Source of the DNA: a virus
Taxonomy: Duplodnaviria; Caudoviricetes
Direction: 5' to 3' (one strand)
Virus record (IMG/VR): IMGVR_UViG_3300005588_000038
Coordinates: 1 to 63,128 of that record
DNA length: 63,128 bases
The notes under the pieces are model-generated. The model was not told the origin of the DNA, did no database searches, and was given only the letters and a program-made list of their open reading frames with translations. Positions 1 to 63,128 of this stretch are shown here, piece by piece. How positions within the stretch are numbered: the stretch's first letter is position 1; the number at the start of each line of letters is the position of its first letter. The translations under genes and the position numbers were made by a program.

Positions 1-495
1 CCGCCGATGCCGCCCCGCCGATGCCGCCGCCGAATCCGCCGCCGACCATTCGTCGTCAGTGGCAGGTTCGCTTCGCAACGCTCGAAGATGCAAATCACGC
101 ACACCAGCGACGGCTCGATCTGTCAGTTTGTGGGACGCCAAGATGCCGGTCGCAGGATCCAGCAGCCAGGCAGCGAACTCGTGATGTGCGAGCGACAGAT
201 CAGCACCGATGGGGATGGCATCTGTTGAATCGATCACCCACGACGCGCACTGATCTGCTGGCAACCCCTCGAAAATCGCTTCGAGCCAGTAGGCGATTCG
301 TAAAGGGAAGCCGAATTTGTCTGCAATAGCCTGGTGTGGAGCTGAATCCAGGTGTGTCAGGCAGCCGAGATGGCAGCCTTTGTGACCATCGAAATACGTG
401 CCTTGGATGATCTCATCGGCATCGCGATGCGCTCGCAGTTGAGTCATTGTGTCGGCTTTGAGCTGTGGGTCATTGTGCCATGCGAGTGTTTTCAT
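1..495 (-). CDS. Phage hypothetical protein with Ser/Ala/Trp-rich C-terminal repeats (partial, runs off left end; not in ORF track)
   Basis: Hand translation from ATG at 495 behind AAGGAG: MKTLAWHNDPQLKADTMTQLRAHRDADEIIQGTYFDGHKGCHLGC...IFEGLP...AIPIGADLSL...DDEWSAADSAAASA; open to window edge. Confidence 0.85.
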   Translation of the reverse strand, partial: MKTLAWHNDPQLKADTMTQLRAHRDADEIIQGTYFDGHKGCHLGCLTHLDSAPHQAIADKFGFPLRIAYWLEAIFEGLPADQCASWVIDSTDAIPIGADLSLAHHEFAAWLLDPATGILASHKLTDRAVAGVRDLHLRALRSEPATDDEWSAADSAAASAGRHRR

Positions 496-532
496 CGACC
501 AGGTCTCCTTGAGGAGTGGAAGAAAGTGCCCG

Positions 533-639
533 ACCCGCCGCCGCTGGCCAACGCCAGGGCGGAACGATTACGCCGCGACGTGCCGCGTGGCTGTGATCCG
601 GCTCGGGGCAGACCGGCAGCCACGCGGGCGGCGACGGGT
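533..639 (-). ncRNA. Candidate structured multi-stem RNA in intergenic region
   Basis: Closing stem 533-544/628-639 (G-U pair only on minus strand), perfect 11-bp stem 583-593/617-627, short hairpin 544-557. Confidence 0.4.
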
Positions 640-645
640 GCTGTG

Positions 646-873
646 TCAGCGGACTGGCGATCCTGAAATCACCCCGTGTCTGCAGTCGACTGACCACTGG
701 TGGTGGCCAGTCGTCGTGTGAATGCAGACTCTCCACGACGGGCAGTCGTAGCGGATGAGATGAATACTTGTTGCCCAGTTGAACTGGGCAAAGTGACTCT
801 GGATGGCGCTAAACTCGCGGCGTCGAACCGCACGCAGGTAGACGAGGTATACGCTATTCACAATGTTTCTCAT
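646..873 (-). CDS. Early hypothetical protein
   Basis: GGAGG RBS before ATG; directly downstream of repeated promoter. Confidence 0.7.
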   Translation of the reverse strand: MRNIVNSVYLVYLRAVRRREFSAIQSHFAQFNWATSIHLIRYDCPSWRVCIHTTTGHHQWSVDCRHGVISGSPVR

Positions 874-909
874 TTCTGCCTCCGTTGCACCCGGGCCACC
901 GGGCTGAGG

Positions 910-1010
910 TTGTTGCTGTGTGCAGCGTGTTTGCTGCTGTGCGGCGTGCAGTGTAGCAGCGTTGCAAACGCTTGCAAGCGTTTTTGTGCTGCTACTTTAT
1001 CGTTTTTTCT
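910..1010 (-). promoter_or_regulatory. Repeated early promoter/leader copy 1 (TTGCAA-N16-TACACT, extended -10 TG, A-tract upstream)
   Basis: -35 at 972-977, -10 at 950-955; ~100 bp near-identical to 2621-2727. Confidence 0.75.
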
Positions 1011-1335
1011 GCTGCACTGCCTGTGTGTAGGGATTGGTTTTGATTCTGATTTTTTCGACACCATCAGCCGTCTTGACGAATCGAAACACTTCGCAGTCGG
1101 TGGATAGTACACCTGATAGAAAATCGATACTGCCGGTGTGGTATCCGATTCTCTCGTAGCTCTGAATTGACGCACCGTTCTTACCTTCACCTGACCACAC
1201 ATCGTGCAGTGAGATGGTGATGCAGACGCATTCGTTTCCAGTGCGAATGCCGCGCTGGTAGTGTTCGTTGTTGGAGTCAAGGCCGCATATGCGGTTGATC
1301 TCGGCTTGGCGGATTTGGGCAGTTGATTGCGGCAT
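997..1335 (-). CDS. Early hypothetical protein
   Basis: AAGGA RBS, co-oriented in leftward operon. Confidence 0.7.
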   Translation of the reverse strand: MPQSTAQIRQAEINRICGLDSNNEHYQRGIRTGNECVCITISLHDVWSGEGKNGASIQSYERIGYHTGSIDFLSGVLSTDCEVFRFVKTADGVEKIRIKTNPYTQAVQQKKR

Positions 1336-1407
1336 GATTTCTGTTCCTTGTCTCTACGAAATCGGTGCAGAATAGGCTGGTCCGGACCTGGCAGAATAGG
1401 CCGCGGC

Positions 1408-1686
1408 CTACAGAGAAGAGAGAGCCTTTTGGACTCGATCTGTGTAGATGCTTCGAGCTTGTTTGGGATTTTTGGCAACAAATCCCTTCTCGATGAGTCT
1501 GGTCAGGTAGTAACGAACAGAGAACGTTGATTTGAGACCCGTGTATCTGCACAGTTCGTGCAGACTCGGTGCTGAGAGGTTCTCTCTCCAGTGGCTGTTG
1601 ATGGCCGTGTACAAATCGAGTTCACGTTCGCTGAGAACGGCAGCCGGTTTGCCTTGGGGTTCGAGTGCCGGTGTCGTTTCGGTCAT
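1408..1686 (-). CDS. LexA-type winged-helix DNA-binding protein lacking peptidase domain
   Basis: LSERELDLYTAI...APSLHELCRYTGLKSTFSVRYYLTRLIEKGFV...ARSI matches the LexA N-terminal domain pattern; 92 aa only. Confidence 0.8.
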   Translation of the reverse strand: MTETTPALEPQGKPAAVLSERELDLYTAINSHWRENLSAPSLHELCRYTGLKSTFSVRYYLTRLIEKGFVAKNPKQARSIYTDRVQKALSSL

Positions 1687-1789
1687 CGGTGTTGGTTCCT
1701 TTTCGGAGACTAGAGACTAGAGTGCATTGTGATTGCGGTAAGAAATGCGGATGTGTGCTGCAGCGTGTTTGCTGCTGTGGACTGCGGAC

Positions 1790-2350
1790 TTATTCACTAC
1801 GCAGAAGGGCAGCCAGGACAGCGACGGCATGGCCGGCTCGGGCCATCGTTGCCGATGATGATATTGCTGCCCATGCGGATTGGGTCGCCGGCACCATTGA
1901 TTCTGAGTGCCACGCTGCCGACCATGCCGAAAACGCCGCCGAAGAGGACAGGCTCCACTCTGCTGCTGCATCTTCTGCATTCCAAGCAGTTTTCGCCGCC
2001 TCTGACTTCTGCTTCAACTCTTCTTCAGTAATCTCACCAGCAGCAAAAGCTCTCGCAGCAGAGACTGCCGCCCAGCTTCGCTGGTCGGGTTCTCTGCCTG
2101 CTGCTCTCTCTTGGAGCATCGCACGTTCTGCGCAGGCGGCGGCGAAGAGGCGGAGTACTCCATCAGGGAGTACTTCTGAGTGGACAACCATGCACAGTCT
2201 GTCGCCTGCAGGAATTCGTCGCCATCCACCGTCTTTTCGAGTCAAAATCTCGAGAGGAGTGAGTGGTCGGTCGAAGAGTTTTTCGAGTTTTTCTGGATAA
2301 TAGTTGGTCAGTTGCTTGGCTTGCGCCTCTTTGAATGAGATCGTGCTCAT
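1790..2350 (-). CDS. Imm-5-like / Ala-Trp-rich phage protein
   Basis: LRLFAAACAERA...DQRSWAAVSAARAFAAGEITEEEL followed by AAW/SAAW repeats; AGGAG RBS. Confidence 0.7.
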   Translation of the reverse strand: MSTISFKEAQAKQLTNYYPEKLEKLFDRPLTPLEILTRKDGGWRRIPAGDRLCMVVHSEVLPDGVLRLFAAACAERAMLQERAAGREPDQRSWAAVSAARAFAAGEITEEELKQKSEAAKTAWNAEDAAAEWSLSSSAAFSAWSAAWHSESMVPATQSAWAAISSSATMARAGHAVAVLAALLRSE

Positions 2351-2381
2351 TGTGCTGTGCTCCTGTTGAACAGACTGCTGC

Positions 2382-2597
2382 TTAGAGCAATTCTTTAAGA
2401 ATTGCGATTATTTCATCGTTGTTTTCGTCGAGGCTCTCTAGCCAAGCCAAGAGATCTGTGGCTTCATCGTTGTTTTCGTTTTCAAGTTCGGCATCATTCC
2501 AATTCTTGAGTTCTTCGAGAACTTTCTTGTAATTGACGATGGCTGAGTTTAGCTGGCGAATTCGGTGCTCGACAGGTTTAATCAGTCTGTTGCTCAT
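2382..2597 (-). CDS. Early hypothetical helical acidic protein
   Basis: Directly downstream of promoter copy 2. Confidence 0.7.
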   Translation of the reverse strand: MSNRLIKPVEHRIRQLNSAIVNYKKVLEELKNWNDAELENENNDEATDLLAWLESLDENNDEIIAILKELL

Positions 2598-2620
2598 TGT
2601 TTTCTGTGCTTCTGTTTAGG

Positions 2621-2727
2621 TTGTGTTGCTGTTTGCAGCGTGTTTGCTGCTGCGTTGCGTGCAGTGTAGCAGCGTTGCAAGCAATTGCAAGCGTTTTTGT
2701 GCTGCTACTTTATCGTTTTTTTTTTTG
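2621..2727 (-). promoter_or_regulatory. Repeated early promoter/leader copy 2
   Basis: -35 TTGCAA 2685-2690, -10 TACACT 2663-2668. Confidence 0.75.
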
Positions 2728-2736
2728 CGATGCAGC

Positions 2737-3276
2737 TTACAGCCAATCCTCAGCATCCGCTCCAATTGCACACGGTACCGTTTCTGGTACCAAAATCTGA
2801 TCCGTGCAGTGTATAGCAGACTCAGTTTTGGTACCGCAAACACCAGATTCTGTGGCGGCTATCTGGTGCGAGTAGTCACTTAGCACTTCAACGAACAGCA
2901 ACGCTGCTTCCTCGCTGAAGTTATCGTGGATTGTTGCTGTGAGACAGGACGCAGGTTGCACAGGATCTCCTAAGCAACCCAGGACGAGATCGAGCATCTC
3001 AGTATACCAATCTTCGTACCATTCTGCAGCGTCGGCGGCTTCGTTGTAAGCAGCTTCGTCGTCGTCTCTGAGTTGTTTTGAGATTACAGGAACGCCATCC
3101 TCGCAGGCAATTTGCATCATCCAAATCCCGTCTTCTTCGGTGACGGTGACGGTATTTCCGGATGCGATGGCGTTGGCATTGCCGAAACTCCAGCCGTGTG
3201 CGCTGTAGATTGATGCTTCGGTGAAGGCTTCATTCAATTCGTTGGCGAGTGCTTGGGCGGTTGTTGATTGGGTCAT
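2737..3276 (-). CDS. Highly acidic early hypothetical protein
   Basis: Likely start MTQSTT at 3276 behind AAAGGA; D/E-rich. Confidence 0.7.
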   Translation of the reverse strand: MTQSTTAQALANELNEAFTEASIYSAHGWSFGNANAIASGNTVTVTEEDGIWMMQIACEDGVPVISKQLRDDDEAAYNEAADAAEWYEDWYTEMLDLVLGCLGDPVQPASCLTATIHDNFSEEAALLFVEVLSDYSHQIAATESGVCGTKTESAIHCTDQILVPETVPCAIGADAEDWL

Positions 3277-3336
3277 CGTGTTTATTCCTTTGCGAAGACG
3301 TGTGCGTTGCTGTGTGCTGCTGTTGACGCGATGCGT

Positions 3337-3391
3337 AAAAGGACGGGGAGCTGCACGCTGCACAGCACGAACAGACGTGCAGCTCCCGTCC
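3337..3391 (-). terminator. Putative intrinsic terminator / hairpin
   Basis: ggacggggagctgcacg (3341-3357) / cgtgcagctcccgtcc (3376-3391), then UUUU on minus strand, after the 3406-4203 gene. Confidence 0.55.
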
Positions 3392-3405
3392 CAGCACAAT
3401 GAGCC

Positions 3406-4203
3406 TTACCAATGTGCCCAGCAGTTTCGGAGAGCTGCCCACAACCCAGAATCCAGATCATCAACGTCGAATTCACTGCTGCTTGTGCTGGAGCAGTTGT
3501 TCTCTGTTACCATGTGGTATGAGCACCGGTATTGGTATTCGCTACCATCATCGCTGCGTAGGCCGTATGAAGTGCATTTTTCTCGGCGTACGTGTACCAA
3601 TACTCGTCGCCATGCACCGCTGCGGGAGTGGGATTCGATTCTCTGTTCAGTCAAAGCCGGCGGCAGCTCTACGAGAGCAAACAAGGACTCATCGGTTTGT
3701 TCTTTGCACAGAATACGAAGTTCACCGCCATCCGCAGCGATGGCGGCTTTGAGTTCAGCCAGTTCTTCGGCTTCTCTTTTTGCGATTTTGGCGAGATGTT
3801 CTTCGTGTTTTTTTCGTTTACGCGCTCTCCTCGATGCCTTCCGGATTGATTGGACTGTCAGATAGGCTTTGTTTCGAGTACAGTATTCGCCGCTGAGCCA
3901 TCGCGATTTTTCATTCCATCTGCGAGTGCAAGAGCACTTAGAACCCCTAAGGGTCGGGCCGTACCAAGTAGAGCTGAGTTCGAAGATGAGTACAGTGTCT
4001 TTCGTGTGTTCGTTGTCGTCTGCGTATCGGCATTTGAACTGCCGCTTGGTGACTTTGATGACTACCAGCTCTCGGCTGTTTTTGCTGTAGTACATCTTGT
4101 CGCCTACGCGGACGTTGTAGTCTTTGAGATTAACCTCAAGCTGCTGTTTGCAGGCTTGTTTGTGGGCGACGGTTTCTTCGGTGATTGTGCTGCGTGTGCT
4201 CAT
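3406..4203 (-). CDS. First leftward early gene, hypothetical
   Basis: 265 aa ORF with AGGAG RBS downstream of promoter copy 3. Confidence 0.8.
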   Translation of the reverse strand: MSTRSTITEETVAHKQACKQQLEVNLKDYNVRVGDKMYYSKNSRELVVIKVTKRQFKCRYADDNEHTKDTVLIFELSSTWYGPTLRGSKCSCTRRWNEKSRWLSGEYCTRNKAYLTVQSIRKASRRARKRKKHEEHLAKIAKREAEELAELKAAIAADGGELRILCKEQTDESLFALVELPPALTEQRIESHSRSGAWRRVLVHVRREKCTSYGLRSDDGSEYQYRCSYHMVTENNCSSTSSSEFDVDDLDSGLWAALRNCWAHW

Positions 4204-4282
4204 TGTGCTGTGCTCCTGTTTAGGAAGGTTGCTGTGTTACGCTGTACAGTGCTGCGTACTGTGCTGCGTGCTTGCTGCGTGT

Positions 4283-4335
4283 ATTGTACGCAGTGCTACA
4301 AGCAATTGCAAGCTTTTTTGTGCTGCTTTTTTGCA
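4283..4335 (-). promoter_or_regulatory. Early promoter copy 3 (TTGCAA-N17-TACAAT)
   Basis: -35 4306-4311, -10 4283-4288, A-tracts upstream; near sigma70 consensus. Confidence 0.75.
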
Positions 4336-4598
4336 ATTTGCTGTAAGTTACTGCTACACAAGCAGTTGCAGCAACATGCAAAGCATGTTTTTGCTGTGGT
4401 ACACTTAGTTGGTGCACGCAAGTACATGTTTTGCGTAGCAGCACGCACTACAGCAGCATAAGCAGTTGCAGCAACGTGCATAGTATGCGTTGCAATTGCG
4501 TGTATTATAGCGTGCTGCTGTGCTTATAGCTGCGCAGTGCTGCACTGCGTTTGTGCTTGCTGTGCGTAGTGCTGTGTGTGCTTAGTGCTTAACGTTAA

Positions 4599-4740
4599 TG
4601 GCTAGCGCTAATGAGTGTATGAGAGTTGCTGATGAGCAAGCGCAGCGCAGCAACACAACACGCACACAGTGGCTAGCGCTAGCCGTTAGCGCAAAGTTAG
4701 CGCTAGCCACTGCACACAATCCAAGCCGTTAGCGCTAGCC
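4599..4740. repeat. Four copies of GGCTAGCGCTA / TAGCGCTAGCC including a perfect 15-bp inverted repeat
   Basis: Copies near 4600, 4671, 4698 and 4730; cagtggctagcgcta 4667-4681 pairs with tagcgctagccactg 4698-4712. Confidence 0.85.
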
Positions 4741-5037
4741 GCACGCATAAGCACCACAGTGCACCACGTGCTGCTCGCGCAGCACTTTACAGCACAAAGC
4801 ACGTACTGCACTGCAAACGCACCACACAACGCAAACTGTGCGTAGCGTTTTGCTGTAGCGTCCTGCTGCATGTTGCATTTCGCAGCGTTGCATTTTGCGG
4901 CAGTGCACAGATGCGTGTTTGATTTTGCAACGGTGCATGGTTGTGCAGTAGTGTAGGTGTGCTTGGTTCTAGAAAAAGCGGTGGTGCGGTTTGGCGCCGC
5001 TTTTGATACCACTTCTCATCAAATCGCTTCAAATCGC

Positions 5038-5100
5038 TAATCGCCGCCAAAACCATTACTGAATCCGCTTAATCGCCACCAAAACCATTACCGAATCGCT
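5038..5100. repeat. Imperfect ~32-bp tandem duplication taatcgccRccaaaaccattacYgaatc
   Basis: Two adjacent copies read directly. Confidence 0.8.
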
Positions 5101-5769
5101 TTCGTTACCGTACTCGCCTGTCCCAGAACCAACACCAGTACCAGAATCCCGCGAACCGGATTCAGATTTGATTTTGAGTTTCAGGGAAACAGCCAGTACC
5201 GTACAAACCACCAGGTCACCAGTAACCGTATCCAAATTCTAACCTACTAGAGTCCCTGCCTAAGGTAGAGAAAACTCAAACCAATAGCAGTGTACCAGGG
5301 CAGCTAACGGTACCGGAAACGGTAAGCCTGGTAGTAGAATAATCAACACCGTAATCGTAACCAGAACCGCAACCACATGCCTAGGACTCTCCAGTAGAAG
5401 AAGAGATAACCGCAACCGGCACCGGAAGCACCGCCGAATCCCACCGTATTCTGTAAAAGAGGAATCCCAGGCTTCTAATGGAATAGATGCAGATTAAAAA
5501 TAAACAGGTGGATCTGGTGCGGATCATTTATTCTTTCTGGGAATTCTTACCAAAATGGTACCAAATGTACCGGGTCGGCCGCAGGGCGCAGGTGCTAAAA
5601 TGGTACCGAAAACAAGAGAGTTCAGTAAATCCAGGTGTTTGGATTTGTTTGGGACAGTGAAAAATTAGGTGCTGAAAGTTGGGATTCCGACTAAATTCAG
5701 TGGATTAGAACTGATGTAGACGTAGAAGTGTTGGTCAAGTGGATTTTGGATGCCTGGAGAATTCAAATA

Positions 5770-6387
5770 ATGAGTGACGAGATGAAAATCAGTAAATGGG
5801 ATATCCAGAAATGGATCGAACGAGCTGCTCTAGAAAAAGAGGAGTTCCTGGTTCCTGAATGGGCTGGTGATACTTTTGCTCCGAATCTGGAGCAGATAGA
5901 AGACCTGGTAGACAGACTCCAACCGGTTGTGGATGAGTGGTTGGATCGGCATGAGTTGAGAGTAGAGTACCGAAACCCGAAAGCAGAACAAACTCCGAGG
6001 AGAAACGAGATGAAGCAGCAAAAGACGATCGATGAAATGATTGCAGTCATGGAAGCTGCACGTGATGGGAAAACCATCGAGCGGCTTAGGATTGGAAATG
6101 ACAGGGACGAGAATAACTGGTTGACGTGCATCGTCGAACCCTTTGACTGGAACTGGGCGGAGTATGATTATCGAGTCAAGTTTGAACCGAAATTCTACCA
6201 ATTGGTAGAAATCAAGCGAGTAGACGTACCATTTCCATTTCCTCTTCGTAAGGCAGAGAGCTTTAGTGATCCAGTCATTTTGGCTCTACCTGCAGGAGAC
6301 GATCCAGCAGAAGCACCGATACTGAAGAATGCAGAATGGACTCTTCTTGGAGTGTTTCAAGAAGTGGAATCAGCAAAGGAAGAGTAG
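5770..6387 (+). CDS. Hypothetical protein (possible two-gene fusion; internal RBS+ATG at 6010)
   Basis: First rightward ORF; C-half MIAVMEAARDGKTIE...WNWAEYDYRVK is a familiar phage small-protein motif. Confidence 0.75.
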   Translation: MSDEMKISKWDIQKWIERAALEKEEFLVPEWAGDTFAPNLEQIEDLVDRLQPVVDEWLDRHELRVEYRNPKAEQTPRRNEMKQQKTIDEMIAVMEAARDGKTIERLRIGNDRDENNWLTCIVEPFDWNWAEYDYRVKFEPKFYQLVEIKRVDVPFPFPLRKAESFSDPVILALPAGDDPAEAPILKNAEWTLLGVFQEVESAKEE

Positions 6388-6449
6388 AAATTGAGAGTAG
6401 CGGGCAGCCGCTCTCAAGAACAGTCAACAATCAAACAAGGAGAGAATCG

Positions 6450-6806
6450 ATGAACCGGAAAGAAAGGCTTTGTGTTGCTGGATTTTTGTTGGTCGCGGCG
6501 AGCTTCGTGGTATTGAGTGCGTGGTTCGCATACGGAACTGCCGAGACAGTTACTGCGACAGTCACCAAGACGGAGAGAATCACAACAGGTAGCGGTGAAG
6601 ACATTCGCAGCAAGTATCTGGTGTTCACTACAGAAGAAACTTTCGAGAATACCGATTGCCTGTGGTACGGAAAGTACAACTCATCAGATATCCAAGGACG
6701 GTTGGTACCGGGGACGTACTCGATGAAAGTCTACGGATGGAGAATTCCATTCCTCTCAAGCTACCGAAACATTGTGGAAATCCAGGAAGTAAAATCCAAA
6801 GAGTGA
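6450..6806 (+). CDS. DUF1523-like membrane-anchored phage protein
   Basis: N-terminal TM; KYLVFT..ETFENTD...K.NSSD...VYGWRIPFLSSYRNI; AAGGAG RBS. Confidence 0.7.
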   Translation: MNRKERLCVAGFLLVAASFVVLSAWFAYGTAETVTATVTKTERITTGSGEDIRSKYLVFTTEETFENTDCLWYGKYNSSDIQGRLVPGTYSMKVYGWRIPFLSSYRNIVEIQEVKSKE

Positions 6807-6819
6807 GGATGGAGTAGCC

Positions 6820-7167
6820 GTGTTTGAGATTGAGAACAAACCAGGCGGAGATTGTCCTTCAGAAACTCCAGCTGATAAGTTGAGGTTGCCGCCGGAAGGA
6901 ACGAGTGTTGGTTACAGACGAGATGACGGGACGATGTGGTTTGCCTGTACTGTGGCAGACGATGATGCCAGCAACGAAGAAAAGCCAGGAATTGCAGTCT
7001 GCGAGTACGCAGGAAATTACTTGAACCCGCCTCTCTATAGAACAATTGCAGTCTTCGAACCAAAGAAGATCGTGATTTTGTCTTGGAGCTGCACCGTCAG
7101 TGTGTTGTGCTTGTGCGGTAGCAGATCTGGGATTACGGCCAGAAAATCCATCAGAGGAGTAGCATAG
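6820..7167 (+). CDS. Hypothetical protein
   Basis: GGAG RBS, operon context. Confidence 0.55.
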   Translation: MFEIENKPGGDCPSETPADKLRLPPEGTSVGYRRDDGTMWFACTVADDDASNEEKPGIAVCEYAGNYLNPPLYRTIAVFEPKKIVILSWSCTVSVLCLCGSRSGITARKSIRGVA

Positions 7168-7622
7168 TGAAAGACGGATCAATCCGATGGCCCTTTAAGC
7201 CTGAATCTCTCGATCAATTAAGAAAACGACTTCCAGCAGCCATCGAGACCCCTCAGGTTTGCACCGGACCAGAAGAGAGCTGGCCGGTACCGAGTCAGAT
7301 GCGGGAACACATCTTTGATTTCTACAGTGGTTTGCGGTTGATTGTTTCTCGTGATCATTTTGAGGACGAAGAACCTCCACTAAGAGGAATTCATTTTTCA
7401 GCATCACTGGTTATCCAATCTGGGCCGTTATTCACTCGACTCATGTCAACGGCTTTACGAAGTGGTCGGGATGCTTCTGACAAGAGATTTCAGCAAGAAG
7501 CATTGGTAGCTTGGCAGGCACTGACAGAAGGTGTATTCAAGAAACCGATATTGGTACATGTCTCCGAAGAGAAGTGTGTTCCTCATTGGATGATTTTCGA
7601 CGAATCGGAGGTAACGGAATGA
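7167..7622 (+). CDS. Hypothetical protein
   Basis: GAGGAG RBS; overlaps neighbours. Confidence 0.7.
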   Translation: MKDGSIRWPFKPESLDQLRKRLPAAIETPQVCTGPEESWPVPSQMREHIFDFYSGLRLIVSRDHFEDEEPPLRGIHFSASLVIQSGPLFTRLMSTALRSGRDASDKRFQQEALVAWQALTEGVFKKPILVHVSEEKCVPHWMIFDESEVTE

Positions 7623-7996
7623 CTGACGAGCTTCAAAGAGCGGCGGAACGCCTGCGAGCGTGTAACTATGAGTCTGACTGGGATCTTGACGGCGCGTCGT
7701 TCCAGCAGATATCCGACTGGCAAGCACTTGCGAAAGCCTACCTTGCCGAGCATCCGGCGGACGATGGCGAAGCCGTGACGGTAGAGTGGTTAGAGTCAAT
7801 CGGATGGCTAGAGGACCAAACGGGATGGCCAGCGATCTGCCTGCGTGAGACATCGGAGTGGGGAATCTCGTGGCGAGGGCATGGTATCTGGTTGACACCA
7901 ATGTCTGTGCCGCTGTACAGGGCTCCAACACGCGGCGATGTACGGCGCCTGTGCCGGGCTCTGGGGATCGCACTGAAAGAAACAACCAATGGCTGA
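7619..7996 (+). CDS. Hypothetical protein
   Basis: GGAGG RBS, ATGA overlap. Confidence 0.75.
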   Translation: MTDELQRAAERLRACNYESDWDLDGASFQQISDWQALAKAYLAEHPADDGEAVTVEWLESIGWLEDQTGWPAICLRETSEWGISWRGHGIWLTPMSVPLYRAPTRGDVRRLCRALGIALKETTNG

Positions 7997-8007
7997 GAGG
8001 AAGCAAG

Positions 8008-8268
8008 ATGAGTGACGAGAACCTTAATCACTGGAAAACAGTCAGCCGGGAACACTCAACTATCGTCGATTTCTTAGAGTGGTTAGAAGCCCGCGGCGTT
8101 CGCTTGGATTTTGATTCTAATGATGCACGAGAGCACTTTAAGACATTCGACAGCCAGAAATTCCAGAATCTGGCTGATGAGTTCTTTGAGGTTGATCGGC
8201 AAGGCCTAGAAAAGGAAAGACGGCAGCTACTGCGGAATATCCAAAAGGATGCAGCCGATGAATCGTAA
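8008..8268 (+). CDS. Hypothetical protein
   Basis: GAGG RBS before ATG 8008. Confidence 0.7.
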   Translation: MSDENLNHWKTVSREHSTIVDFLEWLEARGVRLDFDSNDAREHFKTFDSQKFQNLADEFFEVDRQGLEKERRQLLRNIQKDAADES

Positions 8269-8443
8269 GAAAACCAGATTGATCTGCTCTTGCCTGGCTG
8301 GATGTGTCTGTGGGAATCTAGTGGGTCTTGGTTTTTCTGTTGTGTACGCTCCAGATAAAGTCGATCCAGGTTTTCTGCAGACGGACGTAGTATTGAACAG
8401 TGCCTTGCTTCTCGTTATCCTCTGGGTTTGGTTGAGGAATTGA
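8258..8443 (+). CDS. Small two-TM membrane protein
   Basis: Two hydrophobic segments. Confidence 0.55.
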   Translation: MNRKKTRLICSCLAGCVCGNLVGLGFSVVYAPDKVDPGFLQTDVVLNSALLLVILWVWLRN

Positions 8444-8446
8444 GAT

Positions 8447-8677
8447 ATGAAAAGAAGAAACTCCGGCAATTCCATCGAGGATCGATTCAATGTATCTCGC
8501 CAAGAGCTCCGTTGGTGGGTTCGTCCGTTTTCGAAATCTACTATCATCTTCTTGGTAGTAGTTTGTTTTCCTCTCTATTTAATTTACGGACTACTTCGCG
8601 GTGCGGTTGATGGATTGGCTACCGGATTGGTCTCATGGAAAGAAGAACTCCACAAACTCATTTTCCTGGAAAGGTAG
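8447..8677 (+). CDS. Small membrane protein
   Basis: Hydrophobic TIIFLVVVCFPLYLIYGLL; GAGG RBS. Confidence 0.55.
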   Translation: MKRRNSGNSIEDRFNVSRQELRWWVRPFSKSTIIFLVVVCFPLYLIYGLLRGAVDGLATGLVSWKEELHKLIFLER

Positions 8678-8683
8678 TGTCCC

Positions 8684-9217
8684 GTGTCAGTTGATAAGTT
8701 GATTCAGATGATCGAATCTGCAATTAAGAGGTGGAAAGATTCTCGAGACAAGATATGCAAGGATGCTGATGAGATTCGAGAACGCCTCGGAGAGGATTTG
8801 ATCCGGGTGCATTGGGAATTCGCCGCCACTGCTCGTCGGTTGTCGTGCTTGAAGCAGGTCTGCACCTGGGGCAACGGAGATGAAGGATTTGTTCCCGCAC
8901 CTGTTGAAAATGCAGCAGATTCGACCAGCACACCGGGTCAGATGGTGCTCGAAGGGTTTGTCGTTGAGTTGGATTTGGATCGGTGTACAGGTAGAATTTC
9001 GATTGATTTTCCTAAGGAGTACGCAGGAGAACAACAGGAATTCGATTTCAATGGTGATGTGGATTTAGTCACGGGTGAGGCTATCAATAATTGGGTTGAG
9101 GAGTTCAAGAAGTCAATCTGCGAAAATCGACGAATTCGATTGATTGGATTTCCTCACCCCGAAGCAAAGAAGAAGTATTTACTACAGGTCTCGTTTGTTC
9201 TGTGTCTATCAGAATAG
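8684..9217 (+). CDS. Hypothetical protein
   Basis: 177 aa ORF in operon. Confidence 0.65.
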   Translation: MSVDKLIQMIESAIKRWKDSRDKICKDADEIRERLGEDLIRVHWEFAATARRLSCLKQVCTWGNGDEGFVPAPVENAADSTSTPGQMVLEGFVVELDLDRCTGRISIDFPKEYAGEQQEFDFNGDVDLVTGEAINNWVEEFKKSICENRRIRLIGFPHPEAKKKYLLQVSFVLCLSE

Positions 9218-9241
9218 GCTGTGGGTACCGAAAGGCAGGAA

Positions 9242-10096
9242 ATGAATTCAGACGTGAAAGTCTTATTAGGTGATTGCCGAGAAATAGTCCCTATGATCGG
9301 GAAGTTCGATTTCGTATTTGCTGATCCACCGTTCAATATCGGGCACGGATATGATGGATACGATGACAATCGGAATGATTACGAAGAATTCACGGCTGAG
9401 TGGATTGAGGTGTGCTGGGATGCATGTGACGGTGTATTGGCATTGCACGGTCCGGATGATGTTGCGGAGCTGTATCTCATCGCAGCTCGAGCACTAGGAA
9501 TGCGACGTATTGCATGGGTGAACTGGCATTATCGTTTTGGGCAGTGCGGGAGATCGAACTGGATCGATGCTCGTTGTCATTGTTTGATTTACGCGAAGCA
9601 CAGTGAGCACAAGTGGAATCCTGAGGAGGTTTTGGTCACGTCGGACAGAGCCTCAACTTACAGAGACAAGAGGATCCACGAAACAGCAAATGGCGGAAAA
9701 CGAGTACCAGGGACTGTTTGGGGTGTGCCGAGTGATGGTCCGTACTGGGGGAGAGTTCAGGGTACCAGCAAAGAAAGAAGAACGCATCATCCAAATCAGC
9801 TGCCTGAGGTGTATCTGGAGAGGTTGATTCGAGCCTATACAGATGAAGGAGATCGAGTGCTTGATCCGTTCGCGGGATCAGGGACAACGGCAACGGTTGC
9901 CAAGGCGTTGAATCGTCGGTGTGTGACGATTGATGTCTCAGAGTCGAACGTGGAGTCAGTGAAAAGGCGAGTCCAAGAAGGAGCAGTTCGGATTCAATCT
10001 TCGGTTGAGGTTTGTGCGCATCCAAGAACAACAGGATTGTTTTTAGGTGGATGCGAGCAAGTAGTAGTGTGCGATGATTGCGGCATGGTAGTTTGA
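9242..10096 (+). CDS. DNA N4-C/N6-A methyltransferase, beta class
   Basis: Catalytic ADPPF near N-terminus, HPNQLP, SAM motif VLDPFAGSGTT; no adjacent endonuclease. Confidence 0.93.
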   Translation: MNSDVKVLLGDCREIVPMIGKFDFVFADPPFNIGHGYDGYDDNRNDYEEFTAEWIEVCWDACDGVLALHGPDDVAELYLIAARALGMRRIAWVNWHYRFGQCGRSNWIDARCHCLIYAKHSEHKWNPEEVLVTSDRASTYRDKRIHETANGGKRVPGTVWGVPSDGPYWGRVQGTSKERRTHHPNQLPEVYLERLIRAYTDEGDRVLDPFAGSGTTATVAKALNRRCVTIDVSESNVESVKRRVQEGAVRIQSSVEVCAHPRTTGLFLGGCEQVVVCDDCGMVV

Positions 10097-10107
10097 TTGC
10101 CGTAGCT

Positions 10108-10332
10108 ATGCCTGAAGTCAGTTGCTACACAATGGATTTATACTGTGATCATCTCAATGATGATCACAGTCACGGCGAGTTTCCAGCGACGTACACAGGA
10201 CGAACCAATACATCGTGCAAGAAGCAGGCTAAGCGAGATGGGTGGAGATGGCATGCGAATGGAATGGTTGCGTGTCCGAAATGCAAGAATAAAAAGCAGC
10301 CAGAGAGTTCTGGTTGGGGGTGTTTTGAGTGA
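10108..10332 (+). CDS. Small Cys/Zn-binding phage protein
   Basis: DLYCD...C.KQAKRDGW...CPKC. Confidence 0.65.
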   Translation: MPEVSCYTMDLYCDHLNDDHSHGEFPATYTGRTNTSCKKQAKRDGWRWHANGMVACPKCKNKKQPESSGWGCFE

Positions 10333-10377
10333 TGGCTGACCATAGGACGGCCCGGTTAGACGAAAGGTGAGAAAGAC

Positions 10378-10626
10378 ATGAGTGGTAAGACTGCTGTAAT
10401 CTGGCACTACGAGGAATCTGTTCGTTTTCTTGTGGTTGAAGACGACTGGAGACGCTTCGACGGACTCTACATCAATACCGATGGTCCTCCTGATCTTGAA
10501 GAGGAGCTTCTTGCTTTGATGTGGGATACCGAACGGAATCAGTTGATCCCTTTCGTAGAGAAAGAGGAGTTCGCTGAAGCCGTTCGGAATGGAGCCTGGC
10601 TGATTGTTGGTGGCTTCTCTCTTTGA
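10378..10626 (+). CDS. Hypothetical protein
   Basis: AAGGTGAG RBS. Confidence 0.65.
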   Translation: MSGKTAVIWHYEESVRFLVVEDDWRRFDGLYINTDGPPDLEEELLALMWDTERNQLIPFVEKEEFAEAVRNGAWLIVGGFSL

Positions 10627-10681
10627 TGAATTGAAGAATGGACTTGAACATCTTAGGCGGTGCCTGTAGTCTGCCGAAACT

Positions 10682-11569
10682 ATGAGTCCAGAAAATCAAC
10701 TACCTCCGGATCGTAGCGACGATGAGTATAGCCGAAAATCCATCGAAGTCGCTGGTGTCAAAATCCCTTACATTGAATTCTTGAATCGCCTCGAAGCGAA
10801 ATTACTTCGAGGTGTGACTAATCAGAATCAATTGTCAGCGGCATTTCAAGTAAAACAGCCTCATATCAGCACGGCTATCAAAGACATTCGCGCCCGGTGG
10901 CGAGAGAGGACTGAAGAATCTCTCGAAGATATGAGGATGAATCGAATCCACCAGATCGAAAATATCGCTCTGTTGGCTTTGAATTCGTACGAAGCATCTA
11001 GAGATATCAAGACGGAGCACACTGTTGTTGAGAAGGTTTGCTCTGTGTGTGATGGATTGGGAACGGATGAAGATAAGCCCGGTGAAGTCGAGAAGTGCCG
11101 GCGGTGCGACGGATCTGGAGTAGAAGTCCAGTCTACAATGAAGAAAACTGGACAGGCTGGAGATGCTTCGCACCTCCGTCTGGCAAAAGAATGTTTTGTT
11201 GAAGCTGCTAAGATCGAAGGTTCGATTCCTCTGAGTAGTGGAGCTGGAAAGCTGACGATGCTCCGTACGGGTGTCGGGGTCGAAGATAACGGAGAGCTCA
11301 AAAGGTCAGTAGAAGGCTACCATCTTGAAGCTCCAGTGGATCAGTTGATGGCTGCGATGAGCGTCCTCGATGATTTGAAGAATGGAGTGAAGGTGGGTAG
11401 TCAGCAGTATTTGGCAGCTCACACCGAACGACAGAGACAAGGCAAGAAGAAAGCGAAGGAAGTCGATAGTAAGGCGGAGAAGCCGAAGAAATCAAAAAAG
11501 CCGAAAAACAGTGTAGATGAAGCATCTCCGGGTGAATGGGATTTTGGCGAAGAAGAAAGCAGCGAATGA
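10682..11569 (+). CDS. Putative terminase small subunit (HTH + DnaJ-type Zn finger)
   Basis: HTH NQNQLSAAFQVKQPHISTAIKDIRARW; CSVCDGLG and CRRCDGSG; upstream of TerL. Confidence 0.65.
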   Translation: MSPENQLPPDRSDDEYSRKSIEVAGVKIPYIEFLNRLEAKLLRGVTNQNQLSAAFQVKQPHISTAIKDIRARWRERTEESLEDMRMNRIHQIENIALLALNSYEASRDIKTEHTVVEKVCSVCDGLGTDEDKPGEVEKCRRCDGSGVEVQSTMKKTGQAGDASHLRLAKECFVEAAKIEGSIPLSSGAGKLTMLRTGVGVEDNGELKRSVEGYHLEAPVDQLMAAMSVLDDLKNGVKVGSQQYLAAHTERQRQGKKKAKEVDSKAEKPKKSKKPKNSVDEASPGEWDFGEEESSE

Positions 11570-12504
11570 GAGTTTTGGTGACAGGGGCGGCGGGATTTAT
11601 CGGGAGTCACTTAGTTGACTCCTTGCTTCGTGATGGACATACTGTGATTGGATGGGACGATTTCAGTAGCGGAAGTATCAAGAAGGTTTCGCACATCCAA
11701 GGGGTCCATCCAAATTTCCATTTGGTAGATCTTGACGTTACACAGAAGAAGAGAATCCAAGAATTCACTGAACACGTTCTATCGGGTTCGATTGATTGGA
11801 TCTACCATTTAGCAGCAGTGAGCAGGATCCAGCCGTCCATCAAAGATCCAGACAGAACCTGGGAAGTGAATGTAGATGGAACCAAGAATGTATTGGATTT
11901 TGCTGCTGCTGTGCGATCTAAGGTAGTCTTTGCATCAACCAGTGCATTGCAAGCTGATTGGCAGCTCAACCCCTATGCAGGTACCAAGTACCTGGCAGAG
12001 CACTTGTGCCGTTGGTACCACCAGCGAGGACGGGTTTGGACTGCTGTGTTTCGATTGTTTAACGTGTACGGACCACGACAAATTGAGGACGGTCCATATT
12101 CTACGGTGATGGGGTGCTGGGAGAAAACTTTACGAGATGGGTGCTCAGGTATCTTGGTGACCGGCGACGGCAGTCAGGTCCGAGATTTCGTTCATGTTGA
12201 CGATGTTGTCAGAATTATGCGGAAGGCTGAGAGCACGAATTTTCAAGTGTATCACAGTGATTCGGAATTAACTGAAGATTGGTATGATGTAGGGACGGAA
12301 ATCGGTTGGTCGATTTCTGCTCTAGCTGAGATGTACCAAGCACAGACTATTGGAACAGGCATACGGCCTGGAGAAGCTCGCAAGACGGTCGCGTGTGTGG
12401 ATTGGTTAGAGAAGATGGGTATCAGTGATCGGTGCGGACGGCGTGTAGAGGATCACATTTCAGAATTCCTGAAGCAGCAATCGATTCAAGGGTGCAAAGA
12501 ATGA
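11566..12504 (+). CDS. NAD-dependent nucleotide-sugar epimerase/dehydratase (extended SDR)
   Basis: VTGAAGFIGSHL, HLAA, YAGTK (YxxxK), RLFNVYGP, GDGSQVRDFVHV. Confidence 0.95.
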   Translation: MRVLVTGAAGFIGSHLVDSLLRDGHTVIGWDDFSSGSIKKVSHIQGVHPNFHLVDLDVTQKKRIQEFTEHVLSGSIDWIYHLAAVSRIQPSIKDPDRTWEVNVDGTKNVLDFAAAVRSKVVFASTSALQADWQLNPYAGTKYLAEHLCRWYHQRGRVWTAVFRLFNVYGPRQIEDGPYSTVMGCWEKTLRDGCSGILVTGDGSQVRDFVHVDDVVRIMRKAESTNFQVYHSDSELTEDWYDVGTEIGWSISALAEMYQAQTIGTGIRPGEARKTVACVDWLEKMGISDRCGRRVEDHISEFLKQQSIQGCKE

Positions 12505-14177
12505 CTGATCGTGAAGATGTGCTGGGAGTCGATCTTCCGAATCCAGGATTAGGTGATATTCGAGGCACAGGGAAACGGATGCAGTACAACAGAGATCTCG
12601 TGGCAAAAGAGCGCGCAATCCAATTGGCGTATCAGAAGCGGAGTGCTGACGATTTCTTGTGCTTTGTCCGGGGCTTGACTATTGATTCTCAAGGCGGACC
12701 TCGAATCTTTGACAGGTGCATGGCGGATTACCAGAGGAGTTTTTTCGAAGAATTGGCCCCGAGTGTTGAGGCTCTGAGGAAAGGCGATAAACCGGAATGG
12801 AGAAGATTCTGGGTCGAAAGGACCAAGAAAGCCGGAAAAGACTCTGACTTGGCTGTCGTTGTGCTTTGGTTGTTGGCATTTCCTATCAGGCCCTTTTATA
12901 TTCAGATTGGAGCGGCTAACAAAGAACAAGCAGCCATTGTCAAAGCGCGTATCAACCATCTTTTGCACCACAACAAATGGCTCAACGAAAGAGTTACGGT
13001 TGTGCAGTGGTCGGCTCGAAGTGCGGAAGAAATGGCTGATGGATCTCCGATGGCAAACCTGCACATCATGTCATCCGACATTGCCGGTGCTCACGGAGGT
13101 ACTCCTGACCTTCTGGTGATCAACGAATTGAGCCACGTGAATCGCTGGGAGTTTGCTGAAAACCTGATGGACAATGCCGACGGTGTGGCCCAGGGTGTGG
13201 TCATCATCGCAACCAATGCAGGTTACACAGGCTCTAAGGCTGAGGTTTGGCGAAAGAATGCCATGGAGTCTGACGTCTGGCGAGTGTTTGTCTGGGCTCG
13301 CCCTGCTCCATGGCACGATAAATCTACAATCGAGGATGCGAAGAAGAGAAACCCAAGAAGTAGGTATCTTCGGCTCTGGTGGGGTGTGTGGGTATCTGGG
13401 AAAGGCGATGCAGTGGCCCAAGAGGTCATCGAATCGTGTTTTTCTCTAGAAGGCCCGGCTTTGCCGGATTCTGAGATGACTTATATTGCAGGACTCGACT
13501 TAGGAGTCAGCCATGACCATGCTGGATTCGCAGTGCTCGGGGTGCACTATGCCAAGCAGCAGATCATCACCGCCTATTGGAAGAGATGGAAACCAAAGGC
13601 TAAGACCGGGGAAGTGGATCTGATTGATGTCGAGAGAGAGTGCCGAGACATCCACAAAACTTATCGATTGATGGGTCTATTTTTCGATCCGCACCAGGCA
13701 GCGTTGATGGCTCAGCGGCTTCGTCGAAAAGGCGTACCGATGCGAAAAATGTCCTTCGCATCTCCAGCCAATCTGATCAAGATGGCAACGGCGTTTGTGC
13801 AGGTCATCAGTGACGGCAGATTCCACTGCTATGATGATGAAGAAGAAACTCTCAAGAATGATTTTGGGAAGTTTGATATTGAAGAAAAAACCAGTGGACA
13901 GAAGCTGGTCGCCACCAGTGACCAAACCGGGCATGCTGATGTCGGAACAGCAGTCGCTATCGCCTTGCCAGCGGCTCTCGAATTGCTCGAAGGTTACCAA
14001 TCTCAGTTATCACCAGATGACGATATCATTGTAGACGACGGCACTGCAGACGATTTGACGGAAGAAGAAATGGATGCAATGCCTGACGAACTTCGAGAAA
14101 TTTGCGATTCAGATGAAAGTGAGGAAGCTTCGTCGTTGAGTGACCTCGGTGACAGTTGGAGTACGGCATTTGATTAG
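12501..14177 (+). CDS. Terminase large subunit
   Basis: Walker A-like RTKKAGKD, AANKEQA, Walker B-like LLVINE, ATNAG, RNase H-like AGLDLGVSHD, FDPHQ, GHAD. Confidence 0.9.
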   Translation: MTDREDVLGVDLPNPGLGDIRGTGKRMQYNRDLVAKERAIQLAYQKRSADDFLCFVRGLTIDSQGGPRIFDRCMADYQRSFFEELAPSVEALRKGDKPEWRRFWVERTKKAGKDSDLAVVVLWLLAFPIRPFYIQIGAANKEQAAIVKARINHLLHHNKWLNERVTVVQWSARSAEEMADGSPMANLHIMSSDIAGAHGGTPDLLVINELSHVNRWEFAENLMDNADGVAQGVVIIATNAGYTGSKAEVWRKNAMESDVWRVFVWARPAPWHDKSTIEDAKKRNPRSRYLRLWWGVWVSGKGDAVAQEVIESCFSLEGPALPDSEMTYIAGLDLGVSHDHAGFAVLGVHYAKQQIITAYWKRWKPKAKTGEVDLIDVERECRDIHKTYRLMGLFFDPHQAALMAQRLRRKGVPMRKMSFASPANLIKMATAFVQVISDGRFHCYDDEEETLKNDFGKFDIEEKTSGQKLVATSDQTGHADVGTAVAIALPAALELLEGYQSQLSPDDDIIVDDGTADDLTEEEMDAMPDELREICDSDESEEASSLSDLGDSWSTAFD

Positions 14178-14291
14178 AATCTAAAGAATTCAGCGACCAT
14201 CTGTCTTGTTATTCTTTGTGAGCAGGTTAAGATGGTGCGCATGCTTCGTGGCTGGTCAGGTTTTGTGTTTCTCATTCCGAGGAGTAAGTCG

Positions 14292-15032
14292 ATGCGGTTT
14301 CGAGCGTTTGAAAATTGCAAGATTTTCGTTTGGGCGGCGGTGCTGGGGATACTTTTGAATGCCCCGATGCATGCGGCAGGTGACGTGACTCTTGTCATCA
14401 ACAGGCATGGTGGTTTTCTTGTTGATACGGCGACAAATCCGCCGACTGTTACACCGGTGCCGGCAGACAGATTGGTTATTGACTCTGAAGTCGGTGTGCC
14501 TAATCCGCCGCCGAAAGATCCGGATGATCCGAATCCAAAGCCGCCGACTGATGCGGTCACTCAGAAGATTGTCGACGCATCCAAGCTCCATCTGAAATCC
14601 GAAAAAGAAGCTCGATCACTGATGGCAACGATTGATCTACTTCGTGATTTGATGGAGAAAGGCAGCCTGAAGGCAGAGCAGGTAGACGCTGCTCTTAAAG
14701 TCAGTCTTCCCGTGATTGCTGCACAACTCAACGCAGGCAGTCGTATCAACGATTGGTATGCAGCAGTCAAAGAAGCAGTGGGCGGTGCTCTCAATACTGC
14801 GGCGATGAAAAAAGTGACTTCAGCTCTTGCATTTGCCTGGAAAATTGATGCTGCTCGTGCTCAACTTCAGATCAAGGCCGCAATTTCAAAAATTGCAGGC
14901 GGCGAAACTGTCGGTGATGCAGCTGAAGCTGTGACAGGAACTGCAGAAGAAGCCTTTGACATCGGTACAATTCTGATGATCATCCAAGCGATTCTGGAAC
15001 TTCTCAAATCCATCGGAATCATCGGAGGTTGA
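14292..15032 (+). CDS. Exported/membrane protein with Pro-rich linker and hydrophobic C-terminus
   Basis: Signal-peptide-like N-terminus, PNPPPKDPDDPNPKPP, C-terminal IGTILMIIQAILELLKSIGIIGG; GAGGAG RBS. Confidence 0.7.
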   Translation: MRFRAFENCKIFVWAAVLGILLNAPMHAAGDVTLVINRHGGFLVDTATNPPTVTPVPADRLVIDSEVGVPNPPPKDPDDPNPKPPTDAVTQKIVDASKLHLKSEKEARSLMATIDLLRDLMEKGSLKAEQVDAALKVSLPVIAAQLNAGSRINDWYAAVKEAVGGALNTAAMKKVTSALAFAWKIDAARAQLQIKAAISKIAGGETVGDAAEAVTGTAEEAFDIGTILMIIQAILELLKSIGIIGG

Positions 15033-15033
15033 G

Positions 15034-16092
15034 ATGACACCAGTTGAGCAAAAAGTAATCCAAAGAGCATGGGATACCGGTCATTTTTGGTCCCAAGAAG
15101 CCCTCAAGGAAGGGGGTGTGCTGTCACTTTCTGATTTGAAGAAAGTCAAAGTGACAGATCCGGTTGTAGTAGCTGCTCTGCGGTCTCTGTCGCAGTCTGA
15201 ATCAGTGGTGTACTCGTCTGCTTGCGAGCATATCTACGGCAGGCAGCCGGTGTTTGATGGTGCTGTGGGACCAGCAATGGCTGCAATGGTGCAGGTCCCT
15301 AGGTGCTATGTACCAGACGTGCCGCCGCCGCCAAATGCTGCTGTTGATTATTCTGATCCAGATATCAACACTGTTGCTCGGATGATGCAGGACGATTCAA
15401 TCCGGCAAGCAACCGGCAGCGGAAATTGGGCTCATTGCCACGGAGTAGGAGATTACCACTCGGCTGTTGTTCGGGTAAAAACCAGCGGAACACCGTCTTT
15501 TCTCAAACCGGTATTCTCTGATGTACTCAAAAGAGTGCAAAAGGGATACGCAGGGATTGGATTGCTGTTTCATTTCATTGATGAGAATAAAACTGATCTG
15601 TTGACAGGCGAAGAATGGAGCGGAGCCGTCAACATCGAGTTCAGTTTCGTGAGTTCGTCTTCTGGTTGGATTGGTCTTGCGATTGTCGGGAATGGGCAAG
15701 GGTGCACATCTAACATCTGGTGTCGGTATTTGTCTACCTACAGAGGCGGCAGTTCGGCTGATTCGATTGCTCGGCAGTGGACGTCACTGATTGCGCACGA
15801 GCTAGGCCACAATTGCGGTCTGGATCATTCTCGCGGCGGTGTGATGAATTCGTCGATTGTCAACAATCTGCCGGATCCGTGGGTAGATAGTGATCCATCG
15901 ACTCGAATTCTGAAGTCGTGGTACGGCGGTGAGCCAGTACCGATGGATAAACCAGAACCGCCAGCTCCTCCAAAGCCTGATCGAATTGATGAATTGGAAA
16001 AAAGAGTCGATCAGGTTGAAGCCAAGCTGCTTGCTCAGCTTGGGGTCAATCAGTATCTCTTGAGTCGAATCTCAGATTTGGAGAATTCATAG
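15034..16092 (+). CDS. Matrixin/MMP-like (M10) zinc metallopeptidase with cysteine-switch-like motif
   Basis: HELGHNCGLDH (HExxHxxGxxH), Met-turn GGVMNS, PRCYVPD, DGAVGP resembling a PG-binding-type prodomain. Confidence 0.85.
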   Translation: MTPVEQKVIQRAWDTGHFWSQEALKEGGVLSLSDLKKVKVTDPVVVAALRSLSQSESVVYSSACEHIYGRQPVFDGAVGPAMAAMVQVPRCYVPDVPPPPNAAVDYSDPDINTVARMMQDDSIRQATGSGNWAHCHGVGDYHSAVVRVKTSGTPSFLKPVFSDVLKRVQKGYAGIGLLFHFIDENKTDLLTGEEWSGAVNIEFSFVSSSSGWIGLAIVGNGQGCTSNIWCRYLSTYRGGSSADSIARQWTSLIAHELGHNCGLDHSRGGVMNSSIVNNLPDPWVDSDPSTRILKSWYGGEPVPMDKPEPPAPPKPDRIDELEKRVDQVEAKLLAQLGVNQYLLSRISDLENS

Positions 16093-17015
16093 TGACTCGT
16101 CTGCTCTTTGGGTTCGTTTTTCTCTTGACGCAACCTTGTACTGCTCAGCTTTTGAATCTGAGTGGTAAGGGAGTTGCTTTTGATTTGAAGTCGCCTGCGG
16201 CAGAAAAACCCGACATCAAGGTCGAAGATGAAGAAACTGACTCGAGCAAATCACCGAAGCGTACTGAAACGGAATCGAAGAAATCTAAGGCGGCTAGTTC
16301 GGAAGAAAGTAGCAAAACTTCTATCTGCCAGTGCCGAGGCTCGAATCGAGGCGTCTGCTTCTGCTTGAAGGCAGGAGTCAAGTGCGGCTGCAATGCGACC
16401 AAGGGGAGTGAATGGTCACTTGACCCTTTAAAGAAAACGGGCAGGTACTTTAACCCAAACGAAGCACTTAAATCATTCCGAAAGAAAACTGAGACGGAGC
16501 CGGTGAGCTACCCGGTTACAGTCGACGCCTATGATCGACTTGCTTGGCAAGTCGGCGAGGCTGTCTGGACACTTGATGCCGGCTACCGGATGGCGAATGG
16601 CCAGAAGGACGGTACAGGTCGTTGGTTGTACAAAGACGGACGAATGTTTGATCTGTCAGCAAAGAGAGTTTCTCAGGTTACGAGAACGCTGTCAGCGGTA
16701 AAGGGTCCGCCGGAACTGCCTTCGACTCGCCGAGCTATCTACTTTGGTGCAACGTGGTGCCCTGGATGTGTCTGGATGTACCGAAATACGCTTCCTGACC
16801 TTCAGGAGTACGGCTGGCGATTTGGTGAAGGAGACAACCTTCATATCCAAATTGTCGACGCTGATGACGACACATTCGGTTTGATGCAGAAACATGGAAT
16901 CACCGGGCTGCCGACGACCCTAATCTTGGAAGGCAGTCGTGTGATCGATCGCACTGTCGGACCAATCAGCGCCGACCAGTTCCGTAAAGCTTTCTACCAG
17001 GAGACCGTGCCGTGA
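16092..17015 (+). CDS. Exported Cys-rich protein with C-terminal thioredoxin domain
   Basis: Signal peptide; CQC...CFC...CGC cluster; FGATWCPGC, GITGLPTTLIL. Confidence 0.85.
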   Translation: MTRLLFGFVFLLTQPCTAQLLNLSGKGVAFDLKSPAAEKPDIKVEDEETDSSKSPKRTETESKKSKAASSEESSKTSICQCRGSNRGVCFCLKAGVKCGCNATKGSEWSLDPLKKTGRYFNPNEALKSFRKKTETEPVSYPVTVDAYDRLAWQVGEAVWTLDAGYRMANGQKDGTGRWLYKDGRMFDLSAKRVSQVTRTLSAVKGPPELPSTRRAIYFGATWCPGCVWMYRNTLPDLQEYGWRFGEGDNLHIQIVDADDDTFGLMQKHGITGLPTTLILEGSRVIDRTVGPISADQFRKAFYQETVP

Positions 17016-17305
17016 AACTTATTCGTTTGATTTTGGTGATTCAGATTTTGATGTGCTGTGCTGAGGTGTTTTCGCAGGACTACATTCGGATTGACCCGAT
17101 TCCTTCGAGTCGACCGCTGTACTCATGGGAGCTGCCGTACCAATCCCCGCAGAGTTCTGTCTGGCGGCGATATCAGAAGCCGACTTACGAGAGTCGTTGG
17201 TCTTACGGCTGGACACCGTACGGACGAGGATGGACACAAACGTCCATCTATGACTTGCCTACGACATATCGGCGATGCAGTTGTTGGCAATGTCGGCGCC
17301 GCTAA
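17012..17305 (+). CDS. Small exported Tyr/Trp-rich protein with C-terminal CSCWQC
   Basis: Signal peptide, AGGAG RBS, GTGA overlap. Confidence 0.6.
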   Translation: MKLIRLILVIQILMCCAEVFSQDYIRIDPIPSSRPLYSWELPYQSPQSSVWRRYQKPTYESRWSYGWTPYGRGWTQTSIYDLPTTYRRCSCWQCRRR

Positions 17306-17462
17306 TTGGCGGGCGGCTGCTGTTGGTGTCGCAGCAGCCGTCGTTAGAATCAAATGTCCGTGCATTGATGGCAAGGTTTGACGGCCAGCAAACCATCTTG
17401 TATTGAGTAAAGGCTACCTGGCGGAATCAAATGAAAATAGCCCACTCTTTGGATTTCGATCA

Positions 17463-18050
17463 ATGCCGAGTCCCCCGGAATCGACAAACGGTTGGTTGGA
17501 CTTGGTCCTCAAGTCTCTGGCTGTTTTCGGCGCTATTGGCGGGTGTATCGCTGCATTCTGGACTCGATTGGCGAGTGCGGTGCTGGCTGCTCGTGCCGCT
17601 CATAGTCTTGCTGGGGTATTCGGTGAAGAGGCAGGCCCAGAAATACAGAGGTTGTTTGCGATCATCGCCCGGTCTGACGGAGAGCAGCAACTCCGACAAC
17701 GAGTCGTCGAATCACATCTCAAAATCGGAGTGTACGAGTGTGATTTATCAGGGAAATGCATCTGGTGCAATCCCTACCTCGCCGAATTGTTCGGGCTCGA
17801 CTCGGAACGAATGCGAGGATACGGGTGGTTGTCAGCTATCGTCCCAGATGAACGAATTGATGTCCAAAAAAGGTGGAGGATCAGCGTTGATCAGGGAATC
17901 CCGTATGACGACACGTATACGATTGAAAACCAGAGAACGATGAAGAGAGTTCGGTGCAGGTCTCGAGCTGATTTAGTCAAGGCCGATTCAGAACCTCTCT
18001 GTTATGTCGGATGGGTGAAGGTTGTACCGATTCCTGAAAATAAAGAATAA
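17463..18050 (+). CDS. Membrane-anchored PAS-domain protein
   Basis: TM LAVFGAIGGCIAAFW; GVYECDLSGKCIWCNPYLAELFG...MRGYGWLSAIVPDER...W...YVG is a PAS signature; no output domain. Confidence 0.85.
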   Translation: MPSPPESTNGWLDLVLKSLAVFGAIGGCIAAFWTRLASAVLAARAAHSLAGVFGEEAGPEIQRLFAIIARSDGEQQLRQRVVESHLKIGVYECDLSGKCIWCNPYLAELFGLDSERMRGYGWLSAIVPDERIDVQKRWRISVDQGIPYDDTYTIENQRTMKRVRCRSRADLVKADSEPLCYVGWVKVVPIPENKE

Positions 18051-18072
18051 CGAATGCAACGGAGAAGAAGTG

Positions 18073-18579
18073 ATGGCAACAGCTACTAAGACTGAGGTGA
18101 TCGCCGCCTTGAGCGTAGAGCTGGCAAAGCCGGACTATGTGACCCTTCCCGTGACAGGTAAGGGCTCGAAAACTTCCTTACTGCTGACGAAACCAGAGAT
18201 CTCAAATCCTGATCCTGCACCGCAAGTTCAGGCTCCTGCCGATCCAGCAGCTCTATTCAACCCGGTGCCCGCCGACGAACTGGCGGCGATCGATGATGGG
18301 CTGCTCGGCAGAGTCATGGATGCTGTTGAAGATGGCAACCTGCAGAGAGTCAGTCTGCAGATCCAAGTGGCAGTCGCTCGCGGTTACATCAGCTCGGGTA
18401 CAGCGACGGCACTGGCCACTGCCCTGCAGGCGACCGTCGATGATCCGGATCATCCAGCAACTGTGTTCGGTCCGTCTCCGTGGGAAACGATTCTTGCGGA
18501 TAACAACTGGACTACTATCGAGGGCCTGCCATCAACAGGCGGCCTGCCAACGTCGTGGATCGAGGAGGCAGCACAGTAA
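18073..18579 (+). CDS. Hypothetical virion-associated protein
   Basis: First of a coupled GC-richer block. Confidence 0.65.
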   Translation: MATATKTEVIAALSVELAKPDYVTLPVTGKGSKTSLLLTKPEISNPDPAPQVQAPADPAALFNPVPADELAAIDDGLLGRVMDAVEDGNLQRVSLQIQVAVARGYISSGTATALATALQATVDDPDHPATVFGPSPWETILADNNWTTIEGLPSTGGLPTSWIEEAAQ

Positions 18580-18995
18580 TGGGACTGTCAACATCACAGA
18601 ATCAGGTTACGTGGTCTGCGAGCAATTCCCAGTCGGTTTCGGCAGGCGGCAATGCCACGTCTGACGCCGAAACGATTGATGGTGCCATGACCGCAGGCAG
18701 TGTCACCGTCAAGGCTGACAACGGCGGAACTCCAGCAGATGGAGACATCGTCGAGGTCCGTATCCTGTACACAAACGGCGACACAGATGCTGAGGGAGAT
18801 TCGGCTGACGAATACGACGACCGTGACAGCATCCCTCCGGTACTACTCGACACGTACGAAACTGATCCGGCGATTGTGACGCTACCACTGATGGTCGCAA
18901 AGGCATACAAAGTCGACACTGTATCTCAGGCGGCCAGCAACTCAATCACCGTGTCCGCACAGGACTCACAACAGGTATGGGCTGATCCCTCGTGA
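18579..18995 (+). CDS. Hypothetical beta-rich structural protein
   Basis: TAATG coupling, GAGGAGG RBS; S/T/A/D-rich. Confidence 0.7.
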   Translation: MGLSTSQNQVTWSASNSQSVSAGGNATSDAETIDGAMTAGSVTVKADNGGTPADGDIVEVRILYTNGDTDAEGDSADEYDDRDSIPPVLLDTYETDPAIVTLPLMVAKAYKVDTVSQAASNSITVSAQDSQQVWADPS

Positions 18996-19807
18996 TTTAT
19001 CGAACAGTCACCAACGCCGATTACCGCCGCGTCGATCGCGGCCACTGGATGCTTGACGGTTGCCATCTGTGGCTGCCAATGCAGGATGCCGCTGGTGGTA
19101 TGTGCTACGACTGGTCTGGCAAGGGTCATCATGGCACGCTGACCGGCATGGACCCTGCGACCGACTGGACGACCGGAAAACTGGGCAGGGCACTGGATTT
19201 CGACGGATCGAACGACAGTGTAAATGTCGGAAACATTGTCGAGCCGGCAGGTGGCACGGGATACACGTTTACAGCATGGGTACGGAGGGCGGGCAGTAGC
19301 ACCTATGCACTGTTTGGCCAGTCGGACAATAATGTTCGCAGGCACCTTGTGTATCTTCGGTCTGCGGGGCACGTTCGTGTGATTCTTGGTGACGGGGGTG
19401 GATCGTTCATCACACCAGACAACGGCACGGCTACAACGCTCGATAAATGGCATCACGTCGCAGTCACGTTTGAATTCGCAGGCGAAGTCAAAATATACGT
19501 TGATGGTGTGCTCGCTCGTGCTCCAAGCGTTGCTGGGAGCATTTCGCACATCGACACAGATGGAAACAGTGATGCAGTAGGAGCCAGGCAGCGAACATCA
19601 TCGACGTCAGACCTAAGCCTCAACGGCCAGATGGCGGATGTCCGGTACTGGAACCGGGCACTGTCGCAGTCAGAAATCCGAGCTGTCTATTCCGACCCGT
19701 GGCAGGCGATTGGCTACAGACGGCGGGTCTTCCACAGCATTCCGCCTGAAGCGCCTCCAGGGAATAATTACAACAGTTTCATTCATGCGCAAATAGGGTC
19801 GTGCTAG
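18992..19807 (+). CDS. LamG / concanavalin A-like lectin domain protein
   Basis: DWSGKGHHGTL, GKLGRALDFDG, WHHVAVT, IYVDG, DVRYWNRALS. Confidence 0.92.
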   Translation: MIYRTVTNADYRRVDRGHWMLDGCHLWLPMQDAAGGMCYDWSGKGHHGTLTGMDPATDWTTGKLGRALDFDGSNDSVNVGNIVEPAGGTGYTFTAWVRRAGSSTYALFGQSDNNVRRHLVYLRSAGHVRVILGDGGGSFITPDNGTATTLDKWHHVAVTFEFAGEVKIYVDGVLARAPSVAGSISHIDTDGNSDAVGARQRTSSTSDLSLNGQMADVRYWNRALSQSEIRAVYSDPWQAIGYRRRVFHSIPPEAPPGNNYNSFIHAQIGSC

Positions 19808-19809
19808 CC

Positions 19810-20883
19810 ATGCCGATGATTCCTGTAGATACAGCGGTTGTCATAACAGTCGGACCGCTATTTGACGATACAGATTTCAAAACATTGGAGACTGGAGTTG
19901 CTTACAATGCTCCCGGCATGTCTGTCGATCTCATTAAGTCTCCTTTGACTGGAGCAGGCTCAAAAACGGATCTGACTCTGACCTCTGGTGGATCTCAGGA
20001 CTGGACAGAACTTGGCAATGGGATGTACGAGATTGAGATCACGGCCGCTCAAAACAATACCGAAGGTGAGCTCCAGATAGTCGGTGTCGCTGACGGTATT
20101 TTGCCTTTCATCAGTGCCAAATACCAAGTTGTACCTGAGCAGGTTTGGAATTCTTTGGTTGGGAACCTTGATTATCTTGATGTCAACATGGCCCAACTCC
20201 ATGGGAACGGCTCCGCGGCTTCGAATTTGATGAATTCATTCTTCGGATCGACGTTTCCTAACGTCGAGCAGTTCTTTGAGAATTCTGGAATGCTGGTTCT
20301 TGGGACTACACTTCTTTCTGTTACGAGTCAGACTCAGATTGTTCTAGCAGATGGTTCGACTAAGGATGACGCCTACAACGGATTGTCAGTTCTGTTGATG
20401 GATGCAGGAGTGAAGACTGATCGATGTGTCAGAACAGTAGAAGACTATGACGGTGCCACCAAGACACTGACTCTCGACTCGGCTCCTGATTTTACGATTG
20501 CTGCGTCGGACGGTGTGTTTATCCATCCGACCCAATCGAATCTGACGAGAATCGGAGGATCGGTCACTGCCGCTGCTTCCTTGAAGCAGCAGTGCCTGTC
20601 TGTTCCTGTCGCTGCTGTCGCAACAGCAGCAGGTGATGCGAATACAGCGACTGCGTTTGATACGGATCTACCGACTGAAAATGATGATTACTACGGTAGC
20701 GCTGACGGCGGGTCGGTGGTCGCTTTCGTCGATGCTGAGACAAATCAGTATCAATTCAAGCGGATTGTGGCTTCAACTACGGTAAGTGGAAACACCCGAA
20801 TTACACTTGAAGAAGCATTAGACGCAATTCCAAGTGACGGTGATGTTTTTGTGCTGTTTGGTAGAATCACAGAACTCACCTAA
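19810..20883 (+). CDS. Virion structural protein (collar/fibre-like)
   Basis: GPLFDDTDFKTLET, ELGNGMY, two related DD.Y.G...R...Y/S....T.TL repeats. Confidence 0.7.
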   Translation: MPMIPVDTAVVITVGPLFDDTDFKTLETGVAYNAPGMSVDLIKSPLTGAGSKTDLTLTSGGSQDWTELGNGMYEIEITAAQNNTEGELQIVGVADGILPFISAKYQVVPEQVWNSLVGNLDYLDVNMAQLHGNGSAASNLMNSFFGSTFPNVEQFFENSGMLVLGTTLLSVTSQTQIVLADGSTKDDAYNGLSVLLMDAGVKTDRCVRTVEDYDGATKTLTLDSAPDFTIAASDGVFIHPTQSNLTRIGGSVTAAASLKQQCLSVPVAAVATAAGDANTATAFDTDLPTENDDYYGSADGGSVVAFVDAETNQYQFKRIVASTTVSGNTRITLEEALDAIPSDGDVFVLFGRITELT

Positions 20884-20903
20884 ACCGCAGAAAGGCCTTA
20901 GAC

Positions 20904-22232
20904 ATGCTGGTCTTTCTGCAAGGAGGGTTGCAGCTACTTTCAGCAGCAACCAGCTCTTCTTCGAGTTCTCTGTCAAGCAGCAGCTCCGAATCATCGAGTA
21001 GTCGATCATCATCGAGTTCGATTTCGAGTAGCTCAAGTCAGTCATCGAGTAGTCAATCTTCGTCAAGCTCTGTTTCTAGTTCGTCGCAGAGTAGCTCAAG
21101 TTCTCTGTCAAGCAGCTCTGCATCGAGCAGTTCCAGCAGTTCGAGTTTATCATCGAGTAGTCAGTCGAGCAGCAGCTCGGTATCAAGTTCGTCTCAAAGT
21201 AGTTCGAGTAGTCAGTCGTCGAGCAGCCAATCAAGCAGCAGCTCAGAATCGTCGAGCAGCCAATCAAGCAGCAGCTCTTCTTCGAGTTCATCGCAAAGCA
21301 GCAGCTCTCAGTCGAGCAGTTCGAGTCAGAGCAGCTCAAGCCAATCGAGCAGCAGCTCTGAATCATCGAGCAGCCAATCTTCGTCAAGCTCATTGAGCTC
21401 AAGCAGTCAATCATCAAGCAGTAGTCAATCAGGCTCGAGCCAATCAAGCAGCAGCTCCGAATCATCGAGTAGCCGATCTTCGTCGAGTTCACTGAGTTCG
21501 AGTAGTTCGTCGTCAGTCAGCAGTTCGAGCCAATCAAGCAGCAGCTCTGAATCATCGAGTTCACTGAGCTCTTCGAGCTCTTCGAGCTCAAGCAGTCAAT
21601 CATCTAGCAGCAGTCAGTCATCATCTAGTCAAAGCAGTTCAAGTCAGTCGAGCAGCAGCTCCGAATCATCGAGCAGTCAGTCGAGCAGCAGCTCCGAATC
21701 ATCGAGCAGTCAGTCATCATCTAGTTCAAATTCTTCGAGCAGCCGGTCATCAAGCAGCAGTCAATCCGGCTCGAGCCAATCAAGTAGCAGCTCGATTTCT
21801 TCGAGCAGCCAGTCATCAAGTAGCCAATCGAGCAGCAGCTCTGAATCATCGAGCAGCCAATCTTCGTCAAGCTCATTGAGCTCGAGCAATAGCAGTCCAT
21901 CTTCAAGTTCTCATTCATCTAGCTCAATTTCAAGTAGTTCGAGTCAATCAAGTAGTTCGAGTCAATCAAGCAGTCAGTCATCATCCAGCTCTCAGTCGAG
22001 CAGCAGCAGCTCCTCTTCTAGTTATTCGAGCAGCAGCCAATCGAGCGAAAGTTCATCAAATTCATTCTCTGAATCGTCTTCATCATCAGCAAGATTGGTC
22101 CATCCAGCCGGAAAAACAATCAATGCTGTTGGGGTATCTGCATCTTCATTCACGTCAAGTGGATTCACGTCAAGTGGATTCACGTCAAGTGGATTCACGT
22201 CAAGTGGATTCACAATACCAGTAACTGAGTAA
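20904..22232 (+). CDS. Poly-serine protein (~379-aa Ser tract)
   Basis: Only long open frame; tract 20952-22088 uses mixed TCN/AGY codons with Q/E/L spacers; short non-repetitive ends. Confidence 0.9.
   Translation: MLVFLQGGLQLLSAATSSSSSSLSSSSSESSSSRSSSSSISSSSSQSSSSQSSSSSVSSSSQSSSSSLSSSSASSSSSSSSLSSSSQSSSSSVSSSSQSSSSSQSSSSQSSSSSESSSSQSSSSSSSSSSQSSSSQSSSSSQSSSSQSSSSSESSSSQSSSSSLSSSSQSSSSSQSGSSQSSSSSESSSSRSSSSSLSSSSSSSVSSSSQSSSSSESSSSLSSSSSSSSSSQSSSSSQSSSSQSSSSQSSSSSESSSSQSSSSSESSSSQSSSSSNSSSSRSSSSSQSGSSQSSSSSISSSSQSSSSQSSSSSESSSSQSSSSSLSSSNSSPSSSSHSSSSISSSSSQSSSSSQSSSQSSSSSQSSSSSSSSSYSSSSQSSESSSNSFSESSSSSARLVHPAGKTINAVGVSASSFTSSGFTSSGFTSSGFTSSGFTIPVTE
22149..22213 (+). repeat. 15-bp tandem repeat TTCACGTCAAGTGGA x4 + partial (FTSSG)
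   Basis: Exact copies at 22149, 22164, 22179, 22194. Confidence 0.95.
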
Positions 22233-22238
22233 TCCATC

Positions 22239-22595
22239 ATGTCGTTAATCCATGCGTATCAAAATCGAGGAAAAACCTGGGAATTCCAGATCAATGGATC
22301 TGACGGTTCTGCCGTTACTCCTGGTGATTCTGATAAAGTTCGGATTATCATTGGTCGAGAAGGACAGCTCGGAGTTGATTTATCGAATGCTGAATTGGTG
22401 GTCACATCTGAATCAAGCACAGATGCCGGATCGTCAATTACTACAGGTTCGACCAATACACTTCGTCTGGACGCAACTGATCTGGCATCGATTGAACCTG
22501 GGATTTACACTCTGTTCGTAGATTACTACGACAGTTCTGATGGCGATGAGTGGAAGAACGTCGACAGACAGGTGTTCAGTTTGGAGTCTACTTAA
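22239..22595 (+). CDS. Ig/BppU-like small structural protein
   Basis: Beta-sandwich-like pattern LRLDATDLASIEPGIYTLFVDY. Confidence 0.6.
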   Translation: MSLIHAYQNRGKTWEFQINGSDGSAVTPGDSDKVRIIIGREGQLGVDLSNAELVVTSESSTDAGSSITTGSTNTLRLDATDLASIEPGIYTLFVDYYDSSDGDEWKNVDRQVFSLEST

Positions 22596-23417
22596 ATGGG
22601 ATCGATTGTCGACATCAGTGAAGTTCTCCTAGAAGCAGGATTAGCCGCATCTGCGACGGAGACAGAACGTGCAATCTTCGCTCAAGTCATTTCTCGAGTC
22701 GAAGGACTGGTGATTCAGCATCTTAGGTACGATCCTGTGCAGCGTACTCGAACTGAATTCTATCCTCTCCAAGAATTAAATCTGTCTGGGTCAGATGGTG
22801 TCTGGCAGGTGAATGCGAGTGCAGCTTATTTCGAAAGAGCTAACCAAGTCGCAGGCAATGAGCTTCAAGTTCGTCATGTCCCGATTCGGCAAAGAGATTC
22901 ATCAGGAGATGGTGCAATCGATCTTCGCCTGGATTATGGGGCTCGATCAGGCACCAACGTCGGTTCGTTTTCAGAGTCCACCCAGAAGACAGAAGGTGTG
23001 GATTTCTGGCCTAATTATGATCAGCAGGATTCTTCGGGTTACGGTGTTTGCCGTGACGGAATTCTTCGGTCTCACGGAAGATGGCCTGTTGAGCCTGGTT
23101 CTGTCAAGATCACTTATCTGGCAGGGTATACTTCTGCTGAATTGCACGGGCAGGATTCAGCGGTAAACGCTCGACCCATTCTTGATGCGGTATTGACAGA
23201 ATCAATCCGCCAAGTAGGCAAGGTTTATTCGAGAATGAAGAAGGCTCGCGGCGGGTTTGGTGTCGGTCCTCTATCAGGAGAAGACCTTGGGGATTACGCC
23301 TACACGACTAACGGTGATCTGATGTCGTCCATCTTCGGGACGGGTGAGAGTCTCTTATCCGAAACTCGTCAGAGTTTGTCAGAGTTTGTCAATTATGGAT
23401 GGGCGATTGGAGGATAG
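22596..23417 (+). CDS. Head-tail connector (adaptor) protein
   Basis: RTEFY, SVKITYLAGY, EDLGDYAYT, L...Y-type C-terminus typical of gp6/gp15-like adaptors. Confidence 0.75.
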   Translation: MGSIVDISEVLLEAGLAASATETERAIFAQVISRVEGLVIQHLRYDPVQRTRTEFYPLQELNLSGSDGVWQVNASAAYFERANQVAGNELQVRHVPIRQRDSSGDGAIDLRLDYGARSGTNVGSFSESTQKTEGVDFWPNYDQQDSSGYGVCRDGILRSHGRWPVEPGSVKITYLAGYTSAELHGQDSAVNARPILDAVLTESIRQVGKVYSRMKKARGGFGVGPLSGEDLGDYAYTTNGDLMSSIFGTGESLLSETRQSLSEFVNYGWAIGG

Positions 23418-23419
23418 CT

Positions 23420-23803
23420 GTGAGTCTCTTGGATTCTTTTCCGCACCTTTGCACTATCTCGAAGAGAACTCGATCTAAAGGGAACTCGACTACAGGTGGT
23501 TCGGTTGACGCAACTCCTGCGGTGCAGACAGGAGTCGAGTGCTGGGAGCAGCAGTTATCGTCGAAAGAGATCTTGGAGTTCCAGAAGAGAGAGCTAGTGG
23601 TTTCAAGAAAAGTGTACTTCTTGGCTGACCCGGGAATCGGAACGAAGAATCTAATCACCATCACATCGAGAGATGGACTGGCCATCCCAGAGGCCAGTCA
23701 AATTCCGATGGATGTAGTAGGCAACGCACAGCCTGACGCTAGTGCAGGCCTCGGCGTTGTGTATCGCGTGTATGTTGCCGAAACTACCGGAGACGGTATC
23801 TGA
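23420..23803 (+). CDS. Head closure / stopper-like protein
   Basis: HLCTISKR...GG...CWEQ; follows adaptor; GGAGG RBS + GTG. Confidence 0.6.
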   Translation: MSLLDSFPHLCTISKRTRSKGNSTTGGSVDATPAVQTGVECWEQQLSSKEILEFQKRELVVSRKVYFLADPGIGTKNLITITSRDGLAIPEASQIPMDVVGNAQPDASAGLGVVYRVYVAETTGDGI

Positions 23804-24138
23804 TGCGTGTTTCTTGCGAAAATTTAGATGACTACACCGTCAATCTGGATGCAGTAGATGACGATCAGATTTTTGATGGTGTAGTTCGTGTCTCAAAGAT
23901 TGTGCAACCTGAGAACGAAGTCAAGGATCAGGTTGCAATGTATTCTTCTTGTGTCATTGACGTAGACGACAGAAGCCAGTTCATTCTTGAGCTTGTGCTG
24001 CCTTGTGGTTACGATTACAAAGATGGAGGCAAGGACGCAAGCGGTGGTTCTAGAATGTACGCTGATGTTCGTGCAGAGCTAGAGGGCTATCTAGCAAAAC
24101 GAAAAGTGAAAATTCTGCCTGGTGTGATCGATTTCTGA
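23803..24138 (+). CDS. Hypothetical protein
   Basis: TGATG coupling. Confidence 0.65.
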   Translation: MRVSCENLDDYTVNLDAVDDDQIFDGVVRVSKIVQPENEVKDQVAMYSSCVIDVDDRSQFILELVLPCGYDYKDGGKDASGGSRMYADVRAELEGYLAKRKVKILPGVIDF

Positions 24139-24152
24139 GGAGAACTTCAAAA

Positions 24153-24464
24153 ATGACGAAAGTTGTCAACCATGAGACGAAAGAAGCGTGCACTGAGGCC
24201 TTGAAAGAGCAAGTTCAGGCAGTGACCAGCTCAGGTCGTCCGTGGATGGGTGTTCTGTTTCATGTTGACAGCAAAGGGTACATGCGTCTTGATCGAACGT
24301 CATGTGAGTTTCCGACTCACAGATTTGGAGAATGTGCTGATTTGCTGGTTGAATGTCTGCGAGAAGGTGCGGCTCAGGCGGCAGGCTTGAGTGCGCTGCC
24401 GAAGGGCGATCTGAACGAATTATTTCTACAGTCCGAGGAGGGTTGCAGTGGAGTGGATCCGTGA
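24153..24464 (+). CDS. Hypothetical protein
   Basis: GAGGAG RBS. Confidence 0.65.
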   Translation: MTKVVNHETKEACTEALKEQVQAVTSSGRPWMGVLFHVDSKGYMRLDRTSCEFPTHRFGECADLLVECLREGAAQAAGLSALPKGDLNELFLQSEEGCSGVDP

Positions 24465-24828
24465 GTTGTGGGTAGGTTGGTGTGTTGGGCGGTATTTGAA
24501 AAAACTCCACCGTAGAGCACAAAATCTTGAGAGACAGTCAAAAGAAACTGAAAACCGCGTTCAGTGGAGATTGAGTAGGCTAGAAGAATCGGCCGCCGCT
24601 TTTGAATCTCGATTGAGCAAAGCACAGCAAGAAGTAGCCCACCTCGAGGCTATCAATAAGAAATATGAAACTGAGCTGGAGATCATTCGCGATGAATTGA
24701 CGATCGCACAAGACGTCACCATACCTGGACTGATGTCCCAGTGCGACCGATTGATCCAGAAATGGAAAGCAGAATCCAGGATCGAAGTGATGCGGGCGAC
24801 GGCGGCTCAAAAACAGACTGAAGAGTGA
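24448..24828 (+). CDS. Coiled-coil protein
   Basis: Long heptad helix; overlaps portal start. Confidence 0.65.
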   Translation: MEWIRELWVGWCVGRYLKKLHRRAQNLERQSKETENRVQWRLSRLEESAAAFESRLSKAQQEVAHLEAINKKYETELEIIRDELTIAQDVTIPGLMSQCDRLIQKWKAESRIEVMRATAAQKQTEE

Positions 24829-26453
24829 GTTCGATGAGATATTCTCCAATCAAGAAATCATTGGATGCCCGAGACGTGAATGCGTCGCTGGCTCGATCGG
24901 CAGCCTTAGATAGAATTGCATCTACTGGTGCCAGTGGTCTGCTGCAATCACTTTCGCCTGGTCCAGTTTCTGGATTTCTCAGCGAGTTCAGTTCTTCGGG
25001 GCAGGATGCTGAGAGATATCGGAATTATCGGCATTGGGTCTATTCTGCTGTCAATGCACTGGCTCTTCAGGGCTCAGGGCAAGCAGCTAATGTCGTGCGT
25101 CTTCTAGGCACTGGAGACCAGAAGCAGAAACCAAAGGTAGGTGAGAAACAGTACGCGACAGCAGAGTATCGGAAAAGAATGCCTTCGCATCTACAAGCGA
25201 AGGCTTCGAATCAGCAGATCGAGGTTCTCAACAATCATCCGATTTTGACTGCACTAGAAAAACCAAATCCAGTGCAGTACCGATTCCAATTCATCTACTC
25301 GTTCATTGCCAATCTTGCCTTGACTGGATGGAGTTATCTTGTCGGCGGAGAAACCGAGGACGGCAGCCTTGAATTGTATTCAGTACCGACTACCTGGATC
25401 AAACCAGTCCACCGAAATGAACTGTTTTCTGAATTCAGATTGGTGAATCCGAATAATCCAACAGCGGAAGGAGTCTTGCTTAGCAAAGAGAACGTGGCAT
25501 TTGCTCAGCTGCCGGATCCAAGTGATTTATCAAAAGGATTGGCTCCAGCGGATGCTCAAGAAAATGCCATCTCAATCGATACCAAAATCCAAACCAGTCA
25601 AAGAAGTTTCTTTGACAACGGAATCTTCCCTTCTGTCATTGTGACAGTAGGAAGAGACCCGCATCCAGATGTTCCAGGAGGTATTCGCCCAAGACTGACA
25701 GCACCTCAAAGAAGGCAGGTTATCGGTGCGATTCGAAAGGTCGCTGGTGGGATTTCGAATTACGGTAATCCAGCGATTGTTGACGGCTTGATTGAGAAGA
25801 TCGAACGGCTATCAGCTACTCAGACAGAAATGGGCTGGGAAAAAAGTGAAGGTCATGTCCGTACCCGAATCTTGTCAGCGTATGGGGTTCATCCATTCAT
25901 CCTCGGCGAAACAATGGCCGGATCATACGCTCAAGCCTATGTGGTGAAGGATCAATTTTGCAGTAGAGTGAACACCTTTCTTGATCTGCTGGGTGTTGTG
26001 TCTACTGATTTTCTCGTTCCGATGGCTTCTCGGAATGATTCGCTTCGGATATGGTATGACCCGTGTGAGGCAAAAGATCCGGCACTTGACCAGAAGCTTT
26101 GGACAGATGCTCGAAGAAATCAAGATGTCACTCAGAACGAGTTCCGGGCTTTTATGGGCCTGCCGCCTGACGTTGATCGAAATGAATCAGTGATCAGTCA
26201 TCAAGCACTCCAAGGAGTTCTGAATATTGCCGCTCAGTCGTACCAAGGCAAAGTCAGCCCAGAACAGGCATCCGCTATTCTAGAGGCAGCAGGAATTCCA
26301 ACAGATTTAGCTGAAAGAATCAGTGGATCGGGCCTATCGGTTTCTCAAGGAATTGGAGCACTGGAAGAGGCAATGCGTGCTCTTGGTGGTATGTTGACGG
26401 ATAAATCAGTCGATGCGGCTGAGATAGCTCAGAGGGTTGCATGCCGAGTCTGA
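24825..26453 (+). CDS. Portal protein (HK97-like)
   Basis: WVYSAVNA, HPILTALEKPNP, LALTGWSY, GLAP, FFDNGIFP, ILSAYGVHP..LG, T.NEFRA.MGLPP. Confidence 0.95.
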   Translation: MSSMRYSPIKKSLDARDVNASLARSAALDRIASTGASGLLQSLSPGPVSGFLSEFSSSGQDAERYRNYRHWVYSAVNALALQGSGQAANVVRLLGTGDQKQKPKVGEKQYATAEYRKRMPSHLQAKASNQQIEVLNNHPILTALEKPNPVQYRFQFIYSFIANLALTGWSYLVGGETEDGSLELYSVPTTWIKPVHRNELFSEFRLVNPNNPTAEGVLLSKENVAFAQLPDPSDLSKGLAPADAQENAISIDTKIQTSQRSFFDNGIFPSVIVTVGRDPHPDVPGGIRPRLTAPQRRQVIGAIRKVAGGISNYGNPAIVDGLIEKIERLSATQTEMGWEKSEGHVRTRILSAYGVHPFILGETMAGSYAQAYVVKDQFCSRVNTFLDLLGVVSTDFLVPMASRNDSLRIWYDPCEAKDPALDQKLWTDARRNQDVTQNEFRAFMGLPPDVDRNESVISHQALQGVLNIAAQSYQGKVSPEQASAILEAAGIPTDLAERISGSGLSVSQGIGALEEAMRALGGMLTDKSVDAAEIAQRVACRV

Positions 26454-27526
26454 GTCACAATGACCCGAAGTTTGCGATATCAGTCGGACTGCATTTCGCA
26501 GCGTCCGAAATTGCGAAATTGGCGAACACTCTGTGGAGGAAATCTACAGCAGATTTCTATTCGAATCAACGAAATGATTCAGAGGAAGCTTTGGCTGATT
26601 CTGTGCGGAAAGTGATAGATGAGCAAATCACTTCGGCAGAAACTGCACTAAAGGCATTGGCAGCCGCCGGCAGCTCGATACCGACAGCCGAATCTATTTT
26701 CAATCCATCGGATTGGACTTCTGCTCTGATCGATGCTTCACTTCCTCCTATGCTTCTGGGCATGGTGCAATCTGCTGGGGCTGAGTACGTTCGTCTTGGT
26801 AATCGTGCTCGAGATTTTGAAAAAGCATCGACAGCAACAGAATGGCTGAATGACCAGACGGACGGTGGGTTCGAAGATCTTGAATTTTTAGTTGTCGGTC
26901 CTGATGGAACACCGTCCACAGTAACAATTCAGATCACCACAGAGTATCCGGAAGCGATTAAGCAGGAGATCGAAAATCAGCTCAAGGAAACATTCGCTCA
27001 AGATTATTGGGTGGATATCGGTAATGAGACACTGAGCGACATTCACCAGTTTCTCCAAGAAGGATTGGTGAACGGAGCTTCGATCGTACAGATGGCCGAG
27101 AGCATTCGATCAGAGTTAGGAGGAACTTCTCGTCAAGCTGATATCAGAGCAAAGCGAATTGCTCGGACGGAAATGACCAATGCTCTTAATGGGGCTCGAT
27201 CGGCAGCGATCGACGAGTTTTTTGCTGAGGTTCCTGATCTACCGATGAAGAAAGTCTGGTTGTCGATTCTTGCAGATACAACCAGACCTGAACATGCTGA
27301 CTTGGATGGGGTCCCAGCTGATGAAGAAAATTTGTGGACGCTGGCGGGGTACCGTGTTCGATGGCCTGGTGATATCATTTTGCCCGCAAAGCATCGATGC
27401 CATTGTCTGTGTACAGTTCATGTAGAATTCGGAATGACTGACGCAGAAGCTCGTCAACTTCGTACTGAGTACGATGAACGTGTTTTGGTAACTCAAAGAG
27501 AAATGGAGTCAAGGGAAGATGGCTAA
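26441..27526 (+). CDS. Minor head protein (Mu gpF / SPP1 gp7-like)
   Basis: RAKRIARTE, KKVWLS...TRPEH..LDG, C-x-C motif. Confidence 0.9.
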   Translation: MPSLSHNDPKFAISVGLHFAASEIAKLANTLWRKSTADFYSNQRNDSEEALADSVRKVIDEQITSAETALKALAAAGSSIPTAESIFNPSDWTSALIDASLPPMLLGMVQSAGAEYVRLGNRARDFEKASTATEWLNDQTDGGFEDLEFLVVGPDGTPSTVTIQITTEYPEAIKQEIENQLKETFAQDYWVDIGNETLSDIHQFLQEGLVNGASIVQMAESIRSELGGTSRQADIRAKRIARTEMTNALNGARSAAIDEFFAEVPDLPMKKVWLSILADTTRPEHADLDGVPADEENLWTLAGYRVRWPGDIILPAKHRCHCLCTVHVEFGMTDAEARQLRTEYDERVLVTQREMESREDG

Positions 27527-27944
27527 GTGTCCGAGGATTGGAGATCTCAAAGGAATACAACCTGTTTCGGCAGGCAGTAGAATTCTGGTGCGTATTCATC
27601 CTGGGACATCGAAGACCCAAAGAAAAAGGCTAGCGGCCAGTATCAACCGAATGATGGATACCGAGGTGTGTGTGTTGTTCGCAGACCCAGTATCAGTCAC
27701 GATGTTGATAGCTCGGTGGACAGGGACTACACATGCTCAACCGGAGCGGTTGATAGGACCTGAGGACTCGTCTGTGCTGAAGCCCGAAGGCGGTACGATT
27801 CAAGTAAACTGCTCAGAGGTGGAGCTGGATAACAGTGATCGAATATTCGTTATCAACCATTCACTCACTGCTGCTGACTTCAAGAAATTTTTGATAGATC
27901 TGAGGCAGTGGTGCGGATCAACTGTAGAGGTGGTAGCCCCTTGA
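27519..27944 (+). CDS. Hypothetical protein
   Basis: Overlapping ORF in operon. Confidence 0.6.
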   Translation: MAKCPRIGDLKGIQPVSAGSRILVRIHPGTSKTQRKRLAASINRMMDTEVCVLFADPVSVTMLIARWTGTTHAQPERLIGPEDSSVLKPEGGTIQVNCSEVELDNSDRIFVINHSLTAADFKKFLIDLRQWCGSTVEVVAP

Positions 27945-28201
27945 CTGAATCAAAGCAGCAAGAAAGCAGCCAATCTCCAGGAAGCCGGCTGGTACGAGTA
28001 CTTCAGCAAAGACCGGACGATTCGCTTGAGGTGTTTCTCAATAAAATGAATCAGTTCGATCGTCAATTTTGCGATATGATGGCCAACGGCTCAGAGTTCA
28101 CCATTCGACTTGAAATACGAGGACAAGGAGGACGAGTTCTGCAAACTCGAGTCTATCTCGATGATGTAGGGCGTCCTCAAGCTCGAAAGGATTCCGATTG
28201 A
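27941..28201 (+). CDS. Hypothetical protein
   Basis: GAGGTGG RBS + TTG. Confidence 0.6.
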   Translation: MTESKQQESSQSPGSRLVRVLQQRPDDSLEVFLNKMNQFDRQFCDMMANGSEFTIRLEIRGQGGRVLQTRVYLDDVGRPQARKDSD

Positions 28202-28289
28202 ATTTCAAGAATTGTAAAACTCTGCTCTTGTCGAACTGATAGACAGCCTTTAGCGTTTCGGTTCAAGCAGTCTGCCGCAGCCATAAACC

Positions 28290-28336
28290 GCCTAGGAGAC
28301 TTTTCATTCGATAAGTCCTCTAGGCTTTTGTTTTGG
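28290..28336 (+). terminator. Putative intrinsic terminator
   Basis: gcctaggagact / agtcctctaggc imperfect stem + ttttgtttt. Confidence 0.55.
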
Positions 28337-28352
28337 TTGGAGAAAACTTCCA

Positions 28353-28799
28353 ATGAAGAACGTGACTTTTTATCTCGGTCCTGCTCCGTCGAATTTGAGT
28401 ACCCGGACGCTGACCATCACACGAATCCCGGATGCTGGTAATGACAGCTACTCTGCAGTTCACAACGCTGATGCCGGAGTAGTTGATAATGTCACTGTTG
28501 CTTTGGCGAGCAACATCATGTGGCAGGCAAAGCTCGTCGATGTGCTTGATTCAGGAGAAACATCGAATCCAGCAATCCTCAACTTCCACACAGGGTCACT
28601 TCAGTTCCCTGGGCCTGCGTCAGGTGATCGACTGAGTATTCTGTCGATGGAAGATCTGTCCAGCTCGAGTAGTAGTTCATCGGATTCATCATCTTCAAGT
28701 GAATCCAGTTCATCTCAGAGCAGCTCAAGTCAATCCAGTTCATCGTCTTCGAGTGAGTCGAGTTCATCGCAGAGCAGCTCATCGAGTCAATCGTCGTAA
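28353..28799 (+). CDS. Fn3/Ig-like protein with 46-aa C-terminal poly-Ser tail (possible head decoration)
   Basis: ~100-aa beta domain, then MEDL and Ser tract 28659-28796; GGAG RBS. Confidence 0.85.
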   Translation: MKNVTFYLGPAPSNLSTRTLTITRIPDAGNDSYSAVHNADAGVVDNVTVALASNIMWQAKLVDVLDSGETSNPAILNFHTGSLQFPGPASGDRLSILSMEDLSSSSSSSSDSSSSSESSSSQSSSSQSSSSSSSESSSSQSSSSSQSS

Positions 28800-28875
28800 A
28801 GTAAATTCGATGATCACCCGGTCGTGTGCTGCTTGAAAGACTTTTATCAAGAATCAAACTTCGCTAGAGGCAGAA

Positions 28876-29238
28876 ATGGCTGCTCGACAAAAACCTCAAA
28901 CCAGTCCGGTGCTCGACAATACTGATGTTGATGCTGATGGATCAGATCGGGACAGAATTGTCAAGAGCCTGAGCACTGATGATGTGTTGTCGATTGTGCG
29001 GTTTATTCAGGTCAGTCCGCTCGAAGCTGTTCTACAGTTACGGCAGAAAACACACAGCACACTCAAAAGACTTGGAGTGTCTCGAGATCCGTCAGCGGCA
29101 ATACCCTTTCGCCGAGCAGATGGATCTATCACTCCAGGAAGTATCTACACATGGCTTGATAGTGTTGATTCTGGAGACAAAGTGAGCTGTGAGCAGGTGG
29201 TGGCTATCGATGCCACGTGTTTGGTTCGGGGGATCTAA
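28876..29238 (+). CDS. Hypothetical protein
   Basis: GAGG RBS. Confidence 0.65.
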   Translation: MAARQKPQTSPVLDNTDVDADGSDRDRIVKSLSTDDVLSIVRFIQVSPLEAVLQLRQKTHSTLKRLGVSRDPSAAIPFRRADGSITPGSIYTWLDSVDSGDKVSCEQVVAIDATCLVRGI

Positions 29239-29528
29239 TGCATCTGTCCTATGAGCAAATCACTGCCACAGGTGCAGTAAAGACAGCGGATAATCTTACG
29301 ATTCCGCCTAAGGCAACTCATGCAGAAATTCAGGCTGATCCAGGCAGCAGCAGTATCAAATACACTATGGACGATTCAACTGATCCGACAACATCATCGG
29401 GCATGTCTCTAGTGGCTGGTCTTGCTCCGATGCTAGTCCTGATTGAAGATCTTCGTCGGATTCGATTCATCAACGACGGGTCTGCTGCAAATCTCGACAT
29501 CCATTATTTAGGCGGCAGGGACATCTAG
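29238..29528 (+). CDS. Small beta-rich structural protein
   Basis: IPPKATHAEIQA..IKYT.D.TDPTTSSG..L pattern common in phage head regions. Confidence 0.7.
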   Translation: MHLSYEQITATGAVKTADNLTIPPKATHAEIQADPGSSSIKYTMDDSTDPTTSSGMSLVAGLAPMLVLIEDLRRIRFINDGSAANLDIHYLGGRDI

Positions 29529-29549
29529 TTCTGCTAGAAGAAGTGACAT

Positions 29550-31067
29550 ATGCCCCATCCGAATACCGAACTGCTGAAGAAGATCAAAGCTCGGAAGTCT
29601 ACGGCTACTGAGTTCAAGTACGGGATCCGGACAGCAGAAGAGTACGTCAAAAATCTGCAGGTCTGCGTCGGTGATGAGTTTTGCTGGAAAAACCTCACCG
29701 CCAGAGGAGTGTCATTTCAAGATGTGCTATCAAAGTCAGCCCGAACACTGACCTACAACAATCCTGAAATGACGGTTGAGGAGAAATCTCATACTGAATC
29801 TGTCGGCGGTGATTACGAATTGCCAAAGAACACGCTGATGGTTTTCAAGAACACCTTGACTACGTCCAGGATGGATCGTGACGGTGACATTCTGAGGACA
29901 GCAGGAGCTGAACCAGATCCTGAGATGCTCTTGCTTTGGCAGCATGTGCACACTCTACCGATTGGTAAAATGCTCGCCATCGTCGATCATACTGAGAGTA
30001 AACTTTCGGTGGTGACTGCTATTGTCGATATCAACGACCTGGCTCATGATTCGGCAGTGATGGTTGATAACAAAATGGGTCGGTTTTCTCATGGATTTCG
30101 GGCTCTTCAATTCAGTGAATTGAAGGCTGAGCCCGGAGAGACATCCAGTGGTGGATTTGACATCAAACGATTTGAGATTCTCGAAGAATCTCTAGTCAGT
30201 GTCCCGTCTAATGCTGACGCTGAGACTGAGGAAGTGATTCTGGATTTGGTCGAAGGCAAGCAGCTTACCAGCGGTGTCATGAAAGCGGTAGGAGCTAATA
30301 TCCGAGAAAAGCAAACCACCACAACAGTTGCAGGTGGTTTGCCGGACGAATTGAAGGAGAAGAAGGGCGATGAATCAGACCAAACCAAACGAAGCTGCTC
30401 CTGCGGAGGTGCGAAGACAGGAAGTTCCGAAGGAGGAAGTAGCTCATCAACCGAAACCAAAAAGGATGAAACCAGAGAAGCGGCAGACACCAAAGACTCG
30501 AAAGGGTTGACCGAGAAGTGGTATCCGGTTTACGCAGGAATGCTCGATGATAGTTGGGAGAAGACTATTGAAGAGCTCGGAGCCCAGGCTCATCGGTTTC
30601 TCAAAGACAAGGGATTGGTACCCGAAAAGACTCCGGATAACTACGTCTATTCGTATGCCTATGTACTAGGAACCTGGGCAGGCGAAGCTGTCATTTGCTG
30701 CTACATTGACCAAAGCAGTGACGATGATGTCGAATATCGATATTACCAGGCATCTTGGAGTCAGAATCAAAATGAGGTAGCTGAGTTCTTCGGAGATCCT
30801 GTGCAGGTTGAGGTTTCGACTACTGTTGAGATCGAAAGGAAGACCGAAAAGGCAGTTCAATTGGACAAGAAGTCCGTTGACGAAGATTTGAACGCTGATG
30901 CAGACACCGACACAGGCAACGAAGTCCAAAAAGCGATGTCGGTGCTTATGGTGTCCGCAGATGAAGCTGAGCAGAGACGACTGGTGAATGTCTTGTCTAA
31001 GCTGCTTGAGCAGAAGAAAAACCATCGAGAATTCCAATCCATTAAAGGATTGGTAGGCTCTAAGTGA
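29550..31067 (+). CDS. HK97-family prohead protease with long C-terminal extension
   Basis: DRDGDIL, LLWQH..PIGK, FSHGF, ILEESLVSVPSN. Confidence 0.92.
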   Translation: MPHPNTELLKKIKARKSTATEFKYGIRTAEEYVKNLQVCVGDEFCWKNLTARGVSFQDVLSKSARTLTYNNPEMTVEEKSHTESVGGDYELPKNTLMVFKNTLTTSRMDRDGDILRTAGAEPDPEMLLLWQHVHTLPIGKMLAIVDHTESKLSVVTAIVDINDLAHDSAVMVDNKMGRFSHGFRALQFSELKAEPGETSSGGFDIKRFEILEESLVSVPSNADAETEEVILDLVEGKQLTSGVMKAVGANIREKQTTTTVAGGLPDELKEKKGDESDQTKRSCSCGGAKTGSSEGGSSSSTETKKDETREAADTKDSKGLTEKWYPVYAGMLDDSWEKTIEELGAQAHRFLKDKGLVPEKTPDNYVYSYAYVLGTWAGEAVICCYIDQSSDDDVEYRYYQASWSQNQNEVAEFFGDPVQVEVSTTVEIERKTEKAVQLDKKSVDEDLNADADTDTGNEVQKAMSVLMVSADEAEQRRLVNVLSKLLEQKKNHREFQSIKGLVGSK

Positions 31068-31128
31068 TGCACGGAATCCCGGCGGTCGGGAAGAGTGTTT
31101 TGTTGACTGTGAGATGAAAGGTCATACG

Positions 31129-31129
31129 A
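31129..31129 (+). other. Likely capsid start codon (MKLTARL)
   Basis: AAAGG RBS precedes ATG 31129 rather than 31114. Confidence 0.5.
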
Positions 31130-32802
31130 TGAAACTCACAGCCCGTCTTCGGAAGTGGTTGATTGACGAAGTCAACGTCAAAGCCAATGCCACGGACGAA
31201 GAATTTCTGAAGGCCGCCGGTGCGGCACTTGCAGACGGTTCGTTGTCGGTCGAAAAGTACTCGGAACTCACAACGGACGAAGAAGAAAAAGCCGTCTCGG
31301 AACTGCAATCGACACTCAAGTCAATTGCGGATGGGATGGCTGCCATCAAAGAGTCGCTTGCTCAGCCGAAGTCTACTGAATCTGCTCCTGCTGAAGAAGA
31401 GAAACAGAAAGGTGGAGCAGACGAAGGCGGCACGAAAAACTCAGAACCAGACGGCACTAAGGCTGTCGGTTCGGACGGAGCAGCGACCGGAGACACGACG
31501 GCCATGTCGATTGAGCAGATCCGGCAGGCACTCGGCCACAATGCCGGCGGTGATGATCTTCTGGATGGTTCCAAGTCAGTTTCTGCGGCACCTCGTGTCA
31601 AGAAGGCTGTTGAATCGTACGGGACGACCAAATCGGCTCTGGTGTACCCTGATCGTACCCAGAAAGGTGGCGTGCACACCTTTTCCGGTGAGCGTGTCAC
31701 GGACATGGGGCGTGGGCTGGATTCGGCATCTGAGCGGGGCAAGGCGCTGGCAGGGGCTTGGGCTAAGTTCCAGCTCGCTTCAGCAATCCCAAGAATCGCC
31801 GGGTCTGCTCAGCGTGCCTGGGAAATGCTCAGCGACCACGAGAAATGCCTGCTGCACCATCTATGTGCAGAAGAGCAGTGGGACTCCAGTGTCGATGAGA
31901 AATCCCGAATCCAAAAAGGCTATGCCCCCGGCGGGATCAAGGCGCTTATCGACGACTCAACGTCAGGCGGCCTGGAAGCTGCTCCAATCGTGTTCGATGA
32001 CATGGTTATCGAAACTCCTCTTCTTTACGGTGAGCTTTTTCCTCTGGTAAACACCGTACCGCTGGCACGAGGTCGTCGGATCGAAGGGGTGGAAATTGGG
32101 ACGGTGACGGGAAGCTGGGGCGGGGTTGACGACTCCGCTATCAACCTGTTCAATACCGCGTCGTACGTGTCAGCGTTCGATACGACCATCTTTCGGTGGG
32201 AAGGTGCTATTCGGATTGGACTGGACTTCATGTCCGACACGCCTCTTGATTTTGGAGCGGCTATCACTCGCCAGTACGGTGAACGGTTGCTCGAGGATCT
32301 CGATGACGTGATTGCTGTCGGGAACGGCACGACTCAGCCGGAAGGCGTGATGAACAAGTCCGGGGCGACGTCTGTTGCATTCGGCGGCACCACTTCCCTT
32401 GGCAACTATGAATCTCTTCGGTTCGGTGTTTCCAAGGCAGAGCATCGATCGACTATTGCCCGTACCGCTGTTTTCTGCGGAACAGAAACCAGCTATCAGC
32501 GGGCTCGAGCAATTCCGGTCGGTGCATCGGATGCACGTCGTCTGGGTGGTATGAACTATGATTCGTACACTTGGATGGAACGCCCGTACAAGATCAATGA
32601 GTCTCTTTCGAACTCGCAGATCTTCTACGCCATCCTTGCTCGGTACCGGATGTACCGCCGACGTGGATTCTCAGTTCGACAGTCCACTGAAGGTGATACG
32701 TTGATCCGAAACAATGAAATGCTGATGGTGGCCATGGCTCGCTATGGCGGTCAGGCTGAGCGTGGTGCAGTTGTTGCTTCGACGACGACTGCTCCTGCGT
32801 AA
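31129..32802 (+). CDS. Major capsid protein (HK97 fold) with N-terminal scaffold/delta region
   Basis: SGGLEAAP, VGNGTTQPEGV, ARYGG; follows protease; strong hairpin afterwards. Confidence 0.92.
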   Translation: MKLTARLRKWLIDEVNVKANATDEEFLKAAGAALADGSLSVEKYSELTTDEEEKAVSELQSTLKSIADGMAAIKESLAQPKSTESAPAEEEKQKGGADEGGTKNSEPDGTKAVGSDGAATGDTTAMSIEQIRQALGHNAGGDDLLDGSKSVSAAPRVKKAVESYGTTKSALVYPDRTQKGGVHTFSGERVTDMGRGLDSASERGKALAGAWAKFQLASAIPRIAGSAQRAWEMLSDHEKCLLHHLCAEEQWDSSVDEKSRIQKGYAPGGIKALIDDSTSGGLEAAPIVFDDMVIETPLLYGELFPLVNTVPLARGRRIEGVEIGTVTGSWGGVDDSAINLFNTASYVSAFDTTIFRWEGAIRIGLDFMSDTPLDFGAAITRQYGERLLEDLDDVIAVGNGTTQPEGVMNKSGATSVAFGGTTSLGNYESLRFGVSKAEHRSTIARTAVFCGTETSYQRARAIPVGASDARRLGGMNYDSYTWMERPYKINESLSNSQIFYAILARYRMYRRRGFSVRQSTEGDTLIRNNEMLMVAMARYGGQAERGAVVASTTTAPA

Positions 32803-32829
32803 TCTCGCTGAGTTGGCTGTGTAGCTGAC

Positions 32830-32906
32830 TCTCGCCCTGCCTGGGGGACGACTTCCTCGGACGTCCCCCAGGCTTTTACTGCATTCCGAGGAAACCAAGG
32901 GCGAGA
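32830..32906 (+). terminator. Post-capsid terminator hairpin embedded in potential pseudoknot/outer stem
   Basis: 12-bp stem 32839-32850/32862-32873 + tttt; loop 32853-32861 complementary to 32885-32893; 32830-32838 complementary to 32898-32906. Confidence 0.7.
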
Positions 32907-32918
32907 AGAGGAACATAG

Positions 32919-33533
32919 ATGGCTACTCAAGAAGCTATCGCTGAAATGGCGACACTGACAAAGTTTTCAGTTGAGGCTGATCATCCGCAAAATTCAGATC
33001 TTCTCATTCAGACGATTCCTGGATGTCGGTTGCGGAGTTCAATTTCAGGCTCGAAGCCGGTTCGAGATGCAACAACAGGCAAGATCATCGGTGTACCAAA
33101 AGACCGGGTACTTGCTTTGGGCTCTCTGCCTCGTATTCCGGGAATGGTGATCACGGTCTTTCCTCTGAAAAAGACTTACGAGATCACTGATGGTCTCGAA
33201 GGCGAAGATGAAATCCTTGCCGAGATCAAGCGGTGGTTGAAGGAAAATCGACAAGGAGGAACGGACTCCGAGCTTCGACCTGTTCCAAAGAGTGAAGGGA
33301 AACTGGACGCAAACTCAATGAAAACTCTTTGCCGAGAGCTGTACCATATCGTCGAAGCGGACGAAGGTAAGCTCGTCGAAGGGCCGTCGAGTTTGAGTCT
33401 GGAAGACATCGACGATCTCCCAGGAGATTACCTCCTCAATCCAGGCAGTCGAGTTTTCAATACGCAACCCAAACTTGAAAAAGATTTTGATTCTTGGGTT
33501 GCACGAATGTCATCTTCGTCAAGTGAGAACTGA
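32919..33533 (+). CDS. Hypothetical protein
   Basis: GAGGA RBS. Confidence 0.75.
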   Translation: MATQEAIAEMATLTKFSVEADHPQNSDLLIQTIPGCRLRSSISGSKPVRDATTGKIIGVPKDRVLALGSLPRIPGMVITVFPLKKTYEITDGLEGEDEILAEIKRWLKENRQGGTDSELRPVPKSEGKLDANSMKTLCRELYHIVEADEGKLVEGPSSLSLEDIDDLPGDYLLNPGSRVFNTQPKLEKDFDSWVARMSSSSSEN

Positions 33534-34006
33534 TGCCGGTCAAGTCGATACAACGTGCTCAGGCAGTAGAAAGAGCTCGCGTCCGTCGAGTGTCTGCTGC
33601 CCAAGCACGTCTTCGGCGAGATGAGTGGTTCATCAAAGAAAGACTGAACGAGATCCAACTCACCTTGTGGCAACGAATCCGCATCGCGGTGATGTTCGTT
33701 AAGACTAAGGTGGTGCTGAATATCAGCAAACCAGTTACCCGAGGCATCAGTGCTCGGACCGGTCGAGTTGTTGTCATCGAACGAAGTAAGCCAGGAGAGT
33801 ACCCAAGAGCCGATACAACTCTTCTGATGAAGTCTATCTTCACTGACACCGTCAAGACATCACCGGGTGTGGTGGACGGGTTCATTGGGTCACCTGTGTG
33901 GTACGGATTGGTACTCGAAACAAAATTGGATCGTCGATTTCTGACCAGAACCCTCTTTGAGCAGCAGGATAGAATTCGACAAATCCTTTCAGGTCCGATT
34001 AAATGA
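33533..34006 (+). CDS. HK97 gp10-like tail completion protein
   Basis: RSKPGEYPRADTTLLMKSI...GSPVWYGLVLE..R.FL. Confidence 0.8.
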   Translation: MPVKSIQRAQAVERARVRRVSAAQARLRRDEWFIKERLNEIQLTLWQRIRIAVMFVKTKVVLNISKPVTRGISARTGRVVVIERSKPGEYPRADTTLLMKSIFTDTVKTSPGVVDGFIGSPVWYGLVLETKLDRRFLTRTLFEQQDRIRQILSGPIK

Positions 34007-34491
34007 TTGGGTCTCGAGATGTTCATGAGGCTGTGGCGACTGCTTGGGATTCAGCAGATCTCGACGATCTATTCACTGCTTACTGGGGTGGTGATGATTC
34101 AGATGATTTTCTTGTTCTCAATGATCAAGAAGCCGCTCCTGAGCAGCCGTTTCCGTACTGCATTTTCAATCAAGAAGAGCCGATTGTTGTCAACAGGATG
34201 TCTGGCACTCTGTCAGCTCGCCGAGAAGTTCGAGACATCATCTGGGAATTTCGAGTCTATGCCAAAACGGTGGACTCAACGGCGGCTAAGGATGTTGCTG
34301 GTGCTTTAGCTGAAGAAATCATGAAAGTGTTCGGAGGCCATCCTACCGAAACGCCTTCAGCTCTTTCGTTAGATACTGGTCAACATCTGATCACTCAATA
34401 CCTAACAGATTACGGAATGCGGCTTGGGGATAGTGAGCACTATTGGTTGGTGCGATATCTGTTTCGGGTCGATGTACCGGTAGCTCAGTAA
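34003..34491 (+). CDS. Tail terminator-like protein
   Basis: AAPEQPFPYCIF...EFRVY; position before tail tube. Confidence 0.7.
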   Translation: MIGSRDVHEAVATAWDSADLDDLFTAYWGGDDSDDFLVLNDQEAAPEQPFPYCIFNQEEPIVVNRMSGTLSARREVRDIIWEFRVYAKTVDSTAAKDVAGALAEEIMKVFGGHPTETPSALSLDTGQHLITQYLTDYGMRLGDSEHYWLVRYLFRVDVPVAQ

Positions 34492-34501
34492 GGACTGACC
34501 G

Positions 34502-35176
34502 ATGGGAACGCGATCACTGACAACGCCGACAGCCTTGGCGCAGATTACCGCGACAGTGGTAAATGCGTCGGACGTAAATTCCAGTGTTTCGGTTTCGGGC
34601 CAGGTAAAGGCTACCAAGAAATCTTCGATGACGAATGGAATCGGTTCTAACCAATCGAATCGCGCGTGGCAGTTTTCTGGGACGATTCCGTCGGGAGCGT
34701 CCATTGTCATCGATCTGTACGATTTTTCCGGATACGATTTTGGAATGGGTGATGGTAATGATATTACCGGACAGGCACTGACTGTCGAAGAAATCACAGC
34801 AATTCAGATCCAGAACGATAATGCGGTGACGGCGGATGGTCAGCTTGAAATTGAACCTGACTCGACTAATGGGTGGACGCCGATTGGTACCCACACAGCC
34901 GCAACAGGCGGTGCTCTGCGGGGCGGCGGTGTGCTGCACAAGGCCCAACCTGCGGCGGCGGCTTTTGATGTCGTTGACGCATCCAGCCACCGATTAAAGC
35001 TGACTGCAAACGGCGGCGCGGTGGTGTACACAATTGCGTTGATCGGTCGACACGATGATGACGAAAGCAGTAGCTCTTCGAGCAGTTCTTCGTCATCGAG
35101 CAGCTCATCCCAGTCAAGCAGTTCTTCGTCATTGAGTAGTTCATCGTCGTCAAGCAGTTCATCGCAGTCTTCTTAA
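34502..35176 (+). CDS. Tail-region structural protein with 36-aa C-terminal poly-Ser tail
   Basis: Beta-rich body (IDLY...D..G), then HDDDE and Ser tract 35066-35173. Confidence 0.85.
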   Translation: MGTRSLTTPTALAQITATVVNASDVNSSVSVSGQVKATKKSSMTNGIGSNQSNRAWQFSGTIPSGASIVIDLYDFSGYDFGMGDGNDITGQALTVEEITAIQIQNDNAVTADGQLEIEPDSTNGWTPIGTHTAATGGALRGGGVLHKAQPAAAAFDVVDASSHRLKLTANGGAVVYTIALIGRHDDDESSSSSSSSSSSSSSSQSSSSSSLSSSSSSSSSSQSS

Positions 35177-35220
35177 TCAAAGAATCTGATCCACTCACTT
35201 CCGTTTAACGGAGAAATGAC

Positions 35221-35697
35221 ATGTCCAGCCTCGATACTCTTACCGGACGAACCGGTAAGGTTTCTCTTGAAAATCTCGAAGACAGCACAGAAAGTCTGGT
35301 TGCTCGAATCACTCAATGGGCGGTGAATCCGACCTTGGCTACCAGTAGTGAGTGGGGTGATTCAGATTCAGCAGGATACACCAATCGTGCGTCGGGTCGA
35401 AGAGATGCGACGTTCGATACGGAAGGAAAATACGATACGACCGACGAGGTGTACCAACTTTTCAATCCAGGTGATACGCTTCGCGTGACCCTTTGGTTGA
35501 AAGAAGATCTTGAGGTCACCCCGAACGTCAGTTTGTACTGGGATTTCCCTCGGGCACTGTGCAATGATTTCCAGTTGACAGTGAATGTCGACACAGAAGA
35601 AGTCATTGGGTGGACTGCTGCTTGGGGTGCTGATGGAATCTTCTATCGACCAGGACAGACAGATCAACCAAGCCGAACGCTGCCGGATCCATCGTAA
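35221..35697 (+). CDS. Major tail (tube) protein
   Basis: LTGRTGKV...W...DSDSAGYTNRASGRRDAT...VNVD...W...GADG; followed by terminator and chaperone. Confidence 0.8.
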   Translation: MSSLDTLTGRTGKVSLENLEDSTESLVARITQWAVNPTLATSSEWGDSDSAGYTNRASGRRDATFDTEGKYDTTDEVYQLFNPGDTLRVTLWLKEDLEVTPNVSLYWDFPRALCNDFQLTVNVDTEEVIGWTAAWGADGIFYRPGQTDQPSRTLPDPS

Positions 35698-35749
35698 ATT
35701 CGGTGGATTTGAATCCGCCTGTCTGTGTTACGGTGGAACGGCAAGAGCC

Positions 35750-35782
35750 AGGCGGGATACAACCTATCCCGCCTTTTTCTTT
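35750..35782 (+). terminator. Intrinsic terminator
   Basis: aggcgggata-caacc-tatcccgcct + ttttcttt. Confidence 0.85.
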
Positions 35783-35808
35783 ACTTGAGTTTTCCGAGGA
35801 GATGAAAG

Positions 35809-36453
35809 ATGGCTGAGGACGTTGCGAGGGCACTAGGTGCTGGTTCAGGGAAAACGGTTACGATTGCGGGTAAATCATGTAAGGTGCGTCCACTGAATCT
35901 CGGGGAGTTGGCAGAGCTTCAGAGAATCTGCGCCATTCGGTGGAAGAAGCAGAAGCTGAACGAGTTTGCCGAGATGATTCTTCCGGGAGAAGATCGAGAT
36001 GCACTGATCAGGGATAAGAGGCAGCAGCTCAGTGAACTTGACGCTGAAGATCTGCCGATGAGGGAGGTCTACAGTTGTGCAGGCACTCCGGCTACAACAC
36101 AACTGGTTCAGTTTCTTCAGAATATGTTTCCTGATTTGGCGCCGGATGTCTTGGAGCCGGGTCCGAAATTGGATCGGATTGCTGAGGCGTGCCTTGATCA
36201 GAATCGAATGTCTCCTGAGCAGTATAAAAAACTCACCAACGGACGGGATGCTTCTGTTGTGGCATCTCCCTACGCTGCATGGTGGGTTGGCGGTACGATG
36301 GAAGGTATGCTTGAATCGTGTTGGCTGTGCTTTCAGCATTCAGGTGTGACACGGGATGAGCTGTTCGAAGAACTTTCAAGCACTCCTGGCCGACTGAGTG
36401 AGATTTCGAAAGAAATCGAGCACATGTCTGCTCCTGAGTCGGGAAATGGATAG
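35809..36453 (+). CDS. Tail assembly chaperone (gpG analogue)
   Basis: Between tube and tape measure; slippery site at 3' end. Confidence 0.8.
   Translation: MAEDVARALGAGSGKTVTIAGKSCKVRPLNLGELAELQRICAIRWKKQKLNEFAEMILPGEDRDALIRDKRQQLSELDAEDLPMREVYSCAGTPATTQLVQFLQNMFPDLAPDVLEPGPKLDRIAEACLDQNRMSPEQYKKLTNGRDASVVASPYAAWWVGGTMEGMLESCWLCFQHSGVTRDELFEELSSTPGRLSEISKEIEHMSAPESGNG
36441..36447 (+). promoter_or_regulatory. -1 programmed ribosomal frameshift site G GGA AAT
   Basis: X XXY YYZ in correct phase; -1 frame open from 36441 into ORF 36498-36884. Confidence 0.85.
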
Positions 36454-36884
36454 GGCCTGTTGATAAGCAGCCGAGCAGCAGGCCCGATGCCCGGCCGATG
36501 GATCTCTTGTGCGGATTGACACCTCGCCACATCAGAAGATTATGCGATCCTCCAACCTGGGACTCTGCTGGTGGATTTGGTTACCGTCCAAAAGATGTTT
36601 CGGAGTTGACCCTTGATCAAGTGTTCATGCTCCTTGCTGATCCGAAGTACCTCAGAGCAGGGCCTGTCCGAGGAGTATCCATGGACGGTTCAGCTGTCGC
36701 TAATCTACTCAAACCTGATGGAACTGTAGACGCTGTGAGTTCTACTGGTGAGAAGATCAAGCTCAAAGGCACCGGTAAAACCAAGGTAGAGCAGATGAGA
36801 GAGAAGCAGGCCAAGAGGGCGGCTGAGAGATCAGCTGCTTCAGAAAGAAAAGGCAGAAAGAAACGGAACCGAAATGGGTATTGA
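36447..36884 (+). CDS. Frameshifted C-terminal part of tail chaperone (gpT analogue)
   Basis: GFGYRPKDVSELTLDQVFML typical of gpT-like segments. Confidence 0.75.
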   Translation, partial: WIGPVDKQPSSRPDARPMDLLCGLTPRHIRRLCDPPTWDSAGGFGYRPKDVSELTLDQVFMLLADPKYLRAGPVRGVSMDGSAVANLLKPDGTVDAVSSTGEKIKLKGTGKTKVEQMREKQAKRAAERSAASERKGRKKRNRNGY

Positions 36885-39300
36885 GCTTGCTCGTTTGTTT
36901 GTTCGTGTCCGAGGAGATTCTTCGGGTCTGCCTGGAGATATGAACAGACTTCGAGGGTTCATGCGAGATCAGGCTCGCAGCATCTCCCAAGCTGGAACTA
37001 TTCGGCCGAGGATCGATCAGGCTCGATTTCGACAAGACGTCCAAGCAATGGTTCGGATGTATGTCGAGAGTTTTCGAGGAGCCAGTATCGTCGCTGGGGG
37101 ACTACTGGCTACGGCGGCTCGCAAGGCGACAGGACTGGTGACAGAGTCCGTAGCAGAAGCTGGTCGATTTGAGCAGACTCAAGTCGCTTTTGAGGTTATG
37201 CTTGGCAGTGCAAGAAAAGCTCAGAAGACATTGCAGCAGCTCACTGATTTTGCTGTTCGCACTCCCTTCACTTTGCCTGGTGTAGAAAAATCTGCGCAGC
37301 AGCTTTTGGCTGTTGGATTTGGAGCATCCGATCTACTTCCCATTCTAAAATCTGTAGGCGACGTTGCGGCTGGTATTGGTCGAGGTGAAGTCGGGCTGGA
37401 GCGGCTTATCCTGAACTTGGGTCAGGTTAAGACCCAGGGTCGATTGACTGGCCGAGAACTGCGGGACTTCGCAGTCCTTGGTATTCCGCTTCTCGACGAA
37501 CTCGCCACGATGCTAGGCAAGACGACGTCGGAAATCCAGCAGATGGTTTCTCAAGGAGGAGTTTCTAGCCGCATCGTCGTTCAGGCTTTCAATCGGATGT
37601 CCAGTGCTGGTGGGCGGTTCGCAAATCTGATGACCCGCCAAGCAGAAACTCTTTTGGGGATGTGGAGTAACTTTGTCGACTCTGTTATTGTCCTCAAGAG
37701 AGAGATTGGACAGAGCCTAGCTCCAGTTGCTCTTGAATTTGTCCGCATACTCCGTGATATGCTGACTGGTTTCCAGGCAGTGATTCAGGCATCCCAGGGG
37801 TACATCCCAATGATGCTGGCAGGTGCCGCAGCTACTGCTACGTTTGGCGCCGCTGTCGCGGCTGCTGTGGTGGCTATGAATATTTTCGGCATAACAGCCC
37901 GTGGGATGCTTTTGGGTACCGGAATCGGTGCAGCAGTAATTGCTCTAGGGGCAGCTATCGGCGCCTTCGTCAACTGGCTTCGGACTTCGCAAGAAGGGAT
38001 GGCACTCTGGGCCGATATTTCAAAAGAGTTAGTGGCTCTGTGGGGCCATTTGAGGCTTATTTTGGAATCGTTTGTGGAAGGATTAGGAGTTTTCACTCCG
38101 AGCATCACAGGAATGTTTCGAGCGATCGCTTCGGGTTTACTCGATATTCTTCGGCTTCTGAATTTCCTTACTGCTGACTGGGCGGCTACTTGGGATTTCT
38201 TCGAAGCGTACGCCATGCAGCAGTTTAATTTGATACGGGCGGAATTTGAAGATTTTGCTAGATACGTGGCGGCGAGTTTTGTCGGGGTAGGTGCTGCTGC
38301 GTCCGGGTTGTTTGAGATGTTGGGAGCAGGCTTTGCTTCAGTAGGCGCTTTCATAGTAGGCAGCGTACTCGGTGCTGTTTCATCTATTGGTAGAGGAGTG
38401 TCGTCTGTTTATGGGTTTGTGACTGGGCTGTTTTCTGGGTTGATCAGCTTTACCGAATCTTCAATGGCTGCGTGGGCTGATGTGTTTGCTTGGTCATTCG
38501 ACGCTGCTCGATTCGCTCTTCAGAGTTGGTTTCAGATGTTTCGCGGAATCTTTACTGTAGACATCCCATCGATTTTGTTTGGGTTTGCCAAGGGATTTGC
38601 TGGCACCTTAGAAACAATGGTTGCTTTCTTTGTTGATTGGGGGCGGTTGCTGTGGGGTGCAGCACAGACCATCGTCAATGAGATTGTTCATGTTTGGTTC
38701 AACGGATTTAGCGGCATTTCAGAATTCACTGTCGGTGTATTTGACTCTGCTTTTGGGTTTATTCGGGATGGATTCTTAGCTCTGTGGGAATGGATCAAAC
38801 AAGGTTTCTACTCCGGCGACATTTTTTCCGGGTTGGTGGATGGATTCACAGCAGCTCTAGAAGCAGCGAAAGCGCTGGCGTTAGGCGCCGCTGATGACCT
38901 TATGAGGCAGTTCACCGAAGGCTTTTCTCAAGCATATGACGAATCAAAAAATCCATTTCGAAAGGCTGCCGAAGACGCGTCCCGTAAAATGGATGAGGCT
39001 ATGGAGAGGATGGAGTCGGCTTTCAGTCGTCGATTTGGATCAGGAGGAGGACCTGATGCTGCTCTTGGAGAAGATGGAAAAGGCGGCAAAGGTGCCGGAA
39101 TGAACCCGTCTGCTTCTTCGTTTCTTGACGCAGGTCGGTACTCCTTCACTGGAATTGCTGACAAGATCCAGGATGCTTTGTTGTCTGAGCAAGAGAATGC
39201 CCTAGATCTCAAACGGAATTCTCTTTTAGGGCAAATCAACAACACACAGACTCAATTGCTTGCAGCAGCAAATCGCCCAAAGAAATTCGGGCTGGAGTAG
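36874..39300 (+). CDS. Tape measure protein
   Basis: ELARLFVRVRGD, FEQTQVAFEVMLGS, TPFTL, GGRFANLM..QA.TL.G.WSN; F/W-periodic repeats. Confidence 0.95.
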   Translation: MGIELARLFVRVRGDSSGLPGDMNRLRGFMRDQARSISQAGTIRPRIDQARFRQDVQAMVRMYVESFRGASIVAGGLLATAARKATGLVTESVAEAGRFEQTQVAFEVMLGSARKAQKTLQQLTDFAVRTPFTLPGVEKSAQQLLAVGFGASDLLPILKSVGDVAAGIGRGEVGLERLILNLGQVKTQGRLTGRELRDFAVLGIPLLDELATMLGKTTSEIQQMVSQGGVSSRIVVQAFNRMSSAGGRFANLMTRQAETLLGMWSNFVDSVIVLKREIGQSLAPVALEFVRILRDMLTGFQAVIQASQGYIPMMLAGAAATATFGAAVAAAVVAMNIFGITARGMLLGTGIGAAVIALGAAIGAFVNWLRTSQEGMALWADISKELVALWGHLRLILESFVEGLGVFTPSITGMFRAIASGLLDILRLLNFLTADWAATWDFFEAYAMQQFNLIRAEFEDFARYVAASFVGVGAAASGLFEMLGAGFASVGAFIVGSVLGAVSSIGRGVSSVYGFVTGLFSGLISFTESSMAAWADVFAWSFDAARFALQSWFQMFRGIFTVDIPSILFGFAKGFAGTLETMVAFFVDWGRLLWGAAQTIVNEIVHVWFNGFSGISEFTVGVFDSAFGFIRDGFLALWEWIKQGFYSGDIFSGLVDGFTAALEAAKALALGAADDLMRQFTEGFSQAYDESKNPFRKAAEDASRKMDEAMERMESAFSRRFGSGGGPDAALGEDGKGGKGAGMNPSASSFLDAGRYSFTGIADKIQDALLSEQENALDLKRNSLLGQINNTQTQLLAAANRPKKFGLE

Positions 39301-39303
39301 ACG

Positions 39304-40320
39304 ATGTCAAGTAATTTGAATGATCCTACGAAATGGAGACTCAAGACCACTGGAGGAATTCCATACAAACTCCTTCAACAAGAAGGCGATTTTGGACTTG
39401 AACAGGCTGACGTTACAGTTGATGTCTTGGTGCAGGCTAGTGATCTTTTGAATTTCTTTTTGGAGATGATGCCGCCGCCCATTCAAGTCGGAAATGTTTC
39501 TGTTCCTCAGTCATCGACTCTCCCTGGTTTTCCTCAGATATCAGTCAAGCGAATCAAATTCAAATCACATGATGCAGCGTTTCCTATTGATCCGTTCGGA
39601 ATTGATTCATCACCTCCTGACAACACCTATTATCCGGTTGTGCTGTGCCAGTTGTTCTACAGCTCGGAGATGAAAAATCGAGATACAGACGAAGATGATC
39701 CTCAGACTTTTCTGGAAATCACTAGTCGAGCGGGCGGCGAATTTATCAATAGCACGGGCCCAGGTGCTCGATGGAAACCTGAGCAGAATAGTCTTCTTGA
39801 AGATGGCGATGACCAAGAGCCGGGGACTTGGATTGATCCCGATACTGGAAAAGTTCTTGGAGCGAACGAAGAGAATCCGCGATCACCGAATGAGCAGGTC
39901 AATCGTGATCCTGGGCTGCCGATTTTGATCAGAGTCCCGACAACACAATGGACTCTTCGGTGGAATCAGATTCCGTTTGAGTTGTATGAAGATGTGATCG
40001 TGTACCGGTGTCGCCAGTTGATTGGCCGTGTCAATTCCGGAACATTCGACGTGCCTTTGTTCAATACTCTAGAACCTGAGACACTTCTCTTTGATTCTTA
40101 TGGGCACACTCAACGCCATACGTGGCGGGATGGTCTAGTCACCACTCCTCCGGTTGATTTAGAGATCAACTTGATCGAAAAGAGAGTTGTGTGGAATGGC
40201 GTTGTGTGTGGACACAACCACTTCTGGAGACCAGGTTTCGGTTGGCAACGTCTCTACATTGACGATCAGCAGACTCCAGTGTATAAAGGCTGGGACTTCA
40301 ATTTGTTGACTCAGGTGTAG
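39304..40320 (+). CDS. Tail tip / distal tail protein
   Basis: Follows TMP; GRVNS..F...PETLLF, GHNHFWRP. Confidence 0.7.
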   Translation: MSSNLNDPTKWRLKTTGGIPYKLLQQEGDFGLEQADVTVDVLVQASDLLNFFLEMMPPPIQVGNVSVPQSSTLPGFPQISVKRIKFKSHDAAFPIDPFGIDSSPPDNTYYPVVLCQLFYSSEMKNRDTDEDDPQTFLEITSRAGGEFINSTGPGARWKPEQNSLLEDGDDQEPGTWIDPDTGKVLGANEENPRSPNEQVNRDPGLPILIRVPTTQWTLRWNQIPFELYEDVIVYRCRQLIGRVNSGTFDVPLFNTLEPETLLFDSYGHTQRHTWRDGLVTTPPVDLEINLIEKRVVWNGVVCGHNHFWRPGFGWQRLYIDDQQTPVYKGWDFNLLTQV

Positions 40321-40321
40321 A

Positions 40322-41086
40322 ATGCATCCCGATCTACCAAAGAAAAGCTCAGGCGACGCACTCAGCGCGAATCATGTGAATAAACTGAGTGAAGCCGCCG
40401 AATCGGCATTGCGATTCGTGCCTGGAGGAGGGCTACACGGTGCGCCTGAGCAGGTGGTAGCTCCTGCTCCCTTTGTTCAGAGAGTCATGGAGGTGGTTTC
40501 GGGGACTTGTGACTGGGAGGGAGATCCCGCATTCGCCGACCAATACAGCAACGATCAAATCTACCAAATCCGTCCTAAATTCTATGAATCGACACTAGGG
40601 CGATGGGTCATCAATGAAGAAGAAGGCCCGTACTGTCTGGACGCCTCTGCAGTCAATCAAATCTATGCGGTAGGTAGTACCTTAGTCGCGTACTATGATC
40701 CCCAGAGAGGAGCATTTATTCCCGTTGTATCCGGTTCAAGCGGAAGTGAGACTATTCACTTCGAGATCATTGACATCGGAAAAGACTTAGGAAAGAATGC
40801 CACTGGGTGTGATTTTGTTGAGGCTGTAGTCACTCAGATTACGTGCGGCGGCGGTACTGTTGCTGTCGGTGACGAGGTGAGGATCTGGGATCCGGAATAC
40901 TGCCACTTCAACATTCCTCGAGATTTGTTAATTGGGCTGCACGGTGTTGCCAATAAGATGGACAACCCCATCTCTGCTTATGATCTTGACCAGTTGGTGG
41001 ATTGCCAGTATCAAGTCTTAGCAGAAGGTGATTGTCGTTGGCTGGTTGAGCATCTAAGTTGTGCTGAGCAGTACAACATTCTCTAG
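40322..41086 (+). CDS. Tail tip protein
   Basis: GDALSANHVNKL N-terminal motif; tail context. Confidence 0.65.
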   Translation: MHPDLPKKSSGDALSANHVNKLSEAAESALRFVPGGGLHGAPEQVVAPAPFVQRVMEVVSGTCDWEGDPAFADQYSNDQIYQIRPKFYESTLGRWVINEEEGPYCLDASAVNQIYAVGSTLVAYYDPQRGAFIPVVSGSSGSETIHFEIIDIGKDLGKNATGCDFVEAVVTQITCGGGTVAVGDEVRIWDPEYCHFNIPRDLLIGLHGVANKMDNPISAYDLDQLVDCQYQVLAEGDCRWLVEHLSCAEQYNIL

Positions 41087-41122
41087 TGCGGCGGCGTAGT
41101 GTTTGGCGGATAGATTAAGAAC

Positions 41123-43216
41123 ATGCCACAGCCGAATTATTTGATAAACGCCCCAGATGAATCTGATACACCTGACAGATTCAATCGCTCGCCTAGATGC
41201 CAAGATCATCGAGACGGAGTGCGTACCGGATACTCTGATTCTTGCTGTTGCTGTAATCCGTGTCTCTATTATCAGGTGCTCGACTCGGTCATTGGTCCTG
41301 AACACTGCTGCCAGTGCAATCCTCGAATGATTGTAGCGCGGTTTGATCCTGATGATCCTGCCGATCAGTGCTGTCGATACGAGATTATCCCTATGTTCTT
41401 GGGAGTGTTGGTTGGATCGGATGACCCAGGGCTAAACCTAAACGATTATGTGGTACTGTACACTGGCACCGTGGCAGGCATCACTATTGAGGTCACGCTC
41501 ACTACCTATCCACTGAATAGTGAAAGTCAGTACGATAGATCGTGTTACTGGACCATCAAGATTGATCAGTTAGGTATCAATGAGAGGATCGAAATTGATC
41601 ACCAGGTTGTCACGTGTCTTGGTGTTCCTGCAATTGAAGTTGAGAACGTGACGGCTTATGAAAGCTGTACCGGTACTCTGTCTCTTTCGAATTTCGAAGC
41701 AGAGTTGGTGCCATTTCAGTATCGACAATTTCCTTCTTCGTTCGATCGAGGAGATCCAGAGTCTCTTTTGGTTGATGTACCTGAAATGGAGTGCATTGAC
41801 TGTGATTGGGATGCTGAAACTTCAGTTGGTCAAGTACCTCGGTTTCTGTGTCTTTTCGGAGTCAAAGAGCCGTACTCGGCAGGTGGATTTGAATCAGCTC
41901 GAATCAAACAAGAATTCGAGTGGGATTTTGATTATCTCCAGACTTTGGTTGATAATCCTCTTCAGGGTGAATTTTACGCAGGGGATGTCAATCCTCCTCG
42001 GTATCTAGTGACTAAGGTTTTGGGTCGATGGAGATCACCCCTCTACAACACTACCACAGGAAAAGTCACTCGGATAGATTACATCTATCTTTGCCAGGAC
42101 TACACTGAGTACGATTCAGTGTACGGTGATACTATTGTTCGTTGTGATCTTCGTACAGACTTCAAAACTCCTCCTGGATTCAGAGTTTACGATACGATTG
42201 CAGATGACGGAACAATAGACGAGCACGGGGAGATCTTTCCGATCATACCGCTATCATCTAGTGGATCTTGTGGTTGCGGCTTAGAGCTGACGGTGTTCTC
42301 TGATAAGAATTTTGATCCATTCCGCTCACCGCACTTTAAGCTTACTTCAGGCCGATGTCAGTGCTATCAGCATTTTTGCGGAGATTCTTGCCGGTGCCTC
42401 CCGAAATATCTTTGCGGAATGTTCTACGATGAGAATGGTGATTTCTGGTACAACATACTCTTCACCTGGAATCCTACTCGCAAATCGTACCAGTCAACAG
42501 GCGGTGCCCAGAATAATGGTGATGAGTTATCGACGTCTCTTGAGATTCGGTTGCAGAATATCTACGGTGAGTGCTGGTTGACATGGGAATACTCCGGTGA
42601 GTATGCAGCCTTTGATATTGAGCCTCAGCAGATTCAGTGCACTTTGCAACCGCTGCTGTCAGCAACTTTTTACGGATATTCGGATGATCGTGCAGTGTAT
42701 CTGCATGTTCATCCAGCATTCGAGGGTAACTGCGAAGAACTGATCGTTTGCAATGAGGCTACTCCATGCGCCACCAACTGCGGTTCGCACCCCAAGGTTC
42801 TAATTGCTTCTCTTTGGGCTGGTAATCCGCCAGGTGTAGGCGAGCCGGGGTTTTACTCCAGTTGTGCAATCGATGTCACCTTGGTCTACTATGAAGAAGT
42901 ATTCATTCTCGGAGACGCTGAAATTGAGATCGGCTGCGGTTATCGTGGATTTCATGTGCTTGAGTGTATAAACTTTCTAGGAGACCCTGAATACCTTCTA
43001 CTTTCTTTTGAATACAAGAACGGTGTGTTGACTATTGATCAATCAGGAGTGTCTCCTCGGCCTGGTACTGGTGGTAGTGAAATGTGGGAGATGGCCTACG
43101 AGACGTGTGATCCTTATTACAGCCACTTCTATGCCGAGTACCCAGGTCCGTCTGAAGTGCTCTGGTGTTGTGGAGAAACTATTCAGGCCGTCCAGATTGT
43201 CATACTTGAGGCTTGA
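41123..43216 (+). CDS. Cys-rich tail tip / receptor-binding protein
   Basis: ~39 Cys of 697 aa by manual count; CCCC; repeated C..P..L units. Confidence 0.7.
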   Translation: MPQPNYLINAPDESDTPDRFNRSPRCQDHRDGVRTGYSDSCCCCNPCLYYQVLDSVIGPEHCCQCNPRMIVARFDPDDPADQCCRYEIIPMFLGVLVGSDDPGLNLNDYVVLYTGTVAGITIEVTLTTYPLNSESQYDRSCYWTIKIDQLGINERIEIDHQVVTCLGVPAIEVENVTAYESCTGTLSLSNFEAELVPFQYRQFPSSFDRGDPESLLVDVPEMECIDCDWDAETSVGQVPRFLCLFGVKEPYSAGGFESARIKQEFEWDFDYLQTLVDNPLQGEFYAGDVNPPRYLVTKVLGRWRSPLYNTTTGKVTRIDYIYLCQDYTEYDSVYGDTIVRCDLRTDFKTPPGFRVYDTIADDGTIDEHGEIFPIIPLSSSGSCGCGLELTVFSDKNFDPFRSPHFKLTSGRCQCYQHFCGDSCRCLPKYLCGMFYDENGDFWYNILFTWNPTRKSYQSTGGAQNNGDELSTSLEIRLQNIYGECWLTWEYSGEYAAFDIEPQQIQCTLQPLLSATFYGYSDDRAVYLHVHPAFEGNCEELIVCNEATPCATNCGSHPKVLIASLWAGNPPGVGEPGFYSSCAIDVTLVYYEEVFILGDAEIEIGCGYRGFHVLECINFLGDPEYLLLSFEYKNGVLTIDQSGVSPRPGTGGSEMWEMAYETCDPYYSHFYAEYPGPSEVLWCCGETIQAVQIVILEA

Positions 43217-43223
43217 TTGACTG

Positions 43224-44768
43224 ATGGCATCCTGCAGTGACATATTCCAAAAAGACACATATCCATGGAAAGTCTGCATGGGTCAGACAAAAATGGATCG
43301 AAAGAAAGTAGCGGCTTATCGTTCTCGACTAGGTGTCGACGAATTTGATCTGAAAGAGAGTGGTGGATCGGTAATTTCAGGCACGCCGGAGCAGCAACCA
43401 AAGCCAAGATTAGTTTTTCATGGCTACTCTAAAGATACAGCAGTTTCCGAATTTGAAGATTTGGCAGCTCAATTTCAATTTGGTCCTGGTACTGAATTGA
43501 AGAAGATCTTACAGAAATTCGGTGTGCCTCCGTGCGCTGACTGTGATAGTCTGGCGTTGGTGATGAATCAGTGGGGGCCTGGTGTCTGTCGGCAGAGAGT
43601 TGAAGATCTTGTCGATGATATGCTGCCTCGGGCTGTTACGTGGATGTCTCAAGAGCATCCGTGGGCCCATCGATTGCTCAAAGGGGTTGTGGAAAAATCA
43701 GCCATTAAAATCACTCTCCGCAAGTACATCCATCAAGCCATTGATGCGTATGTTAAGAGTGTTGAGAATGGAACTCAAAACGAAAAGAATCACCGCGAAG
43801 CTCGGCTAAAGCAGATTCGACTTCAAGCCTCTCAGCCTCGTCGAAAGAAAGGCGGCTGCTCTGGATGCGGAGGTGGTAAGCGGGCCCGAAGAGTATCTGG
43901 TTCGAGTAAACCTACATTAGGCAGAGGAGTTAGACCTGACATCTCAAATCTTACGTTCTCGACTGCCTTCGGGAGATATGCTGATACCGGTCATAAAGAT
44001 GTGAAGGATGTTAAGTCTACTCCATTTGATGGAGAAACTATCAGGAATCTGATCTACCACATCTACCCAACTGGTCCTCATTGGAAATGGAATCTTGATC
44101 AGTTGATACGGCACATTGATCAATTCAATGGACGGAGAATTGTAGGTATTGCTGTAGACAATGAGTCTGCTTCTGCAGATGAAGTCCGTAGGTATCTTGG
44201 AGGACATGTCTACGAGTATATGGTGTTCAAGAATTCTAAGAATTTCGGTGAGATGACTTCTTTCATGCCGTTGATTCAGCAGCTAGAGACACGGGATCCG
44301 AATCACATCACATTTCGAGGACACGCAAAAGGCGTTTCGCAGGTCACCAAAGTAGTACCGCACATCATGGGTTGGGTGGAAATGTTGTACACCACCAACC
44401 TCGGTGACCCTGGGTTGGTAGAAAGGCAATTGCGATCGAATGCTGTTACGGGTGCTTGCCGAAAATGGGATTTATTTTATAAGAGCAGAAAGACACTCTC
44501 GTATTCAGGTTCAATGTATTGGTTTCGGAACCACTGGTTGTATTCTCGATCTTGGCAGTCTGTTGTGCTTGCTCGATGGGGGTGCGAAGAATACCCAGGT
44601 AGATTGTTTCGGCCAGAAGAATCAGCTGTCACCTGCTTAGACAACACAGGATCGATGTATTCAGCGGCCTACTACCGGGATAAGGTGCTTCCGACGTATG
44701 AAAAATGGCTAGAGGCGCGCGGCATGAGCCTCTCTGATCGAAAGCTACCTAAAGGAGTGAAGGCGTGA
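43224..44768 (+). CDS. Fusion: Cys-containing GPGTEL module + glycosyltransferase-like domain
   Basis: GPGTELKKIL..CADC..MNQWGPGVC; basic CSGC linker; C-domain with HIYP, GE, GHAKGV. Confidence 0.6.
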   Translation: MASCSDIFQKDTYPWKVCMGQTKMDRKKVAAYRSRLGVDEFDLKESGGSVISGTPEQQPKPRLVFHGYSKDTAVSEFEDLAAQFQFGPGTELKKILQKFGVPPCADCDSLALVMNQWGPGVCRQRVEDLVDDMLPRAVTWMSQEHPWAHRLLKGVVEKSAIKITLRKYIHQAIDAYVKSVENGTQNEKNHREARLKQIRLQASQPRRKKGGCSGCGGGKRARRVSGSSKPTLGRGVRPDISNLTFSTAFGRYADTGHKDVKDVKSTPFDGETIRNLIYHIYPTGPHWKWNLDQLIRHIDQFNGRRIVGIAVDNESASADEVRRYLGGHVYEYMVFKNSKNFGEMTSFMPLIQQLETRDPNHITFRGHAKGVSQVTKVVPHIMGWVEMLYTTNLGDPGLVERQLRSNAVTGACRKWDLFYKSRKTLSYSGSMYWFRNHWLYSRSWQSVVLARWGCEEYPGRLFRPEESAVTCLDNTGSMYSAAYYRDKVLPTYEKWLEARGMSLSDRKLPKGVKA

Positions 44769-45343
44769 TTATCGGTCCTGATTTTGTGATTGGCCATATC
44801 GGTAAAACTGGAGGAGATGCTGCGAAGCAGTATACAGAAGCTCTTCGACCGAAAGGAGTGCACTGGTACGCAATCACCAACCCAGACAAACACCTGCCGC
44901 CGCACCAAGTGGTAGATCTGGAGGCCCATGATCTGGTTCTCACTTTTCGTCGGCTGCCGTCAATGGTGTTATCTTGGTTTCATCATTTCGGATGGCAAAG
45001 GACTCGATTTGATTCTAAGAGTGAAATGGTTGCTGCTATGGTCGAGTTTACTCGACCAGATGAAGTATTGAAAGAATTTGTGTCTGAATCAAAGCGCATT
45101 CCCTACTTCATTCGGTGCGAAAATCTTTTTGATGATTTGATAGAATTCTATCAGGCAAAAGGCGTTCTGGTTCAAACCCTGCAGGCTGCTCGGTTGTTTG
45201 AAGGAATCGAGACAAAACCAAAGCGTCAGTATCAACATCGAATTTCAAGCTGGTTCTCGTCTGGCCAATTGAAACAACTATATCAGAATAATCCACTTTG
45301 GTCAGAGTACGAAAATCGGGTGTACGGTTATCTGGTGCGGTAG
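44765..45343 (+). CDS. Sulfotransferase-like protein
   Basis: HIGKTGG (PAPS-loop-like), R.P....SW, IRCENL.DDL, Y..D/E...GY. Confidence 0.7.
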   Translation: MIIGPDFVIGHIGKTGGDAAKQYTEALRPKGVHWYAITNPDKHLPPHQVVDLEAHDLVLTFRRLPSMVLSWFHHFGWQRTRFDSKSEMVAAMVEFTRPDEVLKEFVSESKRIPYFIRCENLFDDLIEFYQAKGVLVQTLQAARLFEGIETKPKRQYQHRISSWFSSGQLKQLYQNNPLWSEYENRVYGYLVR

Positions 45344-45363
45344 TTCTTCAGAATGGCTCGAAT

Positions 45364-45957
45364 ATGAATTCCAAACAAAAACAAAATCGAACTGAGCTGC
45401 TGCAGAATTACTGCCAAAGCCATCCAGATATCGATGAGCGGACTCGATCTTCTTTGAACTCAATGCTTCTGAGGTACACACGATATCCACAAGCAAAGAG
45501 TGCCTTTGGCAGGCTCCCTGTACACTCGATGGCTGTAATGGATTTTGGGTGCGGAGTCGGGGACTATGGGTACATCGCTCTCAAGTACGGCCACAAAGTC
45601 ACGTTCTTCGACAACAACCCAGAGATGATTCGATTTGTCCGTTGGAGGATGGAAGGTATGGGCCGGAAAGCCGAATACAGCACAACTCAACCTCATTTCA
45701 GAGAATTTGATGCAGTGGTATTCGGTGAAGTTCTTGAACATCTAGAATCGCCTTTGGCGGTGATCACTGATGCTCTTCAGCATGTGGAATTCTTAGTCAC
45801 CTCAAGCTACCCGTTGCCTCATTCAGACGAGTACTGGCAGCATCCAGGACATACAAAATCAGCCAGAAAGGAATCGTCAGAATGTCTGAAGCTGCTTCGA
45901 TCAAAGTGCTATGAAATTAAAGGGCTTCAGCAGCTTCGAGTTTGGGCTGTGAGGTGA
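45364..45957 (+). CDS. Class I SAM methyltransferase
   Basis: MDFGCGVG, FDAVVFGEVLEHL. Confidence 0.9.
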   Translation: MNSKQKQNRTELLQNYCQSHPDIDERTRSSLNSMLLRYTRYPQAKSAFGRLPVHSMAVMDFGCGVGDYGYIALKYGHKVTFFDNNPEMIRFVRWRMEGMGRKAEYSTTQPHFREFDAVVFGEVLEHLESPLAVITDALQHVEFLVTSSYPLPHSDEYWQHPGHTKSARKESSECLKLLRSKCYEIKGLQQLRVWAVR

Positions 45958-45961
45958 TTCA

Positions 45962-47335
45962 GTGTTGACTTTGATTACACCGACGGGAGATCGACCGGAA
46001 GCGTTTGCGCTTTGCGAGTATCTGATGTCTCGGCAGACCTGCAAGGAAGATCGCCAGTGGATTGTGGTGGATGATGGGAAAACCCCCACAGTACCCGTCT
46101 TAGGTCAAGATTACATTCGACGCACTCCGCATCGGAGTGATCCTTCGCACACCTTAGCCACCAATCTGGCGGTTGCTTTACCAAGAATCAAAGGAGACCG
46201 GATCGTCATTATCGAGGATGACGATTACTACTGCCGAACATACCTCGAAACTATGCTCCAGAATCTCCAGAAAGCTGATTTGTGCGGAGAACGAGGAGCC
46301 AAATACTACCACATTCAGAGCCGGAGGTGGTACTTTTGGTCGGACCACCAGCACGCCAGTCTATGTCGAACTGGATTTACCCGAAAAGCTCTCAAGGCTT
46401 TTGAAGGCACTTTGAGTAGTCTTCCTCGAGGCGACTGGAAAGTTGACATGGCTTTTTGGAAGCGATTTCGTGGAGCACGGAATCTCCGGGACTCAACTAC
46501 CAGAGGCAGAGCTTCTTGTGTAGGTGTGAAGGAACTTCCTGGTCGAGCCGGAATCACACATAAGCCGAATCGTCGTTCTCGGGATGATTCTAATCTATCA
46601 AAATTCAAAGAATGGCTCGGAGAAGATTGGTCTTTGTATCATCGGTTTGTCGATGATTCGCCTGTCAGCAACATCGTAATCTATACCTGCTCTTTTGGTG
46701 GCTATGATAAAATCAACACAGCGGTGCCAGGAGTGAGGTGCGTGGTGGTCACCGACAATCCTAATCTGAAAGTCCCTAGAGGCTGGGAACTTCGAGTAGT
46801 CCCTGTATCAGAGCAGGCGTCCACACCGAAACAAGCGAGTCGGTACTGGAAAATGATGTCCCATGAATTGTTTCCCAATCGCCCTACTCTGTACGTTGAC
46901 GGAAATGTTCGTCTGAAAAAGAATCCAGTCGATCTCCTTCGGCAGATATTGTATCAATCGCAAGGCTCACCTGAAATCATACTACTGAAGCACAATCGAA
47001 GCAGGACTGTGAGAGATGAGCTAGAAACTGTGGTTCGTATCGGTTTCGCTGATTCGTCTGTAGGAAATCTTTCAGTAGTCCAAGAGAGCTTGGACAATCC
47101 TGTTGCGTGGGGAGGATTCATTTATCGGAGACCTTCGAGTGGGACAGAGGCATTCAATCGTATCTGGTGGGATTTATTTTCGAAAGGAGTGCAGAGAGAT
47201 CAGCTAGTTCTGGTAACTGCACTTGATAGATCTGGAGTAGTCTACACAATATCAGGACAGCCAATTCCATTCTATGGAGAAACGTCGCCGTGGATGGATG
47301 TGGTTTCCCATCGGCTTCAGAGGTCAAAGGTGTAG
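45962..47335 (+). CDS. Two-domain glycosyltransferase: GT2-like + DUF616-like
   Basis: LITPTGDR..WIVVDDG..IEDDDYY; VIYTCSFGGYD..YVDGN..RDQL. Confidence 0.88.
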   Translation: MLTLITPTGDRPEAFALCEYLMSRQTCKEDRQWIVVDDGKTPTVPVLGQDYIRRTPHRSDPSHTLATNLAVALPRIKGDRIVIIEDDDYYCRTYLETMLQNLQKADLCGERGAKYYHIQSRRWYFWSDHQHASLCRTGFTRKALKAFEGTLSSLPRGDWKVDMAFWKRFRGARNLRDSTTRGRASCVGVKELPGRAGITHKPNRRSRDDSNLSKFKEWLGEDWSLYHRFVDDSPVSNIVIYTCSFGGYDKINTAVPGVRCVVVTDNPNLKVPRGWELRVVPVSEQASTPKQASRYWKMMSHELFPNRPTLYVDGNVRLKKNPVDLLRQILYQSQGSPEIILLKHNRSRTVRDELETVVRIGFADSSVGNLSVVQESLDNPVAWGGFIYRRPSSGTEAFNRIWWDLFSKGVQRDQLVLVTALDRSGVVYTISGQPIPFYGETSPWMDVVSHRLQRSKV

Positions 47336-47338
47336 ATT

Positions 47339-48235
47339 GTGTCCGAGGATCCGCTAATCATCGTAGACCGCCAGAAGAACCCGACACACGCTCTGCGTAA
47401 TCTCTTATCAGGCGGATGTGCGTTTTTGGTTTGCGGAGGCCCGTCTAGTAATCAGCTACCCCTCGAGAAGTTGAATTCTCGAGGGGTATTTTCAATGGCA
47501 GTGAACAACATGGCTGGGCATCGTTCACATCGACCATCTGCGTTTGTGTGCGCAGACCCTCCTCGCAAGTTTCATTCTGGGATTTGGCTGGATCCTGGTA
47601 TTTTGAAATTTCTTCCGATCGTGAAGATGACGAAATCTCGAGGTAGGTTGAGACAGAAAAAAGATGGATCTTTTTCTGATTTAACGGATGAAGCTGCGGC
47701 ACTCCAATTCATCACAGACATGCCTAACGTCTGGGGCTTTGAGCGTAGAAACTGGATGCGTCCAGACGACACGTTTTTTTCAGATGAAGGAGCTGCGTGG
47801 GGCAATCTTAATGCAGGCGTGATGAGAACAGGCGAACCAAAAACTGTGTGTACTATGCTCTTGGCACTTCGATTGCTCTACTATCTAGGCGCTCGGACTA
47901 TTTTCTTGATTGGTGTAGATTTCCACATGGACTCGGCTTTGCCTGAGATTGGAAACTATGCGTTTGAGGAAAAAAGAGATGCAGCAGCGATTTCATCGAA
48001 TAACTCGCAGTACCGAATTGTCAACTCTTGGTTGAGTTCCATGCAGGGCGACGGTGTGTTTTCTCGGGCCGGATTGAGAGTGTTCAATTGTTATGAATAT
48101 TCTGGATTGAGAGCCTTTCCATTTATTCCGTTTCAAGATGCCTTGACGTACGCACTCAGAATGATGCCGCCGCTGCCGTTTGATTTGACCGGGTGGTATA
48201 ATTCTACAGACAAGAAAGACTCCAGCGATGACTGA
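47339..48235 (+). CDS. Maf/DUF115-like (CMP-ulosonate-transferase fold) glycosyltransferase
   Basis: AFLVCGGPS..MAVNN..FVCAD..LALRLLYYLGARTIFLIGVDF..VFNC..S.L..F. Confidence 0.75.
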   Translation: MSEDPLIIVDRQKNPTHALRNLLSGGCAFLVCGGPSSNQLPLEKLNSRGVFSMAVNNMAGHRSHRPSAFVCADPPRKFHSGIWLDPGILKFLPIVKMTKSRGRLRQKKDGSFSDLTDEAAALQFITDMPNVWGFERRNWMRPDDTFFSDEGAAWGNLNAGVMRTGEPKTVCTMLLALRLLYYLGARTIFLIGVDFHMDSALPEIGNYAFEEKRDAAAISSNNSQYRIVNSWLSSMQGDGVFSRAGLRVFNCYEYSGLRAFPFIPFQDALTYALRMMPPLPFDLTGWYNSTDKKDSSDD

Positions 48236-48713
48236 CATTACTCGAGCCTACGACTGGGAAGAAAAAATCTGGGGAAGAACGTGCCGGCAGCCTGTTTCTG
48301 CTCTTAAGGATTCCGAAGAGAGAGCAGGAATCAAGTATTCCTTAGTCATTCAAGAAGGTGGATGTTGCTCGTTCCATTATCATGCAAACCGAAGTAATCG
48401 ATTCGAAGTCACTTCTGGTGTGCTTCGGGTTGTGTGGGCTATCGGTTGGGAATTGTTCCATCGAGACCTCCGAAAAGGCGACTCACTGCTAATTCGAGCA
48501 AACATCCCTCATCAATTTCAGTGCTTACGAGGAGAATCCTACGCAAAAGAAATCTATCTACCAGATGGAGGAGGCGTAGATGTGACTGATATTGTGAGGA
48601 TGACTACAGGCGTGAAGCTGGATTCGAAATCAGAAAGATTTCGGACTCTCGTAGAGCGGCCTTGTGTTGTTTTGGCTGATGGTTCTTTCAGGACACCAAT
48701 CAAAGATGATTGA
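48228..48713 (+). CDS. Cupin (sugar isomerase-like)
   Basis: EKIWG, CSFHYH....F.V.SG, PHQF, DIVR. Confidence 0.8.
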   Translation: MTDITRAYDWEEKIWGRTCRQPVSALKDSEERAGIKYSLVIQEGGCCSFHYHANRSNRFEVTSGVLRVVWAIGWELFHRDLRKGDSLLIRANIPHQFQCLRGESYAKEIYLPDGGGVDVTDIVRMTTGVKLDSKSERFRTLVERPCVVLADGSFRTPIKDD

Positions 48714-49500
48714 GTACACAACTGTTCTTGGTGTCGATAGAAAGCATCTATGCCAACTCAAGCTGGCTTGGCCTAATTGGTGTGAGCAAAAACCGTCGAT
48801 TTTGAAAAATCGATTGGTGATTTTCTACGACGCTGGAGAACCTGTTGATTTGGCTCTTCGTCGAGATATCCTGAAGATCGTCGAAGAACACCCTTTCTTC
48901 ACCTTGATACCGTGGGGCCATGGAACTCAGTACCAAGGGGAAGTCGGATCCCGATGGCATGATCCTCAGCGGCACAAGATGCTCGCTGGATTTGTTCATG
49001 TGCCTGCGGCTTATGTATCGACTCCATATTGGTTGAAGCTCGATCTTGATACGATTGCAGATGGGATGGATGACTGGGTTGATCCAAAATGGTTCGAGAA
49101 CAGTCCTGCGATAATCGCCCATCCATGGGGATACACAAAGCCAGCGAACCAGATGCTTCTACTTGATGAGTGGTCGGTCAGGCATCATCAAGTTCTGTCT
49201 GATGATTTTGTAGAGCCGAGACTCAACTTGGTTCCAAAATCAGAATCATCTGGAATGGTGAAGCACCGCCGTATCATTTCTTGGTGCGGCTTTTTCGATA
49301 CAAATTTCACTCGGCGTGCTGCTTCTTCGGCTGACATTACCGAAGGGTATCGTCAAATCCCAGTACCTTCTCAGGACGGATATCTGTGGTACTATGCAAC
49401 ACGATGTGGACTGCCTGTTCTTCGAGTCAATATGAAGTCTCGTGGCTGGCACCATAAGTCGAATCTGTCTGGAATGAAGCGGGCAATCGAAGAGATTTAA
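48706..49500 (+). CDS. GT-A fold glycosyltransferase-like protein
   Basis: TPYWLKLDLD (DxD), SQD; cluster context. Confidence 0.65.
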   Translation: MIEYTTVLGVDRKHLCQLKLAWPNWCEQKPSILKNRLVIFYDAGEPVDLALRRDILKIVEEHPFFTLIPWGHGTQYQGEVGSRWHDPQRHKMLAGFVHVPAAYVSTPYWLKLDLDTIADGMDDWVDPKWFENSPAIIAHPWGYTKPANQMLLLDEWSVRHHQVLSDDFVEPRLNLVPKSESSGMVKHRRIISWCGFFDTNFTRRAASSADITEGYRQIPVPSQDGYLWYYATRCGLPVLRVNMKSRGWHHKSNLSGMKRAIEEI

Positions 49501-49522
49501 GTTATTAGCAGTAGTGGACGCA

Positions 49523-50191
49523 ATGGGTAAAAATCGATCTGGAAATGCTGTTATTCAGTTCTGCGAAAAGATTGAATGGCAACCGAAAACAGTAATCATC
49601 GCAGGTGTCGGTGTCCGCGGAACAGAAGTAGAGCTGATGCGGCAGGCATGGGATGATTGTGAGATTTACGGTTTTGAGCCGAATCCTCTAACGTACCAAT
49701 CATGGGTGAGACGGGAATCAACTTTTCCTGGGATGTTGATAAACTCAGCTCTTGGAGCCTTCGAGGGTTTAGCGACTCTGCGGTTTCGGCCTCAGCACAA
49801 AGACGGTGGTAGCTTGGCTGGTCTTGCAGAAGGGCCGTCGGCTTCAGCTACAGTCGACGTAGCCACTCTGAATTCTTTCTTTCGAAGATTCGAAAAAGCA
49901 CAGGGCTTAGAAGAATGTCTTCTTTGGCTTGATTGCGAGGGGTCTGAGCATAGAATTCTACAAGGACTCATCGGGGAAGGATTTGAGAAAAAGATACCGG
50001 TTATCAATGTTGAGATGACTGGGATCCCACCAGCAGACGGCTGGGCCGAACCAGTCCAGATCCATACCTGGATGCGGGATTTTGGGTACCACAGGCGGTG
50101 GGTACACACCACCAGAATTAACCGTGCTCAATACGATGCGATCTATGTGAGGAATGATAGGAACTTCAATCCAAGGATTCGAATGTGGTGA
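49523..50191 (+). CDS. FkbM-family methyltransferase
   Basis: YGFEPNP, ALG, LLWLDCEGSEHRILQG. Confidence 0.88.
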   Translation: MGKNRSGNAVIQFCEKIEWQPKTVIIAGVGVRGTEVELMRQAWDDCEIYGFEPNPLTYQSWVRRESTFPGMLINSALGAFEGLATLRFRPQHKDGGSLAGLAEGPSASATVDVATLNSFFRRFEKAQGLEECLLWLDCEGSEHRILQGLIGEGFEKKIPVINVEMTGIPPADGWAEPVQIHTWMRDFGYHRRWVHTTRINRAQYDAIYVRNDRNFNPRIRMW

Positions 50192-51090
50192 TGGTAGAAG
50201 ACAAACCGACAGTCTCGGTCAATTATCTCATGAGCGGGCCTGCTCATCTGCCGTATTTGGTTGTGAGTTTGTTCACTCTTCGGAGATGGTGGGATGGTCC
50301 GATTCGGCTTCATGCTTGGGATGAGTCTATCGACATCGTTGATAAGATTGCCGAAGACAAACGATTGAGCATAACCAAAGTACATCGTCGAGAACCTGAG
50401 CTACGACGAAAAGATGGAATGGGCGGCAACTCGCAGTTCGCTGATAAAATCCGAATGATGCAGGGAGTTCCAGATACTGCTGCGATCTACCTTGATGCAG
50501 ACACCATGGTCACAGGTAGCTTGTCTGATTTGGTTATTCCGTTAATCGAAGATGGTATCGAAGAATTCGCAGGGACACAGTTCAACAATTGGCGCACCAA
50601 TTCAGGAGTCGTGAAAAAGCGTATCCAGAGACTTGAAGGTCGGCAATCGGTTAACCAAAAAGCAGTAGAATTGCTGCTGAATAACCCAATGCCTTCTGTC
50701 AATGGTGGTGTGTTTTCGTGTTATCCTCGGACCGAGCTTCTTGCTAAGTGGTATGAGTGGACGTGTGATTGCCGGGATCTCTTTATTGCCGACGAGACGG
50801 TACTCCACGCTGTCATGGCTGAGAGTTTCCAGACAAAATTCGGCATCGTAGCAGAAGGCACACACAACTCATCCCCGAGACACTCTCAGCTTCATCCGAA
50901 TCAAGTCCATGTCTGGCATTTCCACGGCGATTCGAATGTTCGGCCGAACAAGAGTCCAAGAGGAGTAGATCTGTGGTGGCCGGTTTATCAGCAATGCCTG
51001 AAATGGAACATCGGCTACATCAATAACTGGAAAGATTCTTGCCGAAACAAGTGGATTCCAAAATTAGAAGAGGCGATGACCAATGGGTGA
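50185..51090 (+). CDS. GT8-like glycosyltransferase
   Basis: IYLDADT, NGGVF, DE..L, WHFHG. Confidence 0.8.
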   Translation: MVMVEDKPTVSVNYLMSGPAHLPYLVVSLFTLRRWWDGPIRLHAWDESIDIVDKIAEDKRLSITKVHRREPELRRKDGMGGNSQFADKIRMMQGVPDTAAIYLDADTMVTGSLSDLVIPLIEDGIEEFAGTQFNNWRTNSGVVKKRIQRLEGRQSVNQKAVELLLNNPMPSVNGGVFSCYPRTELLAKWYEWTCDCRDLFIADETVLHAVMAESFQTKFGIVAEGTHNSSPRHSQLHPNQVHVWHFHGDSNVRPNKSPRGVDLWWPVYQQCLKWNIGYINNWKDSCRNKWIPKLEEAMTNG

Positions 51091-51787
51091 GCGTGCCACA
51101 AAGAATCCTGCATTTGATGCACTTCCGCACGAAAAGAACATTCCTGTCAATAAGACAGGTTGCAAGTTTACTCGGAGATGGTTCGAGCACCGCAACCAGA
51201 AGACTTGGTCGACTTTCTTGCTGGACAAGTTCAGCAGCAAAGAACCAGTCAACATGATTCAGATTGGGGTGTTCGAAGGCATGGATCTGCTGTGGTGTCT
51301 TCAGAATTTCTTAGGGCATGCCAGAAGTCGTGTGCTGGCTGTTGATCCGTGGGCGGCTACAAGAAAACTTGACGATGAAAAGATGGCTGCTGTCGAAGAA
51401 AGGGCTCGAGCCAATCTGGCTTCCTACGGAAAGAAAGTTGAGCTCGTTAAAGGTTACAGTGCTGAAGTTTTGAAGCAGTCTCTCGAGCAGACGGAAAGAG
51501 TCAAAGGGAAGTTGATTGAACCTGGGCAGTGGGATTTGGTTATTGTTGATGGTGATCACACAGACTTAGCTGTCTTGGCTGATGCACGACTAGCTCTACA
51601 GTTGGTGCGGTCAGGCGGTTGGATTGTCTTTGACGATGTCCGAAATGCACACCCAAAGAAAAATCACGTCTACGACGGACTTGAGATTTTCTTGTCACAA
51701 AGAGGACATGAAGTCAAAGAAGTTTGGCGGCATCGATACTGCAACTGCTACGAAAAACTTACCACCGAGGAGATCGAGTCAGAATGA
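51083..51787 (+). CDS. Methyltransferase (Methyltransf_24-like)
   Basis: QIGVFEG, VDPW, DLVIVDGDH, GGWIVFDD. Confidence 0.88.
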   Translation: MGERATKNPAFDALPHEKNIPVNKTGCKFTRRWFEHRNQKTWSTFLLDKFSSKEPVNMIQIGVFEGMDLLWCLQNFLGHARSRVLAVDPWAATRKLDDEKMAAVEERARANLASYGKKVELVKGYSAEVLKQSLEQTERVKGKLIEPGQWDLVIVDGDHTDLAVLADARLALQLVRSGGWIVFDDVRNAHPKKNHVYDGLEIFLSQRGHEVKEVWRHRYCNCYEKLTTEEIESE

Positions 51788-52338
51788 TCAATTACGAAAA
51801 ATTCCAGTTCGCATCTCCTCCTCGAACCGGAACATCTTGGTTCATCAATCTTTGTGCCCAGGCTCAGATTGGAGCCGGTAATCCCGCCAAACATCTACCT
51901 CCACCGCCGACTTGGAAGAACGGCTGGGTGCTGTCTATCGTGCGGCATCCAGTTGATTGGGCGGTATCTATGTATTTTGCACTTCGTGGGGGAATGATTG
52001 CAGTTCCGGAAGTCGATGCTGTCAGTGCTGTGGCTCGGGAGTCCAGTGACATTCAGATTTTCTTGGAGAAGCTCTCAAAATCACCAGGCATTATTGAGAC
52101 GGCTTTTGCTGCGTACCGAGCTGATTCAGTGATTCGGCTCGAAGATGTGCCTTGGGCGGCGATCGAGTTTTTGGTGTCGATGGGGTATTCAGAAAAAACC
52201 CTCAAAGCAATACCAAATCTCAATGAACCGAAAAATCGACTCAATCCAAAGGTACGTGCAGACGTACCAAAAGAACTCCGGAAGGCTGTAATTCAATCAG
52301 AATTAGCCTTTTGTGAAAGGTACGAGTATTTCTACTAG
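51784..52338 (+). CDS. Sulfotransferase-like protein
   Basis: SPPRTGTSW, IVRHPVDWAVS.Y, IRLED. Confidence 0.75.
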   Translation: MINYEKFQFASPPRTGTSWFINLCAQAQIGAGNPAKHLPPPPTWKNGWVLSIVRHPVDWAVSMYFALRGGMIAVPEVDAVSAVARESSDIQIFLEKLSKSPGIIETAFAAYRADSVIRLEDVPWAAIEFLVSMGYSEKTLKAIPNLNEPKNRLNPKVRADVPKELRKAVIQSELAFCERYEYFY

Positions 52339-52347
52339 AGGCCGAAA

Positions 52348-53085
52348 ATGCCAGCAGCCAGACGCATCTACATTCCAGCAAGGATGGACTCTAAACGATT
52401 TCCCGGTAAGCCGTTGGTCGATATTGCTGGCAAGCCTCTTCTTCGAAGGACCTACGACACGGCTCTGCTCTGTGGAGCAGACTCCATTCATGTGGTAACT
52501 CCTGATAAGGAGATCGAAGAGTACTGCCGAAGAAATGGCATACCAGTATTCTTTGATGATACTCAGCAGCACGCAAATGGCACGTCTCGAGTGATGGCAG
52601 CCGCTGCTAAGTTACATGCCGGTCCATCCGGAGTAGCTCCTGACGTTGTCATCAATTGGCAAGTCGATGAACCGTTGATCAATGCGTTTGATGTGCAAAG
52701 AATGATGGAGTCGAATTCTCATGTGATTTCGACTTTGGTGGCAGATAGACCATCTATATTCAATCCTGCATCATTGGTCACGGTTAGGGTTTCTAGAGGC
52801 TATTGCCGATGGTTTTCTAGGGTACCACCAGCTAATGATGCTCCGCAGCCTCTTGCTCACATCGGAATATATCGATTTTCTCGATGCATACCTAATCTCG
52901 GGGAAATAGACGACTGCCCTTGGGCCCAGCATGAGGACCTTGAGCAGCTTGCCTGGATTGAAAAAGGCTGGACGATTGAAGCTATTCAGTCCAAAGACGA
53001 ATTTCCACCGCCATCAGTAAACACGCCAGAAGATGCTTCTGTGGTTTCTAGAATCTACGAAGAAGAAAATGATACTTGGCGTTGA
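52348..53085 (+). CDS. kdsB: CMP-Kdo synthetase-like cytidylyltransferase
   Basis: IPARMDSKRFPGKPL, GT.R, INWQVDEP, FSR, HIGIY, E.LEQL, SVNTPED. Confidence 0.88.
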   Translation: MPAARRIYIPARMDSKRFPGKPLVDIAGKPLLRRTYDTALLCGADSIHVVTPDKEIEEYCRRNGIPVFFDDTQQHANGTSRVMAAAAKLHAGPSGVAPDVVINWQVDEPLINAFDVQRMMESNSHVISTLVADRPSIFNPASLVTVRVSRGYCRWFSRVPPANDAPQPLAHIGIYRFSRCIPNLGEIDDCPWAQHEDLEQLAWIEKGWTIEAIQSKDEFPPPSVNTPEDASVVSRIYEEENDTWR

Positions 53086-53100
53086 GTCGAAAGACCGGTA

Positions 53101-53676
53101 ATGGCTGTACCGCAGACCCTTGAAAAGTTGATTCGTAATCTGATAGGTGAACCAAGTACAGGCGCTGAGATTGGTGTCTGGAAAGGAGAGACTTCTGCCT
53201 ATCTCCTTGAATCTTTTTCTGAGCTACAGATGGCTTTGATTGATCCATGGAAGGAATGGGACGAATCGTCATCGTATGCCAAGAGGCACCAACGAACTGG
53301 TAGATTAGTGGATTCGGAGTGGTCCAGTGTATACGACGAGTGTCTAAGTAGACTTGGGACCTATCTGCCTCGTCTGCGAGTCTATCAGATGGAATCAGAA
53401 CAGGCAGCGAAGCTGCAATGGCGGCCGTTCGACTTTGTCTTCATCGATGCAAACCACACCTATGAATCTGTCAAGCAGGACATCAGTTTATGGATGCCGC
53501 TGACGACAAAATTGATCTGCGGACATGACTACGGTGGAACCTATCGTGGGGTGAAGAAGGCAGTTCTTGAGTTCTTTGATGAAAAAGACGTCATCGCCCC
53601 AGGGGATAGAATTTGGGCCGTTTTACTCCAATCTGAGCCTGGTTTGTTTCGGTCTTCTTCTGAGATTTCTGATTAG
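53101..53676 (+). CDS. Methyltransferase (Methyltransf_24-like)
   Basis: GAEIGVWKG, IDPW, FDFVFIDANHTYESV, GHDY. Confidence 0.9.
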   Translation: MAVPQTLEKLIRNLIGEPSTGAEIGVWKGETSAYLLESFSELQMALIDPWKEWDESSSYAKRHQRTGRLVDSEWSSVYDECLSRLGTYLPRLRVYQMESEQAAKLQWRPFDFVFIDANHTYESVKQDISLWMPLTTKLICGHDYGGTYRGVKKAVLEFFDEKDVIAPGDRIWAVLLQSEPGLFRSSSEISD

Positions 53677-53727
53677 CAGAATTTGTCACTCAGTAATTCT
53701 GCGTCACCACAAATCAGAAATCTAATT

Positions 53728-53772
53728 AGATGGCAGTGTGCTGTCCTGCGGTACTCTGCCATCTTTTTCTTT
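53728..53772 (+). terminator. Intrinsic terminator preceded by a second long hairpin
   Basis: agatggcag/ctgccatct + ttttcttt; upstream agatttctgatt/aatcagaaatct (53663-53723). Confidence 0.7.
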
Positions 53773-53802
53773 GGTGTACACAGCAACGGAGGAGCAGTTT
53801 AG

Positions 53803-54573
53803 ATGAGTACCTATCGACCTTCTTTGGAGATCGTTACACACTGCTGGAGCGGAGAAGAGGTTTCCGTCTATCATAATCTACTCGCCATGCAACTGACTAG
53901 TCTGTATCTTGAAGCCGACACATCCAAGATACAAGCGTCGATCACCGTGTGTGCGTCGTCTGCAGACCACCGCACTATCGAGGTCATTGAGTTCTTTTCT
54001 GATTTGTTTTATCTAGGGAAGCCTGATTTCGAAGTCCGTTTGTGCGCACTCCTTCCAGAAAAGTTGTTCCGGAGGGCTATCGGCAGAAATCAAATCACAA
54101 AAACCACCGCAGCTGATGTTGTTTGGTTTACCGACTGTGACTATCTATTCTACGGTGACAGTTTGCGGCGTGCGGTGGTTGCGTGCATGAATGCAGCAGT
54201 GCCTATGGTGTACCCGCAGCAGGTGCGCACGCACCGGACACATGCCTTAGGCGACCAATCGATCGAAGAGGCATCTAAGACAAGACTCTACCTTCCTCGG
54301 CAAGAAGATTTCTATCTACGAAAAATGAGTCGACCGATTGGAGGTATTCAGATTGTAAAAGGTTCGTGGTGTCGGGAGAAAGGGTATCTCGATAGTTCTG
54401 GATGGACTGAACCAGTGCAGTCAGATCATTTTCTGCAGTGTCGGTGTGATGTTGCTTTTCGTCGGCAAGCAGGAATGGACTCGGCTTCCAGAGATATTCC
54501 TGATGTGTATCGAGTGCGGCATTCTCGATGCGGCAGGGACTGCGGAAAAATCAATCATGGAGATAAAGAATGA
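53803..54573 (+). CDS. GT2/GT7-like glycosyltransferase
   Basis: RAIGRN...ADVVWFTDCD, IGGIQ, H near C-terminus; GGAGG RBS. Confidence 0.75.
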   Translation: MSTYRPSLEIVTHCWSGEEVSVYHNLLAMQLTSLYLEADTSKIQASITVCASSADHRTIEVIEFFSDLFYLGKPDFEVRLCALLPEKLFRRAIGRNQITKTTAADVVWFTDCDYLFYGDSLRRAVVACMNAAVPMVYPQQVRTHRTHALGDQSIEEASKTRLYLPRQEDFYLRKMSRPIGGIQIVKGSWCREKGYLDSSGWTEPVQSDHFLQCRCDVAFRRQAGMDSASRDIPDVYRVRHSRCGRDCGKINHGDKE

Positions 54574-54869
54574 AGTGGATTAAGACTCTGTGGGTTCGGT
54601 GTCTTTTGTGGGCGGTGGAGCAGGCAGAGGAAGCCAAAAAAGAATGCGAGCCGGATGACTTGCTCGAAGTCCGGTGTGTCGGAGATTTAAGTAAAAGAGA
54701 AAAAGTGCAACCGATTTTGGTAGGTGGTATTGGATTGCTGAGGTGCCGAAGAGAGGATGGAACTGAGCGATTAATTCGCCGGTCGCAGGCCATTGACTCT
54801 GCTGCGTTTGATCAGTGGGTTCATCATTTAGGTGGAGTGCCTGAGTGCCGCTGGGAAGGTACTCAATAA
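54570..54869 (+). CDS. Hypothetical protein
   Basis: ATGA overlap, GGAG RBS. Confidence 0.6.
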   Translation: MKWIKTLWVRCLLWAVEQAEEAKKECEPDDLLEVRCVGDLSKREKVQPILVGGIGLLRCRREDGTERLIRRSQAIDSAAFDQWVHHLGGVPECRWEGTQ

Positions 54870-54893
54870 AAATTTGAATTTTACGGTTTTGGG

Positions 54894-54922
54894 TTGTACC
54901 TGCGGTAGGCTGCTGCTACCTT
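54894..54922 (+). promoter_or_regulatory. sigma70-like promoter TTGTAC-N17-TACCTT with extended -10
   Basis: Shares GCTGCTAC with early promoters; AT-rich upstream. Confidence 0.55.
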
Positions 54923-54974
54923 GCGTGATGTTACGGATGTTACATCGATAGCCTTTAGCTCAGTGGGGTGCAGC

Positions 54975-55484
54975 ATGGCCGATGAATCAACAGCGGAAGC
55001 GTACGAGAGGCACGAAGGTTTCCTCAAAGCAGTATGTCGGCAGTTTGTCACACAACGTGGTGGAGACTTTGATGAGGCACTCGGCGAAGCTCGTTTGAAG
55101 TTCTTGGAGGTTTGGAGGACTTTCGACCCAGATTTAGGTATTCCTTTTGAGGGATATCTAAAGGTGTGTGTTACTCGGCGGCTTCGGGATTTGAGAAATG
55201 CAGAGCTTCGCCGAAAAAGGGTGTGGGGTACCAGTTGCACACAACCAGCCACTGAAACAGGCTTGACTATCGCGGATATGGCTGAGGACTACCGCTCGTC
55301 AGAGTTTTTCGATGCGGTCGCTTTTTGTGCTGGGTTTGAGAGCAGGTTGACCCAGACCAGCAAATCAGCAACGATGCTGAAACGCCGATTGCTTGAGGTG
55401 CTGGTTCAGTCTAAGGTGCCTCTCGATTCTGCTGGCTGCCTGCTTGCAGCCGTTCAACCTTTACTGGCTGCTCGAGGTCTTTGA
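54975..55484 (+). CDS. Sigma-70 region 2-like transcription factor
   Basis: DFDEALGEARLKFLEVWRTFDP..G.PF..Y....V...LRD. Confidence 0.75.
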   Translation: MADESTAEAYERHEGFLKAVCRQFVTQRGGDFDEALGEARLKFLEVWRTFDPDLGIPFEGYLKVCVTRRLRDLRNAELRRKRVWGTSCTQPATETGLTIADMAEDYRSSEFFDAVAFCAGFESRLTQTSKSATMLKRRLLEVLVQSKVPLDSAGCLLAAVQPLLAARGL

Positions 55485-56866
55485 TGCACGTATGTTCTTC
55501 GGTGGAATTGCTGGACTACCAATCCGAGGGAGTCGAGCTGATCAGTGAGTACGGCGGACGAGTGCTTCTTGCTGATGAGATGGGGCTCGGTAAGACCGTC
55601 CAGGCTCTGGTGGCGGTTGCGCGTAATCCTGATTGGCAGCCAGTTCTCGTAGTGTGTCCCGCGTCCGTGAAATACCACTGGGCTCGAGAAACGCTAAAAT
55701 TCACAGGAGTGCGTCCTCGGATCTGCGAAGGACAGAAACCACCAGATGTGCAAGATTTTCTTTGGCATTTGCCGGCTGTTGTTGTCATCAATTATGACAT
55801 CTTGGATTACTGGGTTCCGCTCCTCAAAAAGGTGAAATTCCAGACAGTAGTGTTTGATGAGTGCCAATCACTGCAGAATCCAAAGGCAAAGCGAACCAAA
55901 GCCGCCCGAAAATTATGCCGCTCAGTCAGTCAAATTCTAGGACTAAGCGGAACTCCACTGAACAATCGCCCAAGAGAGCTCTGGTCCATTTTGAATCTTT
56001 TATGGCCATCGGAGTTCCCGAATCTTTCATCGTACCAGATGTCCTATTGCGGTCCTAGGCTTCGTCCTTGGGGCTGGGACTACAATGGATCATCAAATCT
56101 AAAAGAGTTGAATCAGCGTTTGGTTTCTCTTGGGATGGTACGGCGGCGAAAAGCAGACGTACTTAAATCTCTGCCGCCTAAAACCAGGAGAATGCTTCCT
56201 CTTGATCTGACTGATAGAGAAGAGTACAAGCAAGCTTCGACAGATTTTCTGGGTTGGATGAAGAAAACTCACCCAGAAAAAGAGAAGAAAGCCAAAAAAG
56301 CGGAGCAGGTTGTCAAAGTCGGGTACTTGATTCGTCTAGCTGCTCGGTTGAAGATGAAAGCAGCCGTCGAGTGGATTAATCAGTTTCTTATTGAAACTGA
56401 TGAAAAGATCATCCTCTTTGGAGTGCACAAAAAAGCCCTGGACGTGCTTCAAAGAAGAGTCAAAGGCAAATCAGTTCGGGTCGACGGCGGCGTAACAGGT
56501 AAGCATCGCCAGGCTGCAGTTGATCAATTTCAGATGGATGAAAAAACTCGGGTGTTCATCGGTAACATCAAAGCAGCTGGTGTCGGTTTGAATCTAACTG
56601 CTGCGTCAACTGTTGGGTTTGTCGAACTAGGATGGAGACCGGCGGACTTACTTCAGGCTGAAAACCGGCCGCACCGAGTTGGTCAGATTAATCCAGTGAC
56701 AGTGTGGTATTTGGTTGCAGGTGGTACGATTGAAGAGAAGCTGTGCAAACTACACCAAAAGAAGCAAACGACTATCGATTCAATTTTAGACGGAGAGGCG
56801 GTAGTCGATAGCTTTGATCTGTACGATGAGCTCATTGCTGAGCTGGAAAAGAAAGTGCAATCGTGA
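55484..56866 (+). CDS. SNF2/HARP-like helicase
   Basis: LADEMGLGKT, CPAS, DECQ, LSGTP, GVGLNLTAA, QAENRPHRVGQ. Confidence 0.95.
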   Translation: MHVCSSVELLDYQSEGVELISEYGGRVLLADEMGLGKTVQALVAVARNPDWQPVLVVCPASVKYHWARETLKFTGVRPRICEGQKPPDVQDFLWHLPAVVVINYDILDYWVPLLKKVKFQTVVFDECQSLQNPKAKRTKAARKLCRSVSQILGLSGTPLNNRPRELWSILNLLWPSEFPNLSSYQMSYCGPRLRPWGWDYNGSSNLKELNQRLVSLGMVRRRKADVLKSLPPKTRRMLPLDLTDREEYKQASTDFLGWMKKTHPEKEKKAKKAEQVVKVGYLIRLAARLKMKAAVEWINQFLIETDEKIILFGVHKKALDVLQRRVKGKSVRVDGGVTGKHRQAAVDQFQMDEKTRVFIGNIKAAGVGLNLTAASTVGFVELGWRPADLLQAENRPHRVGQINPVTVWYLVAGGTIEEKLCKLHQKKQTTIDSILDGEAVVDSFDLYDELIAELEKKVQS

Positions 56867-57045
56867 CTACATCGAGTAGCAGCAAGTTGAATTCCAGCGA
56901 TAAAGTCCAGATGAACTTTCGATCAGTTCCTAGAAAACTGAGAGACGAGTTCAAGGCTCTGTGTGCGATAAACGGCACCACAATGCAATCGGCCGTTATC
57001 CGCATGATGCAAAAGGCTGTCGACGATCAGCGAGAATCCAAATGA
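56863..57045 (+). CDS. Ribbon-helix-helix (ParG-like) protein
   Basis: MNFRSVPRKLRDEFKALCAINGTTMQ. Confidence 0.7.
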   Translation: MTTSSSSKLNSSDKVQMNFRSVPRKLRDEFKALCAINGTTMQSAVIRMMQKAVDDQRESK

Positions 57046-57941
57046 TCCAGTCATTGACTGATATCCTCGATACGCACCGAGTTGACTACCGAAGGCAGGG
57101 CCAGCACCATCACGCAACACGAGGAAGAGTGTCTGTCGATTGTCCTTGGTGTTCTCCGGGGAGCCGTAGATATCGATTAGGACTCGGATTACACGTTCCT
57201 TCTGCAAATTGCTGGACATGCGGCAAAAAGGACTACATCGAGTCGTTGGTTCGGCTGATTCGGCAAAAGCGTCAGCAAGTCAAAGAGCTTGTGCTTGGTT
57301 TGCCGCAGATCAGGCAATATGCAAAGAGTGAAGTTCACGGAACACTGGAAGTTCCTTCTGGGTTGCTTGGAATTCGAGACATTCCAGCCTATTGGAATTA
57401 TCTGAAGTCGAGGAGGTTTGATCCCGCTGAAATTGAAACCTACTGGGGAGTCAAAGGGACCTGTCCAGGAAAAGATCTTCAGTGGAGATTGTGGATACCG
57501 ATCACTGATAAATTCGGTCGGACGGTGTCTTGGACGACACGATCGGTTGGATCAGAGGAAACTGCCGCCCAGAAATATATTTCAGCGAGTCCTGAACAAG
57601 AAGGGATGCCGCATAAACATCTGCTATATGCAGAACAGTACGCAGTCAACACTATCATCATCGCAGAAGGGCCGATTGACGTGTGGGCAATCGGCCCAGG
57701 TGCAGTAGCTACATTTGGCAGCACCTTTACTGCTCAGCAGATAGCCAAGGCCGCGGCCTACCCAATTCGGGTGGTGTGCTACGACAATGAACCAGAAGCT
57801 CAAAAGCAAGCTCGTTCATTGTGCCGAGATCTTTCAGCTCTGCCTGGGATTACTGAAAATGTGATTCTAGAATCTGGAGACGATCCCGGATCTGCCGATG
57901 AAGAAGAAATCCTGGAACTCAGAAAAAGGTTCGGGCTATGA
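57042..57941 (+). CDS. DNA primase (Zn finger + TOPRIM)
   Basis: CPWC..CWTC, AEGPIDV, ATFG, CYDNE, DPG. Confidence 0.9.
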   Translation: MIQSLTDILDTHRVDYRRQGQHHHATRGRVSVDCPWCSPGSRRYRLGLGLHVPSANCWTCGKKDYIESLVRLIRQKRQQVKELVLGLPQIRQYAKSEVHGTLEVPSGLLGIRDIPAYWNYLKSRRFDPAEIETYWGVKGTCPGKDLQWRLWIPITDKFGRTVSWTTRSVGSEETAAQKYISASPEQEGMPHKHLLYAEQYAVNTIIIAEGPIDVWAIGPGAVATFGSTFTAQQIAKAAAYPIRVVCYDNEPEAQKQARSLCRDLSALPGITENVILESGDDPGSADEEEILELRKRFGL

Positions 57942-58261
57942 AACAGATTGAACGCGCAGAGCGGGACCGTGAATTATGCGAGGCGGCATCCAGAGAAGGA
58001 GCGAAAGCTGCGGCGGCGAAGTTTGATCTGAGTTTGAGTCAGGTGTACGCCATTTGCCGTCGCCGAGGAGTGCCGATCGCTCCAAGTCGAAAAACCGAAA
58101 CGGAAGTCGATGCCTATTTAGCTGAGGAATTGTTGATTCTCCGTCGACTCCTTCGCGGAGAATCTGGCCGCACGATAGCAATCGAAATGGGGATCACTCA
58201 CTATCGAGTACAGCGAATTCTGCGAATAGCTCGTGGTGTGGGGTTTTCCTTCGGATCATAG
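57938..58261 (+). CDS. Tandem HTH protein
   Basis: AAKFDLSLSQVYAIC; GESGRTIAIEMGITHYRVQRIL. Confidence 0.75.
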   Translation: MKQIERAERDRELCEAASREGAKAAAAKFDLSLSQVYAICRRRGVPIAPSRKTETEVDAYLAEELLILRRLLRGESGRTIAIEMGITHYRVQRILRIARGVGFSFGS

Positions 58262-58377
58262 AATAAATTTGTTCTGTTTTGGTTGAGATTGCGTGTCTCA
58301 TCCTATATTGTGTTGCACAGACAAACGAAAACGAGTGTTTTCGTTGCACAGCAACGCACCAGAAAGGATGAGAAGCA

Positions 58378-59415
58378 ATGGCTCACGAAATCGAAAAGAC
58401 AGACAATGTTGTACTTCACCGTCAAGCTGCATGGCACGGCCTGGGCGTTGTAGTCGAAAAAGCACCAACTCCGCAGGAAGCCTTGTCGATTGCTGGGCTG
58501 GACTGGAAGGTCACCCAGAAGGCGATGTACACTCGACTGAACGATGGGTCGAAGTACGTTTTTGAATCCCACGTTGCAAATTTTCGAGAAGACACCAATC
58601 ACCAACTTGGAGTAGTCTCGTCGAACTACCGTCCTGTTCAGAATGTCGAAATGGCTGAATTCTGTGAGGCACTCAGTGAAGTGTCTGCAGCAGAAGGCGG
58701 AGAACCAGTTCTGTGTGAAACTGCTGGCAGTGTCCGCAATGGCCAGCGTGTGTGGTTCCTCCTCAAAGGCGAGACATTCCAGGTGGCCAGGGACGACGAG
58801 ATTGTTCCTTACATCCTGGTCAGCAATGGGCATGACGGGAAATCCAGTTTTCGTGTCACACCGACAACAGTGAGAGTGGTGTGCAGCAACACTCTGCACT
58901 CTGTGATACCGAAATACGATACCGGTAAACTGGTAGACGCTGCGATTTCTGTTCGACACACACAGAGTGTCTTGGGGAGGATCGAGGAAGCTCGACTCGC
59001 GCTGAGAGCGTACAACGATCGGATGAAGAAGACCGAAGACTTGATGGGTCGGTTGTTTGAGTATCAAGTCAACACGGAAAAGATGACGCAATTCTTTTCA
59101 GAATGCTATGCTAGGGATTTTGGAGAAGTCTCTACTAATCCTCAGACAAGAAAAGAAAAGAATGCTCGAGATCGAGCAGTGAGTGCCTTCCAGTCATTTA
59201 CTCGTCGATTTGATGATGAACGGGAAATTGCAGGCGCCAGCCTGTGGTGTGCTCTGAATGCCTACAGCGGAATGGTCCAGCATGACAAAAAAGCTCGAGG
59301 CAAAGACGATGAGTCTCGAGTCTGGAAGCGAGTCGACTCCAATCTCTTTGGGTTGAATCAAGCTCGTACCCAGCACGCGCTAGCCAATGCAGTTCAGTGG
59401 TTGGTGCGTGGTTAA
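58378..59415 (+). CDS. DUF932 phage/plasmid protein
   Basis: AWHGLG, AGLDWKV, Y.PVQN, ETAGS..NG..VW, N.HDG, TPTTVRVVCSNTL, W...NA. Confidence 0.92.
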   Translation: MAHEIEKTDNVVLHRQAAWHGLGVVVEKAPTPQEALSIAGLDWKVTQKAMYTRLNDGSKYVFESHVANFREDTNHQLGVVSSNYRPVQNVEMAEFCEALSEVSAAEGGEPVLCETAGSVRNGQRVWFLLKGETFQVARDDEIVPYILVSNGHDGKSSFRVTPTTVRVVCSNTLHSVIPKYDTGKLVDAAISVRHTQSVLGRIEEARLALRAYNDRMKKTEDLMGRLFEYQVNTEKMTQFFSECYARDFGEVSTNPQTRKEKNARDRAVSAFQSFTRRFDDEREIAGASLWCALNAYSGMVQHDKKARGKDDESRVWKRVDSNLFGLNQARTQHALANAVQWLVRG

Positions 59416-59662
59416 TCCGCACCATTTCTACCGAATCTGGGTGGATTTGCTCGATTTACAGTAAACTGCCCAGGTTCGGTGGGTTGGTACCGCAGGCACC
59501 GACGTATACCGTTGGCAGTTCAGGTCGATTCGATTGCTTGGCACCTCTCGAATTGATAAATTTGCCGAATTTCGCATTGCGAGTCCATTCATGGACGTAC
59601 TAAAACAGAACATCCCGCTCGGATACGGCTTGTGCGAAGGCCTGGCACCGACGGATTCCTTG

Positions 59663-59701
59663 CCCGCTGACATGTGCCAAGATGTCAGCGGGTTTTTCTT
59701 T
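59663..59701 (+). terminator. Terminator/attenuator immediately before replication gene
   Basis: cccgctgacat-gtgccaag-atgtcagcggg + tttttcttt, abutting RBS of ATG 59715. Confidence 0.75.
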
Positions 59702-59714
59702 GGTGAGGCAGATT

Positions 59715-60788
59715 ATGATCGATCATGCTAGGCTAGATGAGTCTCAAGCCGAAAGAACACCCGGGTCGGTTTATGACACCGAGACCAATAGTGGAAAAGG
59801 TGTCTGGGTGCGTGAGATGTACTGCAAATTCATGGGTGGGCTCTCAGGTGGAGTGGTACTTAGCCAGCTGATGCATTACTCTTGCCGATTCGGTAAAGGG
59901 CATGATTGGTTCTATCGGTGCACCAAAGATTGGGCGGCGGATACGTTCCTCAGCGAAACTACTATCCGTAAATTTCTCAACAAACTACAAGATCTCGGGT
60001 TTGTGGAGATTCGAACAGAGACCACGAGCACCGGCGGTAAATTAAACTGGTACCGAGTCAACGAGGCCCATGTGCGTGAGTCTGTTGGTGAGTTTCTTGT
60101 AGAGTCTGGATATGCTGATAGGGATTCTGTAGATTTGTCCAGCACCACAAAACTACGGGTTGGTATACAACCTTGCGCTGAAGCAACCCGTAATATTACG
60201 CCACCAACCCGTAATATTACGGGTGGCACAATATACAAAGAAAGTGATAAAAGAAACAAAGGCACAGGGACGCAAAGGGTCAGGTCCTTCGGCCCTTCCC
60301 TTGGTGCGTCGCCTGAGTATCATTCTCCGGGATACGCAGGATTTGAAGTGGTGGAAGAAGAGTCAGAGCAAGCAGCATCACCAGAAGACGAATGGGCGGC
60401 TTCTGCATCAAAGAAACTCTACGATGCGCTTGCTCAGAAAAATCGCATCACCAAAGTACCATCATTGCACCGATGGGCTCAGCATTTTCTTCGATTACTG
60501 AGAGCTCCAAATAATTCGATTGAGCTGATCGATGAAGTTCTTAGTTGGTACATCGATGGACTCGTGTCTAACGAACATGACCAGTTCACTCCTCAGGTGT
60601 TTGCGGCGGTTTCGTTTGTTGAGAAATTTCCAAAGCTGCTAACCTGTTACGAGAGGCAGTCAAGCAAAAATAGAGAAGGTTTTTCGACAGCTGAGCTGGT
60701 GAAGCAGGTTTGCGCTGACCAAGAAGCAAGAGCAGCAGCTCGAAGACGGCGACAAGAAGAAGCTGACAGACTTCAGGAGCAGGAGTGA
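59715..60788 (+). CDS. Replication initiator (N-terminal wHTH; lambda O/DnaD-like organisation)
   Basis: GVVLSQLMHY..WFY....W...T.LSE.TI....KL..LGFV..WYRVN; internal iterons; precedes loader and DnaB. Confidence 0.85.
   Translation: MIDHARLDESQAERTPGSVYDTETNSGKGVWVREMYCKFMGGLSGGVVLSQLMHYSCRFGKGHDWFYRCTKDWAADTFLSETTIRKFLNKLQDLGFVEIRTETTSTGGKLNWYRVNEAHVRESVGEFLVESGYADRDSVDLSSTTKLRVGIQPCAEATRNITPPTRNITGGTIYKESDKRNKGTGTQRVRSFGPSLGASPEYHSPGYAGFEVVEEESEQAASPEDEWAASASKKLYDALAQKNRITKVPSLHRWAQHFLRLLRAPNNSIELIDEVLSWYIDGLVSNEHDQFTPQVFAAVSFVEKFPKLLTCYERQSSKNREGFSTAELVKQVCADQEARAAARRRRQEEADRLQEQE
60154..60224. repeat. Iterons / probable replication origin inside rep
   Basis: caacccgtaatattacg at 60184 and 60205 (21-bp period); 18-bp palindrome 60207-60224; inverted half-site 60154-60162. 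Confidence 0.75.
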
Positions 60789-60791
60789 GTT

Positions 60792-61214
60792 ATGCAAGAA
60801 GGTTTGCTTGAGAAATCAGAAGAAGTTGCTGCTCGTGTTGAGTTGATGAGATTTTGGTTCCGGATGACCGGAAAGAAAATCGAAGAGACGGGCGATGTGA
60901 TTCGGGTTCTGAGGTTGTTTGAGGACGTACCTACAAACATTCTGTCTCAGGCAGTTGACGTTTACCTGAGAGAGTTTGATTTCTTTTCTATCAAGAAACT
61001 TTTTGATGTGCTCGACGATGGAGTGTTCCAGAAAGAATCAGAAAAAGAACCTCCACTGATGGGCGTAGAGGATCGAGTGCGACGATTTGAAAAGCAGGAT
61101 CGAGAAGAGATGGGGATGAGTGAGCAGGAGTACATTGAGTTCAAGAAATCACAGCCTGAGTATCATTGTGCAGGTTGTACCAAGGACGAAATCGAGCAGT
61201 ACGGGCTCAGATGA
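60792..61214 (+). CDS. Putative helicase loader-associated protein
   Basis: Position between Rep and DnaB; AGGAG RBS. Confidence 0.55.
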   Translation: MQEGLLEKSEEVAARVELMRFWFRMTGKKIEETGDVIRVLRLFEDVPTNILSQAVDVYLREFDFFSIKKLFDVLDDGVFQKESEKEPPLMGVEDRVRRFEKQDREEMGMSEQEYIEFKKSQPEYHCAGCTKDEIEQYGLR

Positions 61215-62587
61215 AAACGCAAAGATTCTCAGATGGATCTGATGTTCGTCAGATACTGTCAGCGATGGTTCAGGATCCAGTTGTCTGCTCGCGGATAGCA
61301 TCTCACTGGGATGATCGATCTGGGCTGTTTCAGTCTAGGTGGGCGAATTTGATTGGGTGGTGGTGTGTCAAGCATCTCAAGAAATACGGACAGCCGCCTA
61401 ATGAGAATATTCAAGTCATATTCGAGAGGTGGGTAGAAACATCGACTGCAGATGAAGAAACGATTCAGGCTGTTGAGCGGTTTTTGGTTGATTTGTCTGA
61501 GACAGATGTCAAAGGGAACCAAGATTACATCTTGGATTTAGCGGAGAATCATTTCTGCAAGGTGGTCGCAGAAAGGGAGTACGAAGAAGCGGGAGCAGAT
61601 CTCAGTCAAGGTTTGCACCGTGAAGCTATCGATCGGATGAGAAATCTTCCGTCGTTGAGTTTGAAGCCTGATCCGTATTTTGAACCGGTCGATGATCCTG
61701 GAATTTGGGTCGATGCTCTTGAGAATATTCGAACACGGCCTCTGATTGATTATCCCGGAGATTTAGGTGACTTTTTCGGGGACATGTTTTCGAGGCGTCG
61801 CCTAGTATCTTTCATGGCACCAAACAAGACAGGAAAGACAGTTTGGTTGGTAGATGCTGCGTACCGAGCTGTTCGCAAGAGGAATCGAGTCCTGTTTGTC
61901 AATTTAGGTGATGGCACAGAACTGGATGTGATTGAGCGGCTCGCCAAAAGAGCAACGATGGCTGGTGACTTCGAAGGCAAATGCAGAAATCCAGTCAAGA
62001 TAGACGAAGAGTATAGAGTAACCCACGAAGCAGTCAAGATGGGTAAGGTGGATCCTGTTGATGCCTATCGATCGTTCAGGAGAGCTTGCAGAGCAGGAAC
62101 TGATGCGTTCCGGTTGATGGCCTATGCCAATTCCTCAGCTACGGTAGCGGACATAGATGCTCTTCTGGCCAGGTTTAGTCGAGAAAGCTGGAAACCTGAT
62201 GTAGTCATAGTAGATTACGCCGACATTTTAGCCCACCCGGCTGGTGTCCACGACAAGAACGATGTGCACGAGGAGAACTGGAAGCAGCTGACACGGCTGC
62301 ACCATGATTGGAATTGTTTGGTGCTTACAGCAACCCAATCAAACGCAATCAGCTACTCTCGCTCAGATACTCTTTTGGGACGTCAGCACTTTACGGGGCG
62401 GCGAACTAAACTTGATCAAGTGGACGGTATGATAGGCATCAACGTCACTGAGCAAGAGCGGCAGAAGCAGATGTGCAGGCTAAATTGGGTAGTTCGGCGG
62501 CGGGCTCGGGATAGGCATCGCAAAGAGTGTGTTCATGTGGCTGGTTGTTATGAGATTGAAAATCCTGCTGTTTTGAGCAAATGGTAA
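61211..62587 (+). CDS. dnaB: DnaB-like (SF4) replicative helicase
   Basis: APNKTGKT, PDVVIVDYADIL, TATQSN. Confidence 0.9.
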   Translation: MKTQRFSDGSDVRQILSAMVQDPVVCSRIASHWDDRSGLFQSRWANLIGWWCVKHLKKYGQPPNENIQVIFERWVETSTADEETIQAVERFLVDLSETDVKGNQDYILDLAENHFCKVVAEREYEEAGADLSQGLHREAIDRMRNLPSLSLKPDPYFEPVDDPGIWVDALENIRTRPLIDYPGDLGDFFGDMFSRRRLVSFMAPNKTGKTVWLVDAAYRAVRKRNRVLFVNLGDGTELDVIERLAKRATMAGDFEGKCRNPVKIDEEYRVTHEAVKMGKVDPVDAYRSFRRACRAGTDAFRLMAYANSSATVADIDALLARFSRESWKPDVVIVDYADILAHPAGVHDKNDVHEENWKQLTRLHHDWNCLVLTATQSNAISYSRSDTLLGRQHFTGRRTKLDQVDGMIGINVTEQERQKQMCRLNWVVRRRARDRHRKECVHVAGCYEIENPAVLSKW

Positions 62588-62711
62588 AATTGCAGAATAA
62601 ACCGGTTGCGATTAATTCCAGGAACAGCAATACTTGGAGACGTACACAAGAGGGGCGGGAGTTGGTTTCCGCTGTTTCAAAGTTTCTGTTCCTATGTAAG
62701 AGGGAAGATCG

Positions 62712-63128
62712 ATGAGCGGTGAAGTGTTGAAGCTGGATCGTGTTCGGGCACTGGCTGTGGTTTCTTTTCTGGGCTGGAAAACCGCCAGCGGATGGTCGAA
62801 CGAGAAAATTGCTGCGAACCTTGCCAAGTCTCGTGATGTCTACGAGCCCGGTACAAATCCGGAAGACGACCAGACGGCGAAGGACTTGGTGGAAGTTCTC
62901 GCTGCGCTGGAAAGTGGAACGGAAATCCAAGTTACTGGAGATGACGAAGGCGGCGGCGAAGGTGCTCAGAAAGAGAAGCCGAAGAAGGGCCGTCGAGGAA
63001 AGAAAGGTAAGAAGGAAGAAGCGGAGGCTGCCGACGACGGTGATGCCGACGACGGTGATGCCGACGACGGTGATGCCGACGACGGTGATGCCGACGACGG
63101 TGATGCCGACGACGGTGATGCCGACGAC
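62712..63128 (+). CDS. Protein with Lys-rich patch and acidic ADDGD repeats (partial; not in ORF track)
   Basis: Hand translation MSGEVLKLDRVRALAVVSFLGWK...KEKPKKGRRGKKGKKEEAEA(ADDGD)n, open to edge. Confidence 0.8.
   Translation, partial: MSGEVLKLDRVRALAVVSFLGWKTASGWSNEKIAANLAKSRDVYEPGTNPEDDQTAKDLVEVLAALESGTEIQVTGDDEGGGEGAQKEKPKKGRRGKKGKKEEAEAADDGDADDGDADDGDADDGDADDGDADDGDADD
63030..63128 (+). repeat. 15-bp tandem repeat GCCGACGACGGTGAT x6 + partial
   Basis: Exact copies to window end. Confidence 0.97.

Follow-up and report, generated by a model that had tools for sequence, protein, structure and literature searches.

Whether a bacteriophage can encode a latent relative of the matrix metalloproteinases (MMPs), held silent by a cysteine switch, is the question raised by one gene of the DNA analysed here (the window, a linear IMG/VR virus record of 63,128 b with a CheckV completeness of ~68%). 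The initial annotation, made from the letters and their open reading frames, described a phage metzincin with a eukaryote-style cysteine switch and the full architecture of a pro-MMP. That the carrier is a phage is borne out by the virus record itself and by its terminase, portal, head and tape-measure genes; the metzincin gene sits between the terminase and portal genes. The hosts are probably planctomycete bacteria. A copy of the metzincin was found on a 212-kb Planctomycetaceae contig (locus L003), where no phage hallmark gene was seen up to 8 kb away, and another locus (L005) carries a phage-type helicase and primase. A PF00413 search of three host-candidate MAGs returned weak, unrelated long proteins only. 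The gene, its parts and its two neighbours are:

14232..15032, + strand: upstream partner gene, an ORF of 266 aa from its first ATG (probable start 14292, 246 aa)
15034..16092 (stop included), + strand: MMP-like zymogen gene, ATG start, 352 aa
15034..15333, + strand: prodomain, residues 1-100, helical and PG_binding_1-like (model; aligned to pro-MMP prodomains)
15298..15318, + strand: cysteine-switch motif PRCYVPD, residues 89-95, with Cys91 at 15304..15306 (conservation, alignment)
15334..15420, + strand: linker with an extra helix, residues 101-129, helix 109-123 (model, alignment)
15421..15930, + strand: catalytic metzincin domain, residues 130-299, five strands and three helices (model, MMP superposition)
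15796..15828, + strand: zinc-binding motif HELGHNCGLDH, with H255, E256, H259 and H265 (invariant in homologues)
15844..15846, + strand: Met271 of the Met-turn, family consensus GGVMNP (conserved in homologues)
15931..15981, + strand: Pro-rich linker, residues 300-316 (sequence; pLDDT 65-72)
15982..16089, + strand: C-terminal helix, residues 317-352, predicted parallel trimeric coiled coil (model)
16092..17015, + strand: downstream partner gene, 307 aa, thioredoxin-like with WCPGC (Thioredoxin_2, 1.6e-8)

The order of elements given by the initial annotation, from DGAVGP..PRCYVPD through HELGHNCGLDH and the Met-turn methionine to a proline linker and a C-terminal helix (a coiled coil in that annotation), is indeed found along the 352-aa ORF, in which residues 75-95 read DGAVGPAMAAMVQVPRCYVPD (nt 15256..15318) and residues 255-271 read HELGHNCGLDHSRGGVM (nt 15796..15846). 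In metzincins, the residue that follows the third zinc-binding histidine is Ser or Thr in MMPs, Asp in adamalysins, Glu in astacins and Pro in serralysins; the window protein has Ser266 at this position, which is Thr in 77 and Ser in 34 of 120 homologues. Its Met-turn aligns to ALMYP of MMP-1, with Ser273 at the position where 111/120 homologues have a proline (M-N-P Met-turn).

The initial annotation had made its reading depend on conservation of the switch cysteine, and this conservation holds. Among the 120 aligned homologues, Arg90, Cys91 and Pro94 are each kept in 118 and Asp95 in 119, His255, Glu256, His259 and His265 are present in all, and Met271 in 118. Among 140 distant cluster representatives (24-48% identical), Cys91 is present in 139, Arg90 and Asp95 in 136 each, the four zinc-motif residues in all and Met271 in 131. 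As the switch motif is kept to this extent in both sets, it is more than a chance occurrence. The consensus of the wider family reads DGxxGPAT..PRCGxPD, with RC[PG][VI]PD for the switch, and Cys135 and Cys224 are two further cysteines that are invariant in the 120 and the 140 homologues. The switch and the zinc motif are colinear with those of proMMP-1 and proMMP-7 in a comparison of the family profile with PDB, at an E of only 0.03, and MAFFT likewise aligned PRCYVPD to the PRCGVPD of both enzymes. The segment that precedes the switch cysteine has a median of 92 residues in the family and is folded as helices in the model of the window protein. Co-variation of one variable cysteine column (93) with those at 143, 230 and 261, taken as a proxy for contact between switch and catalytic domain and uncorrected for phylogeny, gave no positive association.

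In the AlphaFold model of the metzincin (pLDDT 92.9, pTM 0.84), the prodomain is composed of helices 3-14, 21-25, 32-35, 43-55, 57-68 and 80-85 (pLDDT 95-98), the switch region (residues 81-100) has a pLDDT of 96, and the catalytic domain is formed by five strands (142-148, 177-182, 201-206, 214-216 and 228-233) and three helices (158-174, 242-260 and 288-297). Residues 121-130 of the linker are the lowest-confidence part of the head (pLDDT 77), and the linker helix of the 101-129 stretch is absent from canonical MMPs and from several family members. The best Foldseek matches were pro-MMP-9, -10, -7, -1 and -3 (E 6.5e-7 to 1.4e-5, ~290-320 columns); an adamalysin-type fold is not the best description, with snake-venom/ADAM chains placed below the pro-MMPs (E at least 5.8e-5, TMq 0.25-0.30). 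VIA superposed residues 1..303 of the model on pro-MMP-9, -2, -3, -1 and -10 with Z scores of 16-17.5 (rmsd 2.6-3.2 A, 200-218 residues), the highest being that of proMMP-9 (Z 17.5, 2.6-2.8 A, 202-211 residues of 217-227), and the pro-MMP prodomains align from model residue 1-7 onward. Catalytic-only MMPs gave Z scores of 13-14 (rmsd 2.5-3.6 A, 138-153 residues; ~14 on model 118..304). The two domains are thus modelled in a pro-MMP-like arrangement, with the cleft occluded. Together with the confidence of the switch region, the superposition is indirect evidence that Cys91 ligates the catalytic zinc, which we consider likely.

We are highly confident that the phage protein has a pro-MMP-like zymogen architecture. 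The initial claim of a full one stands as far as the prodomain of ~100 residues ending in R-C-x-[VI]-P-D, the intact catalytic domain and the superposition of the whole zymogen are concerned. It does not extend to the S-loop, which is missing by alignment, to a signal peptide, which the protein lacks, to the Pfam Peptidase_M10 score (16.2 bits, below the cut-off of 24) or to the ~30-residue helical stretch that, in the window's subclade, separates switch and catalytic domain. The S-loop, which holds structural Zn/Ca ligands in MMPs, was judged missing from an alignment (MAFFT L-INS-i) that set 12 family members against 10 canonical sequences: the HGD..FDG and GGDxHFD segments fall in gaps of ~14 and ~13 columns, respectively, and the canonical LAHA reads LAIV in the family. 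With the S-loop lost, judging by this alignment, domain stability and regulation may differ from those of MMPs. As for the signal peptide, 2/259 family members pass a test of N-terminal hydrophobic windows, against 60/64 animal MMPs; a stricter version (15-residue window, threshold 2.0) passes only 23/80 rows, mostly animal MMPs.

The metzincin clade comprises 393 cluster representatives (50% identity) at E<=1e-3 among 1.84 billion, largely on phage-like contigs, and is poorly covered by existing profiles. Peptidase_M10 reaches E<=1e-3 in just 6/140 family members, and on the window protein the Reprolysin models score slightly better than Peptidase_M10, all of them below their cut-offs (Reprolysin_2, _5, _4 and _3 at 24.5/27, 23.9/27, 21.3/22 and 21.2/22.4 bits). 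Single-sequence searches of PDB sequences, NCBIfam and PHROGs with the metzincin gave nothing significant, and tblastn of 50,697 GenBank phage records gave no metzincin match at E<=1e-3. The nearest named clusters of the ESM Atlas are matrixins (scores 0.81-0.83, to be taken as a lead). A DNA pattern for PRCGVPD retrieved 61 stretches from IMG/VR, three of which are real; in the other 58 no zinc motif follows, and these resemble chance matches.

An M10 phylogeny, which the initial annotation had called for, places the family in one discrete clade (90-row tree, SH-aLRT 99, stem 1.27), apart from both the animal MMPs and a set of canonical proteins of prokaryote type. This set shows that the label eukaryote-style was an overstatement: we found xRCxxPD in 35 of the 40 PG_binding_1+Peptidase_M10 proteins retrieved, of which four carry an organism name and the others are presumed to be prokaryotic. 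Canonical prokaryote-type pro-MMPs with a PRCGxPD switch are already in databases, where, as far as our searches show, they are named by automatic annotation only.

The best explanation is, in our view, that the metzincin is a divergent phage-borne relative of the matrix metalloproteinases, with a PG_binding_1-like prodomain that places a switch over the active site. What such an enzyme may do is suggested by its neighbours. The upstream partner has a signal-peptide-like N-terminus (hydrophobic window 2.04), a three-strand sheet, a Pro-rich linker, a helical bundle and a conserved C-terminal amphipathic helix (model pLDDT 76). It has only eight database homologues, is placed in no family by Pfam, PHROG or PADLOC, and its fold matched nothing in PDB (best E 0.14); tblastn located homologues directly upstream of the metzincin in loci L014 and L015, and a similar gene (clusters F2/F3/F14) lies upstream in 12/19 mapped loci. 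The downstream partner also starts with a signal-peptide-like N-terminus, followed by a Cys-rich stretch and a thioredoxin-like domain (Thioredoxin_2, 35.3 bits for a cut-off of 27) that is homologous to the thioredoxin part of the downstream gene of locus L017 (pairwise E 6e-6). The downstream genes of relatives have thioredoxin and/or SAM-methyltransferase domains, with a thioredoxin-type CxxC in ~4 loci and a methyltransferase in ~5 (sequences read by eye), and one protein of 717 aa is a metzincin fused to a methyltransferase-type partner. Since the downstream partner varies, no thioredoxin-based trigger can be general. By eye we also noticed a motif common to the C-termini of upstream partners and the N-termini of some downstream partners, with weak HMM matches among 317 ORFs (E 0.013 in L017, 0.062 in L003). 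A role in defence was rejected, as neither the metzincin nor the window partners match the defence library; its only matches are to a 'mad2' model, from the methyltransferase portions in L014 and L027.

This cassette accompanies the metzincin inside late operons, at positions that differ among phages; in locus L021, for example, it lies between capsid-like and neck-like genes. We hypothesize that the metzincin is made late in infection, without a signal peptide, and that its cassette is small and mobile, with a secreted helical protein and a thioredoxin-like and/or methyltransferase-bearing protein as the other, presumably exported, products. In the reducing cytoplasm the thiolate of Cys91 would cap the catalytic zinc and keep the enzyme silent, sparing phage and host proteins during assembly. 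The breach of the envelope at the end of infection would then open the switch, by oxidation, by thiol modification or by cleavage within residues 101-129, and the trimeric protease could cut envelope or cell-wall protein or peptide and help the phage out. We lean towards this proposal as a whole, that is, a latent MMP relative with zymogen layout acting as an envelope or cell-wall protease at exit; the exit role taken by itself, in which such cleavage would aid release, is put forward tentatively. Among the points against it, the exported partners and a metzincin without signal peptide would occupy different compartments, and a place in structural modules together with a trimeric stalk suits a virion protein equally well.

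Alternatively, the protein may be carried by the virion, with the stalk anchoring three latent protease heads on capsid or tail; the cysteine switch would still be real, and activation would take place outside the cell, where a protein layer on the surface of the next host would be cut at adsorption or entry. One long helix (residues 318-351) ends the model, and three copies of residues 296-352 are predicted as a parallel trimer with a score of 0.84, against 0.02 for the best control, so that trimerisation of the C-terminal helix is predicted by modelling. Such a stalk is a trait of the family, in which 205/253 members have at least six prolines in the first 30 tail residues and 2/253 have collagen-repeat tails, and it agrees with virion carriage, as do the missing signal peptide and the location of the gene within morphogenesis modules. 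Nevertheless, the metzincin matches no PHROG structural family, its constant neighbours resemble exported proteins rather than virion parts, and the shifting position of the cassette is moron-like, so we regard virion carriage as unlikely, though far from negligible.

We consider it decidedly improbable that the protein is an ordinary endolysin-type cell-wall peptidase, constitutively active, with a working peptidoglycan-binding N-domain and a cysteine of structural or other role. The prodomain is PG_binding_1-like (PF01471 at E<=1e-3 in 4/140 family members, best 4.9e-5; no match to the window protein at E<=1), one source names the canonical relatives 'peptidoglycan hydrolase-like protein with peptidoglycan-binding domain', and holin-dependent endolysins also lack a signal peptide. 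The window offers no other lysis enzyme, as lysozyme, amidase and holin families are absent among the Pfam and PHROG matches listed for its 61 other ORFs; an ordinary endolysin may go unseen in a record that is ~68% complete and for which family matches are partly listed. Against an endolysin speak the conservation of the entire R-C-x-[VI]-P-D context, beyond the cysteine alone, the modelled domain arrangement, which closes the cleft as in pro-MMPs, and the catalytic domain, which is MMP-like and outside known muralytic families; lysozyme, amidase, M15 and M23 families are absent from the metzincin in Pfam, PHROGs and NCBIfam. That a phage recently acquired an MMP gene from an animal or a plant, as the motif and the fold resemblance to animal pro-MMPs might suggest, is scarcely credible given the long and well-supported stem that separates the family from animal and prokaryote-type canonical MMPs, its spread over 393 clusters, the absence of S-loop (by alignment), signal peptide and hemopexin, and an identity of 15-20% to pro-MMPs.

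The pro-MMP design is thus widespread in phages and bacteria and is not a speciality of animals and plants, and a clade that keeps prodomain and switch without S-loop or signal peptide indicates an old zymogen layout that moves among the viruses of prokaryotes. The phage clade provides a natural minimal pro-MMP in which the switch can be studied free of the S-loop, and it may serve as an outgroup when the MMP family is rooted. A further implication is that Planctomycetota phages, whose lysis and entry are, to our knowledge, essentially undescribed, may employ a protease that stays latent until release. On a quite unlikely extension, the MMP zymogen would survive in its ancestral form in the phage clade and the signal-less prokaryote-type PG_binding_1+M10 proteins: the peptidoglycan-binding domain of a wall-directed peptidase would have become a cysteine-capped prodomain that held the enzyme silent while in the reducing cytoplasm, a ready-made redox- or cleavage-gated zymogen would later have passed to animals and plants, and phages would couple switch opening to co-encoded exported thiol-disulfide oxidoreductases. 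The main text of a 2025 phylogeny of bacterial MMPs deals with neither prodomains, cysteine switches nor phages and does not settle where the family is rooted (PMC12587646), and in the literature that we searched no pro-MMP carrying a cysteine switch is described from a phage.

Among known systems, the animal pro-MMPs compared (proMMP-9, 5ue4/8k5v; proMMP-2, 1eak/1ck7; proMMP-3, 1slm; proMMP-1, 1su3; proMMP-10, 9csx) share with the phage protein a helical prodomain ending in P-R-C-x-V-P-D, the HExxHxxGxxH motif followed by Ser/Thr, an M-x-P Met-turn and, in the model, the way in which prodomain and catalytic domain are placed against each other. Unlike them, the phage protein, apart from its low identity and its lack of signal peptide and S-loop (by alignment), has the extra post-switch helix of its subclade, Cys135 and Cys224, and, in place of hemopexin, a Pro-rich stalk and a predicted trimerising helix. 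The PRCGxPD switch is tied to animal, plant and fungal MMPs in the accessible text of PMC6949598. Prokaryote-type canonical proteins, such as the 'matrixin family metalloprotease' of Scytonema sp. HK-05, the 'matrilysin family metalloendoprotease' of Frankia sp. CN7 and that of a viral contig in IMG/VR (L059; PF00413 7.2e-31, PF01471 1.8e-14), have the same domain order, a switch that reads PRCG[FVLMN]PD in 35/40 and a signal-peptide-like N-terminus in only 1/39; unlike the phage clade, from which the longest inner branch of the tree separates them, they pass Pfam thresholds and keep the S-loop. A protein on a 191-kb contig (L069) has PRCGVPD, PF00413 at 3.1e-41, a signal peptide and an arginine run.

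Karilysin from Tannerella forsythia, the one studied bacterial MMP, has the same type of catalytic fold (8b2q_A, Z 13.5, model 130..300) and, as far as the accessible text of PMC6949598 goes, a 14-residue prosegment with an aspartate switch, unlike the globular, cysteine-bearing prodomain of ~100 residues in the phage protein. The same text describes mirolysin (pappalysin family) and myroilysin (astacin family), in which a prosegment cysteine blocks the catalytic zinc (PMC6949598); these prosegments are extended, shorter than 50 residues (37 in myroilysin) and unrelated to PG_binding_1, a type to which the phage protein does not conform, and myroilysin is a weak sequence match of the window metzincin (E 0.4-0.56).

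Viral metzincins of MMP fold are also encoded by granulo-, irido-, nudi-, asco- and entomopoxviruses, whose hosts are eukaryotes (BFVD E 2.9e-8 to 1e-3), and the phage 'matrixins' catalogued in BFVD consist of the catalytic domain alone (162-199 aa); the one close match there (A0A6J5RTD2, 32% identity, E 4.9e-24) comes from an uncultured phage and is annotated as 'uncharacterized protein'. In Listeria, the phage-origin metzincin Mtz is always paired with a secreted partner gene, Tim, and expression of Mtz-Tim raises sensitivity to phage lysis and to cell-wall agents, according to the portion of PMC8235301 available. Mtz has a Sec signal peptide, no cysteine-switch prodomain described in that portion, a TIMP-like lipoprotein partner and a Gram-positive host (PMC8235301), and the window partners match neither TIMP nor any solved fold. 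By analogy, Mtz-Tim may nevertheless serve as a functional parallel for an accessory lysis role of the phage metzincin.

The protease is encoded by the following gene:

15034..16092, + strand, metzincin (352 residues)

A switch, a zinc motif, a Pro-rich stretch and a terminal helix had been recognized in this open reading frame by the initial annotation, and all of them can be read exactly in the translation: the switch lies within residues 75-95 (DGAVGPAMAAMVQVPRCYVPD), the zinc motif within residues 255-271 (HELGHNCGLDHSRGGVM), and the C-terminal part is composed of the Pro-rich stretch (300-316) and one long helix (318-351). A word-indexed search retrieved 258 homologues at E<=1e-3, and in the best 120 the zinc-motif residues H255, E256, H259 and H265 are invariant (120/120), M271 is present in 118/120 and the switch residues are equally recognizable (R90, C91 and P94 in 118/120, D95 in 119/120). 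Conservation of the switch cysteine extends to 140 distant representatives, 24-48% identical to the window protein (C91 in 139/140, R90 and D95 in 136/140), which is more than chance would give. The commonest residues among these 140 (Gly at position 92, in 60; Pro at position 89, in 67; Thr at position 82, in 107) yield the family-wide consensus DGxxGPAT..PRCGxPD, which resembles the MMP motif more than the window protein itself does. The 140 come from an exhaustive search with a family profile through 1.84 billion cluster representatives, in which 393 proteins reached E<=1e-3 and 305 reached E<=1e-10, so the family is compact and ordinary MMPs were not drawn in.

The AlphaFold2 model, built with a 120-sequence alignment, has a mean pLDDT of 92.9 and a pTM of 0.84 (pLDDT 96 over residues 81-100), and its top Foldseek matches in the PDB are the zymogens proMMP-9, -10, -7, -1 and -3 (E 6.5e-7 to 1.4e-5, about 290-320 columns). 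With VIA-align, model residues 3..297 superposed on 202-211 of the 217-227 residues of proMMP-9 (Z 17.5, rmsd 2.6-2.8 A), and Z was 16.0-17.1 for proMMP-2, -3, -10 and -1, against 13.3-14.0 for catalytic-domain-only MMPs, including karilysin, on model residues 118..304. Since whole zymogens score higher, the prodomain is modelled at the position of the pro-MMP prodomain, and this rigid-body superposition, with the high model confidence at the switch, would place Cys91 near the zinc site. The family profile, compared with PDB sequences, also has proMMP-1 and proMMP-7 as best matches, with a weak score (E 0.03) and two colinear stretches (..RCpvPDya pairs with ..PRCGVPDva, and HElgHncGlsHtnGgvMnPs with the zinc motif and Met-turn of MMPs). 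The metzincin site of the protein is intact, and its conserved switch is carried by a globular prodomain that the model places as in pro-MMPs; we consider an MMP-like zymogen architecture very probable.

Pfam scores of the window protein are below threshold (Reprolysin_2, 24.5 bits vs 27; Peptidase_M10, 16.2 vs 24), and the 140 representatives gave matches at E<=1e-3 to Reprolysin_3 (25), Peptidase_M10 (6) and PG_binding_1 (4). Three details point to matrixins over adamalysins. The residue directly after the third zinc His serves as a metzincin family marker, Ser or Thr being on the matrixin side and not the adamalysin one, and it is T in 77 and S in 34 of the 120 homologues; the Met-turn of these 120 is short, with M-N-P; and the fold ranking (Foldseek, VIA-align) puts MMPs ahead. 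In an alignment of 12 family members and 10 canonical MMPs, the canonical S-loop stretches, with the structural zinc and calcium ligands, correspond to two gaps in the family, about 14 and 13 columns long, and the canonical LAHA reads LAIV. The apparently missing S-loop counts against strict MMP membership, and the full pro-MMP layout initially proposed holds for the placement of the prodomain but, by this alignment, not for the S-loop. Two cysteines are invariant (C135 and C224, 120/120 and 140/140) and one histidine nearly so (H142, 120/120 and 129/140):

15436..15438, C135
15457..15459, H142
15703..15705, C224

As the catalytic domain in which they lie apparently lacks the structural-zinc loop of MMPs, these three residues may provide a disulfide or a metal site in its place. 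In the window's subclade the switch is separated from the catalytic domain by some 30 residues, which include a helix (109-123).

In a calibrated signal-peptide test, which asks for a hydropathy of 1.8 or more in a 10-residue window within the first 35 residues, 60/64 full-length animal MMPs are positive, against 2/259 family members and 1/39 canonical proteins of the prokaryote type; by this measure, the metzincin is made without a signal peptide. The tail after the catalytic domain has a median of 51 residues, starts Pro-rich in 205 of 253 members and has collagen repeats in 2/253. Three copies of residues 296-352 were predicted as an in-register parallel bundle (score 0.84 vs 0.02 for the best control; at least 86% contact agreement between runs; partner pLDDT at least 79), on a score whose mark was reached by 21/30 solved pairs and 0/23 single chains in a calibration with two copies, not three, and which is to be read knowing that coiled coils resemble many solved structures. 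The model supports a tail that would oligomerise.

The IMG/VR virus record is linear, 63,128 b long and 68% complete by CheckV, and has nearly all its long ORFs on the + strand; over 1..63128, GC skew is positive in every 2-kb bin except one, and no tRNA genes were found. A MuF-like head protein and a major-head-like protein are encoded, as well as:

12432..14177, large terminase (phrog_9, 1.4e-25)
24825..26453, portal
36874..39300, tape measure

The cassette, composed of the metzincin gene and its upstream (14232..15032) and downstream (16092..17015) partners, sits between terminase and portal; at the related locus L021 it is flanked by a capsid-like gene (phrog_771) and by a gene with weak likeness to neck genes. 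Just past the window cassette, 17012..17305 encodes a 97-aa protein whose N-terminus is strongly hydrophobic and which is rich in Trp, Tyr and Cys, and 17403..18050 a 215-aa protein with PAS-fold matches below threshold (PAS_3, 7.9e-5), which is unusual in a phage late region. The 61 ORFs outside the cassette include a nucleotide-sugar epimerase/dehydratase, a cytidylyltransferase, several methyltransferases, a glycosyltransferase-like domain, a Laminin_G_3 domain, a sigma-70 region 2 protein and DUF932; the sugar-related genes suggest surface-sugar modification in the phage.

ORFs were mapped and clustered in the window and 18 related loci. An upstream gene (186-392 aa; clusters F2, F3 and F14) lies directly or closely upstream of the metzincin in 12/19 loci, and a downstream gene (cluster F1) is present in 8/19. 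Upstream proteins have a signal-peptide-like start, a small beta region, a Pro-rich linker and a helical domain, and matched no family or solved fold in Pfam, PHROGs, PADLOC or PDB. Downstream proteins combine a signal peptide or internal membrane segment, partner signal peptides being judged by eye and hydropathy, with a SAM-methyltransferase and/or thioredoxin domain: both in L014 (Methyltransf_25, 8e-11; Thioredoxin, 7.9e-6), a methyltransferase in L015 and L027, and in the window a signal-peptide-like start, a Cys-rich stretch and Thioredoxin_2 (1.6e-8) with WCPGC, the thioredoxin part being homologous to its L017 counterpart (E 6e-6). One representative, P0121 (717 aa), joins a metzincin (residues 2-355) to a methyltransferase-type partner (Methyltransf_25, residues 609-671); since the two genes abut without gap in L014, a genuine fusion, the loss of a stop codon or an error in sequencing may account for it. 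At L021:6944-7847 a frameshift or assembly error splits the metzincin homologue into overlapping ORFs of 118 and 204 aa, and tblastn aligns it in two pieces. The PADLOC 'mad2' model matches about 90-115 residues of the methyltransferase part in L014:8042-9091 (8.8e-19) and L027:7895-9076 (8.5e-12), probably merely the SAM-binding core. A conserved amphipathic motif occupies the extreme C-terminus of upstream partners (window 14930..15029); by eye, some downstream partners seem to have it close to their N-terminus, but the scores of an HMM of the motif are too weak to establish this (L017:7927-9081, E 0.013; L003:8555-9907, E 0.062).

Near-full-length matches in GTDB species genomes are four, in three Planctomycetaceae MAGs (one on a 212 kb contig) and one Gemmatimonadota MAG (3 kb contig), and planctomycetes are therefore the probable hosts. 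No GenBank phage record matches the metzincin (tblastn, E<=1e-3), and BFVD holds a single close match, which comes from an uncultured phage and is annotated as uncharacterised. L005 has a phage-type helicase and primase beside the cassette; hallmark phage genes are absent within 8 kb of that of L003.

The metzincin gene has a late-operon location and a constant association with exported partners. We infer that Cys91 would cap the zinc, keeping the enzyme silent in the reducing cytoplasm, and that on envelope breach the switch would open because its thiol is oxidised or otherwise modified, or because the low-confidence linker is cut; the opened trimeric enzyme would then cut an envelope or wall protein or peptide and assist release. 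Real Cys-zinc latency appears likely to us, and a role in exit is a tentative proposal, slightly short of even odds. Among the families listed for the 61 other ORFs of this 68%-complete genome (25/33 PHROG, 25/26 Pfam) there is no lysozyme, amidase or holin, which supports a lysis-side role, and Listeria Mtz-Tim is a fitting precedent (PMC8235301). The predicted trimer is shared by an alternative in which the protease is displayed on the virion and acts at entry; we regard this as unlikely. A constitutive endolysin with a functional wall-binding domain has in its favour the PG_binding_1 matches of a few representatives and against it the conserved switch, and is more doubtful still.

The PRCGVPD DNA pattern occurs in 61 IMG/VR stretches, only three of them (L059, L067 and L069) in an ORF with a downstream HExxHxxGxxH. 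L059 is canonical (PG_binding_1, 1.8e-14; Peptidase_M10, 7.2e-31), L067 matches Peptidase_M10 (1.7e-13) as well as the family profile (1e-13), and L069:1692-2789, on a 191-kb contig, is a canonical MMP with signal peptide, PRCGVPD and an arginine run after the switch, which looks to be from a large virus of eukaryotes rather than a phage. With L059 as query, 183 proteins were retrieved at E<=1e-5. Most of the top 40 combine PF01471 and PF00413 and have no hemopexin, and four of the 40 bear bacterial names (Scytonema, Frankia, Paenibacillus and Arthrobacter); the remainder of the best 120 are mostly named animal collagenases and stromelysins. The sequence xRCxxPD is present in 35 of these 40 presumed-prokaryotic proteins and in 111 of the best 120, so at database level the switch is not confined to eukaryotes, and its initial description as "eukaryote-style" goes too far. 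PMC6949598 ascribes the cysteine switch to animals, plants and fungi, and an aspartate switch to karilysin.

The M10 phylogeny called for by the initial annotation was run on 90 rows (IQ-TREE quick, SH-aLRT support only): 40 family members (every fourth of 139 representatives plus four close homologues), 40 canonical presumed-prokaryotic proteins and 8 animal ones (among the L059 relatives, the top 40 and a choice of 8), L067 and L069. A branch of length 1.27, supported at 99, separates the family from the canonical presumed-prokaryotic and animal rows; L067 branches next, on the other side, by a long branch of unsure placement. Recent capture from a eukaryote, for which the likeness of the switch to animal MMPs could speak, has this branch against it and can practically be dismissed.

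MMP-type zymogens with a cysteine switch are already known, and prokaryote-type canonical versions are annotated in databases. No description of the present clade was found in the main texts of the literature searched. It is a distinct variant of these zymogens, mostly located on phage-like contigs, barely seen by Pfam, without S-loop or signal peptide, and further distinguished by a predicted trimerising stalk and by its embedding in a conserved cassette.

Follow-up and report, generated by a model that had tools for sequence, protein, structure and literature searches.

The window analysed here spans an entire IMG/VR virus record (63128 b), which is classed as linear and was placed at 68% completeness by CheckV; the source is an uncultured phage with a genome of about 90 kb. 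As the first-pass annotation had claimed, three genes of the morphogenesis region, all on the + strand, carry long serine tracts (20904-22232, 28353-28799 and 34502-35176), in which 310 of 392, 39 of the last 46 and 33 of the last 37 codons, respectively, encode serine. They lie among the genes for the portal (24825-26453), a MuF protein (26441-27526), the capsid protein and the tape measure (36874-39300). All six serine codons are mixed within the tracts, and only imperfect long-period repeats were detected in them by Tandem Repeats Finder. Background serine in the other genes amounts to 7.2% (1273 of 17581 codons), and of 80 random viral loci, which add up to 1.07 Mb, one contained a comparable poly-Ser ORF. 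The HK97-type major capsid protein (31114-32802, + strand; PF05065 5.8e-9, phrog_10) and a putative major tail (tube) protein (35221-35697, + strand) are devoid of Ser tails, and their serine content is ordinary (9% and 8%). The tube assignment is weak: its best PDB profile match is 8gtb_B 'Major tail protein' (E 0.47), and phrog_1407 (major tail protein) was matched by one of five orthologues (3.8e-4).

Two of the three genes encode a folded domain followed by a serine tail. Protein A (28353-28799, + strand, 148 aa), located in the head module, is composed of an FN3/Ig-like domain of ~102 aa and a 46-aa tail (28659-28796). Its domain was modelled by AF2 with a pLDDT of 89.4 and matched FN3 domains in Foldseek with TM 0.6-0.7, rmsd ~2 A and E ~1e-2. 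Protein B (34502-35176, + strand, 224 aa), whose gene is flanked by connector genes on one side and by the putative tail tube gene on the other, associates a jelly-roll of ~187 aa with a 37-aa tail (35063-35173); its domain reached a pLDDT of 91.9 and its structure matched generic jelly-rolls only (Z <=7.7). On these models, A is an FN3-like sandwich and B a jelly-roll fold, each followed by a disordered Ser tail, and neither of them is a capsid or tube protein. Both tails end free and link nothing.

The tails are retained across relatives. In the protein collection, a Ser run follows the MED junction in 38 of 38 clusters of the A family, and a Ser tail is present in 38 of 41 clusters of the B family. 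In the same way, at loci related through the major capsid protein (MCP), Ser tails were observed on 16/16 A and 16/16 B orthologues with the C-terminus covered; at the most divergent of these loci (L023) they are short (10-12 aa). The junction sequences (...MEDLSSS and ...GRHDDDESSS) are conserved and tail length varies freely, from ~10 to ~490 aa. In relatives, Ser tails were also found on duplicated copies of B and on distal tail proteins encoded directly upstream of X1, a transferase gene described below. These comparisons support the view that the tails are under selection at the protein level and that they are portable, different particle-module proteins being tagged in different relatives.

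The third gene (20904-22232, + strand) encodes 442 aa of nearly pure poly-Ser; the run spans codons 17-408, and the C-terminus consists of a short non-Ser peptide as well as four FTSSG repeats. ORFs that resemble it were found in two relatives, G002 and G005, with a common C-terminal peptide after the Ser run (G-[IL]-[VIL]-x-x-P-x-x-K-[ST]-[VI]). The ORF looks different in kind from the two Ser tails: in these relatives the run serves as a spacer that joins an N-terminal domain to this conserved peptide, and such a spacing role could be the only one of the Ser run in the long proteins.

A cluster of 12 ORFs (45298-54573), all on the + strand, starts right after the tail genes. It had been announced as a 12-gene glycan cluster and this description holds, as does the tight coupling of most genes: from 43224 to 53676, consecutive gene ends overlap or are spaced by 3-15 nt. 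It comprises five glycosyltransferase (GT)-like genes, four methyltransferases, a cupin, a KdsB-like cytidylyltransferase and one sulfotransferase-like gene. The methyltransferases agree in number with the first-pass annotation, and the cupin and KdsB-like assignments were borne out by Pfam. About six GT-like genes had been counted instead of the five found here (45962, 47339, 48664, 50185, 53803), and of two sulfotransferase-like genes only the one at 51724 was recovered, as a lead, a second not being found. An NDP-sugar epimerase/dehydratase of the SDR type (+ strand; PF01370 2.2e-47) is indeed present outside the cluster, at 11536-12504 rather than at 11566; it reached no NCBIfam equivalog cut-off, and such an epimerase is also present in G002.

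The first two ORFs form the variable part of the cluster. A class I SAM methyltransferase (45298-45957; Pfam Methyltransf_12/23/25/11) was without orthologue in G001-G005, and a two-domain GT-like protein (45962-47335; GT2, PF00535 7.4e-5, and TOD1/MUCI70, PF04765 3.2e-6) was without match in the five relatives. On the contrary, the ten genes from 47339 to 54573 are syntenic in G001-G004, which are all four relatives that reach the region, and accessory enzymes (radical SAM, sulfotransferase, mannosyltransferase) vary among relatives. After X1 come the cupin (48228-48713; PF00190, PF07883), with orthologues in G001, G003 and G004, and a lead for a GT-A-fold glycosyltransferase (48664-49500), which matched neither Pfam nor PDB by sequence, contains a conserved D-x-D and resembled GT8 and GT15 clusters in an ESM Atlas structure search (TM 0.64-0.67). 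They are followed by an FkbM-family methyltransferase (49514-50191; PF05050 1.8e-12, TIGR01444) and a weak GT8-like candidate (50185-51090), for which PF01501 was matched by two of four orthologues (1.3e-3 and 8e-3) and the best PDB profile match was 5gvv 'Glycosyl transferase family 8' (weak, E 0.55).

Downstream, a Methyltransf_24 or O-methyltransferase-like protein (51083-51787; PF13578 3.8e-18, PF01596 1.2e-4) precedes the sulfotransferase-like lead (51724-52338), whose true start is probably residue 21. The latter obtained an Atlas feature score of 0.95 to a cluster with PF03567 in 75% of its members, together with a TM of 0.77 to sulfotransferase clusters, under the naming bar, and a Pfam E of only 0.14. 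The KdsB-like CMP-sugar synthetase (52348-53085) is placed by sequence in the PF02348 family (7.9e-27, 94.9 bits) and nearest to KdsB, the best NCBIfam model being the KdsB subfamily NF003952, whose cut-off of 193 bits exceeds the score of 148 obtained here, while PseF gave no more than 28 bits; Kdo is a candidate for its sugar. It is present in G001, G002 and G004 and no KdsB homologue was found in G003; KdsA, KdsD and NeuB were not found in G002. The cluster ends with a second Methyltransf_24 protein (53101-53676; PF13578 8.9e-14) and a GT2-like GT-A protein (53803-54573), which matched 5tze 'Glycosyl transferase' and 6h1j, a probable beta-1,3-N-acetylglucosaminyltransferase, in PDB profiles (E ~2e-3), PF00535 being found in three of five orthologues (3e-4 to 0.19). 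Enzymes of the FkbM and Methyltransf_24 families generally serve to tailor sugars. No membrane segment was found in any cluster protein, and among the families detected in the cluster by Pfam and NCBIfam scans there was neither a flippase nor a polymerase nor a lipid-carrier transferase.

The best-conserved gene of the cluster, X1 (47339-48235), encodes 298 aa, barely more than a transferase core. PF01973 was matched by X1 and its four orthologues (5/5) at E ~0.05 over profile positions 146-168, and at E <= 0.01 by 36 of the 69 X1 family members scanned (best 6e-7). A 110-row X1 profile matched seven CstII sialyltransferases (including 1ro7 and 2drj) with E 1.1e-3 to 1.6e-3, through two short colinear motifs, an N-terminal nucleotide-associated G-x-G-P-S and L-G-x-x-x-I-Y-L-x-G-x-D-F, of which GGPS and GVDF are invariant across the five X1 orthologues. 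The HMMER alignment stops at chain residue 185, short of the position of the catalytic histidine of CstII-type GT42 enzymes, which we take to be His188. The entry 5mu5 was absent among the X1 profile matches in PDB. Maf enzymes O-glycosylate Ser/Thr in the cytoplasm. In a preprint on them, the catalytic acidic residues of the M. magneticum Maf are given as E324 and D415, and the enzymes are described as forming Ser/Thr-O-Kdo from CMP-Kdo (bioRxiv 10.1101/2020.06.03.131540). Overall, the matches support X1 as a divergent transferase of Maf/GT42 type, predicted to use a CMP-sugar, with a PF01973 score (~13.5 bits) far below the cut-off of 34.6. X1 need not touch protein, because GT42 enzymes act on glycans. 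At E <= 1e-5, at least 320 X1 clusters were found, many on contigs of 85-100 kb, and among homologues X1 is fused in one case with a cytidylyltransferase and in others with methyl- or sulfotransferases.

The co-occurrence check called for by the first-pass annotation was run on relative contigs, and no clade member was found to have Ser tails or the cluster alone. Because both features are universal in the clade, this amounts to one evolutionary event and not to a correlation. Other phage lineages were covered by 43 distant loci, outside the close clade, with X1 homologues at 29-40% identity. A poly-Ser ORF lies within 10 kb of X1 at 10 of them, from about six lineages, against 1/80 random viral loci (Fisher p ~1e-4, ~20-fold). 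Among the distant loci that also have a KdsB homologue, 3/4 are positive. At the other 33 of the 43, no poly-Ser ORF lies within this distance of 10 kb; a B homologue is missing as well from G009 and G010, which belong to these 33 and whose contigs have a completeness of 26% and 55%. A distant MCP relative (L081, 33% identity) has no Ser tails near its capsid gene, and X1 is absent from its whole MAG.

Since the tails are kept, the cluster is conserved, X1 resembles Maf/GT42 transferases and poly-Ser ORFs are found near distant X1 homologues, the best reading of these sequences is a phage-encoded cytoplasmic protein O-glycosylation with the poly-Ser tails as acceptor tags, a reading to which we give somewhat more credence than doubt. 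The phage would thus probably sugar-coat its own particle. The earlier proposal that the Ser tracts are acceptor tags is favoured for the tails, which are conserved, portable and accompanied by a cluster with a Maf/GT42-like core enzyme, and loses ground for the spacer-like run at 20904. The further parts of that proposal are conjectural, namely a sulfated anionic glycan, exposure at the virion surface and roles in shielding, mimicry or diffusion. A and B are predicted to be made late in infection from the same strand as the run of soluble enzymes. The KdsB-like enzyme would make a CMP-activated ulosonic acid more available, the sugar being most likely Kdo from the host pathway, and X1 would attach it either to the hydroxyls of Ser or to a sugar already in place. 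The GT-A-type transferases (GT2-, GT8- and GT15-like) may start or extend the glycan, and the four methyltransferases, the cupin and the sulfotransferase-like protein may tailor it, after which the tagged A and B would dock on the particle to form a glycan brush.

It is rather unlikely, though to be taken seriously, that the Ser tails stay unmodified as hydrophilic flexible bristles or spacers and that the cluster acts on other targets, for instance host envelope sugars or nucleotide-sugar pools in the infected cell. The long Ser runs of G002 and G005, which join two protein parts, speak for such a role, as do the poly-Ser linkers described for secreted enzymes of marine bacteria (PMC2386152, PMC2699552) and the 33 distant X1 loci without a nearby poly-Ser ORF. 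However, the tails of A and B have no partner to link, and the cluster, devoid of membrane, flippase or lipid-carrier components, is located in the late structural gene string; the ~20-fold enrichment near distant X1 homologues also argues for glycosylated tails.

The cluster could also modify particle proteins in another manner, the tails bearing for example sugar-phosphate, phosphate, sulfate or methyl groups, or the sugars being carried elsewhere. Four methyltransferases, a sulfotransferase-like gene and the radical SAM enzymes added in relatives would suit this scheme, and a Dictyostelium serine-rich domain bearing GlcNAc-1-P is named in the title of a reference. Yet a CMP-sugar synthetase makes up the conserved core together with the five GT-like genes, and FkbM and Methyltransf_24 enzymes are sugar-tailoring ones as a rule, which makes it improbable. 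Hypermodification of the phage DNA is least credible of all: while the Methyltransf_24 genes are labelled 'DNA methyltransferase' in PHROGs (phrog_2675), a true DNA methylase lies inside the G002 cluster and replication genes directly follow the cluster, neither hydroxymethylase nor thymidylate-synthase families were found in the near-complete G002, and we know of no DNA target of CMP-ulosonate chemistry.

If tail glycosylation is true, phages of a widespread uncultured clade would glycosylate themselves by a mechanism unlike that of the case already described, and would be the second such case. Glyco-engineering would gain a minimal transferase directed at Ser, along with an acceptor tag that is simple and genetically encoded, and thick glycan coats on some environmental phages would affect adsorption, aggregation, grazing and particle counts. 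More speculatively, and with doubt prevailing, poly-Ser might be a general portable phage glyco-tag that turns any tailed particle protein into a mucin-like bottle-brush in the cytoplasm. A minimal Maf-type enzyme would begin the glycan by adding a Kdo-like sugar; extension, methylation and sulfation would follow, with tail length setting coat thickness and the same logic being served by other enzymes in unrelated phage lineages.

No paper describing phage poly-Ser tails with a glycosylation cluster was found, and several known systems share parts of the scheme. Chlorovirus capsids and mimivirus fibrils carry glycans made for the particle by virus-encoded synthesis, methylated sugars included, but these giant viruses have eukaryotic hosts, other enzymes and no poly-Ser tags. 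Gram-positive cocci make serine-rich repeat adhesins whose long Ser-rich tracts receive O-glycans in the cytoplasm, from GtfA/GtfB and GT8 enzymes encoded at the same place. The weak best PDB match of the 50185 product to the GT8 entry 5gvv recalls these adhesins, whereas no GT4/GtfA-type family is among the Pfam matches of the cluster (E <= 0.01; E <= 1 for unassigned genes), SxSx dipeptide repeats are replaced here by near-homopolymers, and accessory Sec export is absent. Closer to phages, mycobacteriophage virions are reported to have particle proteins modified by the phages' own glycosyltransferases and an O-methyltransferase (Freeman et al. 2023, as cited in PMC11600133), a gene combination predicted to act likewise here. 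There, capsid and tail tube subunits are reported to be modified, whereas here both are untagged and the accessory proteins A and B are tailed. In addition, a Maf-like transferase, a KdsB-like synthetase and ten conserved genes in a 12-gene cluster set the present phage apart. The Maf flagellin O-glycosyltransferases are likewise soluble and cytoplasmic, use CMP-sugar donors and belong to a PF01973/GT42-like fold family, to which X1 is related by sequence, and a cytidylyltransferase is found beside the transferase in both systems. X1 differs as a ~300-aa transferase core under the Pfam cut-off. Finally, the flagellin acceptor consists of surface loops of a folded protein, whereas the acceptor proposed here is a disordered homopolymer on phage proteins, and CbMaf is reported to require its cognate flagellin context (PMC11339370).

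The three serine tracts described by the first-pass annotation are real and are borne out by codon counts. Serine makes up 310 of the 392 codons of the ORF at 20904-22232, 39 of the last 46 codons of the gene at 28353-28799 (product A) and 33 of the last 37 codons of the gene at 34502-35176 (product B), and 7.2% in the other genes of the window. All six serine codons are mixed within the tracts, which therefore did not arise by trinucleotide slippage. When a poly-Ser ORF was defined by at least 15 serines in 20 residues, a single one was found across 1.07 Mb of viral DNA (80 random loci).

The serine tails of A and B are a conserved trait at the protein level. They were surveyed in 23 IMG/VR loci with capsid relatives (46-67% identity), two of which span neither A nor B and three of which have B cut at the contig end. 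The C-terminus of the A orthologue is serine in all 16 loci spanning that end, and the same was found for B (16/16). The shortest tails, of 10-12 aa, belong to the most divergent locus, L023, and were below the detection threshold first applied. In the same locus, a minus-strand 'poly-Ser' ORF was rejected as an artefact, the + strand there coding for an acidic tail. In a collection of 5.8 billion proteins, a serine run follows the junction in 38 of 38 A-domain clusters, and the 41 B-domain clusters comprise 38 tailed, two cut short ahead of the junction and one tail-less member, P0037 (189 aa), which stops at the junction itself. Junction sequences are kept among relatives (MEDLSSS in A, GRHDDDESSS in B) but tail length is not, ranging from ~10 aa to ~490 aa. 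The longest B tail is seen in L069 and L070 (2897-5563), where an 889-aa orthologue carries a ~490-aa serine tract. The tags are also portable: L003 encodes two tailed B paralogues, and in ten loci (L051, L054, L057, L060, L062, L065, L067, L068, L071 and L072) a serine tract is found in the ORF directly upstream of X1, the Maf/GT42-like gene of the enzyme cluster, a position where distal tail genes lie.

Both proteins were modelled confidently by AlphaFold2 with family alignments (A, pLDDT 89.4; B, pLDDT 91.9). The model of A is an FN3/Ig-like sandwich (TM 0.6-0.7, rmsd ~2 A over ~80 residues, Foldseek E only ~1e-2). That of B is a jelly-roll with generic matches only (Foldseek E at best 1.2e-3; VIA Z <= 7.7, which the tool rates as common), among them plant-virus coat proteins, Ena appendage subunits, a phage cement protein and a haloviral turret protein. 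On account of this confident and generic jelly-roll model, B was rejected as a canonical tail tube protein; the gene that follows it, at 35221-35697, is a weak candidate for the tube. Neither its product nor the capsid protein bears a serine tag. A and B are read as putative accessory or decoration proteins, judged by the type of fold and by where their genes lie. The capsid protein itself is long (562 aa), with the HK97 domain restricted to residues 293-548 and the N-terminal ~270 aa without assignment.

The window spans an entire IMG/VR virus record, is linear (63128 b, CheckV completeness 68%) and has nearly all of its genes from ~5.7 kb onward on the + strand. Pfam and PHROGs locate the portal (24825-26453), MuF (26441-27526), a scaffold/protease-like gene (29550-31067), the HK97-type capsid (31114-32802) and the tape measure (36874-39300); they also identify a replication module (sigma-like factor, SNF2 helicase, primase, DnaB-like helicase) from 54921. 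The sigma-70 region 2 protein (54921-55484) is directly 3' of the cluster and is kept in the relative G002. On the 5' side of the head module, 14232-19807 encodes an M12-like metallopeptidase (15034), a thioredoxin-like protein (16092), a PAS-like protein (17403) and a LamG-domain protein (18992), a gene set that is unusual for a phage late region. No tRNA was found in the window. Both ends are tandem repeats (1-45 with a 12-14 bp unit; 63029-63128 with 6.7 perfect copies of 15 bp), and the contig probably breaks inside them. The X1 product is present in the protein collection as a shorter 246-aa call, P0234, on nine contigs of up to 92,396 b, so that this phage genome probably also exists in a more complete copy; conservation among orthologues supports the longer start at 47339 over the 246-aa call. 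Two relatives of 92-93 kb, G001 (97%) and G002 (98%), are near-complete. G002 encodes PolA, a RecA-like protein, a clamp loader and a holin, and no integrase family was detected in it at E <= 1e-4. No cultured relative was recovered by tblastn of the major capsid protein and X1 against 50,697 phage records. Capsid relatives lie on three MAG contigs, assigned to Georgfuchsia (1.7 kb), Pirellulaceae (8.4 kb) and Porticoccaceae (100 kb, 33% identity); the Pirellulaceae contig carries both tailed A and tailed B, binning of such short contigs being unreliable.

The 20904 ORF differs from tailed A and B. Its product is serine almost throughout with a short non-Ser end, and a perfect 15-bp repeat of 4.4 copies (22148-22213) gives four FTSSG units at its C-terminus. 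The counterparts in G002 (locus L036) are proteins of 864 aa (67018-69612) and 722 aa (70078-72246) in which a true N-terminal domain is followed by 350-670 aa of serine and then by a short peptide; the serine run of these proteins is a spacer. The C-terminal peptide, G-[IL]-[VIL]-x-x-P-x-x-K-[ST]-[VI], follows the run in G002, in the 20904 ORF and in the related contig G005. In the window (20865-20904) and in G005 (10801-11562, 9341-10801), the pure serine ORF lies in the -1 frame behind a gene ending in GRITEL[TS], an arrangement thus present in two diverged genomes. In the window, the frames of 19801-20883 and of the poly-Ser ORF overlap by 18 nt and no slippery site was seen; the two may be joined by a programmed frameshift or may represent a split gene.

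The cluster at 45298-54573, twelve ORFs all on the + strand, largely has the make-up first proposed. The four methyltransferases (45298, 49514 of the FkbM type, 51083 and 53101), the cupin (48228) and the KdsB-like cytidylyltransferase (52348; PF02348, 7.9e-27) were recovered, whereas the glycosyltransferase-like genes number five instead of about six and the sulfotransferase-like genes one instead of two. Among NCBIfam models, those closest to 52348 are all Kdo cytidylyltransferases (148 bits vs a cut-off of 193; PseF 28 bits). The glycosyltransferase-like genes are 45962 (GT2 plus TOD1/MUCI70), 47339, 48664, 50185 with weak GT8 signals, and 53803, which matches the solved glycosyltransferase entries 5tze and 6h1j (E ~2e-3). 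GT-A-like character of 48664 was indicated only by the Atlas structure search and sulfotransferase-like character of 51724 only by the Atlas, neither having a match by sequence in the PDB. No membrane segment was found in any cluster protein; the sole Kyte-Doolittle peak (1.64) falls in X1, in an invariant 'KTVCTMLLALRLLYYLGA' stretch immediately before the GVDF motif. Syntenic orthologues of 47339-54573 follow the distal tail genes directly in all four relatives that reach the region (G001-G004), whereas 41123-47335 is variable and without orthologue in relatives. Extra genes in these clusters encode a Sulfotransfer_2 protein (G001), Mannosyl_trans3 (G003, 1e-32) and a DNA methylase (G002), and no KdsB homologue was found in G003. 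Radical SAM genes lie within the clusters of G001, G003 and G004 (L029:18923-19759, L038:6397-7119, L041:6392-7114), with none in the window. Scanning of 36000-55600 gave 17 promoter-like sites (shuffle mean 20.8, sd 5.0) and, regardless of gene boundaries, 26 terminator-like sites (shuffle 16.5, sd 3.6), from which no inference is drawn.

X1 (47339-48235) is the best-conserved gene of the cluster (51-56% identity). Five of five orthologues gave the same sub-threshold match to the Maf/MptE-like family PF01973. When 1.84 billion representatives were searched with a profile, 1478 X1-family proteins were returned at E <= 1e-3, and domains were scanned in X1 together with 68 of the 150 representatives listed, the longer ones being chosen. 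PF01973 was matched in 36 of these 69 (best 6e-7) and CST-I in two, and fusions were seen to methyltransferases (9), sulfotransferases (3), a cytidylyltransferase (1), GT25, GT2, GT8 and pyruvyl transferase. A 110-row X1 profile matched Campylobacter CstII (E 1.1e-3) with two colinear motifs aligned, GGPSL and then LG..YL.G.DF...YAF. Based on the PF01973 and CstII matches, X1 appears to belong, as a divergent member, to the Maf/GT42 CMP-sugar transferase fold; its acceptor may be a protein or a sugar.

Within the clade, poly-Ser proteins and X1 invariably occur together. Both features are present in the window and in G001-G004, and G006-G008 carry X1 with tailed B. Within the locus DNA scanned, 31 of 45 close X1 loci have a poly-Ser ORF, and the three checked among the 14 remaining all have tailed B elsewhere on the contig. 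Since this clade is one lineage, such agreement is not a correlation. In the distant capsid relative L081 (33% identity), no serine tail was found within 10 kb of the capsid gene and no X1 in its MAG. Among distant X1 loci (29-40% identity), poly-Ser ORFs within 10 kb are enriched, at 10/43 vs 1/80 random loci (Fisher p ~1e-4) or 8/41 once two loci with B homologues are removed (p ~7e-4), both p values being rough and ignoring relatedness. The positives represent about six lineages (L103, L111, L112, L113, L131 and the group of L118, L120 and L129, whose X1 are 78-81% alike), in several of which large Ser-tract proteins adjoin X1 directly, and of the four loci in which a KdsB homologue accompanies X1, three are positive. 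The other 33 of 43 distant loci have no poly-Ser ORF within that distance; the enzyme family thus extends beyond the tag.

The most parsimonious reading is that the cluster would O-glycosylate the serine tails in the cytoplasm. That the tails are unmodified bristles or spacers and the cluster unrelated to them is a live alternative, as is another modification of the tails. An action of the cluster on the host envelope is weakened because it contains no membrane or lipid-carrier enzyme, and modification of DNA is unlikely given that the hydroxymethylase and thymidylate-synthase families are absent from G002.

Cytoplasmic O-glycosylation of the tails would have a counterpart in the Maf enzymes, which O-glycosylate flagellin Ser/Thr in the cytoplasm, two of them producing Ser/Thr-O-Kdo from CMP-Kdo (bioRxiv 10.1101/2020.06.03.131540). 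CbMaf is described as requiring the cognate flagellin context (PMC11339370), and X1 has no extra domain of that kind. Full-text literature searches found neither poly-Ser tags on phage proteins nor such an O-glycosylation system described. Glycosylation of phage virions is known from mycobacteriophages (cited in PMC11600133).
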